From positions 162,378,001-162,442,000 of the forward strand of contig NC_042997.1 in the NCBI RefSeq assembly GCF_006345805.1: a DNA stretch of 64,000 bases, written 5' to 3'. Below the pieces are notes generated by a model that saw only the letters and a list, made by a program, of their open reading frames with translations, searched no databases and was not told the origin of the DNA. The position numbers and the translations under genes were made by a program. How positions within the stretch are numbered: the stretch's first letter is position 1; each line of letters starts with the position of its first letter. Shown here piece by piece: positions 1 through 64,000 of the stretch. Origin of the DNA: Octopus sinensis (taxonomy: Eukaryota).

Positions 1-429
1 ATGGCAATCAAGAGTGAAAGTTGTATAACTAACAGCTTTTGTTTCTCAGAATAAAAGATTTGTCTTCGTATCCTGTCACTGGTAATGCGTCCTGTTCTCG
101 GACAAAGTATTGAGCTTTTAATGCTCTTGTCTCTAGTTGAAAGTAGGTATCATGATAAGGATGCTTCTATTTATTGGATGAACAATCCTTCTGTGGTAAT
201 GTGAATTACTAGGTTTGATTTATTAGTGCCTGACAAGGGTATGAATAATAACATTGCTATTATAGTTATAGAATATAGCTAACTGTTTTAAAAGCTATAT
301 AATTGAACATAGACTCACATATGTCGAGAATAGGGAGATATCTCTCACACTGAAATCATGAAATATAAGATATCAAATCTCATCACGAAAATATTGTAAA
401 TCTGAAAGATCATCATACACATTTTGTAA

Positions 430-660
430 TGAGGATCAGATTTAGAACAGAATCAGATTAAGATGGACTAAGACGAGGTGTGAAAGTTATTCATTAAGAT
501 TATTTTGAAACTACATAAGAAATTAAAGCAAGGCAAAACACCTCTTTGATAGATTGAAGTAAGGTTAGGTATATGATGGATATCAAAAATTTTTTTGCCA
601 CAAGGATTGCCCGAGAATTAGATATCCTTCAAGGAAAATTAGTCGCAATGGCTGTCCTAA
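430..660 (+). mobile_element. Possible CR1-like LINE 3' remnant
   Basis: DIKNFFATRIARELDILQGKLV resembles the CR1 C-terminal DIRKNFFS.RV..W..LP. Confidence 0.3.
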
Positions 661-1248
661 AAAGATAAGAATTTATAATTGACTTGAGATGCATAGAGCC
701 AGAGATCAACATCTGTCACAGTCTTGATTCAGCGGAAGCTAACTTTTAGCATTTGGTGCTCATCAGCAAAGAAAAAAAATACATGCATAAAAGAATAGAA
801 AATATCAAAATACTATGAACAGATTTTTACTTTTAGCTAAGACATAGTATAAGCTATGCGTGTTTTTTTTTAAGACGGAACTGTTTAACTTATAACGCAT
901 CGATATGAAAAGAAAAATATTTGCGAATAAAAAAGCAGTAAAAAAGAAAGAAGGGGTGAGAGAGAAAGAGAGGGAGACGAAAAAAAAAAAAGAAAACTTT
1001 AGTTGTCTCTTTAGAACAGCCTGCTATAGGATTCGTCAGTGAGCTCTCATATTAAATAGTTTAAATCATAAAAGTCGTTGCTTGTTTCGATATCCTTATG
1101 TTATGTTAATACACATCGTGGACAATATGCTACTAGTGAATTTAATTCAAAGTTAAAATTTTCAAGCATGTATATAAGCTATAGGTGCACATAAAAAATA
1201 AAACGTAAAAAGAAAGGAGTAGAACAATGAGAATTTCCTCCAGATATA

Positions 1249-1712
1249 CAGTTATACCTCACTTCACGAGGACCGGCTTTACGACACTCCGAGATTACGA
1301 GTTTTATTTTTCAAGCACAAGATCCAAGTTCTGAACGAAGTTCAAAAGTTTCCAGTGCCATAACAAATGCTTCTGCGTGGTACCGAAAAATTTATAGTGA
1401 GCGAAAGAGAGCTTCTAAGCAAACAACTCTAGACTGGTTTTTCAAAAAGAAATCTACAAGTCCGTCTAGGAGTACATGTAAATCGGCGATCGCGTCTTCA
1501 AGTGATGGTCTGCGCGAGTCTAGTGCTAGAGGAAGTGATTCAGAAAACGATTATAATAATAATATTTTTTTTATTATAAATGATCTTGACCATATTGTTT
1601 ACTTCACATAAAATAGTCTTAAAATTCTACTGTTGTTTTATTGCCATTTATTTACGAGTATCATAAATTTTATAGATGAAATATTCATATGATTTATATC
1701 GAGGGATTACTG
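1249..1712 (+). mobile_element. Tigger/pogo-like non-autonomous element
   Basis: TA|CAGTTATACCTC...GAGGGATTACTG|TA; contains KQTTLDWFFKK, like pogo/Tigger transposase C-termini. Confidence 0.8.
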
Positions 1713-1899
1713 TATATCATTGCTCTAACCTTGATTTATTTTTCTCTTTGGTATGTATCATGACAGGAATGTATGCATTTATGTACGAATTTATACATAC
1801 ATAGATACATACATACACACATGCATACATAATTACATACATGCATGCATCTGTGTATGTGTGAGCGAGCGCGTGTCTGTCTGTATGTATATATGTATG

Positions 1900-2070
1900 T
1901 ATACGTACAGCTTTGTATGTTTTGCTTTATGTATGTCATCTCATGCATATACTTGCATATTTAGACATGCTAAACCTCTGAAAAGTTTTACAGATTTTTA
2001 CAGTTTCAGTGATGGCTTGGATCTGTAGTCTTCAAATCAGCTTTCTCCTTCCTGGTTTTCTGAAGATTAG
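1900..2070 (-). mobile_element. Short 3' fragment of the same R4/Dong-like family
   Basis: Similar to 25290-25450, including the 3'UTR; (TATG)n on both sides. Confidence 0.7.
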
Positions 2071-2602
2071 TATGTATGTATGTATGTATGTATTTATGTA
2101 TGTATGTATGTATGTATGTATGTATGTATGTATGTATGTATGTATGTATGTATATATGCATGTATGTATATATGTATGTATGTATGGATGGATGGATGTA
2201 AGCAAGCATGCATGCATGTATGTATGTGTGTATGTATGTATGTATATATGAGTGCAATAATATGTATATATTATAGCTTGCGTAATTCTATAAGAAGTTG
2301 TAAGCGTAGATGTAATTTTAGTTGTGTGAGTAGTGTTGCGTATGCAACTATAAGTGTAGTTGGTTTCTTTATTTTGTGTGTATAATTGTATGTGTAAAAA
2401 TGCCTATGACTTTGCATCTGTAGTTTTATGTATTATTACATGTTATTGTATCCGTAGTTTTATCTTTACTATGTGCAAACTGCATGTGTATCTTATGTTA
2501 ATGTATATATAACTATAAGTGTATGTGTAAAAATTCAGGGACATTTTAACAAACTCTTAGTGATAAACCCTCCGATGTCTTTTTTCTTTACTTGTCTAAT
2601 GT

Positions 2603-2930
2603 GAAGGCACAGGGCTTATTGGTTTGGGTATTCGGCTCACAGTCATAAGGTCGTGAGTTCGATTCCTGACAGCGCATTATGGACTTGAGCTAGACACTTT
2701 ATCTGGCGTTGCTCCAGCCAACTCGTTTGACAAAGATGAGTTGTACCTCTAATTCAAAGGGCCAGTCTTGTCACATTCTGTGTCACGCTGGATCTTCCTG
2801 AGAACTAATGTTAAAGATACGCCTATCTGTGAAATATCCAGACACTTGAACATTAATTTCACAAACAGGTTGTTCCGTTGATCGGATCAACAAAAACACT
2901 TGCCGTCGTAACTGACGGAATGCCAGTTAT
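2603..2930 (+). mobile_element. tRNA-derived SINE, family C
   Basis: GGTCGTGAGTTCGATTCC B-box; aligns with the reverse complement of 49300-49610. Confidence 0.75.
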
Positions 2931-3566
2931 CTACAAAGCCAAGACCTTCAACATACATTACATATATTTTCAGTCATTATATACCCCACATTTAATGAAT
3001 ATAATACATGTAACAAAGCCTACATTTACACCTATCCGATATATTTCATAAACAGAAATTGTTCAGGAATTTACAAATGAATATTACATTCAAGGTTTAC
3101 ATATATGATTCAATAATAGTATGTCCACTAATGATTATAAAGTCATCATTATGTTGATGAGATACTGTGGGATCTCTAACTTTAAATTTGACTCAAGGAA
3201 AACATTGATAACAATATATTGAAGATGGTCTCAAACAATTATGATTAACAATTTTAAAAAGTGTGTGTGTGTGTGTGTGCGCGCATGCATGTGTTTGAGT
3301 GCTTGTGCACAAGCATATACAGACGTGTGCATGTGTATGTATATGTATATGTATATGCATATGTATATGAGTATATATATACATACACACACACACATAT
3401 ATATATATATACATACGCACACACATACATATATATATATATAAATATATATTTTAGGTATGGTTGATGAGTTCAGCAAAAGTTTAGATTCAGATGAATA
3501 TGGTACTTAAGTTGAGGCACCAGAATTTAGTACAATATTATCCATACAATTTAATAATATATATAT

Positions 3567-3617
<51 letters not shown>

Positions 3618-3648
3618 TATATATATAAATGTATAAATGTATACATAC

Positions 3649-3728
<80 letters not shown>

Positions 3729-4124
3729 ATATACGTATATATATATACACATATACATGTTTACATAATATATGTATGCGTGTGTGTGTTTAGATGCGTG
3801 TATATTTGCACGTGTGTGCATAGGATATATACATGCATGTATATATGCACACATAGCTGAGAGATTAAGAAAGCGGCTTTGCAATCTCCAGTCCGTTACA
3901 TGGCATCCGGGGCATGTGTCTTTAACCATCGCTCTCCGAGTCGACCAAAGCCTGGCGTGTGTCAAACTGACTAAACGAAAACTGCGAATGTCTCTGTGAT
4001 GGATTGTACTTATAATTCAAAAGCGTAGTCCTTTCACAAACTGTGTAACGTTGATTTTTCCCGAGGATTATTTTAAGGAAACAAATGTCTGTCGAATACA
4101 CAGTCTTCTCATGAATTTCCCGGA

Positions 4125-4456
4125 CAGAGGACATGGCTGTATGGTTAAGAAGTACACTTTGCAGCCACATAATTTCGGGTTCAGCCTCACAATACGACAC
4201 CTTGGGTAAGTGTCTTCTGCTTCAGTCCCGGACCGACTAATGTCTTCTGAGGAAATTTGGCAGAACAGAAACAGTGTGAAAGCCAATCGTCTATGTGTGT
4301 GTGTGTGGTGTGTGTGTGTATGTGTGTGTGTGTGAGTGTGTGTATCTTTTATCTGTTACTTGCTTTAGTCATTAGATTGCAGCCATGCGGGAGTACCGTA
4401 TTCCACAATTTTTAGTTGAGTGAATGAACGCCAGTTCTTTTTTTATATGTATTGTA

Positions 4457-4499
<43 letters not shown>

Positions 4500-4502
4500 G
4501 CT

Positions 4503-4534
<32 letters not shown>

Positions 4535-4810
4535 TGTATGTATGTATGTATGTATTTATGTATGTATGTACGTACGTATGTATGTATGTATGTATGTATG
4601 TATGTATGTATGTGTATATGTTTTTGAGTTTATTTTTCCCACCACTTGACAACAGGTGTTAGTTACTTTGCGGTTCGGCAAAAGTAACCGACAGAATAAA
4701 TACCAAACGTTAAAAAACTAATCACTGGAGTCGATTTGTTTGACAAAACCTGTCAAACCGGTGCCCCAGCATACCCACATTCCAGTGACTGAAACAAGAG
4801 ATAAAAGATA
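4125..4810 (+). mobile_element. SINE family B, older copy with microsatellite expansion
   Basis: Head 4125-4290, tail 4625-4810. Further partial copies at about 3800-3990(+), 42990-43155(-), 44630-44810(+), 50930-51190(-), 57490-57670(-). Confidence 0.7.
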
Positions 4811-5430
4811 AAATTGTAAACAGGTGAGTTGATCGAATAACTGGTATACTCATCCTCGAAACCGACGCAGATCCATAATTTTTCTTAGAAAACAAGTCTG
4901 TTCTTCCAAAGATATTTTTATATTGGTTCACCAAATAAAAATGTTTCAGTAACTAGTCTCTAAGAAATTGTACAGAAAGGAAAGTTAAAAGCATGAACAA
5001 ATCTTGATGATATTAAGAAATGTTTTACCTTCAGGAAAAATGGCAGATACGTTGCTGTTGGTCGGCTTTCAACGGTAAACTCGATTTGTATAATGCACAG
5101 GACGCATTATATACCCGATGAAAAGAGATGCTCAATCTGGGTTACAACTTAATTTCACTCTCATTAACGCATTTAGAAATATACTTCATTAACGGAGAGG
5201 TCAGGAATATCAAGTAGAGTTTATCCCTAATCGACAAACCAAAGCGATTTTAGAGGCTCGTCTGTAATTATCATTAAGATTATTTCGTGTGACTAATTTA
5301 CGCATGTAGAATGGTTTAAATCTTTCTTAGAACGGAATGTGCTTTGGTATTTTTAATAAAAACAATTGAGCGTTGTTTGTTTTTTTTTTCTTTTCAGTTC
5401 TGTGGTTATATAATTTTAGAACAGGATTTC

Positions 5431-5544
5431 GATAATGATGATGGTAATGTTGTTGTTGATGATGATGATGATGATGATAATGATGATGATGATGATGAGG
5501 AGGAGGAGGAGGAGGAGGAGGGTGATGATGATGATGACGACGAC

Positions 5545-5597
<53 letters not shown>

Positions 5598-5598
5598 C

Positions 5599-5633
<35 letters not shown>

Positions 5634-5634
5634 C

Positions 5635-5666
<32 letters not shown>

Positions 5667-5790
5667 CGGTGGTGGTGGTGGTGATGCTGGTGATGCTGAC
5701 AGTCGTCATTGCCATCCATTAATCATTAATCCCCTACTAATCATTAATCATTATTATTATCACCATCGTCATCATCATCGCCGACACGAT
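5431..5790. repeat. Compound (GAT)n/(GAG)n/(GGT)n microsatellite
   Basis: Seen directly; source of the poly-D, poly-H and poly-M ORFs. Confidence 0.95.
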
Positions 5791-6249
5791 CACTCAACAT
5801 CTCCACCGTCATAACCGTGCGTACCGCTAACAAATTTCCCGTAAATTTCCCTTCTTGATTCCATTAGTGTCCCCTCTACAAACATAGTCGCCAGTTACGA
5901 AAACTCTTCGAGACCAGCAAGGAAACATTTACGTGGTCGTTCGATCTGCTGAAAATATTTACCAAATCTCCCCCAAATCATACACCGCACCGTTTTAAAA
6001 TTGGCAGGGCACATGAAATAATGTAGCTCTAGAAACATTGAATAAGAGACTGAATGGTCACGGCTGGAATGTCTTTGACCATAATTGGGATTAAACAGTA
6101 ACACCTTGACTGCTCCAATCTCACTTTCTCACTATCTGTCTGTCTGTCTCTGTCTGTCTGTCTGTCTGTATCTCTCTCTCTCTCATTCTTAATCTCCCAA
6201 CAATAATATCCAGGTCTCTGCAAACACGCTGCAATGCGTGATATGCCCC

Positions 6250-6900
6250 AAATACAATCTATTTCAATTTGCCAACTACTCACCTGTCGTTCTAATTTCC
6301 AACATTTTAAGGGTAATACCAGTAATTATTAACAAGCGCTACCTTTCAGTACTTTGAATATCTCTCTTGCCTCAATAATTACTAATGTGGCTTCCGTTGT
6401 GCTAAATCTACGAGGGACTTGCTTTTTTACGTCACATACTAATGATCCTTCACCCTTGTAAACTTTAGAAAAGCAATGTAGTCGGACCTGACAGCAACAA
6501 AAGGCTTTTCTTTCAGATCATATCTGGAAGAAAAGCAACCTCAATCGTCTTTTAATCATTTTGTTCAAAGTTCCCCATCAGAATGCCTTTTGCTATTTAT
6601 TTCTACGTGGTTCTACGCAACTCACATCCTGTCACTATTGGTGGTGACCTAAGATTCAGTTATCTCTCATCGTTTTATTTTCTTCACATTAATGATCCCT
6701 TGCTATTACTTCAAACCTTTCGCGCGTAAGCGTCATTTACATTGAATCTAAACATATAATACTGATAAGAACAATGAGGACTTAAAACAAGTCCAAAGAC
6801 CCATTTACAATATATTTTAAGGAAATACAGTTGCACCTCACACTAAAAGTTGCTATCAATGCTAGAACTTAGAATCTGTTATAACATTCTTGGTGAACCC
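6250..6900 (+). mobile_element. CR1-like LINE RT fragment
   Basis: NYSPVVLIS (NYRPISL), CGFRCAKSTRDL (GFR..RST.D), and FFHIND region. Confidence 0.5.
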
Positions 6901-7222
6901 ACATTTATGTGACAGCTCTGCTATTACACAATCACACAGCTACCCCGGACTCACCCTAAAAGACGTTCGTTCCACTGATTGACAATAAAATGTTATCGAC
7001 TCAGCAGTCAATGACTCTCAGACTTATAGTTTCCTCCCTTCACTTTAGAAATACCCTACAATCTTGGTGTATTGCAAAACTTGGCTTTACTTGGAACTGC
7101 ACGCATACTACGTAATGTCCGTCTGAGGTCTTTGTTGTAACTTGACAGACAGTACAAGCCCCCGGCACATACAATATCCTCAATCTACAACATCACAATT
7201 TTGGATACTCTGCGAAGTCTTC

Positions 7223-7653
<431 letters not shown>

Positions 7654-7671
7654 AATAATAATAATAACAAT

Positions 7672-8200
7672 AATGAAATTCTGAAATGCATCAGCACAAA
7701 CAACATCACAGAAACAGATAATTTGATCAAGGCAGCAAGCATTGTTCTAGCAGAAAATGTAGGTGTCGATGTCAAGAAAAAGAAACATAATGGGAGTGAC
7801 AAAAGAAAAGATCCATGGTGGAAAAGAAGAATCCAGGCAGGGTTAGACATGTTCCCGAAGGAAATCTCTGTGTTAGACCGAAAAGAGAAAGTGGCGTTTC
7901 AAAGCGAACAAAAATACAGTACGCTGAAAAGGAAGTATAATATTGAAAGAAAGCGCCTGAAAGTAGTAGTGGAGGAACTGAAACAGCGTCTCGTTGCAAA
8001 GAAAGCAAAGATGGTAAGATACGACCAAAGAATGAAGGGTTACCGCCAGAATAGGTTATTCAGAGTAGATCAGAAGAGATTCTATAAAGAAATAAATGGA
8101 GGGTGTGCAGATGAAAAGTTGATACCAGTTAACAATGAAAGTCAAAGGTTTTGGAGTGACATCTGGAGCAAAGACAAGGAGCGCAAGAAGGACAACAACA
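7672..8200 (+). mobile_element. R4/Dong-like ORF fragment upstream of the RT
   Basis: PWWKRRIQ...LKQRLVAKKAKMVRYDQRMKGYRQNRLFRVDQKRFYKEI...FWSDIW; starts at (TAA)n, ends at (AAG)40. Confidence 0.8.
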
Positions 8201-8202
8201 GC

Positions 8203-8322
8203 AAGAAGAAGAAGAAGAAGAAGAAGAAGAAGAAGAAGAAGAAGAAGAAGAAGAAGAAGAAGAAGAAGAAGAAGAAGAAGAAGAAGAAGAAGAAGAAGAA
8301 GAAGAAGAAGAAGAAGAAGAAG
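8203..8322. repeat. (AAG)40 microsatellite
   Basis: Seen directly. Confidence 0.97.
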
Positions 8323-9330
8323 GAGACTATTAACAATATGCTGAAGTCATTACCCCAAAGCAGACACAAACAGATTATATCTACCCCGGCGAGAGGGATG
8401 TCGCAACCTGACACAAATAGAGAATTACTATGACATTGGATTATACATAAGGAGGCGAGAATATAGAAAATAGAAACAAACTACATTGAAACACTGATTT
8501 CAGTTGACAACACAGCAGAAATGGTCAAGGAGACAAAAAAAATAACAGGAAAGCAGAACCATAAAAAATATACTAAAGAAGAAATGGAAATAAAAATCAT
8601 TCCATGGCCAATACCTTGCAAGGGGTGACATAGAAGTGAACCTAAGTAAAAGTCAACAATAGTTCAAAAGCTCTGGGCTAAGATCAAAAACAGGACTGAT
8701 TATCGTTGCATAATACCAAGCCTGATCACTATCAATTATAAAAGCAAAATAAGCCCTTACACCAAATGCAAAATGTGCAAACTGCACATTGAGAAACGTC
8801 ATCTTTGGATGTCCAGTCCAAGCCAAATAGACATAAGCGAGTAAATAGTTATATACACTAAGCAATGTGCCAACACTACGACATAAGCACTAACGAGAAA
8901 TGGTATAAACATATACCAAACAAGGTACATGACAACAACCAGACCATTGGATATGCCTGTTCAAACGGGCAAAGAAATCAAAAATAATCGCCCAGATATA
9001 ATTAAGGATTATTATTACAATACCAGTAATAACTGGGGCATTGCGTATGACAAAAATGACACATGAACAAAAACGTAGACGCTATAACTGGACCCTCAAA
9101 TCTACACACTATCCCCCCAAAAAACAGTCCTGCTAGAAACAGCCCACATCCTACGCAAGACACTATCAAATAAATAGTACAACCCATAAAAAATAATCCC
9201 CAAACACAAGACCCACTCTATACTGTAAATATATATTAAATAAATAACCCTCACAATATGTTCGCTACAGTCGGATAACAACCTGCATTACACACACAAC
9301 ACAATACTGTCAATAATACAAAAAGACTGC
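8323..9330 (+). mobile_element. R4/Dong-like C-terminal half with 3'UTR
   Basis: HYPKADTNRLYLP, CKMC knuckle, WYKHIP, NNRPDII, QKTVLLETAHILRKTL. Confidence 0.75.
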
Positions 9331-9450
9331 AACCAGACCTTATAACAAAACAAACTGATTCAGTGCAATTCTGGGAAGAGTTTGCGCTCCCCCTCCCCCA
9401 AGTAACACAATGCTGCACGCACCCCAGTAACACAGAGGTATAGCTGGCAA

Positions 9451-9686
9451 ATATTAAGGCGGCGAGCTGGCAGAAACGTTAGCACGCCGGGCGAAATGCT
9501 TAGCGGTATTTTGTCTGCGTTACGTTGTGAGTTCAAATTCTGCCGAGGTCGACTTTGTCTTTCATCCTTTCGGGGTCGATGAATAAAGTACCAGTTACGC
9601 ACTGGGGTCGATGTAATCGACTTTATACCTATGTCTGTCCTTGTTTGTCCCCTCTGTGTTTAGCCCCTTGTGGGTAATAAAGAAAT
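9451..9686 (+). mobile_element. tRNA-derived SINE, family A (tail type 1)
   Basis: A-box-like GGCGAGCTGGCAGAA, B-box-like GAGTTCAAATTC; 15-bp TSD AGGTATAGCTGGCAA (9436-9450 and 9687-9701). Confidence 0.9.
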
Positions 9687-9736
9687 AGGTATAGCTGGCA
9701 ATGCAGTAGAAATCTGCCCGAAACTATCAAATGTCG

Positions 9737-9779
<43 letters not shown>

Positions 9780-9900
9780 GCCATCATCATCACCGTCGTC
9801 GTCGTTTAACGTCTGCTTTTCATGCTGGCATGGGTTGGACGGTTTGACTGAGGGCTGGCGTATAATAATAATAATAATAATAATAAATACATAAATAAAT

Positions 9901-10418
9901 GCCCTGATGCAGTGCCAGGCAGTGGCTCTCATCGCTTCTGATCGTAAATGAATAGAAGTGTTACGTACATTGTTTTGGTATAAAAGATGGGCTACAACAA
10001 ATATTCTGCTCAATACCACAGATTTGCTTGTCAGTTACTTGACCATAACCAGTTGAGCATGTTCCCAAGTGGCTGACAATATGTGCATCTCTGATCACGA
10101 GCAGAAATAGCGAGGGAGCATCATGATCAAGTGTTGAGAGGAATTCTTTGGGGTTTGGATAATTCACCTTTGGAAACATGAGTGTTTTGTTCAACATCTT
10201 TAAACGACCGTTATTCAGGGACCTTTTGAGCGGGATGGGCTACTCGACCTGAAGAAAATTCTAACTGGGCCCCATCTGCAAGGTCATGCGCTGTTTATCT
10301 TGATATGAGATCACTATGTCGTGCACATATGATAGTAATGCATGCGTCTGGTGTACCCTTATCACTCATGATGGGCTTCGTATATTTTACCCCTGTGTCA
10401 CTTTGATGGCACGCACTG
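9901..10418 (+). repeat. Interspersed repeat starting GCCCTGAT after a TAA/TAAA-rich run
   Basis: 3' part aligns closely with 7361-7653. Confidence 0.8.
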
Positions 10419-10419
10419 G

Positions 10420-10471
10420 TAGAACTTTAACTTTCAGTCTGACAGGGTAATAGAAGCTAGAAGGCCTGATT

Positions 10472-10534
<63 letters not shown>

Positions 10535-10830
10535 AAGATAAGGAGAATAGAAAGTGCCAGATAATTAGCTTTACAGTCCCAAAGGATAAAAAAATTAATA
10601 TGAGAAGTATAGAAAAGATAGCAAAGTACCAGGACCCAGTTATTGAGTTACATAGACTCCGGAAAGTGTGGGTTAAATGTATCCAAGTAGTTATAGGTGC
10701 ATTGGGAACTACCCCTAAAGATCTGAACAGATGGAGGAAATAGGCATATAAAACCCAGTTTAGTACAGCTGCAGAAAGCAGTGTTTTTCAGAAGAGCTAG
10801 TGTACTTAGGAAGGGCTCTTGACATCTAAG
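10420..10830 (+). mobile_element. R4/Dong-like REL endonuclease fragment
   Basis: FQSDRVIEARRPDL(V)20EDKENRKC...EKIAKYQD...VVIGALGT...QLQKAV. Confidence 0.8.
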
Positions 10831-11009
10831 GTTACTTGCTGTAACCCAATAGGAGGGTTCTTAGCATCTAATGCTACTTGCTATAGCCCGCTGATAGGAT
10901 TCTTTTCTTTTCCAACAGTCTAATCTGTTCAGTGTATATGAATAATAATGATAATGAGAAGAATAAGAATAACAACAACAACAACAACAACAACAATAAT
11001 AATAATAAT

Positions 11010-11190
11010 AATAATGATAATAATCAAATGTATGGACGGGCTAGTGATACCCTAGTTGGAGGTTATTAAGCAGATGGAAGAGAAGGGCTATAAGTACTTG
11101 GAGAAACTGAAAATGAATAAATCGATGGAGAAAGAAATGACATAAAAAACTTGCGCAGACTGAGACTGATTCTTAAGCAGGAGTACGGCT
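11010..11190 (+). mobile_element. R4/Dong-like RT-thumb fragment
   Basis: KQMEEKGYKYLE...EKEM...RLRLILK after an (AAT)/(CAA) run. Confidence 0.5.
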
Positions 11191-11463
11191 GGACATTTAT
11201 TTTTTAATCACTACAATTGTTTCCACGCAACGTACAAATACACGTTGGTTCACATATTCTCCTATATAGTACTAATACTCGGAAACATACATACACACAA
11301 ACGCACACGCACACACACAACACACACACACACACATATATATATATACATATATACGTATATATACACATGCACATATATACGGATATGTACACGCACT
11401 CACATGCATACACACACTTAGACACACACACATACATACATAATACATACATACATACATACA

Positions 11464-11499
<36 letters not shown>

Positions 11500-11502
11500 T
11501 GC

Positions 11503-11533
<31 letters not shown>

Positions 11534-11534
11534 A

Positions 11535-11900
<366 letters not shown>

Positions 11901-11965
11901 TCTGTTATATGTAATTTTCTAGATGGTGTAATTTAATTGTTAATTTTGAATTGATAAAAGGTGTT

Positions 11966-12000
11966 GTTTCCGACGAAGAGCTCCGCTCGAAACGTTACAC
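11966..12000 (+). ncRNA. Minimal hammerhead-like motif, core CCGACGA, in PLE terminal-repeat fragment
   Basis: guuu-CCGACGA-a-gagc-ucc-gcuc-GAAA-cguu-acac; stem I partly mismatched. Confidence 0.5.
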
Positions 12001-12169
12001 CCTCCTTCTTCCCTTCTTTCCTGAGCGTCCAATAATACTTTATTTGTTCCACGTCCTCGCCTTGCTGTGTTTTTTTGTGTTTTCTTGTTTGGATTAACAA
12101 TATATATATACTTATGCCGGTACATACAGCCATGCGTTGTAAACAAGCGAACAGGCACGCATACTTATA

Positions 12170-12900
12170 TATAGGGAAATACAACCCGGCACACGCCCAT
12201 ATGGACAGGGGGAGGGGAGAGAGTACATTGAATTATTATTATTATTATTTCAGTGTGTTGAATCTTGAAAGTACATATTTGGCGCAGTGACAACATCTCG
12301 GTATTTCCTCACTATGCATGTTTACCAAGTTTTCGTTACTTAACAGGATGCACAAGGCTTACTCAAAGCACAAGTCACATAGTATATTATATTATATTGT
12401 ATATTATATGGGTGTGACGGATAGTATATTATATGGGTGTGCATATTTAAAATATTGACCATTCTATTTCGTATTCAATTTTCGTATTTATTTTAATCTC
12501 TATATTAGGTCCGCTAGTGATGTTGCGTATCAGCGGCTTATCTTTCAAAACGAAGAGATATGGTTGCGATAACGGACCTTAAATTGTTTTTCGGAGGCTC
12601 CTACGTATGCATATTTAGGTTGTGGTGTAATGATTGTGCATCTGTATATGATATTCTTTTGCATGCATTGGTTCCTGAACGGACATGCAGATTTCTTGCG
12701 ACAGCTGCAATTATTTGCACTATTGTTATTTTAAAAATTATTTGGTAACATTTTGTTTTTGTTTATGTGATGTTCCGGCTGCATCACGCCAAATATGCAT
12801 TTTCAAGATACAGCATAGTGAAATAATAATCATAGTTCAGTGAACTCTCTCCACTTCTCCTCCCCATCCATGTGTGCGTGTGTCGGGTTGTATTTCTATA
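12170..12900. mobile_element. MITE-like element with about 120-bp imperfect TIRs
   Basis: 12170-12290 and 12785-12900 are inverted copies (GAAATACAACCCG...TCTTGAAA.T.CATATTTGGCG); sits in TA-rich sequence. Confidence 0.6.
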
Positions 12901-13136
12901 TATATACGTATGCGTGTTTATTATGCATGAATGTATGTACCTATATAAGTAAAAAAAATTAATGTGTGCGTGTGTGTATACACACACGAGCATCTAGGTA
13001 TGTATATGCGTGCGAGTCTATATATGTACATATAATTGCACATGGGTCTGTATGTGAGTGCACATACATATCCGTGTATGAGTGCGTGAGTATATAAACA
13101 TGTATATGTATATATGTATATGGGTGTGTATATGTA

Positions 13137-13930
13137 CCAGGTCTGATCAAAAGGTATCCGGATTGTTGCCACAGTAACGAAGCTACAGCATGCAGAGTGA
13201 AGCCTCTTTGCACAGATTGACCTTGAACTCTGCTGTGCATGCGCACTAAGTTTTAACGTTTTAGCTCACTTCCGCTGTTTATAGCAGTGCTTGGAAAGAA
13301 GTTGTGTAGCGTGTGATCGTAGCATTGACCATGACAGAGAAAGTTGTCGTGGTGATATCTGCTCAGAGGCCTATGCAAAGTTGCAGAAAGTGTATAGAGA
13401 GACTGTATAAGCCACACACAAGTGTACGAGTGGTTCAATCCTTTCCAAGATGGCCGAAAAAATGTCGATAATGACGAACGTTCTGGGAGACCTGCAACCA
13501 GTAGAACTGAGAAAAACATCGCAGGGGAAATCATCGAATCACTATCAGTGAGTTATCAGAGGATGTGTAGATTAGTTACGGGTCAGTCCATATTCACTGA
13601 AGATTTGGGTATGAGATGCGTGTCTGCCAAGTTTGCACTAAAAGGACATTTCGGTTCAGTTGTACAAGATCTCTTTGATTGTGTCGAGAATAATGAGAAC
13701 ATTTTGAAAACTCTGTGTAGGCCTCTGAGCAGGTATCGCCAAGCTTTTAGCAAAATTTGCTGCAGATTCTCAGCTCAACTTTCTTTGTACACAACGGAAG
13801 TAATTTAGAACGTTACAACTTAGTGTCCATGCACAGCAGAGTTCAAGGTCAGTTGTGCCTAGTGGCTTCACTCTGTGAGCTTTAGCTTCATTACTATAAC
13901 AACAGTCCGGATACTTATTGATCAGACCAG
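13137..13930 (+). mobile_element. Internally deleted mariner with about 130-bp inverted ends
   Basis: Termini CCAGGTCTGATCAAAAGGTATCCGG and CTGGTCTGATCAATAAGTATCCGG (reverse complement); TA flanks; YEWFNPFQDGRKNVDNDERSGRP HTH remnant. Confidence 0.88.
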
Positions 13931-13936
13931 TACGTA

Positions 13937-13981
<45 letters not shown>

Positions 13982-14162
13982 CATGTATTTGTATACATAC
14001 ACATATATATGTATATGTATACATATATGTGTGTATATGTATATATGTATATGTGTGTGAATATAAAGTTAATCCGAACAAGAAAGCACAAAAAAACACA
14101 ACGCGAGGACGTGGAACAAATATAGTATTATTGGACGCTAAGGAAAGAAGGAAAGAAGGAGG

Positions 14163-14197
14163 GCTTAACGTTTCGAGCGGAGCTCTTCGTCGGAAAC
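14163..14197 (-). ncRNA. Minimal hammerhead-like motif, core CCGACGA
   Basis: guuu-CCGACGA-a-gagc-ucc-gcuc-GAAA-cguu-aagc; stem I guuu/aagc pairs. Confidence 0.6.
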
Positions 14198-15040
14198 ATA
14201 GGAGAAGGAAAGATCTAGAGAAGGGAAGACAGAGAGAAAAAAATCGCAGCGGTACACACGCGGTCGTATGTATGTATGTATGTATGTATGTATGTATGTA
14301 TGTATGTATGTATGTATGTATGTATGTATATGTACATGTGTGCGTGTGTGTGTATATATGTGTCCAAGCGTTAGTAGTATATGGAAGTATATGTGAACCA
14401 ACACGTATATGTATGTAGAGGCCGAATCTTAAAGGTCAGCCAAGGACAATCGCATGGGTAACCAACCATGAAATTCAAATCAACAATACAAAGAAATCAA
14501 ATGCCAATTCCTTTAAAACAGCAACCACTTTAACAGTAACAATAACAGAATCACCATCCCACTGCATCTACACATTCAAAGCAGTTTGTAAACGACCCTC
14601 CAGCAACAACACACCCTGATAAGCTCAGTGACTACTACTAAATTCAGGCCACGATGGGATGCTGTTGAAGCCGAGTATTTCGAACTTACGGAGAGAATAT
14701 TTACATATCACCTGAGGAAACACAAACTGATCTCACAATGCAGAGAAACTACGTTGCGTGGAAAGAATGTAGTGATTAAAAAATAAATGTCTAACCGTAC
14801 TCCTTCTTGTTGACTCCAATTTTTTCAGTTATCTATTCACACACGGCAGATGCCCTAAACGCAAACCTGGAAGTACGTATAATACTACACTACTAGATAG
14901 CACAGGGTAGATCTAAAGGTGGAATACGTTCTGTTAAGAACGTATACCACAGCTATCACCTTGATAGATCGCCACGATACCACAGCTATAGCCATGATAG
15001 ATCGTTAGCGACTACACTTTCTTTATTTTCTCTCCTTCTT

Positions 15041-15078
15041 TCTTTCTGTGGAAGAGCGTAGGGTCGAAACGTTAAAGA
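15041..15078 (+). ncRNA. Minimal hammerhead-like motif, core CUGUGGA
   Basis: ucuuu-CUGUGGA-a-gagc-guag-gguc-GAAA-cguu-aaaga; one mismatch in stem II. Confidence 0.5.
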
Positions 15079-15171
15079 CTTTTTCACTTCCCGAGCGTTA
15101 AAAACTAATACATCTGTTTATTGTCTACACCATCTGTCTTCGTCTTTTATTTTTTTTTGTGAATTCTCCCG

Positions 15172-15218
<47 letters not shown>

Positions 15219-15504
15219 TTAATAAAAGGGTTAAATTAATTATTAATTAATTAATTAATTAATCAATTAGTTAATTAATAATTAATAATTTTACCAAGTA
15301 GATCGGTACGTAAAATCAACTTTTTAGGTAAAATTATACAAATATTCTATTATTATAAACATAATTATAATTAGGAGTCAGCTAATTGCTTCACGACGTA
15401 TCGAATTTAGAAATAGGAGTAAAAATTCTTTTTCTGCTACCATAAAGATCTCCAGATAGTAACACACTTTTATAGAATATTTGTGTGTGTGTATATATAA
15501 TATA

Positions 15505-15561
<57 letters not shown>

Positions 15562-15768
15562 ATAAATTATCTTGTTTCTAAATAGAAGAAAACTGCAGTC
15601 TGAGAATTTTCCGGTTAGTAAATGTTTTTATCTTCATTTCACTTAATTTATCAAGCTTCTGTATTCCCAGCACATATTTCGCCTTAATGTACTGATATAT
15701 GAAAAATATATGGCTTGTGTTAGTAATACCAGCGATTATATTATTTTTTTATTTATCGCAATTGATTT

Positions 15769-15799
<31 letters not shown>

Positions 15800-16178
15800 A
15801 GATCCAAGGATCGAAGTGTAGGAAATAAGTTGGCTTCGAGCAATCCGTATTAAATGTCAAAACCAACTTTCAGGAACAATAGTGAGCGGTATATTGAGAC
15901 GGAAAGTTGTGAATTTTCGTTTTTTGTAACGGAGTATGATAACCTGAAAAAAATATTTTTATATTTCACGGTAGGGAACCAGGGTTGCCCAGTATGCAAA
16001 TAAGAATACAAGACTTAAGGAATGGAGTAGATAAGAAATGGAGTAGTTGAAGCATTCTGATCGAATCTTCCATGTGTTAACATGTACGTCCTTGCGACAA
16101 TATAAACTTACATTTAAGCAAGATACCTTTGGCCTGACGAGTAGCCTGCGGCATATACCTCCCATTCTTCTAACTCTT

Positions 16179-16267
<89 letters not shown>

Positions 16268-16295
16268 TATATATATAGATTATATATATATATAT

Positions 16296-16357
<62 letters not shown>

Positions 16358-16554
16358 TGATAGCTATCGCCAAGCTAACATTGCAGTCCAGAAAAATAGG
16401 ACGAATGCTGCCGTTTATTAGCTCAAGAGACCATCGCCTCTAGCTATGTGACGTGACACACAAACCTGTGTCCATTATAACCTTTGAACAGGGGAGGTCA
16501 GCAACTTCCCCTTGCTGGTCTGTATATATGCATATATATATATATTCATATATA

Positions 16555-17043
16555 CAATAATACCTCGATATACGAGTTAATTTGTTACCGGAAATCGCTC
16601 GTAAAGCGAAATCACGTAAGAAAAGCAGTGATTCCCATACTAGCAATGTTATACGTCGTAATTCGTTCCCAGAAAAATATTTTATCAATAAAATTTATAG
16701 TACTCTTAAATAAATGGCAATAAAACAACAGTGGAATGTAAAGGCTATTTTATGCAAAGTAAAAAGAATCGTTTTCTGAATCACTTTCACTCACATTAGA
16801 CTCGCGCACACCATCACTTGTCGACGTGATCACCAATTCACAAGCACTCGTAGACGGTCTTGTAGATTTCTTTTTAAAAACAAGTCTAGAGCTGTTTACT
16901 TAGAAATTATTTTTTTGCTCTCTACAAATTTCTGGACAGCACACACAAGCATTTCGTTCAAAATTTGGATCTTGTGCTTGAAAAATAAAACTCGTAAACC
17001 CAGGGTCTCGTAAAGCGGGTCCGCGTTAAGTGAGGTTTTAATA
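16555..17043 (-). mobile_element. Second copy of the Tigger/pogo-like element, inverted
   Basis: Reverse complement aligns with 1249-1712 (shared TACGAGTTTTATTTTTCAAGCACAAGATCCAA and AAAAGAAATCTACAAG). Confidence 0.8.
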
Positions 17044-17051
17044 TATATATG

Positions 17052-17132
<81 letters not shown>

Positions 17133-17328
17133 CGGGAAGCTTTATGAAAATAGACAAAAGACGAAGGCAGGTGGAAAACAAACGAACAATTGTATTAGTA
17201 TGGCGCTCAGGAAATATAAATAAAACAAGTCTTTAACGTTTCGAGCCTACGCTCTTCAACAGAAAGATACACAGAGAGAAAAAACACAGAAAGAAGGAGA
17301 GAAAAAATGCGTGCAGTAGCTAACGAAT

Positions 17329-17406
<78 letters not shown>

Positions 17407-17473
17407 GCTATATATATATATATGTATGTATATATATGTATATTATATATGCATGTATATATATATGTAAATA

Positions 17474-17539
<66 letters not shown>

Positions 17540-17694
17540 CGAGAATATGTATATATTGTGTGTATACATATAGACATACATACATATATACATGTGTAAT
17601 ATAGATATATATGCAGAAAGAGAACGGGTGAGAGAGCGGTGCAAGGAGGGCGAGAAATATATTAAAATATTAAATCGAGTATAATTATATTATG

Positions 17695-17776
<82 letters not shown>

Positions 17777-17961
17777 TTCAGCAAAATATTAAGATTCCAA
17801 TGAATTCAAATGATATGGTACTTAACTTAGATGCACCAGAATTCTTTATGGTATTAGCCATAATAATGTGGGGTGATTGTATTTGCTGCAATATTTGCTG
17901 TGATTGTATTTGCTGCAATATTTGCTGCAATATGTATATACACACGTATATACATATCTCG

Positions 17962-18039
<78 letters not shown>

Positions 18040-18071
18040 TGCATATATATATACATGCATATATATATACA

Positions 18072-18115
<44 letters not shown>

Positions 18116-18144
18116 ATATATATATATGCATGTATATATATGCA

Positions 18145-18186
<42 letters not shown>

Positions 18187-18275
18187 AGAAATATGTATAT
18201 ACGTGTGTATACATACATACCTACATACATACATACATGCATGCATGCATACATACACATACATACATACATACA

Positions 18276-18308
<33 letters not shown>

Positions 18309-18420
18309 GCAATATAGATATATATACAGAAAGAGATCGGGTGAGAGAGCGGGGCAAGGAGGGCGAGATATATATTAAAATACTAAACCGAGTATAATTT
18401 TACAAATATAAGCCCAGTAT
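17040..18420. repeat. (TA)n-rich region with a duplicated unit
   Basis: CAGAAAGAGA.CGGGTGAGAGAGCGG.GCAAGGAGGGCGAGA at about 17612 and 18327. Confidence 0.85.
17230..17267 (-). ncRNA. Minimal hammerhead-like motif, core CUGUUGA
   Basis: ucuuu-CUGUUGA-a-gagc-guag-gcuc-GAAA-cguu-aaaga; stems I and II perfect. Confidence 0.6.
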
Positions 18421-18787
18421 AGATTTATAATTATAAAATGAGGCACAGAATTATTCAATTAACATTTGTGTTCATTAATTAATCAAAAATACATTCTTTG
18501 ATCACGATTAAAATAATTCAAGTATCCGCTATTAAAATATTAAGTGATATGTATTTTTTTCTCGAAGTCACCACTTATATTTTCATTATTTTCCCTTGAA
18601 GTACCCTTTCAGATCCTTCATTCTTGTTGTTGCTGTTGCTGCTGCTGCTGCTGATGATGATGATGATGACGCTTTTCTGGTACAGTCCCAGTTCCATGCT
18701 AATCAAATGGCAGCCTACCTTCGACTGTCATGCAATTTTAGGGAAATTTAGGACTATTTTCTTATATTTAAATATTTAAGATGTAGG

Positions 18788-18838
<51 letters not shown>

Positions 18839-19221
18839 GTTTTATTATTCAGCTAAATGAAATGTCCTTGTCAAATCTTGCCAACCGCTTCCCTCTTCAT
18901 TTCTGTTTTAATCTATACCTACATGCTCAAGGTGAAGCCACTTATAGCCGCTTTAGAAAGGCAGTAACAAATTCGTATGTTCCACTTCAGTTCATACCAG
19001 AATTTGAGTGGCACACCAAATTGAGTACTTAGAATTCATACTTTTTACTTTGATTTCCCCTGACGAAAACTCATATATTTTATAGATAGATAGATAGATA
19101 TAGATATAGACACACACATACACACACACATATATATAGATATATATACATAAATATATATATCTATATAAATATAAATATTTATGTATGTATATATGTA
19201 AGTATATATATGTATATACAC

Positions 19222-19269
<48 letters not shown>

Positions 19270-20658
19270 ACATACACATATATATAAGTATATAAGTATA
19301 TAAGTATGTATATATATATATATATATACATACATATATATATTATATATATATATATATATATACATATATACAGAGAGAGAAAGAAAGAAAGAAAGAA
19401 AGAGAGAAAGAAAGAAGGGGAGAGGAAGTAGAGAGAAAGTAAGAATGAACCTCTTAAAACATCACTCTATGCGTTTCAATTACGTGCTTATTTCTTCAAC
19501 GATGCATAACGAGTGCGCAATATTATGTAACTTCACATAATTGTACAACTGCACCATTTCATCTAGCGATATCCAGCCTTCCGCCAGTGAAATCAAAATC
19601 AACTCCACGGAAGGCCGGATTTAGCCTGAAGAAATGGTGCGGCTATGCGATAACAGAAAAATTTCGTAATGTTGCCTAATTGTTATGCATTGTAGACTAA
19701 ACCTACTGAAACAGGTGCAGTGATGTCCGTTCTTATTTCTTTACATGATATTCCGTGTAATACGTAACGATTATACCTTTGATATATGCATGGATTTACA
19801 GGATGCCTGGGGTCATTATATAACTATCTAAATAAATCGCACAGACTGCTGTATTGACTAGTGGAATGACTAGGAATATCTATGTATTCCTTCAGAACAG
19901 CCTGTGAATCTTATATATATCGACGTATTCCGAGAGAGAGAGAGAGAGAAAGGGGGAAGAGAGAAAGAGGGCTGAAGCATGATGTAGAGAATGCCATATA
20001 TAATATATCCTTAAGTTTAAAAAAAATATTTGTTAGTAAAGAAGGAAAGGAAACAAGAACCTGACGGCAATTGTTTGTGACTATCAATGACAAAGGGAAA
20101 TAATTTCAAGAAATTAAGAATGAATTTATCGTGTTAATGTACTCGTAGGAAAAGTATAGGATGATCTTTGTTTGCTGGCTAATGGAAACTAAGTAGGTAT
20201 ACTTCGTTCTGAGATCTTAGCAGTTCAATATAAGCTCTAATTAGCTAATAATCGTAAGTTACATTTTTTCATATATTAGAAGAATTAAATATATTTATGA
20301 CCAAGGGAAATTTACACGATTAAAAAATATCAAAGAGAGCCCATGACAGGAATTTAGATAACTAAGTTCCAAGGTGGTGTCTTGGATGCAATATATAACG
20401 AATTCTTAATTTTTTTGAAAATTCCCTCCGACTTGGAAATGAAAAACAGAAACCTTGCGGATTTTTTGGCAATAACTTTAAAAAAAAAAGAATTGCAGAA
20501 GGTAATTTGCATGCAAAGGAAAGGTCATCTTGATCTTTGTCATTGCCAAGAAAGCAATATGCAAATCAGATTCAAGCTAATTTTGCTTAAGCCCGCAATA
20601 ATAAACAGCAACAACAATGTGTGTGTGTGTGTGTGTGTGCGTGTATGTGTGTGTGCGC

Positions 20659-20689
<31 letters not shown>

Positions 20690-20739
20690 TGTGTAAGAAT
20701 ATATATATAGAAGAAGCGGTTTATATTGTCTCTGCAGAC

Positions 20740-21005
20740 CCTCCAAGACGAGCGAGGTTGATATCGTTAACATTCCGCTTAAACTATTACAAGTCAACGC
20801 CTACAGGTAAGACATGAGCAGGATGGGGGGTTCCAGAGGATCGACATTCTGAGGGAGAGGAAATAAGTTAGCGCGGGACAGGGAACTTCGATGCAACATG
20901 GATGATGAGATGAGATACATGTTAGTCGAGAGTATTTGAATGGAAGTGATACAGGAGCAGTCGGCTCCGTGAAATAGAGGCCATTGTAGTAGTGGTAAAA
21001 AAGCA

Positions 21006-21060
<55 letters not shown>

Positions 21061-23540
21061 GAGTCAGAATATCTAAGAGCTACAAGTTGAAACGTGCCGG
21101 TGAGAAACTTTAATCCACCGGGTCGAGTGGCCTTTCTCTATAATGGATGTGTGCAGTATCAGCATTGTTCCAGATATGAACGAGCAATATTCAGCTGAAC
21201 TTTGTAGAGTGTAAGAAGTTGTTATAGGAAGAAGTAATTTCTAGTCTTGAAGTGAAAGACTAGACGTTATGGTATGGTTCAAGCTAGGTTAAGGATGTAC
21301 AGTCGCTATGGAAATTCTCCCGTAAAATTTCCTCTAATATTTGAAGTGATCGCAAGGGTGTGTTGCTCGTATTTAAAAGGGACGATGTTACTCCATGATA
21401 TTTTTGTTGGTACGAGTTATAAGAAACATGAAATATTGAAAAACACAAGATTAACATATCACGATTTGAGAATATTTTCGAGGACTCTGTTCATAGAAAC
21501 AGTGCAACCTTGGTGAGCGGTGTCTAGATTGCATGTAGATGACGCTTAGTTGGGGAAGATTAAAGAACAACGAAGAATATCTGCGCACGTATGAATATTG
21601 TTGGACATGACGGCAAGTATGTCATAGGTGCATTCAACGAATAGAGTAGGGTACAATACCAAACACAGGAAAACAATTGTTTCGTGTGAGAAAGAACTGC
21701 ATCAGTAAACCCAAGGATAATGCAATCTGATAGGAAGATACTAATTCAAGAGATGACACCTGGATGAAGCCCACAGGTGAAACGATTTGACAGACAATTT
21801 GCATACAAGATTCGACTGAAACTTTATTGATATCAACTTTAACGACATTGCTTTTAATAGATCTTCTTTAGGTGAGATCTCGATAGTGATGATATTGAAG
21901 ACAAGGTCTCCAATGGATCTGGTATTACGGTAGAAACTACAGACTGTCATTGAGGAGAGAGATATATTCAAGATATTGGAGAACATCATTGTTACTGGGT
22001 CCTGTTAAATATGAGATATTGAAAATGTGTGCGATAGCACTGTAATCAGCTGGTTCAGAGGGGTTGCCGTCTTAGGAGCTGGACACATTGTGACGTTTTT
22101 CGAAGATCAGGGTATATTTCTGTAGTGAAGGAAATATTGAAAGAGTTTGGTGCGTATAAAGTCTAGTTCTAGAGTACATAGTTTGGATAATGGAAAGGAT
22201 TGTCAGAGCTGGTTGACTTGTTGGTTTGAAGCAACTGGAGGTATTTTCACACTTGGCGTATGTGTTTGTAAAGTAGTGAACCTGGAAGAAGGAAATAAAT
22301 TTGGAGGTGATAAATGTGGGCTATGTGAAACGGGCAGATGAGAAAGGGGCAGTTGAGAAGTGGGTAGTGTGGATGGGGGTTTTCTCATTCGAAATAGTGC
22401 TCACATGACCATCATGGTTGAAAAGTAGAGGACAAGAGAATTCTACAAACTTGGTGGAGATCCTTTTGGTAGGAGACCAGAGGGATCAGAAACAGTTTGT
22501 GAAAAGAGGTAGGTTGAAGGTTGTACGATGCATGAAGATATTCTTATTGGTTTAGATAGCATTCTTACAAAAATTGTAGTTCTAGATAAACGTCGACCAG
22601 TTTTTGTTAGTAGGTGGATTTCCCTAGGGTTTGGTTTAGATTGAACATATCTGCTGTGTAACTACAAATGAATCTCTTGGGCACCTTCTCATACTGAGTT
22701 TTTTGTTATGCGTTGGATATGGAGAGACATGCCTTAGAGGATGGTTTCACTTACCTCACCTTACTATTTCTGATGGGTCAGGGGTAAAGCACACTTGCTG
22801 TCAGGGTCAGTAGGCATAAAATTGATGAAGCTCTAAATAGTCATCAGGTTTGTAGTATCATAAACTCTTGCGGGTAGAGGCATTTAGGTAGTATGTGGAT
22901 GAATGTCGGGTTGTCGCAACGTTAGTCGGACGGCCTGATATGACCAGGGGCAGCTATGATCAGGCAGAGGTTAAGTTTGAAGTGAGAAAGAGGCTTCAGG
23001 TGTTTTAGAATGTCTGTGGATTGAACAGCGATGCTTGTATAGGATGGAACAAGTTGATTTAGAGATTGATTGAAAGAAGTTGATGAAGGAAGTTGATGAT
23101 TGCAAAAGATTTAGCATTTGCAGCGGTGGCATTGGCATGAGTGGGAAAGCCAAAAGGAGTTAGGAACAATAGAGTCACTGAGGAGGATAAATTTAGGAGA
23201 GGGTGAAGTAAATATGTAATTAATGCGGAGGGAGATACGGTCAAAAAGTTGCTGGTGGTTCGAGGAGCTAGGAAAGTAGAAGGCTGAAATGTATTGGGAA
23301 GGGTGGGAGAAGGATATCTTTGAACTACAGCAATTGTAACTTTTTGTTGCAGATATTCTGATGAGGGAGATAAGTAACAGGGAGATAAGGAGAGTGGAGT
23401 CTACATAGGCATAGACACCAATTTTGAAGATGAAGTTTGAGTATAACCTGGCGACCAGAGAATGATCATAAATGGTCGATATGTTAAGTAGCAGTCACAT
23501 ATTGGGCTATTTAAGCTCCACACATCCTACTCCTCCAAAA
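20740..23540 (-). mobile_element. CR1/L2-group LINE (APE plus RT), heavily degraded
   Basis: Remnants of the LDISKAFDRV region (about 21840), LTLYK..IR..LEYC (about 21200) and a WNSLP...FK.NVN C-terminus (about 20800); interrupted by (AG)n 21010-21057. Confidence 0.6.
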
Positions 23541-23639
23541 TCTGCGGTCAATTCTTGATTTGCGGTCGATTCTCGGTGTAAGAAACTTAGTAATTTAATT
23601 ATGTATATCATATATAAGTTTAATATTTACATACAGGAA

Positions 23640-23833
23640 CGTGGCGAGCTGGCGCGCAAAATGTTTGCCAGCATTTCGTTCGTCTTTACGTTCTAAGTTC
23701 AAATTTCGCCGAAGTCGACCTTACCTTTCATTCTTTCGGGGTCAAAAAAATATGTATCAGTTGAGCATTGGGGTCGATATAATCTACTAACACCTCTCCT
23801 AAAATTGCTAACTTTGTGCCAAAATTTGTGACC
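23640..23833 (+). mobile_element. SINE family A (tail type 2)
   Basis: Same head; near-perfect TSD AATATTT(T)ACATACAGGA. Confidence 0.85.
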
Positions 23834-23966
23834 AATATTTACATACAGGACCGGATTGAAGCCAACCGATACTTAAGCTCACCTCTACAACAATTCTTTC
23901 GACCATTTCGTTGGCAAACACAAGTCATTAAGACATAACTGCCGAATGTAATATAAAAGATCAAAA

Positions 23967-24181
23967 AGGCGGCGAGCTGGCAGAACCGTTAGCACGCCGA
24001 GCGAAATGCGTAGCCGTATTTCGTCTGCCGTTACGTTTTGAGTTCAAATACCGCCGAGGTCGACTTTGCCTTTCATCCTTTCGGGGTCGATAAATTAAGT
24101 ACCAGTTGCGTAGTGGCGTCGATCTAATCGACTGGCCACTCCTTCCCAAAAATTTCGGGCCTTGTGCCTAGAGTAGAAAAG
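23967..24181 (+). mobile_element. SINE family A (tail type 2)
   Basis: 17-bp TSD AATATAAAAGATCAAAA (23950-23966 and 24182-24198). Confidence 0.9.
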
Positions 24182-24642
24182 AATATAAAAGATCAAAACT
24201 CAGTATTCTTCCAGGCTATTTCCCGTATCAAATCCCACCAAGTGTATAAAATATAATCTGTTTAATTAAATTTAACACTAATACAATTTGTTAATACAAA
24301 CAGTATTAACAAATAATATACTCATTACTAGGACAACAGAAATTAAAAGAAATCTCTCTTTTTTTTTTAACTGCAAAGTCTTTGATCGAAATTAATCTAT
24401 CATTACAAATCATTTGTCTGATAGCATAGTTGTTATGTTAATTTTTTTCTATGATATCATGTACACACAACGTCTAGCTTACACCGCCTTTTAATTTAGT
24501 AGTTGTTCATTTTAATATAAAGTAATTTACTTAATGAGAAATTCAGGAAATTCCTTGTCACTTTAGGTCAAACAGCACGTTAAGGTAAATCAATTTCATG
24601 CTTCAAAATACTAACGAAAACAGTAAGCAAACTTCCGATGTC

Positions 24643-24682
<40 letters not shown>

Positions 24683-24747
24683 ATAATAACAATATAAAAA
24701 TAACAGGAACCAAGAGGTGGAACGAAACGACGAATCGACACACATAC

Positions 24748-24975
24748 ACAGTGCAGCAGAAAGGTTGCCCCGATTTCAAAGGTTAATAATAAAAATAAAA
24801 AAAAAACATGAAGGTACAAGTTAAAATGATGTTCTCCACTCTAGAACATGGTGGGTCCTACCTGAAAATGGCATTTAATGAACTTCATAGAAATACAAAG
24901 TTTTTTCATGCATTTTCATGTGTTTGCTTTTTATCAGCCTTTGAAATCAGAGCAACCTTACTGCCGCACCCTGCA
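24748..24975. mobile_element. Small MITE-like element
   Basis: Inverted arms GCAGAAAGGTTGCCCCGATTTCAAAGG and CCTTTGAAATCAGAGCAACCTTACTGC. Confidence 0.5.
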
Positions 24976-25107
24976 TATATGTATATACGTACATACATAT
25001 ATATACATATATGTATATACATGCATACATACATATATATACATATATGTATATGCATACATACATATATGTATATACATACTTACATGCATATATATAC
25101 ATACTTC

Positions 25108-25141
<34 letters not shown>

Positions 25142-25269
25142 TATATATATATGTGTGTGTGTGTGTGTGTATATATGTATGTATATGTATGTATGTATAT
25201 ATGTATATATGTATGTATGTATATATGTATATATGTATGTATGTATGTATCTATTATGTATGTTTGTAT

Positions 25270-27950
25270 GTATGTGCAAATTTGTAAGTTTTATATATGT
25301 ATTCTCATGTATAATAGAATTACATATCTAGATATGCTCATATATATTTAAATGATAAACGTCTGGAAAGTTTTATAGATTTTTACAGTTCCTGTGATGG
25401 ATTGGATCTGTAGCCATCGAATTAGCCTTCTCCTTTCTGGTTTTGAGAAGCCTAACTTCTCAAGATTGGTATTTAGGCGGTGTGTAACATATCCCTGGTT
25501 CCCAACAATTTCAGGTATAAACCTGAACTTGTTATCTGGATACAGTAACTGCAGATTTCTCAATAATTCAGCATTGGTGTTCCCTTTTTTACTGATCTTC
25601 AGCTTAATGTTAACATCCGCTAGGAAGCTGTTTCCACAACTGTGCAGTTTCTCTTCTCTATCCCAAATCATTATATCAGGACTGTTGTGCTTACATTTTA
25701 TTGAGGTCTTCACTGGTACATTCCTCCAGTATTCCTTTTTATTATGAGTGGCTATGGCTTCTACCATATTATGAGTTTTTATTTCTTTGTCCTCGGGGTT
25801 ATCCTTCCGACGGATTTCATTATCGAGTGTCCTAGCTATAGCGTCATGTCTCATCGGTAGATAATACCATGATGACATTTTCGGATAACTGCTTATGTTG
25901 TGGGAGATATCTTCAGTGTGAACTCCACAAAGTCTGCATCGGTTGTCACATTTTACGGCTTTTCCCGCATCTTATCCCTTTTGTGCATCAGGTACTTGGT
26001 TGATATTTCCTGTTCCTGGATTACAAATGCATACCTTTCAAAGTGGGCGTAATAATCCGGCTATTCGTCCATGATAAACTGTTTTGATGATTGATGTTAC
26101 TATCATCACGGAGCTTTCTACTAACATATCTATGCATAGTCTTCTGCTTATATAGGCTCATCCTTTCATCTGATGATATGTTACGGTAGAGTCGTGCAAT
26201 TTCTTTAGGCATGTATTCTTCGTTATCGGACAAAGAGTGTTGCTCAAGGAGCTGCCTTCCAAGTCTTATGATGTTATCAGCTTCATGTATGCATACTTGG
26301 TCAAGGGATGCACTTCGACGCTTGGTGATTAAAAGATGTTGCCGAAGGGATAAAATGCGACATTCAAAGGCATTTTGGATCAATGTTAAGCTTCTTCCAC
26401 TTTGTTTTCGTTTTAGGTAGAGGCGGTCTATATCACTGTTTATGTGGAAATTATGTGTGCTTGTTAGTATTTTTCGGGTTTTCACATCAACGGCTCAGAT
26501 CTCATCAAGCATCCAATCAAGCAGTTCAAATGTTGGGATGAGTACTGGTGCTGCAAACATATTCTGGGACACTGTTTTATTGAATGCAGAGAGTTATGAG
26601 GTCCAAATTTTCTTTATTCGGCTGTAATATTCTTTAGTGACACGTATTTTGTTACAGGTGCCACTGTAAGATAGATTTTCATTCACCTCTAGATACCTGT
26701 AACATACCTCGTCAGATACAGGGGAAACATTCAAATCATTGACGGAGATGCTACTAGTCTGGTTAATAGATTGCCTCCATTTCACAACCATATTACAACA
26801 TTTATCCTAACCAAACTCCAACCCTACATCCTTCGAGAATGTTGCAAGTAGATCAAGGATCTTTTTCATCTCATGCATATTTTTTGCATAAAGTTTTAAG
26901 CCATCCACAAAGAAACAGGTGTAATTTTTGTATTTCTGTTTCCTTGTGAACCAGTGAGATACCCTTCAGACTTCCTTAACATGAATGACAAGGGGTTACA
27001 GCAAGTATAAACAACATCACAGAGAGGTTGTCTCCTTGGAATATGCCTTTGCGATATTGTATTCTATCAGTGATAATACAGTCACTCTTTGTGTTTAATT
27101 TCGATGAAGTCAGGCCAGCTATGGCTTTGACTATTCTCACTGGAACTTTAGCAAGTAGAAGGTTTCTAACATCCATGAGTGAGGAACAGAGTCAAAGGCT
27201 TTCTTGTAATCTAGCCACATTAAAACTAGGTTCCTCCTATGCTCTCGCACCTCTGACATCACAGTTTTGCTGATTAGCAATTGCTCGGTAAATCCCCAGG
27301 ACTTCCTTCTTCCCAGCTGCTTCTTCTGCTGTGCTAATGTTACTGGTTTCACAATGGTCATGGTGGAAGAGGTTTAAACATGCTGTATATATCTTATACA
27401 TTAAGTTCTGGTACGCAATTGGTCGGTAGTTCTTTGCCATGCGAATGGTTCTGCATTTGGGAATCAATTTTGACTCTGCTAGAACCAGCCAGTGTGGTAG
27501 AATGTTAGTTTCTTGTACCAATATCCAACAATCAAATCTCTTCCAGGTGCTTTTCCATCCTGGAGTTTCTGGATCACAGTTGCAAGAGTTTCACTATCAA
27601 TGTTGTATGTCCTGGATGTAAAGCAGAAGCAATAACTTTTTCGGATTTCTTCCAGCCACAGAGCATCTTGGTTAAATTCTTTCTCTTCACTCCAGATTTT
27701 TCTCCAGGAGGCTGTCTTCTTGTGAAGGAGCTTCCGTGATATTTTTTGTTCCTCCTCTCATGTCTCTGTATGCTGCCGCCTGGTTAAATTTTTTGTTTAT
27801 TGTTCTTCTCTCGGTTATTCTCTTCTGATGTCGGAGTTTTTCACTGACAGCTTTTAGCTCTTGCTTTAGGGTAATCAGTTTGCAAGTGAGTGTCCCCTTT
27901 TTGTTGTATCCAAACATCATTTCTGTCTCCTTCATCACTTTCTGTTAGTG
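25270..27950 (-). mobile_element. R4/Dong-like non-LTR retrotransposon (RT plus REL endonuclease), 5'-truncated and degraded
   Basis: NYRPIAYQNLMYKIYT, WLDYKKAFDSVPHSW, GIFQGDNLS, SDIDRLYLKRKQSGRSL, zinc-knuckle CRLC..H, RHDAIA, HNSPDIMIWD; 3'UTR runs into (CATA)n. Confidence 0.9.
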
Positions 27951-27999
27951 GGAGGTATAGTGATTTACTTGTTTGCATGCAGTAAGCATCATTACATGA

Positions 28000-28792
28000 C
28001 CAGTTATCTTTTTTCTGTCTTCAAAACCCATGATGGTACTTCTCGGAAAATTACACAAATCACTACGATGTTTGGGTACCACATGAATTTGGATCACATT
28101 TCCATCTGTGATTCGCTTTACAAACGGAATGAAAATGCGCCTATTTTAAATCAAATTGTGACAGGTGATGAGAAATGGATTATCTACCGAAATGTTTAAA
28201 GAAAATGATTCTGGAGTAAGAGACATGAGCCACCCTTAGCCACCCTAAAAAAACTCTTGCTTTTTGTCTGGTGAGATTGGAGCAGAATTCTGTACTATGA
28301 GCTTCTCCCAAGTTACCAGACAATTAATTCTAAGAAATACTGCACACAACTGGACGAGTTAAAAGCAGCAATTCAAGAGAAACATCCAGAATTGGCCAAC
28401 GGGAAAGGTGTTGTTTTCCAACATGATAATGCAAGACCGCACGTTTCTTTGGGAACCAGACAAAAATTGTCGTAGCTTGGCTGGGATGTGTTACCCCACC
28501 CTTCATATTCACCAGATATTGCTCCTTTGGATTTCCACTTATTCAGGTCTCTGCAGAATAGTCTTAATAGTAAAAATTTTAATTCCTTGGTTGACGTAAA
28601 AAGATATCTTGAATTATTTGCTATGAAACCACCTCAGTTCTGGGAAGAGGGTATTTTGAAGTTAATGGAAAGATATAAAGGCATTGTGCAACAAAATGGT
28701 TAATATTTGGTTCATTAAAAAATGTAATGGCAAGTATTTATTGCCCTTTTTCTTTCCTTTAAAAATAGGCACAAACTTTCGGGATAACCCAA
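28000..28792 (+). mobile_element. Mariner 3' half, pseudogenised
   Basis: WVPHE, IVTGDEKWI, FQHDNARPH, HPSYSPDIAPLDFHLF (D,D34D); right TIR ...GGGATAACCCAA|TA. Confidence 0.92.
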
Positions 28793-29057
28793 TAGTTTGG
28801 CTGGCAGGCACTATGGAATCTGTTGGAATGTCGCTTGCTGCAAAACCACGTGATAGTCCTATATCATTCACGTTTTCGTTTTTGTTTATAGAGTTGGGAA
28901 GAAGGTTAATTTTCGATTTTTTTAATAAAGTTACTAACCTTCTTTCTATGTTCTATAAATGTTGCTCTGCGTAGTTGCTTCGCAGTATGTATGTATGTAT
29001 GTATGTATGTATGTATGTATGTATGTATGTATGTATGTATGTATGTATGTATGTATA

Positions 29058-29430
29058 CAAGGGGAAGTGAATAAATTATCGTCTAATTTATTAGACGAAA
29101 ATGAAAATAACACTGACACTTCATTTTAAAAGATACATTTACCAAATTTACATAAAAATATCTTGAAATACAAAAGAGTAAATTAATTCAATGAAATCGC
29201 CATTGGCTTCAATCACGACCCCCAAATGACTTCGGAATCTCCTGCAACTCTTCTGGACGGTCTCCTTGTTTAAGTTGGTGAATGCTGCCATAATCCTTGC
29301 CTTCAATTCATCTTTGGTGTTACAAGGAGTTTTGTTAGTCTCTCGCCCAACACATAATAATCAAGGGGGTTACAGTCTGGGGGTTAGGTGGCCAGATGTT
29401 AAGGGTGATGTGGTCGCAGAAATTGTCTGA
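29058..29430 (-). mobile_element. Tc1/mariner (maT/DD37D-like) 3' fragment
   Basis: IWPPN.PDCNPLDYYV...NTKDELKARIMAAF...CRRFRSHLGVVIEANGDFIE*; terminus at TA 29056-29057. Confidence 0.75.
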
Positions 29431-29492
29431 CATATTATGAAAAAATTAAGTTGATTAGAACTACCAGTAAAGTCATTTTTTTTCGTCTTCAA

Positions 29493-29523
<31 letters not shown>

Positions 29524-29809
29524 GCGACGCCTAGTCATCAGCGTCACTCGGGCTCAACACAGATTTCACATAAGATACATGCCTACTCGAAGAATTTCAA
29601 GTTTTCTGCAATATTTCTAGCCCCAAATGGCTCATTTTTTATATCTAGCACTGTCATTCTCCATTTCTAAGTTGAAGGTAAAAGTAAAGCAACTCCGCAA
29701 AACACAACTGATCTTTACACACAGACTCACAAAATAACAGCAATCATATAATGACAGCGGAGTGCACAACAAACACCAGCGATCTGACTATCCTCTGTAC
29801 TCTTATATG

Positions 29810-29843
<34 letters not shown>

Positions 29844-30045
29844 ATTAATAGTAGGTAATATAAATGTTTAGCAATACTAAATCAAATTTCACAATATATA
29901 ATGTCTGTAAATAATTAAGAGACACAACCTCTATTAACTAATTCAATTAATAGTGAAAGATATCTATAATAAATCATATAGAAAGATTTTAAATATATTA
30001 TAATAAATATTATTCTAAAAATCACTAAATTAAATAAACATTAAA

Positions 30046-30142
30046 TTGAGTACGCGCGTTTCGTGACTATATATTTAAATCGATAATATTAAAAGTTAAT
30101 ACTAATTTGATTTAAAAATATATAGCCACTCTTCAGGTGAAT
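30046..30142 (-). ncRNA. Hammerhead ribozyme fold with very long stem II and damaged stem I
   Basis: CUGAAGA (30136-30130); 19-bp stem II with a 2-nt bulge plus a further 9 bp; GAAA; palindromic stem III ACGCGCGU; GUA site. Stem I (auucac/cucaau) has two C.C mismatches. Confidence 0.7.
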
Positions 30143-30920
30143 AATAATATGAAATAAATGAAAATATAATAATTAAAAAATAAATCTAGAAATATATGTA
30201 TCTTAACAATAAATAATCTATAAATAATCTATTAAAATTTAATAAAATTTAACAATATTGATGAAAAATAAAATAATAACTTATCTTACAGATGAATACT
30301 GGTTAACTGAAATTTTAAACGTTAAACTATGAAACTAGCGTTAACTTAATATAAAATAAATGAAAATGTAACAATTAAACAATAACTATAGAAATATATG
30401 TATCGTAACAATAAATAATCAAATAAAATGTAACAGTATTAATGAAAGTAAAATCATAACTTCTCTTATTGATCAGTTAACTGAAATTTTAAACGTTAAA
30501 CTCCAAATCTAGCGTTGCTAAGAAATCTATCGCGTTAAAACATGACGTAAATAATAAATATAGAATAAATAAATAGGAATATGTATTTTAGCGTTGAAAA
30601 TAACAAATAAACTTGATGTAAAATACCATTTACTGGGAAAAATTCTAAATTCTCAATAATTTAAAACTAAAAAAAGTTATTCGTAAAATACATAAAATAA
30701 ACTAAATTTCAATAAATTAATATATATTCATCAATTTATTTATTTTATAAACACTTTGGTTTAATCTTATTCTAGCTATGTTCATACACTACATAATCTA
30801 CTGCTAATTTATACTCATTATACTACTACAAATTATAACTACATAAATTAGTAACATATATCAGGGTTTAAATATATACACAAATTAGCTAAACTTATAT
30901 TAGTAATTTAACCTATGTCT

Positions 30921-31300
30921 ACTCTTTACTCTTTACTCTTTTATTTGTTTCAGTCATTTGACTGCGGCCATGCTGGAGCACCGCCTTTAATCGAGCAACT
31001 CGACCCCGGGACTTATTCTTTTGTAAGCCCAGTACTTATTCTATCGGTCTCTTTTGCCGAACCGCTAAGTAACGGGGACGTAAACACACCAGCATATGGG
31101 GACAAACACAGACACACAAACACACACACTCATATACATATATATACATATATACGACGGGCTTCTTTCAGTTTCCGTCTACCAAATCCACTCACAAGAC
31201 TTTGGTGGAAGACACTTGCCCAAGTTGCCACGCAGTGGGACTGAACCCGGAACCATGTGGTTGGTAAACAAGCTACTTACCACACAGCCACTCCTGCGCC
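30921..31300 (-). mobile_element. tRNA-derived SINE, family B
   Basis: Head GGCGCAGGAGTGGCTGTGTGGTAAG...GGTTCAGTCCC; internal microsatellite; tail ...GCAGTCAAATGACTGAAAC with (AGTAAAG)n. Confidence 0.9.
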
Positions 31301-31334
31301 TACATTTAATTTTTCTCTCATCTTGGAAAATTAA

Positions 31335-31750
31335 TCAATTTTTTATTAGATAATCATAAAATGAATTTATGAATATCTCCACAAATTCATTTGTACGTAG
31401 TAAACAAAAATTATTACCTATTCGATAGGATTTAGCTTTACAAACTATCTCCCAATTTAAATTATACTTAATTCTTTTAGATTTCAATTCCCATATATAT
31501 TTGCTAAGGCCAGTAGAATTAATCAACGTTTTATTCTTAAATGAATTCATGTGTTGAGCCACCCTTAATTTAATTTTAGAAGTCGTCCCCACGTAACTCG
31601 CATTTAAATTATAAATATTCCTATTAATATTATCATCTATCAGAGTCACTACGCATTTATACACTACATCATCCAAATTACATTTATTTTTAAAGTTACA
31701 TTCTTTCGTATCTCTTCATGTACAATAAATTATATTCTGTTCTTTATTAT
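31335..31750 (-). mobile_element. PLE fragment, GIY-YIG endonuclease (Naiad-like)
   Basis: VVYKC...YVGTTSKIKLRVAQHMNSFKNKTLINSTGLSKYIWELK...NWEIVCKAKSY...FCLL. Confidence 0.8.
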
Positions 31751-32340
31751 TATTGGAATAATTATTTAATTTGTTAGTATCATTATTTCTTTTAATAGAT
31801 TTAAGCTGAATAAGTTTTACACTAACAAATTAAATAATTATTCCAATAAGGGACAATGAGATTTCTTTAAGAAAAAATTAAACTTAATATATATATGTAT
31901 ATTTCCCAGATTACATATTCCTAAAAAAGTTACAAATTAAGAAATTGCGGTGCGGACGGGGGATGGGGTGGGGACTAAAATTTTGAAAACGTGATTTCTG
32001 GGAAAAATCGTATTGATGCCCATTTATACGATGGAACAGTACATAGTTTGTGATCCTTCTTAAGAACAGAAATTACTTTCATGCACACCCAGGCAAATTG
32101 TACCCCACCCTTCACTTTTAAGCAAATAATAACTTCCATTACGTCAGTAATCCAGTTCACTATATATATCAGCTGTGCTGATTTTGCCCATAAGAAAGGA
32201 ATAATACAATATGGCTGTAGGTCATAACACCCGGGTAACACCGGGATGCATAGCTTGTACACACACATACATACATACATACATACATACATACATACAC
32301 CACACACACACATACGTATATATGTACGTATATACATGTT

Positions 32341-32546
<206 letters not shown>

Positions 32547-32583
32547 TAAATAAATGGAGTTTAACGCAGGTGTAATCAAATAT

Positions 32584-32678
32584 TTTTACTTTCGACACAT
32601 GTTTCGAAAATTCCACTGATATTATTGAAAATAATAAATGGTATAAACAATGCAATCTTCTCCTCAGAAAAGTGAAAA
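32584..32678 (-). ncRNA. Type I hammerhead ribozyme, canonical core, PLE-associated
   Basis: Stem I acuuuu/gaaagu plus 4 more bp; core CUGAGGA (32667-32661); stem II with 12 of 13 pairs; GAAA (32605-32602); stem III ACA-ug-UGU; cleavage triplet GUC (C17 = 32594). Lies about 270 nt downstream of a PLE GIY-YIG ORF on the same strand. Confidence 0.85.
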
Positions 32679-32945
32679 AAGCGAAATTCGTCAATAAGAC
32701 ATTTTAGCAAAAAATGATGGATTTGTATAGCGATAGACAGAACGCTATTAATATTGTTTAAAAAAACGTTATATGATATAACGTCATAAGTAGCTAACAT
32801 AAAGAGTAGGGATACCAATAGTGAATGTTAAATATAAAGGAAATTAAAGTTTAAATTATATATAATGATAGAGACTACTTATATGCACTAAATGTATGTT
32901 TTTGCCAATGCTTACATCTGTATGCTCGTTCTATAACCGTGTTTA

Positions 32946-33560
32946 CTAGAGTATTTTTTTAGAAAAAATAATGAAAAATAGCTCAGAAGTGCAGAGAAGA
33001 CAGAATTCCTTGCCTTTGTCATATGGTATCGAAATTGAGAGAATCAAACATTCTAAATGAAATTGTTCATTGTGGTCCTTTAAATCCCAAATCAGTTTGC
33101 TGAGACCGGTACTATTACGTTTATTTCTATCCCTAAATGTTGAGTAATGGATAGAAATTCTTTTAGATAACTCTAACGATGTGCTTCCAATGTAAAATCG
33201 TACTTTATTACGAGTACTGATTATACACTGGTATATAGAATTTTTAATCTTAGAGTTACTTGACATAAACTTATTTCTATTGGAATTGACTTCAGATACA
33301 ATAACCTTGTTATTAATATTTCTAGAGGGTTGGATGGTATTAGCTAAATTAATGTTAGTATTAGTAAATGTATTAATATTTAACAATTTGTTACTATGTG
33401 AAGAGATAATTTGCAAGAGATTTTTTGTGTTTGAAAAACCTATCCTAACCTTATGTGAATTGATAATAGAGTAGTATCTAGAATTGTTTGGAAAATTCCT
33501 AGCAATAGCTTTACGAAACAGCAGTGGGAGATTAGATTTAATTTGTCTCCCGTAAGGAAT
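32946..33560 (-). mobile_element. PLE fragment, GIY-YIG endonuclease (Naiad-like)
   Basis: SIYQC...FYIGSTSLELSKRISIHYSTFRDRNKRNSTGLSKLIWDLK...PYDKGKEFCLLCTSE; hammerhead ribozyme downstream. Confidence 0.82.
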
Positions 33561-34460
33561 TATTAATCAAGTACATACATACATACATACATACATACAT
33601 ACATACATACATACATACATACATACATACATACATACATACATACATACATGTGTGTGTGTGTGTGTATGAGTGTGAATGCATATATTTTCAAATTTTC
33701 CAGGTGTTCCAAGACAAGTATTGCTACTCCTGTTTATTTTGCCTAATGAATGTAAAGAATATATTATTGCATTTAATAGTTTTCAACACTCAATAGCCAC
33801 ATTAAAACAAAGTTTTACATACTAATATTATTGGTAGTGACTGCATCTACTTCATGACGGAAGGAATTATGAAGGTTCCACAATCTAGCATTTACCACAT
33901 TTCAGCTTTGTTCCATTCCCAAGTTCAAAATAGATCATTAACCTGTACAGTAGTGTATTATTATCAATACTAAAATTATATGCACATCAAAGTATTATTT
34001 TCCATGTATGTTCGTCGGTGACATGTAGTGTATAGGAGTAAAGTGGCCCGTATTGCCAGCCCTTCGCATTACATCATGTGCATCCGCCGCCATTACCGTT
34101 GTTATTTGTTCCTCAAGATCACATGTCCGTCTTGCGCTATTTTTTTGTTTTGTTTTGTCAAGTGTTCTAGGTAGCCAGTACGAACTTTTGAGTCGATTTC
34201 CATCCTACATGTAATAGATTATGATAAATTTGATAATTAATAAAGTTATAATATCTATAGCTATATAACTTATGTTATAAATCTTAGTTTCCCTATTCTT
34301 ACATATGTTGCTTTGAATTAAAATTCTTTAATAAGTATTAATATGTACGCTTCGTTTTGCTTTTTCTTCAAAGTGGTTTACAGTAGACACATGGTTCAAT
34401 AGCCATAGTTCATTCAGTCCACTTTTCAGTCTAAGAGCATAATTAACGGTATTCTATATA

Positions 34461-35820
34461 TCAGGTCATCCCATAAGTTCTGTCCGATTTTACCTTTTTT
34501 AAATTGAATGAAATTTAATCGTATTTTAGAGTGTCTAATAGAATTTAAAATTATTTTTATGCATTTGTATACATTTCAACTAATTAAATATTTTACAGAA
34601 TAACAGAATTAAAATTTATTTGATTAAAACCCTTTTTAACATGGAAGTATCCAAAGAGCATTTGAAGCACATAATGCTTTATGAGTACAGAAAAGGAAAC
34701 TCTGCAGCTGAAGCGACTCAAAACATACACTCAGTTTAAGGGAAAGAATGCTTGAATGAAAGAACTTGTAGAAGATGGTTTGCAAAGTTCAGAAGTGGAG
34801 ATTACAGCCTTGAAGATGAAGATTGAACAGGACGTCCAGTTGAGTTTGATAATAAGCTCCTTGAGGCATTACTTGAAGAAAATCATGCGTTATCAGTTGA
34901 AGAATTGGAAATAAAGCTTAGTTCAAACCATAAAACAGTTCATCGTCATCTTCAACAACTTGGAAAGGTTCCTAAACTTGGAAAATGGGTGCCTCGTGAA
35001 TTGCACGCCTCTACATCTGGCCTGTGAGGATGGACACACAGATACTGTTAAACTTCTACTCCAACAGACTGGCGGGATTTGCGGTTACAACCACAAATCC
35101 CGCGTTGACATCTGCTCTTTTATCCATTCTCGGGAACTCATTTCATCCTTTTTGGATAGGGTTGTGACTGGTGGCGAAATGGATCTTCTTTCGAAATGGT
35201 AAACGTCGTAAACAGTAACTTGGTAAAAGGGAAAAAAGCTCAACTACAACTGAGAAGGGAACTTCATGGGAAAAAGTTTCTTCTCTCTATCTGGTAGGAT
35301 TGCAAAGGAGTAATTCCCTTTGAATTGTTACCACCTAATGCAACAATCAATGCTCAAGTCTACTGTCAGCAATTAGAGTATTTGAACCAAGCTTCGAAGA
35401 AAAAATGACCCGCTTTAGTGAATCGAAAAGGAGTGATGTTTCATCAGGACAATGCGCGACCCCACACTGCAAAGATCACATCACAGAAGATCGAAGAGCT
35501 TGGTTCAAAAAAAAATTTCTCATCCACCTTATTCTCCCGACATTGCTCCTTCAGACTACCATTTGTTTCATAGTTTACAGAATCATTTCGGGGACTTAAC
35601 TTTCGCAAGCCAGGAGGAGGTCGAAACTGACATTTCAGAGTTCTTCGCTTTGAAACCAAAAGAGTTTTACATTGATGGGATTAAAAAGCTTGTAAATAGA
35701 AGGAAGGAAGTCATAGATAATCAGGGAAAGTACATTGATGATTAAATTTCAATTAGATATAACATTTGATCACTCGTTTTCTTAATTCAAAATTCGGATA
35801 GAACTTATGGGATGACCAGG
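34461..35820 (+). mobile_element. Near full-length mariner (about 1.36 kb), dead transposase with a 76-nt foreign insert
   Basis: TIRs TCAGGTCATCCCATAAGTTCTGTCCGA and CCTGGTCATCCCATAAGTTCTATCCGA (reverse complement), TA on both sides. ORF 34641-35745: MEVSKEH...RRWFAKFRSG...WVPREL...FLDRVVTG...HQDNARPH...HPPYSPDIAPSDYHLF; several stops and frameshifts. Confidence 0.95.
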
Positions 35821-36186
35821 TAACTTCATTTACACCTGATTTCATAGAATAGAAATTTATTTTCAAATATCTGAATTCTTTGAACAATTCCCCAAATAAA
35901 TTTTATTCGCTTCATATTTTGGGCAGAAAAGCGAAAAGGTATTTTTTATGGTTGAAAGCTGTCTGGGTTATTTTGACTAGCAGTTTAAGATGGCTATCTG
36001 GTCTACAGGAGAATTCTCAAAAGAATTCTGCCCTTTCGTTCTGTCTATTTACTATTTACTAGATATATTTTATTTCATGGGCTACTTTTAATAGCATCTG
36101 AGCATTAAAAATATTATATATATATATATATTGGTTTTTTAACCCAATATTTATCTACTTCGAGTTCCTGCGTTAAAAATGAATAT

Positions 36187-36247
<61 letters not shown>

Positions 36248-36258
36248 GAATATATATA

Positions 36259-36305
<47 letters not shown>

Positions 36306-36306
36306 C

Positions 36307-36452
<146 letters not shown>

Positions 36453-36559
36453 TGTATGTATATGTATATATACTCGAAGAAGATAAATATTAGGTTAAAA
36501 ATCTTTTGAATAAAAAAGTTGCAGCCTGCCAGTGGGACTCGAACTTTCATCTTCTATAA

Positions 36560-36962
36560 ACATGACGTAAACAGTGGCTGTATGGTAAGTAGCTTGCTAA
36601 CCAACCACATGGTTCCGGGTTCAGTCCCACTGCGTGGCATCTTGGGCAAGTGTCTTCTGCTATAGCCCCGGGCTGAACAATGCCTTGTGAGTGGATTTGG
36701 TAGACGGAAACTGATAGAAGCCTGTCGTTTATATGTATATATATGTATGTGTCTGTGTTTGTGTGTCTGTGTTTGTCCCATTAGCATTGCTTGACAACCG
36801 ATGGTGGTGTGTTTATGTCCCCGTCACTTAGCGGTTCGGCAAAAGAAACCGATAGAATAAGTACTGGGCTTACAAAGAATAAGTCCCGGGATCGATTTGC
36901 TCAACTAAAGGCGGTGCTCCAGCATGACCGCAGTCAAATGACTGAAACAAAATAGTAAAAGA

Positions 36963-36965
<3 letters not shown>
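36560..36965 (+). mobile_element. SINE family B
   Basis: Close match to 30921-31300. Confidence 0.9.
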
Positions 36966-37008
<43 letters not shown>

Positions 37009-37009
37009 G

Positions 37010-37040
<31 letters not shown>

Positions 37041-37592
37041 CCGATACTGGAAAGCACTTTATGGTACCACTTTTACCTTGGCCTCCTACGCCTATGCTTA
37101 TTTTTCCTAATGGCTTATCCAGCTTCCGGCGTGTAAATTAAAACAGGTGGAAAACCTAAACTAAATACTTTCAAAGCACCTATTCACTAGAATTTAATGC
37201 AGTTGTCGTGTAATTACATCAAAATGTTTTTACCTTTTCATCCTGAAAATATATCATTATTCTTTGTTTACAGTTTTAATTACTCCGAAAATAAAGCTAA
37301 ATTTTATCGTGAGCTGATATTAAATTAAAGAAAATATATGTTCTTTGTTGATTCGATTAAATTTACTAATTATTCCAAAATTAGATTGCTGAACATTATC
37401 ACTTTTCAATCTCCACAGCATATTAAACGATTCCAAAAGTTCATTCGCTTTGTTAATTACATCGAATTCCTTTTTAATGATATTCAGTGATTTGTTTGTT
37501 TATCTATTCTTTTATCAATTTATCTGCTTGAGTTAACAGTCAATCTTATGAACGTTGCATACATTAAAGTAGCCACACCTCCAAGAACTATG

Positions 37593-37681
37593 TATAAATA
37601 TCCCAGGAAATAGAATCGAGTGTCACACTTAGCAACCAACGGCTGAATATACCAAGTCTCCTATCTTCATAGAAGGTAAAC
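37593..37681 (+). promoter_or_regulatory. Predicted core promoter and non-coding exon 1 of reflectin-L
   Basis: TATAAATA 37593-37600; initiator-like TCACACT with A+1 at 37625 (32 nt after the TATA T); 51-nt ATG-free exon; donor AAG|GTAAAC at 37675/37676. The link to the 40753 acceptor is inferred. Confidence 0.5.
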
Positions 37682-38157
37682 TACTTTTTTATTGCTTTTA
37701 AACTTTGTAATTGTTTGGTTGGAACGACTCTTAAGACTTTTTTCTTCTTAATGTAAGGATTCAAAGAAAAATGGGAAAATGCTTCACATAGTTATTTCCA
37801 GGCACATGCGAGGACTTGAGTTCGGTATTGCCTCTTAACAAAATGGCATATATTTAAAACTAGATTTACTTAAATATTTTTGTTATTTCTCTTCAAGAAT
37901 ACGACACAACATAGTTGGATATATATTTATCAATCTAAAGTATGTCAGCCGACATAAAGATAACTTTTGACGCTATATTGGTGTACATCATTGTAAATCA
38001 ATATTAAAATTATTTTGTCACCTATCTAGTAATACAGAAAAAGCTATGCTCTGTTGATGAAATCTAATAATACAAATATATTCAGAGTTGTCTGTAATTG
38101 CTGAAGATCAGAATAATCCAATAATAATCACTGAACTATATTTTTATCGAGTGGTTG

Positions 38158-38368
38158 TATATATTTACGAAGGGGAGACAAATACCCCCAACAGCTAGGC
38201 CTCCCCTTCGTAAATATATAAGGACACAGGAAATGTGTCGAGGCCGACAGGAAGCGTCGATGCTTCCTAGGGCTAAACAGCGGTGGTGTAATTCCCTTAC
38301 TGTCACGTTAAGTTGACAGTATACAACCAGTCTATCGCCCCACCACCGTACATATCTCTATGAGATAT
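38158..38368. other. Cluster of five hairpins, class unknown
   Basis: 20-bp perfect IR (38158-38177/38201-38220); GACAC/GTGTC; AGGAAGC/GCTTCCT; CGGTGGTG/CACCACCG enclosing TACTGTCA/TGACAGTA; ATATCTC/GAGATAT. Confidence 0.7.
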
Positions 38369-40241
38369 TTAGAAATTTAATATTTCTGATTTATATTTTT
38401 ATCTTTCTTCACTATGTGAATTTTATCAACTAACTAGCTTTAGCTATTTTCTTCCTTACTACTTCATGCGTGATATGTGTATCTGCTCCATTAACTGTCA
38501 CTGTTGTATTTCTCAACATGTTTCTTGTAGCTGTTTACGAATTTAAGATTATCATGTAACTGAAGACAATCAGTTACATTATAATCTCTAGTTATAAAAT
38601 ATAGCATGAGTACTGACTTGTGGTACTTAGACTATGATGTATAGGCTAATTTCCTTAGTATGTATATCTCCCGAGTCATATAAAGTATAATAGTTGCACA
38701 ATTTAAAAGGTATATATGTAAAACGTTGTTAGCTTACTGAGCGATTAGTTGGAAGTAAGCTGTTCATTGTTGCTATTTCTGTTTAGCTGCATGTCAGCCA
38801 TACTGGGAATCATTCCAGTTATGACCACACCGTTTATTTTTGATGAGGCAGAGAAGAAATGTACTTTGGACTACATAATCTAATGTGTACTTTCTCTTTT
38901 AAGAGAGAGATTTTTTTAGACATCAAGCGATCACAAAGAAGCTTCTTTGTTGGTTTAAGTTACGATAGTTATCAAAAATAGCATTCATAATGTGATGAAC
39001 AGAATAAATACCAGCTGTAGTCTTTAAAATACAACAAAGACCTATATTTAAAAGGAAACTACCCGATCTACTGAGATTTATGATTTTGAACAGTTTGAAT
39101 TTTAAGACGGAAATTTTAGAAGTTTCTTTTTCTTTTACAAAAGTGTTCTTTGCGATTGAAGTCATCACTCTGGTGATTTAAATCGATAATATGATACTTA
39201 ACTAAATACGTCAATTTAAAATGTTAATTACTGAGAGCTTGATATTTAGAAGTTGATCTTTCTACAGATCAGGATGAGGAGTTGTCAAACTATTGTTGAT
39301 GTTTCTTATTATTTGTTTCAAATTCTAACATAGTAATAACTCACCTATAAACATTCAGTTAATCAGTCTCCTAAATAACGGTTAATGTCGAAAGCCAGGT
39401 ATTGTAAAATAAATTACTACTGCTAGATACGTAATCCGCATATACCATTATAAGCCAACGAAGGAACTTCACAATTATTCTACCTGCCAGAAATAAAAGC
39501 CAAATTTCGCTCATATCAAACTAAATCGTTTTAAAAGCAGAAGTACACACTGGATAATGGAGTTCTGAATACTCTGAAAAATACATGACGGTCCTAGCGG
39601 GAACGTCTTTGATTATAAAATTTCTCTGTGGATAAACAACAAGAAGAGCAACAATAACAACAGCCGCCATATGTAATTTATGTCTCATATGTCAGTTTCA
39701 TAACTTAGAGGATATATTATTTTATGATTTATATTGGATTAATGCAAAACATATCGCTGACTAGCCCAGAATAATACTAAAACATGTCCGTAATTGTCTC
39801 CCATACTTGCCGGGGGAATGAGAAATGATCTCTGCGTCGGTACCTAAATAACTCATTGGAAGCATTTTATTCAGTCTTCTGCAAAAATGTTAAATGTCAG
39901 TCTACCATAACTTTAATGTTTCTGCCAAGTATTAAAAAAAACCCCAAATTATTGTTATTCTTTCTGTGATGTTCAAGTTAACATCTAAAAGATTAGTATT
40001 TATTAAAAACCTAGGGATTGAAGTCTTTGAGAAATAAGTTGATGAGATATTAGAAGCTACTTCAGCTTTCTGTTATTGTAATAAGTAGAAGTAATACTAC
40101 TTTATTGTGAAGGTCATTTGATCGAAGAGATTAATGTCAACTTTCAGAAGTCATCAAAAACAGCTTTTAATTTGAGATGGATACCTTTTTAAAAAATCAT
40201 TTTAGATAGTAACGGGACATAGTTATTATTTATCATCAATA

Positions 40242-40492
40242 AGGCGGCGAGCTGGCAGAATCAATTGTACACGGACAAAATACTTTGCGTGTTTACGCTC
40301 TAAGTTCAATTTCCGGCGAGTATACTGGACAAAATGCTTAGTGTCTTTACGTCCTGAGTTCAAATTCCGCCGAGGTCGACTTTGCCTTTTATTATTTCGG
40401 GGTCGATGAAATAAGCACCAAATACTGGGGATGATGTAACTGACTAGCTCACTCCCCCAAAATATCAGGCCTTGTGCCTATAACAGAAAATG
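40242..40492 (+). mobile_element. SINE family A with duplicated B-box segment, in the predicted reflectin-L intron
   Basis: Segment GGACAAAAT...GTT.ACG..CT.AGTTCAA.TTCC occurs twice in tandem. Confidence 0.85.
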
Positions 40493-40737
40493 TAATTTAT
40501 ACCCAATGAAGAAATTCCAAAAATAATATGATAGTGATGATTTAGTATAATTATATTTCAGTTAAGCCTAGTTGATTGCAACTTTTTCAGAGGCTAAATG
40601 TTTGGCCTTTATTTCAGGAGGAGTTCCTCAGAGTGCTTAAGGTTTTGCTATATGATAGATACATTTACAATATATTAAAACTTCCACTTTGCATTATTTA
40701 TCCTTGATCTCTGTTTATCTAAATATATTTAAAATAT

Positions 40738-40772
40738 CCTCTTTCTTTTTCAGCCTATAAAACATACCAACA
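40738..40772 (+). promoter_or_regulatory. 5'UTR intron acceptor (AG at 40752-40753) and 19-nt leader of reflectin-L
   Basis: Polypyrimidine tract CCTCTTTCTTTTTCAG, then CCTATAAAACATACCAACA-ATG. Confidence 0.75.
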
Positions 40773-41807
40773 ATGAACCGTTTTATGAACAGATTCCGTC
40801 CCCAATTTAACAGAAAATACAGAGGATTCATGGAACCAATGAACATGATGTCCATGGACTTCCAAGGCAGATACATGGATTCTTATGGAAGAATGGTAGA
40901 TCCCAAACAATATGAATTTTATGGCAAATATTCTGACAATGACAGATACTATGGTAAATCTATGTACAACTATTACGGTTTCTATGATAACGATAGGTTC
41001 CATAGATATGGTAATTTTATGGACTTCCCAGAAAGGTTTATGGATATGTCCGGATATCAGATGGATATGAATGGAAAATGGATGGATACACAAGGTCAAA
41101 ACTCCAACCCCTACTGGAATATGTTCAGCTCTTCAAGACAAGGCTACAATCCAGGTTACTCTTATGGTCGTAACTGGTTCTTTCCTGAGAGATTCATGGA
41201 CATGTCTCACTACCAGATGGATATGGGTGGCCGATACATGGACAAAAGTGGACGTCACTGCAACCCGTATTACAGCCACTACAGGCGTTATATGTCTCAT
41301 CCACAAATGAATTTCTCTCAAATGCACTACCCTGAGAGATTCATGGATATGTCTAGCTACCAGATGGACATAGGTGGTCGTTATATGGATAAGTGGGGCT
41401 GCCATATTAATCCATTCAGCACTTATTACTTCGGTAAGCAATCATATTATCCTCATAACTTTTGGAGCCAGAGAAAATACATGGACATGTCTTTCAACCA
41501 GATGGATATGCAATTTAATTCGATGGACATGAATAGCCGTAATTGTGACCAACTCCACTATTTCAGAAATTTCGATATGTGGAACAACCAGATGGATTTT
41601 GACGGACACTGGATGAATATGAACAACCAATCTTACCAACCTCCCAGTTTTATCAGGAGTCAAGTTTATTACAACCCTTACCACTTTTACACTTGGATGA
41701 GTAGATATTACAGCCAACCTGAGAAATTTTATGATACAACCAACTATCAAGTGGAATTCGGAGGAAAATGGCCGTCACAAGAATATGAATGTATAACACA
41801 AGAATAA
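40773..41807 (+). CDS. reflectin: Reflectin, 344 aa, uninterrupted CDS (here 'reflectin-L')
   Basis: ORF starts MNRFMNR and carries the reflectin N-terminal motif MEPMNMMSMDFQGRYMDSYGRMVDP. Three canonical PERFMDMSxYQMDxxGxxMD repeats follow, then three degenerate ones. Rich in Met/Tyr/Asp/Arg/Asn, with no Ala and one Leu. Start context CAACAATG; stop TAA 41805-41807; AATAAA at 41853 and 41926. Confidence 0.97.
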   Translation: MNRFMNRFRPQFNRKYRGFMEPMNMMSMDFQGRYMDSYGRMVDPKQYEFYGKYSDNDRYYGKSMYNYYGFYDNDRFHRYGNFMDFPERFMDMSGYQMDMNGKWMDTQGQNSNPYWNMFSSSRQGYNPGYSYGRNWFFPERFMDMSHYQMDMGGRYMDKSGRHCNPYYSHYRRYMSHPQMNFSQMHYPERFMDMSSYQMDIGGRYMDKWGCHINPFSTYYFGKQSYYPHNFWSQRKYMDMSFNQMDMQFNSMDMNSRNCDQLHYFRNFDMWNNQMDFDGHWMNMNNQSYQPPSFIRSQVYYNPYHFYTWMSRYYSQPEKFYDTTNYQVEFGGKWPSQEYECITQE

Positions 41808-41852
41808 TTTTGATCTTTCTCACAACTGGTTTTGAATTGAAATTATACATTT

Positions 41853-41858
41853 AATAAA
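41853..41858 (+). terminator. Candidate polyadenylation signal, reflectin-L
   Basis: AATAAA 46 nt after the stop; alternative at 41926-41931. Confidence 0.5.
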
Positions 41859-43309
41859 CTCCTCTATGACAAATTGTTAATAGCTAAGATTTAGATTACA
41901 CTTCCGATTCATCTTTAAGAGACTTAATAAAATGAAAAATTACATAACTAGTAAATAGAAATGATTCTAGAAAGATAGCAGGTTACAGATAGCTTTATTT
42001 AATGCAACGCAATTTTGGATGATTATATCAGTAAACACCTCTTCTTTAAGAAGAATAATAATTTTATTTGATTTGAGGGACAACAAAGTAAAATTTCATC
42101 AAATTTCTTCAAGTGGATGAAACATCGCGTGACCAAGAAAACAAAAACTCCATATGATGGAATGTTGCTCGAAAAAAAAAGCGCCAACAAAGAAGACCAA
42201 AGGTTTATAAAAGTTTTTAAAATGCAGAACTATCCATATGTTTAAAATGTTGCTGTTTGTAAACCAACCCAATTATTGCCTTTTAAATTATGTATTATCC
42301 ACTTCTAAGCAATAAAAATATTTTGTTTCCATCACTTTAGTGCAGAGTTTTATGTTTACAACACCTAACATTTTCTAACACGAAATAATCATTATGAAGT
42401 TTATAAATAATTGTTTCTAACCGGTGCAAGACCAGAAACTTGAGACAAGAGCTAGTCGATTAAATTGATGTTAGTGCTTGACCCCGAAAGATAAAAAGCA
42501 AAGCTGATCACGTTTAAATTGTATATTATTGGAATTACTCCAATACATTTGTCCTTCAGTTCTCTATGGTATAAAAAAAATGAATACCGTCTCTCCGATA
42601 GAATAATAAAAATAATTTTAATTAGATACAAATCTACTTCTAGAATTTGAAGGCAACCTAAACAAGATATCCCTATCAATGTCTAGGCAAAGTGGTTACT
42701 CTAGAGAAGGTGGCGATTTTAATTTCTAAGGCTGATAACAGGCATAAACGACAAGATTTAAATGCTGTTTCAAGCATACTTTATTCCTGACCCCTTAAAA
42801 ATTACAGTAGACAACAACAGATAAATAATATTTTTACCTAACATTATATCAGAAGCTTTATATTAATTTCTTTTACCAATGTTTGCAATAATTTCCCTTA
42901 TTTATCAGAACCAACATTATCAATTTCGACGGAATTCATGTAAGATGCAACAAAAATTATTTAAAGATTTCAAATACAAGCTCCTACCGATATGTTTCCA
43001 CACAGTCCCCATTTTGCAGGATTTCATTTACAAGGATTTGATCGATCCAAAACTACTGTAGAAAGCACTTACCTAAGGAACTGCACGCTGAAATTGAACC
43101 CAGAACCCAGGACTACTTTGCAAAGTGAGCTTCTTAATCATACAGCCAGCGCCCTCTTCATAGGCGATTTTGGGAAATGTTTAAATAGTTTAGTTGTGTT
43201 GATGTGAGATAAGACTATGTGGGTTATTTCTCGTTGCAACTACTTACTTTTCTTTTTAGTCAAGGTACTTAGCGCCAAACAGAATTTACAAAAAAAGTAA
43301 AACACTATA

Positions 43310-44330
43310 CAAAGTAATATCATCACCGACAACATCATCACATCCTTATGATACTATAAGTCTCAAATGGCACAATATATCCTCACTTTGATAAGGGTCT
43401 TTAGTGTTGACCAAGGAAATGAACTTACCAGATCTTTTTTTAATCAACCAACAAAAGCCATATAAAGAAAACAAGAAATTCTTGATATATCTAACCCATC
43501 CATTCTCCTCTATACGTCATGACACCTTTTCAAAAGACCTTCCCATTTCTTCCCAAAGCTTACGCACGGCTTCATATGCTGATGAAATTGTTGTCACATT
43601 ATATTGCCGTTCCTCAGACACAGTTCCAGCCTTGCATCAAATATACAGAAGCTAAGCTCCAAAGCAACTGCTAGACCCAACCCATCATTTCTCTTATCAA
43701 AAACATCAGATATAATCAACCATTTCAATCAACAACATGAACCATTAACATGTCATGCTCACAGAAGTCTAAAATACTGATTTTAAATTTGAACACAAGG
43801 CCAGGAATTTAGGGGTAGAGGATAAGTCGATTACATCGACCCCAGTGTTCAACTGCTGCTTAATTCATCGACCCCGAAAGGATGGAAGGGAAAGTCGACC
43901 TTAGTGGAATTTGAACTCAGAATGTCGAAACGAACGAAATGCTGGTAAATATTTTGCCCGGTGTGCTAACGATTCTGCCGGCTCACCGCCTTACAGAAGT
44001 CTAAACTATTAGTTGTTACATACAATAACCTTAAAACACTATCCCTTCCACTCAGACCAACCAAGCATAAAGAAAATACTAACACACAAGGGAATAGGTG
44101 CAGCGTTAATAGATTCAAACATTATATCAATAAGTACAGAAGAACTGCGACTAACACACACCGATCAAGTTCATCTTACTCTCTCCTACTGTAACCATCA
44201 CCAGAATCTAAAAATACTCAAGATAGACGGGACAATGACGAAATAGATTGGAGTAATAGATTCCTTACTGTATTGTGAAATGTGCAGTACGGTCCTCTAC
44301 TAGGCAGGGGTATGGTATATCTAGAACAAT
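43310..44330 (+). mobile_element. LINE RT and 3' fragment (I/Jockey-like), split by a SINE
   Basis: LRTASYADEIVV (YADD motif); SINE with TSD inserted at 43774-43992. Confidence 0.45.
43774..43992 (-). mobile_element. SINE family A (tail type 2)
   Basis: 13-bp TSD ACAGAAGTCTAAA (43761-43773 and 43993-44005). Confidence 0.88.
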
Positions 44331-46689
44331 AGATATGTTGATAATCTCTAACTGTTCGGCCGATTACCTCCACACTCTAGATCTGCTCAAGTAGACTTGA
44401 TTGGATCTGCAGAACAACAGCTAAAGATATTAGCATGAACTCTGATAACGGCTGGAGACTTGGAAAAGATCCCCAACCAGATATTTCAAAAATGGGGAGG
44501 TGAAAGTTAGCATGGAGGCAGCAAAGAGGACTGTGAGGAGGTAAGAGACTCAAATGCTGTAATTTTGGTAACAGTAACCATTTGAAAGCCTTCTGCTGTC
44601 TCTCCTACTCTCAACAGCTGCACCCCAAAGTGTTCAGATATGGCTGTGTGGCTTAAGAAATTAGCTCCACAACTTCGTAGTTTCGGTTTCGATCTTATAA
44701 CGCGACGACTTGGCCAAGTCACTTCCATCCTAACCTCAGAATGACCAAATACTTGTAAATAAATTCCGATGGCGGAAGCGATATAGAAGCCCATAGAGAG
44801 ATAGCGATGGATTTAAATTTATCGCCTGGTTTAAATCCACCACCTGGTCCTTAGATATCTTTGTGGGTGGGGGGAGTCTACTCTAAAACAAACATTAGGA
44901 CCAGGTCTTCAATATGAGAATGGCTTCCTTCCATCATCTCTGTGACCCAGAAAAAGCATCATGTATGATGTTCTTCGTCTGCTAAGTCATTAAAATCTCA
45001 AACCGACATAAAAGTAGGTGCAATAGCAGCAATAACATCGCCACTCCCACTGCCATTAATAGCACCATCACCAACACCACCACTACCGCAGCAGCAACAG
45101 CAGTCACCATTATCACGTGTGCTATCACCATCATAACTACTTGTATAGCTTCATTCACCACTTCTACTACTACCACCACCTTCACTATCCTACTACCCTA
45201 CTATACAACTACCATTACCACTACAATCAGAACAACAACAACAACTGTAGTAAATACAACACAACTAAAAACAGTAACAACAACAGGTGGGGACCAATCA
45301 GACAATTACCACTCCCTTCCCAAAGTCAATGTAAACACAGAAAACAGAAATCCCTGACAGAGGCCCTATGTGATTACTCGAAATGCTAGAAAAAGCAGAA
45401 AAATCTTATCCAGCTGACACGTTGTCTTAAAAAGGACATGTTGAATAATGTGGTAATGTATACTTAAAAAGGACGAGATAGGCACAGTAGGAATGCCTTT
45501 GGTCACAGGTCGTTTTTGTCTGGGTTGATCTGGGGCTAAACAATACATATGCACACTGATACATTATCCTATCTTACCCCCACCACACACACAATATATA
45601 ACCAAGATAGGCATATTTTCCCTAAGATAAAAAAAGTTATGGATTATCTGTGGAGAAGAGATAACATACTGTCTAGCCTCTACATGGTGGTTCGATCTGC
45701 TAGAAATAGCAATCAAGTTTCCTCAAAGCACTCTCAATCGTCTTGAAAAACGAAGGATAGGTGGTACAATGTAACGCTAGATAATACTAAGAGACTGGAT
45801 CGATGCGAGTTGAATGCCTTTCATTATAGGTCTTATCAATTATGGAGGCCCTGGGGCTAAACAAAACAGCAGCATTAAACAACAGCAACAGCAACAGAAA
45901 CGGAAACAGCAGCAACCACAGCAGCAACATCCACAGTAGATGCTTCGAGAAACTTAGAAAAGGAGTTTACTCTATAATCTTTCTTGCAAGGATCATTCAA
46001 CTATCAAGCTACCGCTACAAAGCTATCATGCACGCACGCACACACACACACACAAACAAATAATCAAACAAAAACCTCAAGTCACTGAAGTTAAATAAAT
46101 ACTCATTGGCTTCATCTGCATGAACTAGTGCCAACATACTTAGAACAGCGAACATCAAACGTGTGCTGATAGATACTTAAATAGTGAAGAAAGATAACAT
46201 TAGCCCAACGATTAATATAATGTTAATCATTATGACAATCACAGGAGAAGACTTCATACATATTTAGATCTTATTAGACCTCTTCAGCGTAGTATGTGCT
46301 TCACAGTACTTCTCGAAGTACTGATGTGAGAAGCACTAACTAAATGCACAAAATTGTGCCAGTGTAGATGAAAAAAATTAGCATATGAAGAAAAATAAAT
46401 CACTGAGATGGATGTCATCCAATTTTGATTGCAACAGTCAAAATAGTGCAAACAAATTTCATGTGGCAATAAAGATCGTAGAATTGTTAGCACGCCGGAC
46501 AAAATACGTAGGGGTCCACACGTATCACCTACTAATGATTGCCAGGTTTGAGTATCTTGAAATCAAGACATGATGATAAAAAAATAGATTCTACTTTTGG
46601 AATCAGTAATCCCCCAACCCACTTCCCCCTAACCTTCAAATCAGGTAAAAACGTCCTGACGACAGAATACTTGTTGGTTGCGTTATTAT

Positions 46690-47360
46690 TGTGGATCGGC
46701 AGAATATTTTGGGGAGTCGGACAAAATGCCGTACGGATTTAGCTATATTTTTACATACTGAGTTCAAATTACTCACGTAATCAACTTCACTTTATACCCC
46801 TCCGTGGGTGGGGGATAAAATAGGTACCAGGCATGCCTGGAGTTACTGTAATTGGCTAAACCACTCCCCTACAAATTGCCGGCCTTGTGCCTAGATTAGA
46901 GACAAATTTTTCCAAGGTGGTGGTATGACAGAACCATTAGAGCGTCGGATAAAATGCCTTGCATATTTATTTGTCTTCTATGGCCATATTTCAAATCACG
47001 TCGAAATAAAATTTGAACTCAGAAAGTAAAGACCCTAATCCTAGCCCTTCCATCACTTTGGAGTCGATGAAATCGACAAACTCCCTACTTTCAAAATTGC
47101 TGGCCTTGTGTCTAAATTAGAAAGCGTTATTAAAGATGGCTACCTGGTAATACCCTCAAAGCGTAAAAAGACAAAAATAAAATACTTCGTGGTATATATT
47201 CCAGCTCTTTACATTCTGAGTTCAAATCACGCCAAGGTTTACTTCGCTTTCATCTCTTAGGGTCGATAAAATAAAATACTAGTCAAGTATTGTGTTCAAT
47301 GGTGTTGACTAATTCTCTCTCCCACCTCATTATGCTGGCTTTCAGCCTTATGTAGAAACT
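46690..47360 (+). mobile_element. Three head-to-tail degraded SINE-A copies
   Basis: Recurring AAAATGC..., GAGTTCAAAT..., GGGTCGAT... and GGCCTTGTG... at roughly 215-230 bp spacing. Confidence 0.6.
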
Positions 47361-49299
47361 ACTACTTTTGTTGTTGTTGCTGTTATTCTTGTATTCGAGT
47401 TGTACTGACTGTAAACGCAGTAGTAATTTTTTTTGGCAAGTTACTACTCTAAAGAAATTTACGTTTGTTTTCTAGTTTGTCCTTAACATTCAAGAAAGAG
47501 TTTTTTTTCAAAGCCCTCTATGTATACCATTATCAGCGAAAAAAGGGGACTGTTTTTTTCCACATGCGTCACCGTTTTAGCTGGCTACCATTAACAAAAA
47601 GAAAACAGCATTGACGTTTAGAGGGGAGCAGGAAGAGACATCATTGTCAGCGGTGGTAGCAATCTGTCAGGTTCTGTTGGCTGGTTAGAAGGGGAGAAGA
47701 TATAGTTTTACAGGAATTTTTCGGTGAGATCATCACCACCAGAAGACAACCAGAAAAAAAAAAACACCACCCATCAGAAGACAACCACGGACAACATTAC
47801 CACTACCAACAAATTAAGCATGCAAAGTGGCATCAACAACGACAAGTATAAGAAGACTAAAAATAAGAACAGTTTCTGTTATGGTTTTAAGGAAAGAGAC
47901 TTTCCAGTTCTACCAATCCCAGCCAAAAGAAAAAAAAATTACGACGACGGTGAGAATAATGAATATGGCGACGATGACGATGACGATGACGTTGACAACG
48001 ACGAAGACCTGAACGGAAGCGGGGTAGAAAGAGCTAGGAACGATAGCTAAAATCAAAGGCTAAAATCACTATTACAAATGTTTCTATCGCAGTGGCACAA
48101 ACTGGACAAGCCCTTTCTCTCACCACTCTGTCAACCACCAACACCACTACTACCACTGCCGCCGCTTCCGTCGCTGCTGTCGCTGCCACCGCCACTGCCG
48201 CTGACGTCGCTGCTACCGCTGACGTCGCTGCCGCTACTGCCACCGCTGCCACTGCTGCCACCGCTACCGCTGCTGTTATCACTACAACTACTGAAAACAT
48301 TATTTTTCCTTCAACTTCCACCACTGCCAAAGCTGCTGTATTGACTGTGGCCGTTGGAATCTCCAGCAACAACACCAGCAAGGATTACACTGAAAGCACT
48401 GCAAAAAGGTCAGCTTCTTTGCAGGAGCTGCATAAATAATTGGACAAGTGTCTCTGGAGGAGAAACATGTCCTTGAGAGAAGTCGAGAAATACCACATGA
48501 AACACTCAAGAGAACATTAACATACAGATATATATCGGTTAAGAGGCAATGTGTAGGAAATGGGCAGATGTATTCAATCGGAAAACTGTTTGAGAAGGAT
48601 ATGGAGTGACATATCTCGATCTACTCAATATAGCAGCGTTGAAGTAAGACTTCTCACGTGAAATAAACATCAGAGATGCATTTACCCACGCAGAAACTGT
48701 AGGATCTGCTCGGAGGTTTTGCAAGCTCTTCTAATCCATTACAATGCTGTAAACCCTTCCGTATCGTCAGCAGGTATTTCAGGGTTACAAACGTCTCGAC
48801 CGTAGCCTGTGAACTTCACCAGAGTTGGGTAGCGGGGACTAAGCTAGTCTTCACGAATGGAAGAGTTCCACTTGCGGTCTATTATCGACCATAGCCATCT
48901 TGAGCTAGTTTCAGCTGCCGTTCCTTACATAGAAGTGCTCTACTGACCTGCGTAGAAGTACGGATATTTAAAAATATTTCTACCCCTCCACACACACACA
49001 CTACAGACAAACAAAAGAACTCTCCTTAACCGTAAGTATCTTAATGCAGGAGCACACCCATACACTCATTCATACTCGCCTCTTGTCTCTGGTACCTCGT
49101 CGTGCGTAGAGAGCAAGATGAAACCGTTCCGAGAGATTCTTCTCCCTGCGATGAGAAGTAGTGAGAAGAAAAACAAACGCCCAAGTTGAAAACCTGAAAA
49201 TAAGACAGGAAGGCAGAAAATTTTTCATATAACCATACCTCAACACAACCACCATTACTACTACAGCAAAAACTTCACAACAGTTAAAGCAAAATGGCA

Positions 49300-49610
49300 C
49301 TCTGTCGGGAACGACGACGGGTGTTTCAGTTGATTTGATCAGCCGAACAGCCTGCACGTGAAATTAACATGTAAGCGGCTCCAGAGATACGCATACCCTT
49401 AACGTAGTTCTCAAAGAGATTCAGCATGACACAGATTGTGGCAAGGCTGACCCTTTGAATTACTGGTACATCTTATTTTGGCAGTTGAGTTGACTGGAGC
49501 AACGTGGAATAAAGTGTCGTACTCAAGAACACAACGCGCCACCCGGAATCGAACTCACAACCTTACGATCATGAGCTGAATACCTTAACCATGAAGCCAC
49601 GCACCTTACA
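49300..49610 (-). mobile_element. SINE family C
   Basis: Inverted homolog of 2603-2930. Confidence 0.75.
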
Positions 49611-49659
49611 CTCACAACAAGAACAACAACAGCAGAAATTTTTTAAGGACAAAACTAGT

Positions 49660-49840
49660 AATTTTAAGGAGTGGGGTTAGTCGATTCCATCGACCCCAGC
49701 GCTTGACTGTATTTTATCTCATCGACCCGGGAGGACAAAAAACGAAGTTGATTTCAGCAGTCTTTGAACTCAGAACATGAAGTATCGATACAATTACTGC
49801 AAAACAATGTCTCCAACGCCGTAAGGATTCTGTTAACCCA
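49660..49840 (-). mobile_element. SINE family A, degraded
   Basis: Reverse complement contains GAGTTCAAAG...GGGTCGATG...CTGGGGTCGAT. Confidence 0.6.
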
Positions 49841-52149
49841 CCACACTGAAGTCCGTATTTTGTATTTAAAAACTATGATTACGAACTTCAGAGAATCCAT
49901 AATTTCTGTGAAGCAATTATCATTCCAATTGTAATAGGAATCACTACAACGTTGCCAAGTCAAGGACATCCATAAACAAACAACTGTTCCTCACTCCACC
50001 ACATAAATAAAACTTAATCCAAAAATCTGCTGCTATTCCCTAAGCCAGGATTATGTATCCCAACATTATGAGATACCCTGTAAATAGCAATTTTTGTGGG
50101 TGGTACGAATAACCCCGTTCTTGAGCAGTAAATTGTCACGATTGCATTACAATACTTCTTAGTAAATTTCTCTATTACTATGCGAGCAATTGTAATCCAA
50201 TATTTTACAGAAGGCATTGCTACCTATTTTACGGTGCTCTTTGATGGCGCAAGCAATTTTATGTGAAGCCAAAGCAATTTTCAAGTAAGTTTTCGTTATA
50301 TAAAATGTCTTGGAAATGGCATTTCGAACATGCTGAGAAAGTTAATAAATTTCGAGAGAGTGTTCGACAATGCTTGAGAATCTCCCTAAAATTGAATATT
50401 AAACAGAGCTATCACAGAACGTTCAGAGATACTAATAAATTGTTGGTTATGGAAAATTATTACTTTTTTCTAACCAATTGTATTTAAGCTCGACATATTT
50501 ACATGTTGTTTGCTGGTTGTAGTGTGACATGTCTCTGGCAAGTTGGCTGCTAGAGCAGCTTAGTTACTGTGCACCTCAGTAAGGTCTTTCTATTTCGACT
50601 GCTGAACTGAAACTGCGTATAAAATCGCTTTCCAAAAACTTCACTTTATGCATGTCACTTTAGTTACAGACTGAAACCAGACACGACACATACAAAGCTG
50701 TCATGGAACCTGAATAACATAACCGATCGTTTCACTTTGCACAGATCTTGCTTTTCTGCGCATGTTAATAACCATTTTGCTTTTAATAATTTCTTGATCT
50801 TAATTCTTTTACTTTTTATTTTTGATTTGTTTCAGTTTCTGGAGTGCGGACAGGATGGATCAATGCCTTCACGGTTTTAGTCGAACAATCGACTTCAGTG
50901 TTTATTTTTTAAAGTCTGTTACTTATTATATCGGTCTGTTTTGTCTAATCGCTGAATACAGGGAAGTAAACAAGTCATCACCGGTCGTCGGGTGATGGTG
51001 GTGGTAGCGACACACAAAAGGCAGACATACACTTACATACATGTATACGACGGGCTTCCACAGTTTATGCCAACCAAATTCTTTCACAAGTATTAGTTGA
51101 CCTGGAACTATTGTAGAAGAATAGTAGAAAATCTGCTGCACAGTAGAGCTGAACCCGAAACCACGGGGCTGCAAAGCGAGCTTCTTAACTATATAACCAT
51201 GATGTTTGTTATTTAGATGGAGAAACAAGTGCAAGATTTTGAGTTCGATTCCTGAGGGCAGGTTTCGAAATCAGTCACGTCAGTATAAACGTACTATTTA
51301 TTATTCACGTACTGAATGTCATCCCTTAAAACTTTTGACATTGATACAATCTGTTTTCTCTTTTAAAGGATATTCTTTATTAAAGGATATTTTTAGAAGA
51401 TATTGCGGTCAACGCATGGACTACTATTTTGTAGATCATGACAAGACAGGCGAACCACTGGAATTATCAAAATTCCAGTTGTCCTCCCGTGGTCCTCTTC
51501 TAAATTGAGTTACGATCTGTATTAATTCTAAAAAAAAAGTTGGGGGTACGGATGATCTTTGATTTGGTTGCACGAAGAAATTGAAGAGCCAAAATATCTC
51601 CAGTTACTCCCCCCTGAGTGCTTAAGAGTTACGACTACAAAACCACTTTCGTTGAGATACAATATGCTATTCTTTATACCGACCAGCAAAATCACACATT
51701 AATTATTAGTGTGATAAAACCAGTTGGTTCTTCTCTCAAGGAAAAGCGCGAAGAAGACGAACCATGACCGAAGAAACAACAATAACAATAATTACTCTGA
51801 GACAAGACTGCGACATTTCCACCCGACGAGCGGTAGTTGCTTATGAGTGAAGAATGTATACAAATCGAAATTGCTAATGGCAAAATTCAAGCAAAATCTT
51901 CACCATTTATATCAACAAACAACTTCATGAAAAACTGATTATGACTGTCTTCAACTTTGGACATTGACTCTGCTACTGTATTGGGTTGCAAGTACTATTC
52001 ACCAACAGATCGACGTATTAATGATCGCAACAAGAAAATATGACCGAAATGGATCACTTCTCTCCAGAAAATATCCGAGGCATCAGTGAGTTGGAAACTA
52101 ATAGACACTAGACAATGTGAGATTTGTCGATCGTCGGTTACATCTGTCA

Positions 52150-52860
52150 TGTTTCAGTGAGTTCTTTTTGAAATTATCGAAGAATTTTGGCATGTGTCGG
52201 CAAAAAATTAGCCCCTTTTTTAAAATTAAGATGGGAGAGTATGTTGAATAAAGTTGATTTTCTATTTTAGGTAGAAACGGCAGGTTCTTCATGCGTTTTA
52301 AAATTCCTAAGCCTAATCTAACACTTCCCACGAAATGTTGGTTGGTTCTTCTTTGTCAAACATAATCCATAAGTACTTTGAAAAAGCTGTTATGTTTCCC
52401 TGGTAGGCTTAGCAGAACTGGCTATTGTGCTTGCGCAGGAGATACTTGAAGGGGTGATCTGTAAGCCACAAACAGCTTGTTGATGTATTGCTGTGGACAC
52501 AGTTGTCAGGTATACAATACTTTTCTCTAAGGATTGCTTTGTAAGAGGGAAGCTTATGTTTCTGAAATTACATATCGGCTTCCTTAACGCGACGTCTAGT
52601 TGAAATATGCGGATATTGATGATAATAGTCACATTTTCCTCAATCTGTCTACTAACGCTATTTTTGCTGATCATTTTACGGAATTTATGGCATTCAGGAA
52701 ATGTTTTCCATTAGGTAGACGATATCTTTATCATCACATTTATCTATAATAGTGTTATATGGTGGATTATATCATATAATGATTCTTTCCTAGAAGGTAG
52801 ATGTTGACATGTACTTTATTGTATCTTGGTGTCAACAACGTATTAATGCTCTGCAGCCAC
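52150..52860 (-). mobile_element. PLE fragment, degraded GIY-YIG region (Naiad-like)
   Basis: Across frameshifts: CNFRNISFPLTKQSLEKSIVY...NITAFSKYLWIMFDKEEPTNISWEVLD, resembling the two fragments above. Confidence 0.6.
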
Positions 52861-53459
52861 GTAGGAGGAGGTTTCATCGAAGCAAAATTTATATATTAGT
52901 TTGCTGATACCTACAGTTGCGGAAATGACAGAGTATGAGCCAGAGAGAGCTGCAGTGGTGCGATCTGACGTGAACCTTCCAATAAAAGAGACAAGATACA
53001 GGTTGAGAACCACGAGGAGTCGTTTAGCCTAGAGTTTCACATCCCGGACAAGGTCGAAATGATTTGCAGATGTTAAGTAAAACGAAACGAAACTGATTTC
53101 ACTAAATTCCTCAATAGTGGGTGCTCACAAGTGAGAGTTATATGTGAGAAGGTCTAGAAGTCATCTAGATTTACATCAGTATTGGTGGTAATAAGGACGG
53201 AAGAGATTCATGGTGTTGGATAAAGCGGTTGCCAATAATTCTTATCATCATCTTTTGAGGTGTTGGAGATAGTTGACGAGATTGAAATGGCTGAGCGCCT
53301 TGAGAATAGAACACACTATAATGTGTTTTTAAAGAGCGGAGAGAGAAATAGAGAGGGAAAGAAAGAAAGAAGAAAGAAAGAAAGAGAGAGAGAGAGAGGA
53401 GAGAGAGAGAGAAAGACAGACGGGCAGACAGAAACAGAAAGAAACAGAGAGAAAGATTG

Positions 53460-56100
53460 AAGAGTTTGCTGAGGATGTGGACGAGAAGTTCCACGCTACT
53501 CCCTATTCCTCCCCTTCATCGAGCCCACCCTCGCCCGCACTTCCCGCCCCTCATCCGTGTCACCATCCGCTCGACACGCTCTCCCTCTTCTACTCCCTTG
53601 ACCACCAACTCTCCTAACCTTACCTCCTCCTCTCCTCTCTCTGCCCTCCACCCTTCACCCAACCCATTTTCCGCTTCCTTCTTAATTTCAACCAACTCCA
53701 CAATTTCCTCACACACACAAAAAACAAAAACTCCACCTCAACCCTTCACACCCTCTCCCTCCCACCCACCCTCCAACACGCTCCTCCCCTCCACCCTCCA
53801 CCCTCCACACACCCACACGTCCCACTCCCGGACATTCTCACCCTTATCCTATCCCTTCCAAACCATTCCAACCCTCCTCCACACCTCTGCATCCCCTCTT
53901 CCCGACCCCACTCACCCAAACACTCTGCTCCCACGCACTGTGGTCACCATACCACCCAATCTCCCCCTGTACGCTGCCGAGTGTTCACTCCTAAGTAGGG
54001 GTCTTCGCTTCACGCCTCTCACGCCCCACTGCAACGAATTTGAGACCCGCACCGACGTCAGCCAGTTCCTGCGCCGCATCAAACCATGCTCGTTTTTCTA
54101 CACGTCTACACAGTGTCATGACAATCGGGATTGCTTCTCGGAGCTGGGGCGCTGCCCATCCAACTGGACGCCGCCTCCAAGCCAATTCAGTAGCCTAGAC
54201 TTGTTCGTGCACGACTGCAATGCGCTGTTCGACCGATTCACTTTCAAAAATGATCCCTCCGGGCTAACCCCACCCATGCTGAATCAATCTCTTCGTGACC
54301 TCCGTCGCCGCGACGACATCGTCATCAAGCTGACAAAGGTGGAGCGGTGGTGGCGTGGCACGCGGACCTATACAGAGAAGAAGCGCTCAGCCAACTTCGA
54401 AATCCCCTCTTCTATCGTCTCCCTCCCTTCGACCCCACCTCCTCCGACCAACAGCGTGTTCCTCCACCATCCATGACCTCATCTCGTCTTCTGCTCTCCC
54501 CCCACTGCCACCAACCACATCGCCCGAACACCCCGTATCTCCATCATCTATTTCCTTCCCAAAATACATAAACCCAACAACCCTGGCCGTCCCATTGTTT
54601 CTGCCTGTAATTGCCCCACAGAACTCATTTCCAAATACCTTGACCGCATCCGGTCCCCTTTAGTTACTATCCTCCCATCCCACATACACACGACACTAAT
54701 CATGCCCTTCGCCTTTTCAGTTCCTTGTCCTTCCCTTCCGGCCCCTCACACCTCTTCTCCTTGGACACAAATTCCTATACACGGTGATGCCCCACAAAGA
54801 CGGTCTCTTAGCCCTCCAATACTTCCTCGACCGTTGCCCTGACTCCACACCCAGCACCTCCACCCTTCTTAGTCTGGCAGAGCTCATCCTCACCCTCAAC
54901 TGCTTTACATTCGCCGGGGATGGCTACCAACATTAGTCTGGGATCGCGATGGGAATGAGCCCCAATTTCGCCAACCTATTTGTTGGTTACATTGAGGCAC
55001 AATCATTCTCCCAATTCTCTGGGCCGACCCCAGAACTATACGGTCGCTACATAGTCGACTGTATAGGTGCGAGCTCCCTCTTCCGGGAACAACTCTGTCA
55101 CTTCATCTCTTTCCTCTCTACTTTCCACTCCTTTCTCCAATTTACTTCTACCATCTCTAACACTTCGGTTAACATCCTTGATATTTCTCTTACCATTGAT
55201 CTTCCCTCCGACTCTCTCACCACTTCCGCCTTTTTCGAACCCAGATCCTCACCTTACCTCAACTTCTTCTCCTCCCATCCCTTCCACACCAAACGGGCCA
55301 TCCCTTACTCCCAGTTCCTCCGCCTCTGACGCTTGTGAAGCCGGGACCAGGATTTCGAGACCCAGTCCAGTATCTTGCCCGCCTGTTCATGCATCAAGGA
55401 TATCTTCAACCCTTGTTCAAACCGTCCTTGCCTGCGCTCGTCGAATCGATCGCACCACTGCCCTCTCTCCTTCCCCACACCAATCTCCAAACCGACCCTC
55501 TTTCTCCTCTTTTTCCATCCCTCCACCCTACCCCTTCGTCGAAGGATCCTAAGGGCCTTCCGTCGTCTCCAGCTCGATTCCAACACCCACTCCATTTTCC
55601 CCAACCTACCCTTGTCCTCCTTTAAACGCTCCCGGAACCTTCGCGATCTACTGGTCCGTAGTACCTTCTCCTCTTCCTCCCAGCCCCACCCAGATCCTTC
55701 CCGTGCTCGAGATCCCGTTGCCACACCTGCCCCTTCATTACTAACACTACCTCCATCACTGGTTCCAACCAGCACACTCTTTACATCACAAATTCCTTCT
55801 CTTGCACCTCTTCTAGCCTCATATACTGTATTAGATGGAACCTCTGAGGTAAACTATATATAGGTCAGACGGGCCATCGGCTGGCCGATCGGTTCACCAA
55901 ACATCTAAGGCATATTCGGCTACGTTCGAACACCCCTGTCGCCCGTCACTTCCGCTTGGCCAACCACTTCCCCTCTAACACCACGATTCCACACACTCGC
56001 GACTCCGCCTAGATCAGCGTTATATTTTTAATCTACGAACAACTATCCCCCTCGGACTAAACACAACTCCCACCTCCTAATGACTGTCTCTACAACCTCC
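53460..56100 (+). mobile_element. Penelope-like retroelement (Neptune-like), frameshifted RT plus GIY-YIG
   Basis: Fragments LSRGLRFTP, LRDLRRRDDIVIK (before KPADKG), PKIHKPNNPGRPIVSAC, MGMSPNFANLFVGYIE, YGRYIVDC (YIDD), HPFHTKRAIPYSQFLRL, FKRSRNLRDLLVRS, and LYIGQTGHRLADRFTKHL near 55855. Confidence 0.9.
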
Positions 56101-56219
56101 TGCAACAAAGCAACTTTATTTCATTGTTTGTTTTTTATTGCGCCATTTTATATTGTATTAACTTCTTCTTTATCCTCTATCAACCTTTTTTGTTATAATT
56201 TAATATATTTTATCTTATT

Positions 56220-56940
56220 TCTATATACACACATATACACACACACGTACAAACACACGCACCCGTGCACACACATGAAATCACATACAACACACATACA
56301 TGCATATCCACACACATACATCCACACACACACGCACATAAATACGCACACACGCGCATATACGCGCGCGCACACACACACGCATACATAAACACACATA
56401 CACATACATATGCACACGCACGCACATACATACACACACATACCTCCCACACACACTAACACAGACACGCACACAATTACACACACATGGACATAAGCAC
56501 ACACACACATACACGCACACACGCACGTAAGCGCATGCACACAAGCACATACAGGAACGCACATATACCCCCCACACCACCCCATGCACACATGCATACA
56601 GAAACTCACATACACATATATATATACACACATCCATACACATGCACACACACGCACATTCAATATATGCATACACACACATACACACATATGCGCACAC
56701 ACACGCATGCGCACACATACACACACATACATAGACATAGACGCACACACACACGCATACACATACCTATACATACGCACACACACATACACACGCACAC
56801 ACACATGCACATACACAAACATGTACACACATATACACTCACATGAACACACGCACACACAGACACAGGCACACACTGCTCATAAAGTACATGCACACAC
56901 AACATATACATACACGCGCACATACATACTTCAAACTACC
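56220..56940. repeat. Degenerate (CA)/(CATA)-rich tract inside the PLE 3' region
   Basis: Seen directly. Confidence 0.9.
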
Positions 56941-57269
56941 AGTTAAACACCTTTCTACTGACCATTCTCCTACGCACATGTGAAAGGAGACACACAAAAG
57001 ACAGCCACTCCTACCTAAAAGTTCTACTGTAAATTCTTCCTACGACATTAAGCGACACAAAGTCCACTCATTCACACACACATAAACAGCTAAAACCACG
57101 CGCACACACACATACGCACGTACACGTGCTATTATTACACACACAAACACACACACAGACCTGCGCGCATGCACATACCCACACATACACGCACATATCT
57201 CCTCTTGTACTTTTCTGTCTTAAAAAGAATTTTCTCTGCACCCATTCCCTTCCAGTCATTTCAAAATGT

Positions 57270-57460
57270 AACTGCATGTGTATCGTTGGCGATTTTCTTC
57301 CTCCATCTTCCCTTCCTTTGGACTTTTCTCTATTTCCGAAGAAGAGCTTGGCTCGAAACGTTAAATCCTCTTTCCTTCCTTTCCTGAGCGTCTGATAATA
57401 CAGTACTTGCACCACGTACTCGAGTTATTATTTTTCTTTGTTCCTCATCAACACCGGTTC
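57270..57460 (+). mobile_element. PLE pseudo-LTR segment carrying a hammerhead motif
   Basis: Shares ...CTTTCCTGAGCGTC..ATAATAC... with 11950-12110 and 14060-14250. Confidence 0.55.
57332..57366 (+). ncRNA. Minimal hammerhead-like motif, core CCGAAGA, downstream of the PLE body
   Basis: auuu-CCGAAGA-a-gagc-uug-gcuc-GAAA-cguu-aaau; same strand as, and about 1.3 kb 3' of, the PLE at 53460-56100. Confidence 0.62.
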
Positions 57461-57746
57461 TCAAGCGGTCGTAGGGAGACAAACACACACACACACATAT
57501 ATCATTATATACGACGGGCTTCTTTCAGTTTCCGTCATCCCACTCACAAAGCGTTGATCCTTCCGAGGCTATAGTACAAGACACTTGTCCAAGGTGCCAG
57601 GCAGTAGGATTGAACCCTGAACCTTGTGGTTGGGAAGCAAGCTTCTTACCACACAGCCACGCCTGTGCCTATATGTGTGTGTGTGTATGTGTATGTCTGT
57701 CTGTTAGCATGTATGCATGTATGTATCTGTGTGTTTATATATACAC

Positions 57747-57804
<58 letters not shown>

Positions 57805-58031
57805 ATATATACAAACAAGTATATAAATATGCAGTGTGGAGGCCCTTTAAAGCGACCACTATGGGACGTATTATTGCAGATTATGATTATTTAATAACAT
57901 TACCTGTTGGTATGATAAGCAGTTTCAGGAGTTACAATTGCTACAAGATATTTGGATTTTTCATCTCTCGAAGGGAGGATAATTTCAATAAATCAAATAT
58001 TTATTAGTGAAGAGAGAGAGAGAAAGAAAAA

Positions 58032-58097
<66 letters not shown>

Positions 58098-58116
58098 AAA
58101 AAGTAAGAAAGCAAAA

Positions 58117-58159
<43 letters not shown>

Positions 58160-59052
58160 GAGGAAAGAAGGAGAATGATGGAGAAAATGTAGAAGAATGG
58201 TATTTTTAATATTACTTTTAGTTTGAAGCAAAAAAGAAAATCTTCAATCTTCTTAATATTTGCTTTATTATTATTGCTTTTTTAGCTCACATAAGCTATC
58301 AGCAGTGAAAGTCAGATGTTTGACATAACCAGCAGTCGTTCTTCTAGCTGCTCATGAAATCTTCTTTCGAATTATAAACGTTTGTGTGGGCGATTGTAAA
58401 GCAGAAACGTTGAAGCCTCGGTCTGTGTTGCAGTTACGTCATTTTGCAGTGAAGGCCGAAATTTGAGGAAACTGGTGAAAGTCAGCGTTAGAATGTTAGT
58501 AGAATGCCATTCAATTCAATAGCAGTGAAGAGCGGAAAGTCTAAATTTTTCAAGAACTTGCCCTTTCAGCAGAGGGTACAGAACCATGAACATTAAAGTT
58601 TTTCAGTCTTCATGAAAATCAAATTTATCGACGTTCTTGTGTCTTTTATGCCATTTTACGTTGTGAGTTCAAATCGTGCCTGTGGCTGACTTTTCCTTTC
58701 ATACTTCTGATCTGATAAAATAAGTACTAATCAATTATTGGGATTGATTAAATCAATAGCACAGCTCTCCAGATATATAACTTGTACTGATGTCGTTTCT
58801 GTAATGATGATGATGGTGGTAGCTTACCTCTAAATCTCGCCTTCATTCAGCAAGCTAGGTTACTGGGTTCGAATATAGAAACAGTCCTCTTGGCTGCAAT
58901 TTCCTATTGCTTGTAATACCTGTTACTTAAGGTTGGGGCATCAAAAATGTCTTTTCTTCTAGTACCCCAAACCCTTACTATGTCACAGTCCAGTTGACCT
59001 ATGATCATAGACGTTCCAACCTGAACTATCAAGTTTTTTTTTCTGCTTATAG

Positions 59053-59362
59053 CAGTGACTCTCAAACATTTTTTTTAAATCTAGAGATCCCTTTGATTAT
59101 TATTTTATTCTAGTGGACCCCCATAGCCATTCGACATTCAAAAACTAGCTTTATAGAAACTTCTTTTAAAATTCCTATTTTGTTATTCACATATTAACTT
59201 ATGTATGTTGAGCTATGTAAAAACATTAGAGAAAGAAACCTAGCTGTTTCCTGCAATAAGTCGGAAGCAAAATCTTTTCCTAAACCCTTAATATACTACT
59301 GTGGATCCAAATCTTAAAATGAATCTCCTATGGTCATATGGACTCATAGTTGAGAAACACTT
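59053..59362. mobile_element. Possible hAT/Charlie-like MITE
   Basis: CAGTGACTCTCAAAC ... GTTGAGAAACACT termini; TSD not convincing. Confidence 0.4.
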
Positions 59363-60164
59363 AATTATTAGAAATAAAATATCCAATCTCTCTCGTTCCC
59401 CTTTTTTAAGATGGTGGGGGTGTGATCTGAAGAAAATTTGACTTGTATTTCTTGTAGATTTAAGGACCACATTATGACTCACTCGTTTACACATGTTCCA
59501 GTATGCGAAACTATTGCCGCCTGTGTAAACTCTTTATTAATTTCTGTATAAGGAATAAACCTTGAAAGAATCAGGAAATTTATGAAGAAAATGCATCTGT
59601 TCAGATTTTTAAAAATATCTACAAGAGTGTTATTCTAGAATTAAAAATGTTGTAGTAGTAGTAGTAGTAGTAGTAGTAAAAGCAGCAGTAGCAGCAGTTG
59701 CAGTAGTAGTTGCCGTTGTTGTTATTGCTATTTCTTTTGTCATTGCCATCCTTGTTGGTGATGTGGTATTATTTAGCTCCAGGGTAATTCTAACCGAACT
59801 AACAGATGATCAGACATTTGAGTCGTGACCATCCTGTCTTTTCTCAGCAAGGCGTAGGTGTTACCTAGAACTAAATTTAATGCGTGTCTTTCAAATTTCT
59901 TTTTTTTTTTGTATTTGTTTTTCGAGTGGTAGAGAGACAGTGGTGATTTGTGAGAGATATGGCGCTACTATTTCGAGCAGATTGAGTGACCTCCTAGAGG
60001 ATTATACAGTGGCTTGTCCAGGTTCTTCGTAAACTTGCTTGCTTAAATGTAGTTTATTCCTACAGCATCACAATATTTACACGTATACATACATACTAAC
60101 ACACACACATACACACACAAACATACATTCTAACACACTCATAACATATATATACATATAAATA

Positions 60165-60395
60165 AGGCGACGAGCTGGCAGAAACGTTAGCGCGCCGGGC
60201 GAAATGCTTAGCGATATTTCGTCTGCCGTTACGTTTTGAGTTCAAATTCCACCGAGGTCGACTTTGCCTTTCATTCTTTCGGGGTCGATAAATAAAGAAC
60301 CAGTTACGCACTGGGGTCGATGTAATCGACTTAATCCGTTTGTCTGTCCTTGTTTGTCCCCTCTATGTTTAGCCCCTTGTGGGCAATAACGAAAT
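60165..60395 (+). mobile_element. SINE family A (tail type 1)
   Basis: Close match to 9451-9686. Confidence 0.9.
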
Positions 60396-61240
60396 ATATA
60401 TATAAATATACATACATACAGTACATATATATATATATATGTATATATGCACACACACACTCACACACACACGTCAAACTAGTGTCCTATAGATGAGTGA
60501 TTGAAGCAATTCTAAGAATCCACATGTCAACCACATAATGTAACTTATCATTTTATACTTTATATCAGGCTCATATCAGGCTTAAGTAAACTTTGTGAAT
60601 AAAGATTCTTCGTCAGTATTGAAATCACCGGTTAGCAGCTGGCTGGCTGGCATAAACTCAACTGTTTCTATATTTGAAAACTTTTACCATGTATACATTT
60701 GATATTCTCGTTAACATTATTGCGATGCTGTTTCCTAGTAGAAGCTATTGTTATAACCACTGACTTAAGATGCCAGCAGTCATACATAACATTGCTTTTT
60801 TCTACATGCTGACAAAACAAAGCAACTGATAAGGTATTTTTTTTACCTAAACTAATCAGCCACAACTAATGATTGTTCAATTAACTTAATGACATCGTCG
60901 ACCATAGATTTCCAGGTAAGTAACATGGTTAATTTTACTAGTGTAAACAGAGCGATGCATGATGTTGATAGTAACATTTTCTTTTTCTAGGAAAAGATGC
61001 TGCTACAAGTGGTCTGAGGCAGTCGATTATGGTTAGCGATGCTAGAGAAAATGTTAGTGTATGTTCTCCTTGTTGTCTAGTCATTGAAGAATGGTAAATT
61101 AAACAACAGTAATATTCTATTGATGATCAAATCCATTTTATCTGTTCTCTTTATTCGATAGAAATTATCTATCTCAAATATGCTGTCATCGTTTAACTCT
61201 GATTTAAACATGCCATTTAGTTTTAATAAATTATCTCGTT

Positions 61241-61410
61241 TAGCAGCATTTCGTCAGTCTTTACGTTCTCAGTTCAAATTCCACTGAGGCCGACTTTGCC
61301 TTTCATCCTTTCGGGGTCGATAAAATAAGTTCCAGTTCAGCACTGGAGTCGATGTGATCGACTTACTCTCTTCTCGAACTTGTTGGCCCTATGCCAAAAT
61401 TTGACACCGA
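61241..61410 (+). mobile_element. SINE family A, 5'-truncated
   Basis: B-box, core and type-2 tail. Confidence 0.75.
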
Positions 61411-61932
61411 TATATAATCTCGCTTTCTATATCAATACTGGCTACGCCATATTTTTCTCATGAATTTTTTAATTGACTTTATATATTCATAAAAGTTGAC
61501 TAAAAGCAAATTTTAAAAAAAGCAGAAATGCAGTTGTTTATCACAACCAAATTAATAACCAAGAAGACGGAAATGAAGTGAAATAAGCCAATTCTTTAAT
61601 CAATTTTTCTGTTTATAAAAGAATATAAATTCAAGTTTTAACATATCAATTTGAAATTCCTAGCAAATACAATACATACTGTTGCACTCCCAAACCTGGC
61701 TTTTCGCATTTATTTCAGAGAATAAATATTGTAAATAAATTAATTTAAAATATTATATTTTTCCACTTACAATATTTTCTCATGCGGTTTTCGGGCATTG
61801 TAATATTTATAGAATTTCGATTAATACACAGTTGGAACATCTAGTGTTGGAAAGTTCGAGTCCATTAGGCCCCAATTGTTGTTTTATTTCTTTACATAGA
61901 TTTTACATTGAACATAATTAATAAAAGTTAAT

Positions 61933-61938
61933 TTTATT
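61933..61938 (-). terminator. Candidate polyadenylation signal, reflectin-R
   Basis: AATAAA on - about 150 nt after the stop, followed by U-rich sequence; alternative at 61888-61883. Confidence 0.5.
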
Positions 61939-62089
61939 AATTTGAACACAGGAAATTTCAGTTGATATGGGATTGAATTTACTAACAATAAAACAATTTC
62001 ATTTTCAAAAACATAATATTATTACGCTTCTTTCGATTCTCATTAAATTTCAACAGTATAGCCAGTTAATTTTCTTAAAATCTTGATGC

Positions 62090-63187
62090 TTAGAAGTAGT
62101 ATTCGTTCCAATGGTCAAAGTGGGTCATATGACGACCATTCATATCCATCCACTGACCTCCAAAATCCATCTGATAATTGGACATATCAAACCATCTATG
62201 GCCTCCATAGAAGTAAGGACTGTAGTTGAAGAAGTGGTACCTGCTGTGGTAATTATAGGGAGACATTGAATGGAATTCATAATCCATATCATACCATCTC
62301 TCTGGGTTGTTGTAGTATCTTTGGCCCCAGCTGTAACTATGATAAGGGTAGTAGTGGTGATGTCTGCCGTGATAGCTGTAGAAGGGTGTGCAATGACGGC
62401 TATACATATCCATCCAGCGGCCATCAAAATCCATTTGATAGTTTGTCATATCAAAGTATCTCTCTGGGTAGTTGTAATACCTTTGGCCCCAGCTGTAGTT
62501 ATAATAAGGGTAGTTATGGTAGTACCTGCCATAGTTGGTGTAGAAAGGAGTTGAAAAACGGCCATACATATCCATCCAGCGGCCATACATGTCCATCTGA
62601 TAGCCGGACATATCCATGAATCTCTCGGGATAGTGCATATAGTAGAAATTCATATATGGATAATACATATAACGCCTGTAATAGTTGTAATAAGGGTTGC
62701 AGTGACGTCCATATCTGTCCATGTATCGGCCATACACGTCCATTTGATAGTGGGACATGTCCATGAATCTCTCAGGATAGAACCAGTTACGACCATAGCG
62801 GTAGCCAGGGTAGTAGCCATGTTTTGAAGAGTTGAACATATACCAGTAGGGGCTGGAGTGGTGTCCGTGCATGTCCATCCATCTTCCATACATATCCATC
62901 TGATAACTGGACATATCCATAAACCTCTCAGGGAAGTCCATGAAATAACCGTATCTATGGAACCTATCGTTATCATAGAAACCGTAATAGTTGTACATAG
63001 ATTTACCATAGTATCTATCATTATCAGAATATCTACCATAGAATTCATAGAATCTGGGATCTACCATTCTTCCATAAGAATCCATGTATCTGCCTTGAAA
63101 ATCCATGGACATCACGCTCATTGGTTCCATGATTCCTCTGTATTTTCTGGCGAAATGATGACGGAATTTGTTCATGAGACGGTTCAT
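62090..63187 (-). CDS. reflectin: Reflectin, 365 aa, uninterrupted CDS (here 'reflectin-R')
   Basis: From Met34 of the 62090-63286 ORF: MNRLMNK..., N-terminal motif MEPMSVMSMDFQGRYMDSYGRMVDP, four PER[F/Y][M/F]DM motifs and a split fifth. The first 33 codons of the track ORF are a translated polypyrimidine tract (FLFFSF), so the true start is placed at 63187, matching the MNR start of the paralog. AATAAA on - at 61938-61933. Confidence 0.96.
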   Translation of the reverse strand: MNRLMNKFRHHFARKYRGIMEPMSVMSMDFQGRYMDSYGRMVDPRFYEFYGRYSDNDRYYGKSMYNYYGFYDNDRFHRYGYFMDFPERFMDMSSYQMDMYGRWMDMHGHHSSPYWYMFNSSKHGYYPGYRYGRNWFYPERFMDMSHYQMDVYGRYMDRYGRHCNPYYNYYRRYMYYPYMNFYYMHYPERFMDMSGYQMDMYGRWMDMYGRFSTPFYTNYGRYYHNYPYYNYSWGQRYYNYPERYFDMTNYQMDFDGRWMDMYSRHCTPFYSYHGRHHHYYPYHSYSWGQRYYNNPERWYDMDYEFHSMSPYNYHSRYHFFNYSPYFYGGHRWFDMSNYQMDFGGQWMDMNGRHMTHFDHWNEYYF

Positions 63188-63290
63188 TGTTGAAATACAG
63201 GTTTGACTGAAATAAAAATAAAACATTGCATAATAATGATTAAAAATGAAGGAAAAGAAAAGGAAAGAAAACAAATTTATAAACAAGAGT
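63188..63290 (-). promoter_or_regulatory. 5'UTR intron acceptor (AG at 63208-63207) and 19-nt leader of reflectin-R
   Basis: On -: long U/C tract ...TTTTCTTTCCTTTTC...TTTTATTTTTATTTCAG, then TCAAACCTGTATTTCAACA-ATG. Same 19-nt spacing as the paralog. Confidence 0.75.
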
Positions 63291-64000
63291 AAAACAAGGG
63301 TTATTCATGTATTCTGAGAAGTAAGAGCTACACCCAAGAATTAAATTCGTATCGTAGATTTCCTTCCTTACTATTTGTGGTGATCATCACATAATGGTGG
63401 GAGCAACCTAAGTTTTCCTGCGATTGTCGTCGTTGTTCAGTTCCGGGATAGCCAAGTTGAAGTAGGCCTATGGTCAAAAACATTCCTGATGTTAAATCTT
63501 CATCTTTTTAGGGGTATCTAGAATTATAAGGAATCCTTTCTTTCTGATACGGTAAGGTATAACATACGGTCAACGTTATTGCAATTTATTGCTAGACGAG
63601 AACTACATGTGACTATCGTTAGTTAGCAACATCAGTATCATAGAAAAATGTGAAATTGTGAATTTCGCATATTTTCCAAATGTGTAAGCTACGTAAGAAA
63701 AATCAAACAACACTGTATTATGCAGATTTGGCTCACCATAAATTAAATACTGCGCTAAATTCCAAACATACAATTAATTACATCTTCCAAATTATTATTT
63801 CATCAAAATATCAGGCTAGTTGCATAAGAAGTAATAAAAACCAAACTAATTAAATATCTAAATGAGAATATTAAGTAAATAAAATTGCTATGAAATTAGC
63901 AAGAAGATCAGCGAGAATTACGTTTAACAAACGTTTACAATCGCTATATATTATTTTAGTTTTACATGAATTAGTCAGAAGAGAAATAGCAGTAGCTATG

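What the first reader, a model, noticed from the sequence alone, without database searches (positions are those of the whole stretch)
40773..63187. Convergent pair of reflectin genes with shared architecture
Seen: two Met/Tyr/Asp-rich ORFs built from an N-terminal MEPM...MDFQGRYMDSYGRMVDP motif and repeated PERFMDMSxYQMD motifs. They face each other 20.3 kb apart with only TEs recognisable between them. Established: this is the cephalopod-specific reflectin family, whose self-assembly produces tunable iridescence and broadband reflectance in iridocytes and leucophores; reflectins are often clustered. Inference: this is part of a reflectin cluster formed by inverted duplication, and these paralogs may be uncharacterised. 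Both contain FMDMSGYQ, one residue from the YMDMSGYQ core peptide described for reflectins.
Basis: partly seen in the sequence, partly recalled or inferred. Interest (0 to 1): 0.85.

Follow-up and report, generated by a model that had tools for sequence, protein, structure and literature searches.

The report
Two octopus reflectin genes, tail-to-tail
The window, from an Octopus sinensis chromosome, holds two intact genes of the well-known cephalopod reflectin family facing each other 20.3 kb apart; both are already gene models in the public assembly, so this is a correct but ordinary finding.

Summary
ORF A (40773-41807, +, 344 aa) and ORF B (62090-63187, -, 365 aa) are convergent, with 20,282 bp between their stop codons. 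Both are reflectins: they have the N-terminal motif, 4-6 canonical repeats, the typical composition, and E-values of 1e-58 to 1e-77 to named squid and cuttlefish reflectins.

The window is Octopus sinensis CM016859.1, about 162.378-162.442 Mb. Both genes are already called there. A is identical in O. vulgaris and 94% identical to an O. bimaculoides 'uncharacterized protein'.

B is canonical, with 20% Tyr, pI 8.4 and a decapod-like C-terminus. A belongs to a derived octopod subtype. It has lost about two 54-aa units and many Tyr and Arg residues. It shares a degenerate, acidic C-terminal extension with an Argonauta hians protein. It remains under purifying selection (dN/dS about 0.26), so it is not a pseudogene.

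'Inverted duplication' cannot be shown: DNA similarity stops at the CDS and dS is about 0.56. No annotated gene lies between the two, only transposon remnants and simple repeats. A third reflectin probably starts just left of window position 1.

A conserved splice-acceptor-like tract 19 nt before each ATG suggests a 5'UTR intron. The family, its clustering and octopus members are all published, so interest is low.

The parts
40773..41807 (+). Reflectin gene A: complete CDS in one exon, 344 aa, derived 'A-type' octopod reflectin
   Evidence: ORF. Called gene in O. sinensis and O. vulgaris assemblies. 94% identical to O. bimaculoides XP_014779614. dN/dS 0.30 against O. bimaculoides and 0.26 against another octopod.
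40741..40753 (+). Polypyrimidine tract plus CAG ending 19 nt before A's ATG; putative 3' splice acceptor of a 5'UTR intron
   Evidence: Conserved with the same spacing in A, B, A. hians and L006, while the rest of the upstream DNA is unalignable. Inference; no RNA data.
40830..40904 (+). A: conserved N-terminal reflectin motif MEPMNMMSMDFQGRYMDSYGRMVDP (residues 20-44)
   Evidence: Matches the query motif used in the 2026 preprint.
41028..41402 (+). A: three canonical reflectin repeats PERFMDMSxYQMDxxG(K/R)(W/Y)MD at 41028-41099, 41184-41255 and 41331-41402, with their linkers
   Evidence: Regex and coordinates.
41469..41624 (+). A: two degenerate repeats (YMDMSFNQMDMQFNSMDMNSR and FDMWNNQMDFDGHWMNMN)
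41715..41804 (+). A: Met-less terminal pseudo-repeat and acidic tail (PEKFYDTTNYQVEFGGKWPSQEYECITQE), shared with the A. hians protein and another octopod
   Evidence: Alignments. dN/dS 0.24-0.27 over the last 55 codons.
41808..62089 (.). 20,282-bp interval between the two stop codons: no annotated gene, only transposon remnants, SINE-like copies and microsatellites
   Evidence: Only the queried gene is listed in L003 and L009. ORFs have no above-threshold Pfam hit. Repeats.
53487..56200 (+). Degraded Penelope-like retroelement (RT-like ORF fragments, CCHH-like linker, GIY-YIG motif at about 55848-55920); 53487-55881 is absent from O. bimaculoides
   Evidence: GIY-YIG E = 0.0011, below the Pfam cut-off. 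The element type is assigned from my own knowledge of its architecture.
62090..63187 (-). Reflectin gene B: complete CDS in one exon, 365 aa, canonical reflectin
   Evidence: ORF. Called gene with exactly this product in GCA_006345805.1. 54% identity and E = 5e-77 to Sepia officinalis reflectin 1.
63056..63130 (-). B: N-terminal reflectin motif MEPMSVMSMDFQGRYMDSYGRMVDP (residues 20-44)
62132..62932 (-). B: repeat array. Canonical repeats at 62861-62932, 62705-62776, 62558-62629, 62396-62467 and 62132-62203; a degenerate unit (PERWYDMDYEF) at 62273-62305
62285..62634 (-). B: internal 162-nt (54-aa) tandem repeat, about 2.2 copies at 78-80% identity; this is the repeat-plus-linker unit
   Evidence: Tandem Repeats Finder.
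63207..63223 (-). Polypyrimidine tract plus CAG ending 19 nt before B's ATG; putative 3' splice acceptor
1..249 (-). Probable upstream or first-exon region of a third reflectin gene lying just outside the window's left edge
   Evidence: 82% identity to nt 32-277 of L006/L007, which lie about 140 nt upstream of the ATG of a 423/440-aa reflectin. The segment is unique in the window and the alignment is cut by the window edge. Inference.

Best explanation
These are two intact, selectively maintained paralogous reflectin genes of Octopus sinensis (CM016859.1, about 162.42-162.44 Mb). They lie tail-to-tail and are separated by 20.3 kb of gene-free, repeat-bearing DNA.

Each has its whole CDS in one exon. 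That exon is probably preceded by a non-coding first exon, because a conserved acceptor-like tract ends 19 nt before the ATG.

B is a canonical reflectin. It has the N-terminal motif, five Met/Asp repeats alternating with Tyr/Arg/His-rich linkers, net charge about +5 and pI 8.4. Its C-terminus resembles that of squid and cuttlefish reflectins.

A belongs to a derived, octopod-specific subtype. Relative to the 447-aa Argonauta hians homologue it lacks about 111 residues, which is roughly two 54-aa units. In the shared 227-residue block it carries 34 lineage-specific substitutions against 11 in B; 14 of the 34 are Tyr losses and 7 are Arg losses. It is nearly neutral (pI 7.7). It ends in a Met-less pseudo-repeat plus an acidic tail, which it shares with A. 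hians.

Inferred mechanism, from established reflectin biochemistry and not tested here: both are intrinsically disordered block copolymers. They condense when linker charge is neutralised, producing the high-refractive-index material of iridophore platelets, leucophore granules and eye tissue. B probably acts as a bulk structural component. A, with fewer aromatic and cationic 'stickers', more likely acts as a co-assembling modifier.

The duplication is old: dS is about 0.56, against 0.10 between O. sinensis and O. bimaculoides. I favour a duplication that predates the Octopus/Argonauta split, followed by concerted evolution of the 5' 630 nt.
For: Identity. Homology to named reflectins at E = 3.8e-58 to 5.2e-77. 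N-terminal motif and repeats present. Composition: Y+M+R+N+G+D is 54% in A and 62% in B; A+I+L+K is 4.7% and 1.9%. AlphaFold gives no confident fold, mean pLDDT 36. Only 14 representative relatives exist among 1.84 billion proteins.

Locus. The window is 100% identical to O. sinensis L003 over 21,035 nt. Both genes are called in that assembly.

Functionality of A. The ORF is intact in O. sinensis, O. vulgaris (0 nt differences) and O. bimaculoides, and in the part recovered from a fourth octopod, whose contig starts inside the gene. dN/dS is 0.30, and 0.26 against the fourth octopod, including the odd tail. The CDS is 96.4% identical between species, while flanks are 89-93% identical.

Asymmetric evolution. 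34 versus 11 lineage-specific substitutions, binomial p = 0.0008. Architecture comparison with A. hians.

B's C-terminus. GRHMTHFDHWNEYYF resembles the decapod ends GRHMDPSWSNMHDNHNYWF and GRYMDPWWNEHHFNHYY (sequences).

Acceptor-like tract..

Literature. Concerted evolution and single-exon CDS are reported for argonaut reflectins.
Against: - There are no expression, protein or localisation data for either gene, so the optical role and the division of labour between A and B are inference.
- The splice-acceptor reading has no RNA support. Published text calls argonaut reflectins 'single exon genes'.
- The timing of the duplication is unresolved. dS(A-B) = 0.555 is lower than dS(B-Ahi) = 0.765 and dS(A-Ahi) = 0.955, which on its face favours a post-Argonauta duplication. 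Quartet site counts are inconclusive, 16:12:12 at third positions.
- The AlphaFold alignment had only 10 sequences, so low pLDDT is weak evidence for disorder.
- B's orthologue in O. bimaculoides and O. vulgaris could not be reached with the available flanks.
Confidence: 0.85

Rival explanations
1. The pair arose as a single, relatively recent inverted duplication. The present convergent layout is then the direct product of that event.
For: The genes are paralogues in opposite orientation. Synonymous distance A-B (0.555) is smaller than either gene's distance to the A. hians homologue. A and B can each be derived from an A. hians-like 447-aa ancestor by one deletion or truncation.
Against: There is no homology outside the CDS and no inverted-repeat arms. 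dS of 0.56 is about five times the O. sinensis / O. bimaculoides divergence, so the event is not recent. A shares a derived C-terminal extension with A. hians, whereas B keeps the decapod-like end, which points to an older split plus 5' gene conversion. Orientation at birth cannot be recovered.
Confidence: 0.25
2. Gene A is a decaying, non-functional reflectin relic whose ORF survives by chance.
For: A has lost about two repeat units, 14 Tyr and 7 Arg in the shared block. Its last repeats are degenerate (MD to MN; a Met-less motif), and it evolves about three times faster than B at the protein level.
Against: The full 344-codon ORF is intact in three Octopus species, and the recovered 242 codons are intact in a further octopod. 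dN/dS is 0.26-0.30, uniformly, including the degenerate C-terminal half. The CDS is more conserved than its flanks. The derived tail is also retained in A. hians.
Confidence: 0.05
3. The ORFs are chance products of low-complexity or microsatellite-rich DNA, or of an assembly artefact that duplicated one gene.
For: The window is full of simple repeats that generate long spurious ORFs, for example YIYIYI and CVCVCV ORFs.
Against: The repeats are structured, with 0 of 20,000 shuffles reaching the observed count. E-values to curated reflectins reach 1e-77. A and B are only 58% identical, so they are not collapsed or duplicated copies. The A locus is colinear in three independent assemblies.
Confidence: 0.01

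Closest known systems
Decapod reflectins: Sepia officinalis reflectin 1 (I0JGV0), Doryteuthis opalescens reflectin-like A2 (A0A088MI16), Loligo forbesii methionine-rich repeat protein 1 (Q8MPM4), Acanthosepion pharaonis reflectin 14
   Same: Same N-terminal motif, the same PER(Y/W/F)MDMSxYQMDMxGRWMD repeats alternating with Tyr/Arg/His linkers, and the same skewed composition. B also has a similar C-terminal end. 51-61% identity over 53-76% of the query.
   Different: The octopus repeats start with F (FMDMSxYQ) rather than Y, W or G as in the published protopeptide variants. Both proteins are longer (344-365 aa against 211-284). B is much richer in Tyr (20%). A has the octopod-specific degenerate C-terminal extension and fewer Tyr and Arg.
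Octopus bimaculoides 'uncharacterized protein LOC106875838' (XP_014779614 / A0A0L8GN02)
   Same: Direct orthologue of A: 344 aa, 94% aa and 96.4% nt identity, with a syntenic, colinear locus.
   Different: 21 aa differences. The O. sinensis locus carries two extra blocks of about 2.4-2.5 kb in the downstream interval.
Argonauta hians GAB1597764 (447 aa, 'uncharacterized protein LOC115215290')
   Same: Shares the N-terminal 227-residue block with both genes. It shares B's fourth repeat and the WYDMDYE-like unit, and A's degenerate C-terminal half and acidic tail. It has the same acceptor-like tract 19 nt before the ATG.
   Different: It combines what A and B each retain only in part. No partner gene lies within +/-10 kb.
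Argonauta argo reflectin cluster (Yoshida et al. 2022, PMC9635652) and the clustered reflectins of O. bimaculoides, Architeuthis, Euprymna and Doryteuthis
   Same: Small clusters of reflectin genes with single-exon CDS. One member is inverted and sequence-divergent, and there is evidence of gene conversion among members.
   Different: Here spacing is wide (20 kb and about 41 kb), the pair is convergent rather than tandem, and the members are only 58% identical. The three argonaut copies are 97% identical.

Membership tests
Reflectin | Conserved N-terminal motif (MEPMSRM(T/S)MDFQGRYMDSxGRMVDP) | tested here: met
   Residues 20-44 of both proteins. Nearly invariant columns in the alignment with named reflectins. 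The motif is as used in the 2026 preprint.
Reflectin | Several internal repeats fitting [M/F]D(X)5MD(X)5MD(X)3/4 | tested here: met
   A has 5 matches counting overlaps (4 distinct units) and B has 6 (5 distinct units). No shuffle out of 20,000 reached these counts.
Reflectin | Skewed composition: rich in Y, M, R, N, G, D and nearly devoid of A, I, L, K | tested here: met
   Y+M+R+N+G+D is 54.1% in A and 61.9% in B. A+I+L+K is 4.7% in A and 1.9% in B. A is at the weak end because of R-to-K changes.
Reflectin | Significant sequence similarity to experimentally described reflectins | tested here: met
   E = 3.8e-58 (A) and 5.2e-77 (B) to D. opalescens A2 and S. officinalis reflectin 1.
Reflectin | Restricted to coleoid cephalopods | tested here: met
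   The window is from an Octopus sinensis chromosome. Only 14 representative relatives exist among 1.84 billion proteins. All named hits are cephalopod proteins.
Reflectin | Cationic linkers and net positive charge that gate assembly | tested here: inconclusive
   B: net +4.6 at pH 7, pI 8.36, 24 His, so the feature is met. A: net +1.4, pI 7.66, so it is borderline.
Reflectin | Intrinsic disorder with no stable globular fold | tested here: met
   AlphaFold2 on B gives mean pLDDT 36.1, pTM 0.20 and no residue at or above 70. The alignment was shallow, so this is supportive only. No PDB relative was found.
Reflectin | Expression in reflective tissues (iridophores, leucophores, eye, light organ) | not testable with these tools
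   No RNA-seq access. Gene models exist in the assembly annotation, but their supporting evidence is not visible here.
Reflectin | Self-assembly into high-refractive-index particles or platelets | not testable with these tools
   Requires recombinant protein and biophysics.
Clustered reflectin locus | Three or more reflectin genes in close linkage | tested here: inconclusive
   Two genes lie in 73 kb of sequence examined. A third is inferred just left of the window from 82% identity of window 1-249 to the upstream region of another octopod's reflectin gene.
Inverted segmental duplication | Inverted homology extending beyond the coding sequence into the flanks | tested here: not met
   blastn similarity runs only from -5 to +622 relative to the ATG. 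Sensitive short-word comparison of 1.5 kb upstream regions finds nothing except the acceptor tract. Downstream regions are unalignable.

The most novel reading that the evidence does not exclude
Gene A, with its A. hians and other octopod orthologues, may define an undescribed octopod-specific reflectin subfamily. It is Tyr- and Arg-depleted and near-neutral. Its terminal repeats have lost the Met-Asp dyads, and it carries a conserved acidic tail (...NYQVEFGGKWPSQEYE...). It has been held under purifying selection since before the Octopus/Argonauta split. Such a protein might act as a regulator or capping partner of canonical reflectin condensation, or have a non-optical role, rather than serving as a bulk reflector protein.
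Probability: 0.2. Interest if true: 0.45.

Novelty: already known. Interest (0 to 1): 0.2.

Why it matters
Reflectins underlie cephalopod structural colour and serve as templates for bio-optical materials. Octopus members are the least classified; the 2026 preprint says they are 'not currently well-classified'.

This locus adds no new kind of gene. It does give a clean natural contrast between two linked paralogues. One is canonical and very Tyr-rich. The other has shed aromatic and cationic residues and two repeat units while staying under selection. Comparing their assembly would test which residues drive reflectin condensation.

The conserved acceptor-like tract, if confirmed, would correct the usual 'intronless' description of these genes.

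Tried and rejected
- Pfam scan of A and B: no family, because Pfam has no reflectin model. This is not evidence against membership.
- PDB sequence search: no relatives.
- Rfam and tRNA scans of the whole window: nothing.
- Pfam on ORFs of the interval: nothing above threshold. Only sub-threshold GIY-YIG hits appeared.
- Self-blast of the interval: only 7% is repeated within the window. A 64-kb window is too small to judge TE content.
- Search for shared promoter motifs among the upstream regions of A, B, A. hians and L006: only the acceptor tract.
- A's TATAAAA at -19 was rejected as a promoter. It is too close to the ATG and is not conserved in B.
- Quartet analysis to time the duplication: inconclusive.
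- Profile search for further octopus paralogues, to map the cluster: only 13 hits and no additional O. sinensis or O. bimaculoides proteins, so cluster extent could not be tested that way.
- Logan contigs L005-L008 were considered as transcript evidence and rejected. They contain the acceptor tract and upstream DNA and are colinear with the genome for 2.3 kb, so they look genomic.
- Albertin et al. 2015 could not be opened. Its cluster statement is cited second-hand through.
- No paper mentions the gene or protein accessions.


Full report
**1.

The ORF listing and my own translation give ORF A at 40773-41807 (+, 344 aa). ORF B runs from the ATG at 63187 down to the stop at 62090 (-, 365 aa). 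The mechanical ORF for B extends to a TTG at 63286. The genes are convergent, with 20,282 bp (41808-62089) between their stop codons.

Both proteins carry MEPM..MSMDFQGRYMDSYGRMVDP at residues 20-44. Both have three exact PERFMDMSxYQMD units at residues 86, 138 and 187, followed by more degenerate units. FMDMSGYQ occurs once in each.

The canonical reflectin core [M/F]D-x5-MD-x5-MD occurs 5 times in A and 6 times in B, counting overlaps. None of 20,000 residue shuffles reached more than one occurrence. A and B are 58% identical, E = 4e-157. tblastn finds no further copy in the 64-kb window or in the 10 kb beyond B's 5' end.

**2. Where the window comes from**

Locus L003 from Octopus sinensis GCA_006345805.1, chromosome CM016859.1, is 100% identical to window 30773-51807. 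The window is therefore about 162,378,001-162,442,000 of that record.

Both A and B are called genes with exactly these products in that assembly. A's CDS is identical in O. vulgaris OX597814.1, with 0 nt differences. Its orthologue in O. bimaculoides is XP_014779614 / A0A0L8GN02, annotated 'uncharacterized protein LOC106875838'. That orthologue is 94% identical at the aa level and sits in a colinear locus.

**3. Family membership**

Pfam has no reflectin model, so its silence is uninformative. Direct searches match named reflectins:
- Sepia officinalis reflectin 1: E = 5.2e-77 to B.
- Doryteuthis opalescens reflectin-like A2: E = 3.8e-58 to A and 1.3e-60 to B.
- Loligo forbesii methionine-rich repeat protein 1.
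- Acanthosepion pharaonis reflectin 14.

Composition is typical. Y+M+R+N+G+D is 54% in A and 62% in B. A+I+L+K is 4.7% and 1.9%. AlphaFold2 gives no confident fold for B, with mean pLDDT 36. No PDB relative exists.

An exhaustive HMMER search of 1.84 billion representative proteins finds only 14 relatives, as expected for a cephalopod-restricted family. The YMDMSGYQ 'protopeptide' is documented in PMC10552760, citing Guan et al. 2017. The octopus F-initial version lies just outside the published variant set.

**4. The two genes are not equivalent**

B is canonical. It has 20.3% Tyr, 24 His, net +4.6 and pI 8.4. It has five repeat units. It contains an internal 162-nt (54-aa) tandem repeat at 62285-62634. 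Its C-terminus (GRHMTHFDHWNEYYF) resembles the decapod ends listed.

A has 12.5% Tyr, net +1.4 and pI 7.7.

I used the 447-aa Argonauta hians protein GAB1597764 as a reference (alignment). In the shared 227-residue block, A has 34 lineage-specific substitutions against 11 in B (binomial p = 0.0008). Of the 34, 14 are Tyr losses and 7 are Arg losses (5 to Lys, 1 to Cys, 1 to Gly).

Relative to A. hians, A lacks about 111 residues, roughly two 54-aa units. B lacks the C-terminal extension. A. hians has both.

A's last repeats are degenerate: FDMWNNQMDFDGHWMNMN, then a Met-less FYDTTNYQVEFGGKWPSQEYECITQE. This extension is shared with A. hians and with a Logan contig from another octopod (L005).

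**5. A is not a pseudogene**

- dN/dS between O. sinensis and O. bimaculoides is 0.30 (dS 0.09).
- Against the more distant octopod it is 0.26 (dS 0.32). The value is the same in the repeat region, the degenerate C-terminal half and the last 55 codons.
- The CDS is 96.4% identical between species, while flanking DNA is 89-93% identical.

**6. Origin of the pair**

DNA similarity between A and B runs only from -5 to about +622 of the CDS, at 86%. Neither upstream nor downstream flanks align. An inverted segmental duplication therefore cannot be demonstrated.

dS(A-B) is 0.555, about five times the O. sinensis / O. bimaculoides value. It is nevertheless lower than dS(B-A. hians) at 0.765 and dS(A-A. 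hians) at 0.955. Two scenarios fit:
- a duplication after the Argonauta split from an A. hians-like gene; or
- an older duplication whose 5' 630 nt have been homogenised by gene conversion.

I lean towards the second scenario for two reasons. A shares a derived extension with A. hians while B keeps the decapod-like terminus. Concerted evolution is also documented for argonaut reflectins. Quartet site counts do not resolve the question.

**7. Gene structure**

A polypyrimidine tract ending in CAG lies exactly 19 nt before the ATG in four genes: O. sinensis A (40741-40753), its O. bimaculoides orthologue, B (63223-63207, minus) and A. hians. It lies 18 nt before the ATG of the reflectin on L006. 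The surrounding upstream DNA is otherwise unalignable.

The simplest reading is a conserved 3' splice site, implying a non-coding first exon. This is inference without RNA data. It qualifies the 'single exon' description in the literature. Candidate poly(A) signals lie 46-120 nt downstream of A's stop and 150-200 nt downstream of B's stop.

**8. The interval**

The assembly annotation lists no other gene in L003 or L009. ORFs in the interval have no above-threshold Pfam domain. The features that can be identified are:
- A degraded Penelope-like element at about 53.5-56.2 kb. It has RT-like ORF fragments, a CCHH-like linker and a GIY-YIG motif (Pfam E = 0.0011, sub-threshold). Of this, 53487-55881 is missing from O. 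bimaculoides.
- A 2,515-bp block at 45030-47544, also missing from O. bimaculoides.
- A 170-250-bp interspersed repeat present in at least six copies in the window.
- Long (AC)n and (AGAA)n arrays.

'Only TEs' is therefore a fair but only partly verifiable description.

**9. Cluster context**

Window 1-249 (minus strand) is 82% identical to the region about 140-385 nt upstream of the ATG of a 423/440-aa reflectin on contigs L006/L007 from another octopod. It is unique within the window, and the alignment is cut by the window edge. A third reflectin gene therefore probably begins just left of the window on the minus strand, head-to-head with A at about 41 kb.

Published work already describes clustered reflectins in the following:
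- O. bimaculoides.
- Argonauta argo, with one inverted, divergent member.
- Architeuthis.
- Euprymna.
- Doryteuthis.

A 2026 preprint compiles 8 O. bimaculoides and 9 O. vulgaris reflectins.

**10. Mechanism (inferred)**

From established reflectin biochemistry, these proteins are disordered block copolymers. Their cationic, His-, Arg- and Tyr-rich linkers hold them apart until charge neutralisation lets the Met-rich repeats condense into high-refractive-index assemblies. The supporting sources are Crookes 2004 and the Morse-lab work cited.

B fits this model fully. A has fewer aromatic and cationic residues and an acidic tail, so it is more likely a co-assembling modifier than a bulk component. 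None of this was tested here.

**11. Verdict**

The sighting is correct and the family assignment is correct. The claims of novelty and of inverted duplication are overstated. Both genes already exist as public gene models in a well-known, well-published family. The A-type subfamily and the 5'UTR acceptor are modest, checkable additions.

Noticed in passing
window 1-249 (minus strand): 82% identity to the upstream region of a 423/440-aa reflectin gene from another octopod (L006/L007). The segment is unique in the window and the alignment is cut by the window edge. This implies a third reflectin gene starting about 140 nt left of the window.
   Followed up: partly
window 40741-40753 (+) and 63207-63223 (-); L002 about 9969-9981; L006 about 385-396: A polypyrimidine-CAG tract ends 19 nt (18 nt in L006) before the ATG of every octopod reflectin gene examined, in otherwise unalignable upstream DNA. 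It is probably a 3' splice site of a 5'UTR intron.
   Followed up: partly
window 53487-56200 (+): GC-rich (53%), C-skewed block with RT-like ORF fragments, a CCHH-like linker and a GIY-YIG motif (GKLYIGQTGHRLADRFTKHLRHI). It looks like a degraded Penelope-like retroelement. 53487-55881 is absent from O. bimaculoides.
   Followed up: partly
window 45030-47544: A 2,515-bp block is present in O. sinensis but cleanly absent from the colinear O. bimaculoides locus. No clear target-site duplication or terminal repeats were seen.
   Followed up: partly
window 43772-43993, 60148-60402, 61238-61416, 9455-9623, 23653-23840, 23966-24166: A 170-250-bp interspersed (SINE-like) repeat occurs in at least six copies at 75-83% identity. 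ARAGORN detects no tRNA-like head.
   Followed up: no
window 31335-31676 (-) and 32946-33416 (-): Two ORFs have sub-threshold GIY-YIG matches (E = 0.002-0.003), probably further Penelope-like element remnants. Nearby 30934-31292 and 36573-36965 form an 84%-identical inverted repeat pair.
   Followed up: no
window 62285-62634 (-): A 162-nt (54-aa) tandem repeat lies inside gene B, with 2.2 copies at 78-80% identity. The same unit length accounts for the deletion of about 111 aa in gene A.
   Followed up: yes
L009 6695-8305 (about 1.7-3.3 kb upstream of B, outside the window): An intact 536-aa LINE-type reverse transcriptase ORF (Pfam RVT_1, E = 3e-30) lies on the strand opposite to B.
   Followed up: no
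proteins P0014, P0015, P0017, P0019, P0020: Large proteins of 757-1270 aa carry internal arrays of reflectin-like repeats (for example PERYMDLSRYTMDFQGRFMD) embedded in unrelated Met/Pro/Gly-rich and acidic regions. They may form a reflectin-domain-containing family distinct from classical reflectins.
   Followed up: no
window 5327-5814, 56193-56946, 17692-18378 and elsewhere: Long microsatellite or low-complexity tracts generate spurious ORFs of 100-230 aa (poly-His/poly-Asp, CVCV/THTH, YIYI) on both strands. They are not genes.
   Followed up: no

What the first reader, a model, noticed from the sequence alone, without database searches (positions are those of the whole stretch)
40773..41390. 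One-way tyrosine loss in reflectin-L across 206 gap-free aligned residues
Seen: aa 1-206 of the two proteins align without indels. At 14 positions reflectin-R has Tyr where reflectin-L has N/S/H/Q/G/F (e.g. YYNYYRRYMYYPYMNFYY vs YYSHYRRYMSHPQMNFSQ); only one position goes the other way. Manual whole-protein counts: Tyr 43/344 vs 74/365, His about 11 vs about 24. Several Arg positions are Lys in L. Established: Tyr/Arg/His-rich linkers and their charge neutralisation (phosphorylation in vivo, pH in vitro) drive reflectin condensation. Inference: the paralogs have diverged in refractive index, assembly threshold or tunability.
Basis: partly seen in the sequence, partly recalled or inferred. Interest (0 to 1): 0.72.

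Follow-up and report, generated by a model that had tools for sequence, protein, structure and literature searches.

The report
Tyrosine-depleted octopus reflectin paralog
Two neighbouring genes for reflectin, the octopus light-reflecting skin protein, differ because one copy really did replace about half the tyrosines in its central region with small polar residues while the rest stayed conserved, which probably makes it a less "sticky" partner protein, though nobody has tested that.

Summary
The window is Octopus sinensis chromosome DNA. It holds two convergent reflectin genes: L (40773-41807 +, 344 aa) and R (63187-62090 -, 365 aa). Residues 1-206 align without gaps (164/206 identical). At 14 sites R has Tyr and L does not, with 1 site the other way. 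Tyr is 43 vs 74 and His 11 vs 24.

With Argonauta hians as outgroup (synonymous distances support this), 11 of the 14 sites are Tyr losses on the L branch, none are on R, and 3 are ambiguous.

- The loss is regional: 0/13 Tyr lost in aa 1-80 and 11/24 in aa 81-206.
- It removes 6 of the 8 YGR tripeptides.
- It comes with four Arg-to-Lys changes.
- It continues in parallel in O. sinensis and O. bimaculoides.

The lost Tyr codons changed at about the neutral rate, so positive selection is not shown. However, L overall is constrained (dN/dS 0.2-0.3) and intact in four octopod sources. The replacements are also biased towards N/S/G/Q/H, with no Asp or Cys.

Part of the His difference is a gain in R. 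The predicted refractive-increment difference is only about 3%. The larger predicted effects are on sticker valence and titratable charge. Functional divergence is plausible but untested.

The parts
40773..41807 (+). Reflectin-L coding sequence (344 aa plus stop), a single uninterrupted ORF
   Evidence: The identical protein is encoded in O. sinensis GCA_006345805.1 and O. vulgaris GCA_951406725.2. A 94% identical ortholog occurs in O. bimaculoides (P0001).
40773..41012 (+). L aa 1-80: head, N-terminal reflectin motif (MEPMNMMSMDFQGRYMDSYGRMVDP) and first linker. All 13 ancestral Tyr are kept.
   Evidence: 0/13 Tyr lost here; the probability under neutrality is about 5e-4.
41013..41390 (+). 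L aa 81-206: the Tyr-depleted central block (reflectin motifs 1-3 and their linkers). It has 11 polarised Tyr losses plus 3 ambiguous ones, and Arg-to-Lys changes at 102 and 158.
   Evidence: Tyr is 11.1% here, against 21.4% in both R and Argonauta.
41268..41330 (+). L aa 166-186, the linker between motifs 2 and 3. This is the hot spot: YYSHYRRYMSHPQMNFSQMHY against YYNYYRRYMYYPYMNFYYMHY in R (5 Tyr vs 11).
41415..41804 (+). L aa 215-344: C-terminal part made of degenerate reflectin motifs. It ends in PEKFYDTTNYQVEFGGKWPSQEYECITQE, a motif with its Met and Asp replaced. It is shared with the Argonauta protein and absent from R.
   Evidence: No remnant lies downstream of the R stop codon.
40738..40753 (+). 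Polypyrimidine tract plus CAG (CCTCTTTCTTTTTCAG), ending 19 nt before the L start codon. Probable 3' splice site of a 5'-UTR intron.
   Evidence: The same arrangement is seen upstream of R, of the Argonauta gene and of the P0004 gene. This is inferred from sequence; there is no transcript evidence.
41853..41858 (+). AATAAA polyadenylation signal 46 nt after the L stop codon, at the same offset in O. bimaculoides
62090..63187 (-). Reflectin-R coding sequence (365 aa plus stop): Tyr 20.3%, His 6.6%, nine YGR tripeptides, six canonical motif matches
62570..63187 (-). R aa 1-206, the block that aligns without gaps to L aa 1-206. No Tyr change on this branch; Q to H at 11, 107, 109.
63207..63224 (-). 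Polypyrimidine tract plus CAG, 19 nt upstream of the R start codon (probable splice acceptor)

Best explanation
L and R are paralogous reflectin genes lying tail to tail, 20 kb apart, in Octopus sinensis. Their first 206 codons share a Tyr-rich common ancestor that is younger than the split from Argonauta.

After that point the L lineage changed in four ways:
- It replaced about half of the tyrosines in its central block (aa 81-206) with N, S, G, Q, H or F. This destroyed six of the eight YGR tripeptides.
- It changed four Arg to Lys and two His to Asn/Gln.
- It carries a 111-residue internal deletion of Tyr-rich repeats relative to the Argonauta-like form.
- It kept an old degenerate C-terminal tail.

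R kept every Tyr, gained three His and lacks the tail.

Shown: the polarity, the regional pattern, the ongoing purifying selection on the rest of L, and the non-random choice of replacement residues.

Inferred: Tyr and Arg are the main stickers of reflectin linkers, and His sets the pH-dependent charge. L should therefore be a lower-valence, less cationic reflectin that still carries intact reflectin motifs. It would condense less readily or form more fluid assemblies than R. If the two are co-expressed, L could co-assemble with R and soften or tune its condensates. This would resemble the way squid reflectins with fewer aromatic residues fluidise the canonical ones.

The confidence given (0.55) is for the whole statement. 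The evolutionary part alone (a real, polarised, Tyr-specific loss in a gene that is still constrained) I put at about 0.85. The functional part I put at about 0.4.
For: Polarity:
- Synonymous distances over codons 1-206 are L-R 0.47, L-Argonauta 0.82 and R-Argonauta 0.70. Argonauta is therefore an outgroup for this block.
- L and R share 18 residues that differ from Argonauta, e.g. K62, H77, W135, H146.
- Parsimony gives 11 Tyr losses on L, 0 on R and no unambiguous Tyr gain on R.

Tyr is specifically affected:
- 11/37 Tyr sites changed on L against 12/169 other sites (Fisher p=4e-4).
- The bias holds within linkers (8/28 vs 5/66, p=0.018) and within motifs (3/9 vs 7/94, p=0.04).

L is not a decaying gene:
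- O. sinensis vs O. bimaculoides L has dN/dS 0.21 for codons 1-206 and 0.30 overall.
- The ORF is intact in O. sinensis, O. vulgaris, O. bimaculoides and a fourth octopod.
- All 13 Tyr of aa 1-80 are kept and the canonical motifs are retained.
- A real reflectin pseudogene in O. bimaculoides shows stop codons and damaged Met/Asp cores, which L does not.

Replacement spectrum: observed N3 S2 H2 G2 Q1 F1 with no Cys or Asp. The neutral expectation is Cys+Asp 29% and Gly+Gln 4.5%.

Parallel continuation: 8 of the 21 differences between the two L orthologs involve Tyr. O. sinensis lost 126, 169, 242 and 248; O. bimaculoides lost 79 and 125.

YGR counts: R 9, Argonauta 9, L 2, O. bimaculoides L 1.

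Biophysics from the literature:
- Tyr/Arg-rich linkers cause dynamic arrest, and less aromatic non-canonical reflectins fluidise canonical ones (10.64898/2026.08.27.747642).
- The in vivo phospho-sites of squid A1 are linker tyrosines, His content sets the reversibility of assembly, and YGR/GRY are phase-separation motifs (10.1101/456442).

Predicted charge at pH 6 is +15 for R and +7 for L.
Against: - The rate of Tyr replacement in aa 81-206 (11 of 24) equals the neutral expectation (8.7-10.1 of 24 for d=0.235-0.295). Simple loss of constraint on these residues is enough to explain it; positive selection is not needed.
- The C-terminal part of L has dN/dS 0.62, but this rests on only 3 synonymous differences.
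- There is no expression evidence for L or R. The Logan contigs that carry octopod homologs are genomic, not transcripts.
- The overall branch dN/dS values differ only modestly (about 0.26 for L and 0.18 for R, derived).
- Counts are small and come from a single outgroup protein.
- Argonauta argo has an inverted divergent reflectin in its own cluster (PMC9635652). The L/R split could therefore be older, with the N-terminal block homogenised later by gene conversion. This leaves the polarity of the block intact but changes its dating.
- No assembly measurement exists for any octopus reflectin.
Confidence: 0.55

Rival explanations
1. Neutral erosion. After duplication L became partly redundant. 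Selection that kept an extreme Tyr content in the central block lapsed. Ordinary mutation pressure then moved a 21%-Tyr region towards a normal composition. On this view the asymmetry has no functional meaning.
For: - Tyr codons of aa 81-206 changed at about the neutral rate.
- One-way change is what any strongly biased composition shows once constraint is lifted.
- The L branch has 23 amino-acid changes against 10 on R, with similar synonymous counts.
- The tail dN/dS is 0.62.
- There is no expression evidence.
- A decayed reflectin copy exists in the O. bimaculoides cluster, so copies do die there.
Against: - Non-Tyr sites in the same block stay constrained (12/169 changed).
- L orthologs have dN/dS 0.21-0.30.
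- The ORF has stayed intact across a synonymous distance of about 0.3 and in four octopod sources.
- The replacements avoid Cys and Asp and over-use Gly and Gln compared with the neutral spectrum.
- The splice-acceptor-like site and the polyadenylation signal are conserved.
- Arg-to-Lys changes fall within the same YGR motifs.
Confidence: 0.3
2. Reverse polarity. The ancestor was Tyr-poor like L, and R (with the Argonauta protein) gained tyrosines.
For: - Three of the 14 sites are ambiguous: Argonauta has His at 116 and Phe at 159 and 178. R may have gained Tyr at these.
- R did gain His at 11, 107 and 109.
- Many decapod reflectins have 11-15% Tyr, and at the motif positions 100, 152 and 201 they mostly carry Q or H.
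Against: - At 11 sites R and Argonauta share Tyr, often with the same TAT codon.
- Synonymous distances place Argonauta outside L+R for this block.
- O. bimaculoides L and the third octopod still have Tyr at 126 and 169, where O. sinensis L has lost it. The loss is therefore observed in progress.
- Stepwise codons fit loss: TAT to AAT (O. bimaculoides) to GGT (O. sinensis) at site 152.
Confidence: 0.04
3. Mutational or recombinational artefact. The pattern would come from a strand or composition bias at the L locus, or from a gene-conversion patch copied from another Tyr-poor reflectin, rather than from independent substitutions.
For: - Gene conversion does occur in reflectin clusters. It is reported for Argonauta argo (PMC9635652).
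- The O. bimaculoides pseudogene is a mosaic: L-like residues at 100-112 sit within an otherwise R-like sequence (dS 0.22 to R, 0.43-0.47 to L).
Against: - The Tyr codons changed by many different routes: T>A, T>C and T>G at position 1, and A>C, A>T and A>G at position 2.
- GC at all three codon positions is nearly the same in L and R.
- Synonymous changes are balanced, 13 vs 10.
- The only other octopod paralog recovered (P0004) matches L at just one of the 14 sites.
- The losses are spread over 120 codons and continue separately in two species.
Confidence: 0.05

Closest known systems
Canonical reflectins of decapod cephalopods (Euprymna scolopes reflectins; Doryteuthis opalescens reflectin A1 and A2; Sepia officinalis reflectin 1)
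   Same: - An N-terminal conserved motif (MEPMxxMSMDFQGRYMDSxGRMVDP).
- Repeated [M/F]D-X5-MD-X5-MD motifs separated by linkers.
- Composition dominated by Y, M, R, N and D, with about 2% aliphatic residues.
- Homologs are restricted to cephalopods.

R resembles A1 in having about 20% Tyr and a high His content. L resembles A2 in its lower Tyr (12.5% vs 12.6%) and low His.
   Different: - L and R arose within octopods, independently of the squid A1/A2 split.
- L has lost the YGR tripeptides inside its motifs.
- L has 3.2% Lys, where reflectins usually have almost none.
- L ends in a motif with its Met and Asp replaced.
Non-canonical reflectins B and C of loliginid squid
   Same: Their linkers are less enriched in aromatic residues. 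They form more fluid condensates and raise the mobility of canonical reflectins in mixed condensates (10.64898/2026.08.27.747642). This is the role proposed here for L.
   Different: - B and C lack the repeated motif architecture. L keeps the N-terminal motif and at least four canonical motifs.
- The origin is independent.
- No assembly data exist for L.
Argonauta hians LOC115215290-like protein (P0002, 447 aa)
   Same: Its first ~330 residues match R (78% identity). Its last ~120 residues match the L tail, including NYQVEFGGKWPSQEYE. It looks like the undivided form from which both Octopus genes can be derived.
   Different: - It is Tyr-rich throughout the central block (21.4%, the same as R).
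- It contains both the repeats that L lacks and the tail that R lacks.
Sticker-and-spacer grammar of FUS-family prion-like and RGG domains (general knowledge of phase separation, not tested here)
   Same: Tyr and Arg act as stickers. Tyr to Ser/Gly/Gln/Asn and Arg to Lys are the classic changes that weaken phase separation. These are the changes seen on the L branch.
   Different: The proteins are unrelated. The analogy is one of physical chemistry only.

Membership tests
Reflectin family | Conserved N-terminal reflectin motif (MEPMSRM(T/S)MDFQGRYMDSQGRMVDP) | tested here: met
   L aa 20-44 is MEPMNMMSMDFQGRYMDSYGRMVDP and R is MEPMSVMSMDFQGRYMDSYGRMVDP. Both align to squid and cuttlefish reflectins.
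Reflectin family | Repeated motifs [M/F]D-X5-MD-X5-MD-X3/4 | tested here: met
   The regular-expression scan gives 5 matches in L (starts 83, 90, 142, 191, 237) and 6 in R (83, 90, 142, 191, 245, 333).
Reflectin family | Unusual composition: rich in Tyr, Met, Arg, Asn and Asp, nearly free of Ala/Ile/Leu/Val and Lys | tested here: met
   - R: Y+M+R+N+D 54.5%, A+I+L+V 1.6%, Lys 1.1%.
- L: 47.4%, 2.3%, Lys 3.2%.
L meets the feature in a weakened form.
Reflectin family | Sequence homology to named reflectins, with homologs found only in cephalopods | tested here: met
   Hits include Sepia officinalis reflectin 1, Doryteuthis opalescens reflectin-like A2, Loligo forbesii methionine-rich repeat protein 1 and Acanthosepion pharaonis reflectin 14, with E-values from 1e-36 to 1e-77. 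Every named hit is from a cephalopod. Only 16 representatives were found among 1.84 billion proteins, but that library carries no names. Pfam has no model for the family.
Reflectin family | Expression in reflective tissues and formation of high-index platelets or granules | not testable with these tools
   No transcript or protein data were reachable. The Logan contigs are genomic.
Low-valence 'fluidiser' reflectins (functional class of squid B/C) | Linkers poorer in aromatic residues than those of the canonical partner | tested here: met
   For aa 81-206, aromatic residues are 20.6% in L and 31.0% in R. The motif 2-3 linker has 5 Tyr vs 11.
Low-valence 'fluidiser' reflectins (functional class of squid B/C) | Lack of the repeated motif architecture | tested here: not met
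   L keeps the N-terminal motif and at least four canonical motifs. It may work like B/C but does not belong to their type.
Low-valence 'fluidiser' reflectins (functional class of squid B/C) | Co-expression with canonical reflectins and an increase in their mobility in mixed condensates | not testable with these tools
   This needs expression data and FRAP experiments.
Pseudogene / decaying duplicate | Stop codons or frameshifts, and dN/dS near 1 across the gene | tested here: not met
   - The ORF is intact in four sources.
- dN/dS is 0.21 for codons 1-206 and 0.30 overall.
- For contrast, the O. bimaculoides pseudogene in L011 has several stops.

The most novel reading that the evidence does not exclude
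Octopods independently evolved a two-component reflectin system by splitting one long ancestral reflectin (Argonauta-like, 447 aa) into two complementary genes:
- R, a high-valence scaffold rich in Tyr, His and YGR.
- L, a partner that keeps the assembly motifs but has had its linker stickers and YGR tripeptides stripped out, and that retains an old Met-free terminal motif.

On this reading the L:R ratio would set the material state (fluid or arrested) and the charge threshold of reflectin condensates in octopus skin. This would be a convergent counterpart of the canonical/non-canonical mixing recently described in loliginid squid.
Probability: 0.3. Interest if true: 0.6.

Novelty: new variant of a known kind. 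Interest (0 to 1): 0.45.

Why it matters
Reflectins are the model for proteins that set a tunable refractive index in living cells, and they are widely copied in materials work. Almost all mechanistic knowledge comes from squid; a 2026 preprint says octopus reflectins are "not currently well-classified".

This pair is a natural mutagenesis experiment. The same 206-residue scaffold exists in two forms. One has 11-14 tyrosines, six YGR motifs and four arginines removed, while the reflectin motifs are left intact. Comparing the two proteins, and the reciprocal Tyr swaps, would test directly how much linker tyrosines contribute to three things: the condensation threshold, dynamic arrest and refractive increment.

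It would also show whether mixing high-valence and low-valence reflectins is a general cephalopod strategy or a squid speciality. If L turns out to be unexpressed or biophysically equivalent to R, the finding reduces to an ordinary case of relaxed constraint after duplication.

Tried and rejected
- Pfam scan of L and R found no family, because Pfam has no reflectin model.
- I looked for the O. bimaculoides ortholog of R, to measure constraint on R over the same time span as L. It is not in the protein collection, and the 10-kb flank around O. bimaculoides L does not reach it. What turned up instead was a reflectin pseudogene about 101 kb upstream.
- I looked for a remnant of the L/Argonauta tail downstream of the R stop codon. 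There is none.
- I compared 10 kb upstream and 5 kb downstream of L, R and the Argonauta gene for shared promoter or UTR blocks. Only dispersed repeats matched.
- I tried to use the Logan contigs as expression evidence. They retain the intron-like acceptor sequence and run collinear with the genome, so they are genomic.
- Literature searches for SRR11869391, LOC115215290 and LOC106875838 found nothing.
- Albertin 2015 (the id tried, PMC4795812) and Zhao 2011 (PMC3149238) are not held.
- Two 'reflectin' hits in papers mentioning O. sinensis were only the word 'reflecting'.
- The representative search of 1.84 billion proteins returned only 16 hits and no further L-type sequence.
- Positive selection on the Tyr sites was considered and not adopted, because the replacement rate is not above the neutral expectation.
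- A composition or mutation-bias explanation was rejected.
Full report
**What is there**

The window is Octopus sinensis chromosome CM016859.1, about 162.378-162.442 Mb. The 344-aa protein of the finding is encoded identically in O. sinensis GCA_006345805.1 and O. vulgaris GCA_951406725.2, with 0 nucleotide differences in the coding sequence. The 365-aa partner is encoded at the matching O. sinensis position.

The window holds exactly two reflectin genes:
- L at 40773-41807 (+).
- R at 63187-62090 (-). They are convergent, with their stop codons 20.3 kb apart.

There is no further copy within 10 kb beyond R. Both are uninterrupted ORFs. The 398-aa ORF listed for R starts at an upstream TTG. 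The real start is the ATG at 63187, which gives MNRLMNKF..., the same head as L and other reflectins.

In L, R, the Argonauta homolog and a fourth octopod reflectin, a polypyrimidine tract plus CAG sits 18-19 nt before the ATG. I read this as a conserved 5'-UTR intron acceptor. That is inference from sequence; no transcripts were available.

**Check of the observation**

Every number in the finding was reproduced:
- Residues 1-206 align without gaps, 164/206 identical.
- Fourteen sites have R=Tyr and L=N/S/H/Q/G/F, and one site goes the other way (204).
- Tyr is 43/344 vs 74/365, His 11 vs 24, Lys 11 vs 4 and Arg 25 vs 35.
- Four positions have Lys in L and Arg in R; two go the other way.

A 14:1 split has a two-sided binomial p of 0.001.

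**Relatives**

Protein searches returned:
- A 94% identical L ortholog in O. bimaculoides (P0001, an 'uncharacterized protein').
- A partial L ortholog at about 81% identity from an unidentified octopod (P0003).
- A 447-aa Argonauta hians protein (P0002).
- A second octopod reflectin type (P0004).
- Named squid and cuttlefish reflectins.

Pfam has no reflectin model. The family's defining features (N-terminal motif, repeated [M/F]D-X5-MD-X5-MD motifs, extreme composition, homologs only in cephalopods) are met by both proteins. L meets the composition criterion in a weakened form.

**Architecture**

The Argonauta protein matches R over its first ~330 residues (78% identity). Its last ~120 residues match the L C-terminus, including NYQVEFGGKWPSQEYE.
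- Relative to this form, L has a 111-residue internal deletion (Argonauta residues 216-326, a Tyr-rich repeat region) and keeps the tail.
- R keeps the repeats and ends about 85 residues early. No tail remnant lies downstream of its stop codon.
- The last unit of the tail, PEKFYDTTNYQVEFGGKW, reads as a reflectin motif (PERFxDMSNYQMDFxGRW) whose Met and Asp have been replaced. It is conserved between Octopus and Argonauta.

The two Octopus genes therefore look like complementary derivatives of one longer ancestor.

**Polarity**

Over codons 1-206 the synonymous distances are L-R 0.47, L-Argonauta 0.82, R-Argonauta 0.70 and O. sinensis L-O. bimaculoides L 0.12. L and R also share 18 residues that differ from Argonauta. 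For this block Argonauta is therefore an outgroup. This holds whether the duplication is younger than the Argonauta split or the block was homogenised later by gene conversion, which is reported for Argonauta argo reflectins (PMC9635652).

Parsimony gives:
- 23 amino-acid changes on the L branch and 10 on R (p=0.035), with balanced synonymous changes (13 vs 10).
- Eleven L-branch changes are Tyr losses: 81, 100, 126, 137, 152, 169, 175, 176, 182, 183, 201.
- The R branch has no Tyr change.

L also changed Arg to Lys at 45, 52, 102 and 158, and His to Asn/Gln at 110 and 123. R changed Gln to His at 11, 107 and 109. Part of the His difference is therefore a gain in R.

**Is it more than general divergence?**

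Tyr sites were hit 5-6 times more often than other sites on the L branch:
- Overall: 11/37 vs 12/169, Fisher p=4e-4.
- Within linkers: 8/28 vs 5/66, p=0.018.
- Within motifs: 3/9 vs 7/94, p=0.04.

The loss is regional. None of the 13 Tyr in aa 1-80 changed, against 11 of the 24 in aa 81-206. The linker between motifs 2 and 3 went from 11 Tyr to 5.

Of the eight YGR tripeptides in R aa 1-215 (seven shared with Argonauta), L keeps two and O. bimaculoides L keeps one. Some were hit on both the Tyr and the Arg, for example YGR to NGK at 100-102.

The process continues in parallel. Eight of the 21 differences between the two L orthologs involve Tyr. O. sinensis lost 126, 169, 242 and 248, and O. 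bimaculoides lost 79 and 125.

Several codons took two or three steps:
- 152: TAT to AAT (O. bimaculoides) to GGT (O. sinensis).
- 183: TAT to CAA.
- 201: TAT to GGT.

No single mutation type explains the changes. GC content at each codon position is nearly the same in L and R.

**Selection or relaxation?**

This is the key caveat. A block with 21% Tyr will lose Tyr one way as soon as constraint lapses.

Evidence that fits plain relaxation:
- A simulation of 24 TAY codons at the estimated L-branch neutral distance (0.235-0.295) predicts 8.7-10.1 replacements. The observed number is 11.
- These codons have therefore evolved at about the neutral rate, and positive selection is not shown.

Evidence that L is not a decaying gene:
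- dN/dS between the two L orthologs is 0.21 for codons 1-206 and 0.30 overall. The tail value of 0.62 rests on only 3 synonymous changes.
- The ORF is intact in four sources.
- The N-terminal Tyr and all motif cores are kept.
- The polyadenylation signal and acceptor-like site are conserved.
- A genuine reflectin pseudogene about 101 kb upstream of L in O. bimaculoides shows what decay looks like in this family: stop codons and damaged Met/Asp cores.
- The replacement residues are not those expected neutrally. Cys+Asp should be about 29% and are absent (P about 0.02). Gly+Gln should be about 4.5% and are 3 of 11 (P about 0.015).

The best description is a class-specific release, or weak directional removal, of central-block tyrosines. 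Selection still limits what replaces them to small polar uncharged residues.

**Likely consequences (inferred)**

Reflectin work on squid proteins shows the following:
- Linkers rich in Tyr and Arg act as multivalent stickers that cause dynamic arrest.
- Non-canonical reflectins with less aromatic linkers are more fluid, and they mobilise canonical reflectins in mixed condensates (10.64898/2026.08.27.747642).
- The in vivo phospho-sites of A1 are linker tyrosines.
- His content decides whether assemblies reverse on acidification.
- YGR and GRY are conserved phase-separation motifs (10.1101/456442).

Measured against this, L compares with R as follows:

| Property | L | R |
|---|---|---|
| Tyr+Arg count | 68 | 109 |
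| YGR tripeptides | 2 | 9 |
| His count | 11 | 24 |
| Predicted charge at pH 6 | +7 | +15 |

L should therefore condense less readily or form more fluid assemblies. It should respond less to pH or charge titration, and it offers fewer Tyr phospho-acceptors. Because it keeps the motifs, it could still co-assemble with R.

The refractive effect is small. Composition-based dn/dc is 0.2079 for L and 0.2143 for R. The per-residue increments were recalled from Zhao, Brown and Schuck 2011; the Phe and Tyr values were confirmed in PMC4047532.

In Tyr and His content, R resembles squid A1 and L resembles squid A2. The origin is independent.

**Comparison with what is known, and novelty**

Both genes belong to the reflectin family. 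R is a canonical member. L is a divergent member whose proposed role resembles that of squid B/C. It is not of their type, because it keeps the repeated motifs.

I found no paper that describes this paralog asymmetry. One recent preprint notes that octopus reflectins are poorly classified and unusually variable (10.64898/2026.04.14.718489). I rate it a new variant of a known kind and of moderate interest. The evolutionary pattern is clean and now polarised. The functional claim is plausible, specific and easy to test, but untested, and neutral erosion remains a serious rival.

Noticed in passing
window 40738-40753 (+) and 63207-63224 (-); L004:9960-10000; L008:380-413: Four octopod reflectin genes (L, R, the Argonauta hians gene and the P0004-type gene) all have a polypyrimidine tract plus CAG 18-19 nt before the start codon. 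This suggests a conserved 5'-UTR intron in genes usually described as single-exon.
   Followed up: partly
L011:2974-4600 (O. bimaculoides CM046601.1, about 152.675 Mb, roughly 101 kb upstream of the L ortholog): A reflectin pseudogene with several in-frame stops and degraded motifs. Its first 100 codons are a mosaic: L-like residues at 45 and 100-112 and R-like residues elsewhere. dS is 0.22 to R and 0.43-0.47 to L, which points to gene conversion or recombination among cluster members.
   Followed up: partly
window 41733-41804 (+): The terminal unit of L (DTTNYQVEFGGKWPSQEYECITQE) is a reflectin motif with every Met and Asp replaced. It is conserved with Argonauta hians and so is older than the L/R divergence. 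Its function is unknown.
   Followed up: partly
window 62570-63187 (-): R is not static. It gained His by Q-to-H changes at residues 11, 107 and 109, and it has a more canonical last motif (WFDMSNYQMDFGGQWMDMNGRH) than the aligned Argonauta segment.
   Followed up: partly
window 41226-41228 (L codon 152) and the Lys codons 45, 52, 102, 158: Codon 152 went from AAT (O. bimaculoides) to GGT (O. sinensis), which is two A-to-G changes. The Arg-to-Lys replacements create codons that A-to-I editing could read back as Arg. Whether RNA editing acts on L is unknown and could not be tested here.
   Followed up: no
window 32949-33416 (-): This ORF has a weak GIY-YIG nuclease match (PF01541, E=0.003, below Pfam's cutoff). 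It is probably a remnant of a Penelope-like retroelement.
   Followed up: partly
window 53457-58000: A GC-rich stretch (0.42-0.53) with strongly negative GC skew (-0.35 to -0.43). It contains overlapping Pro/Ser/Thr-rich ORFs on both strands and then a Cys/Val-type microsatellite ORF. No Pfam match. It is likely repeat or retroelement sequence.
   Followed up: partly
window 3507-3965, 13918-14418, 17692-18378, 24878-25351, 36114-36509, 56193-56876; 5344-5814; 7549-8433: Abundant TA/CA-type microsatellites give spurious YIYIYI and CVCVCV ORFs. There is also a poly-Asp low-complexity ORF and an ORF ending in a long poly-Lys run (a marginal S6PP Pfam hit, probably chance).
   Followed up: no
P0013, P0014, P0017 (1103-1270 aa): Long proteins in the representative library contain reflectin-like stretches of about 140 residues. 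They may be the 'reflectin/tbc1 domain family' models mentioned in the argonaut genome paper.
   Followed up: no
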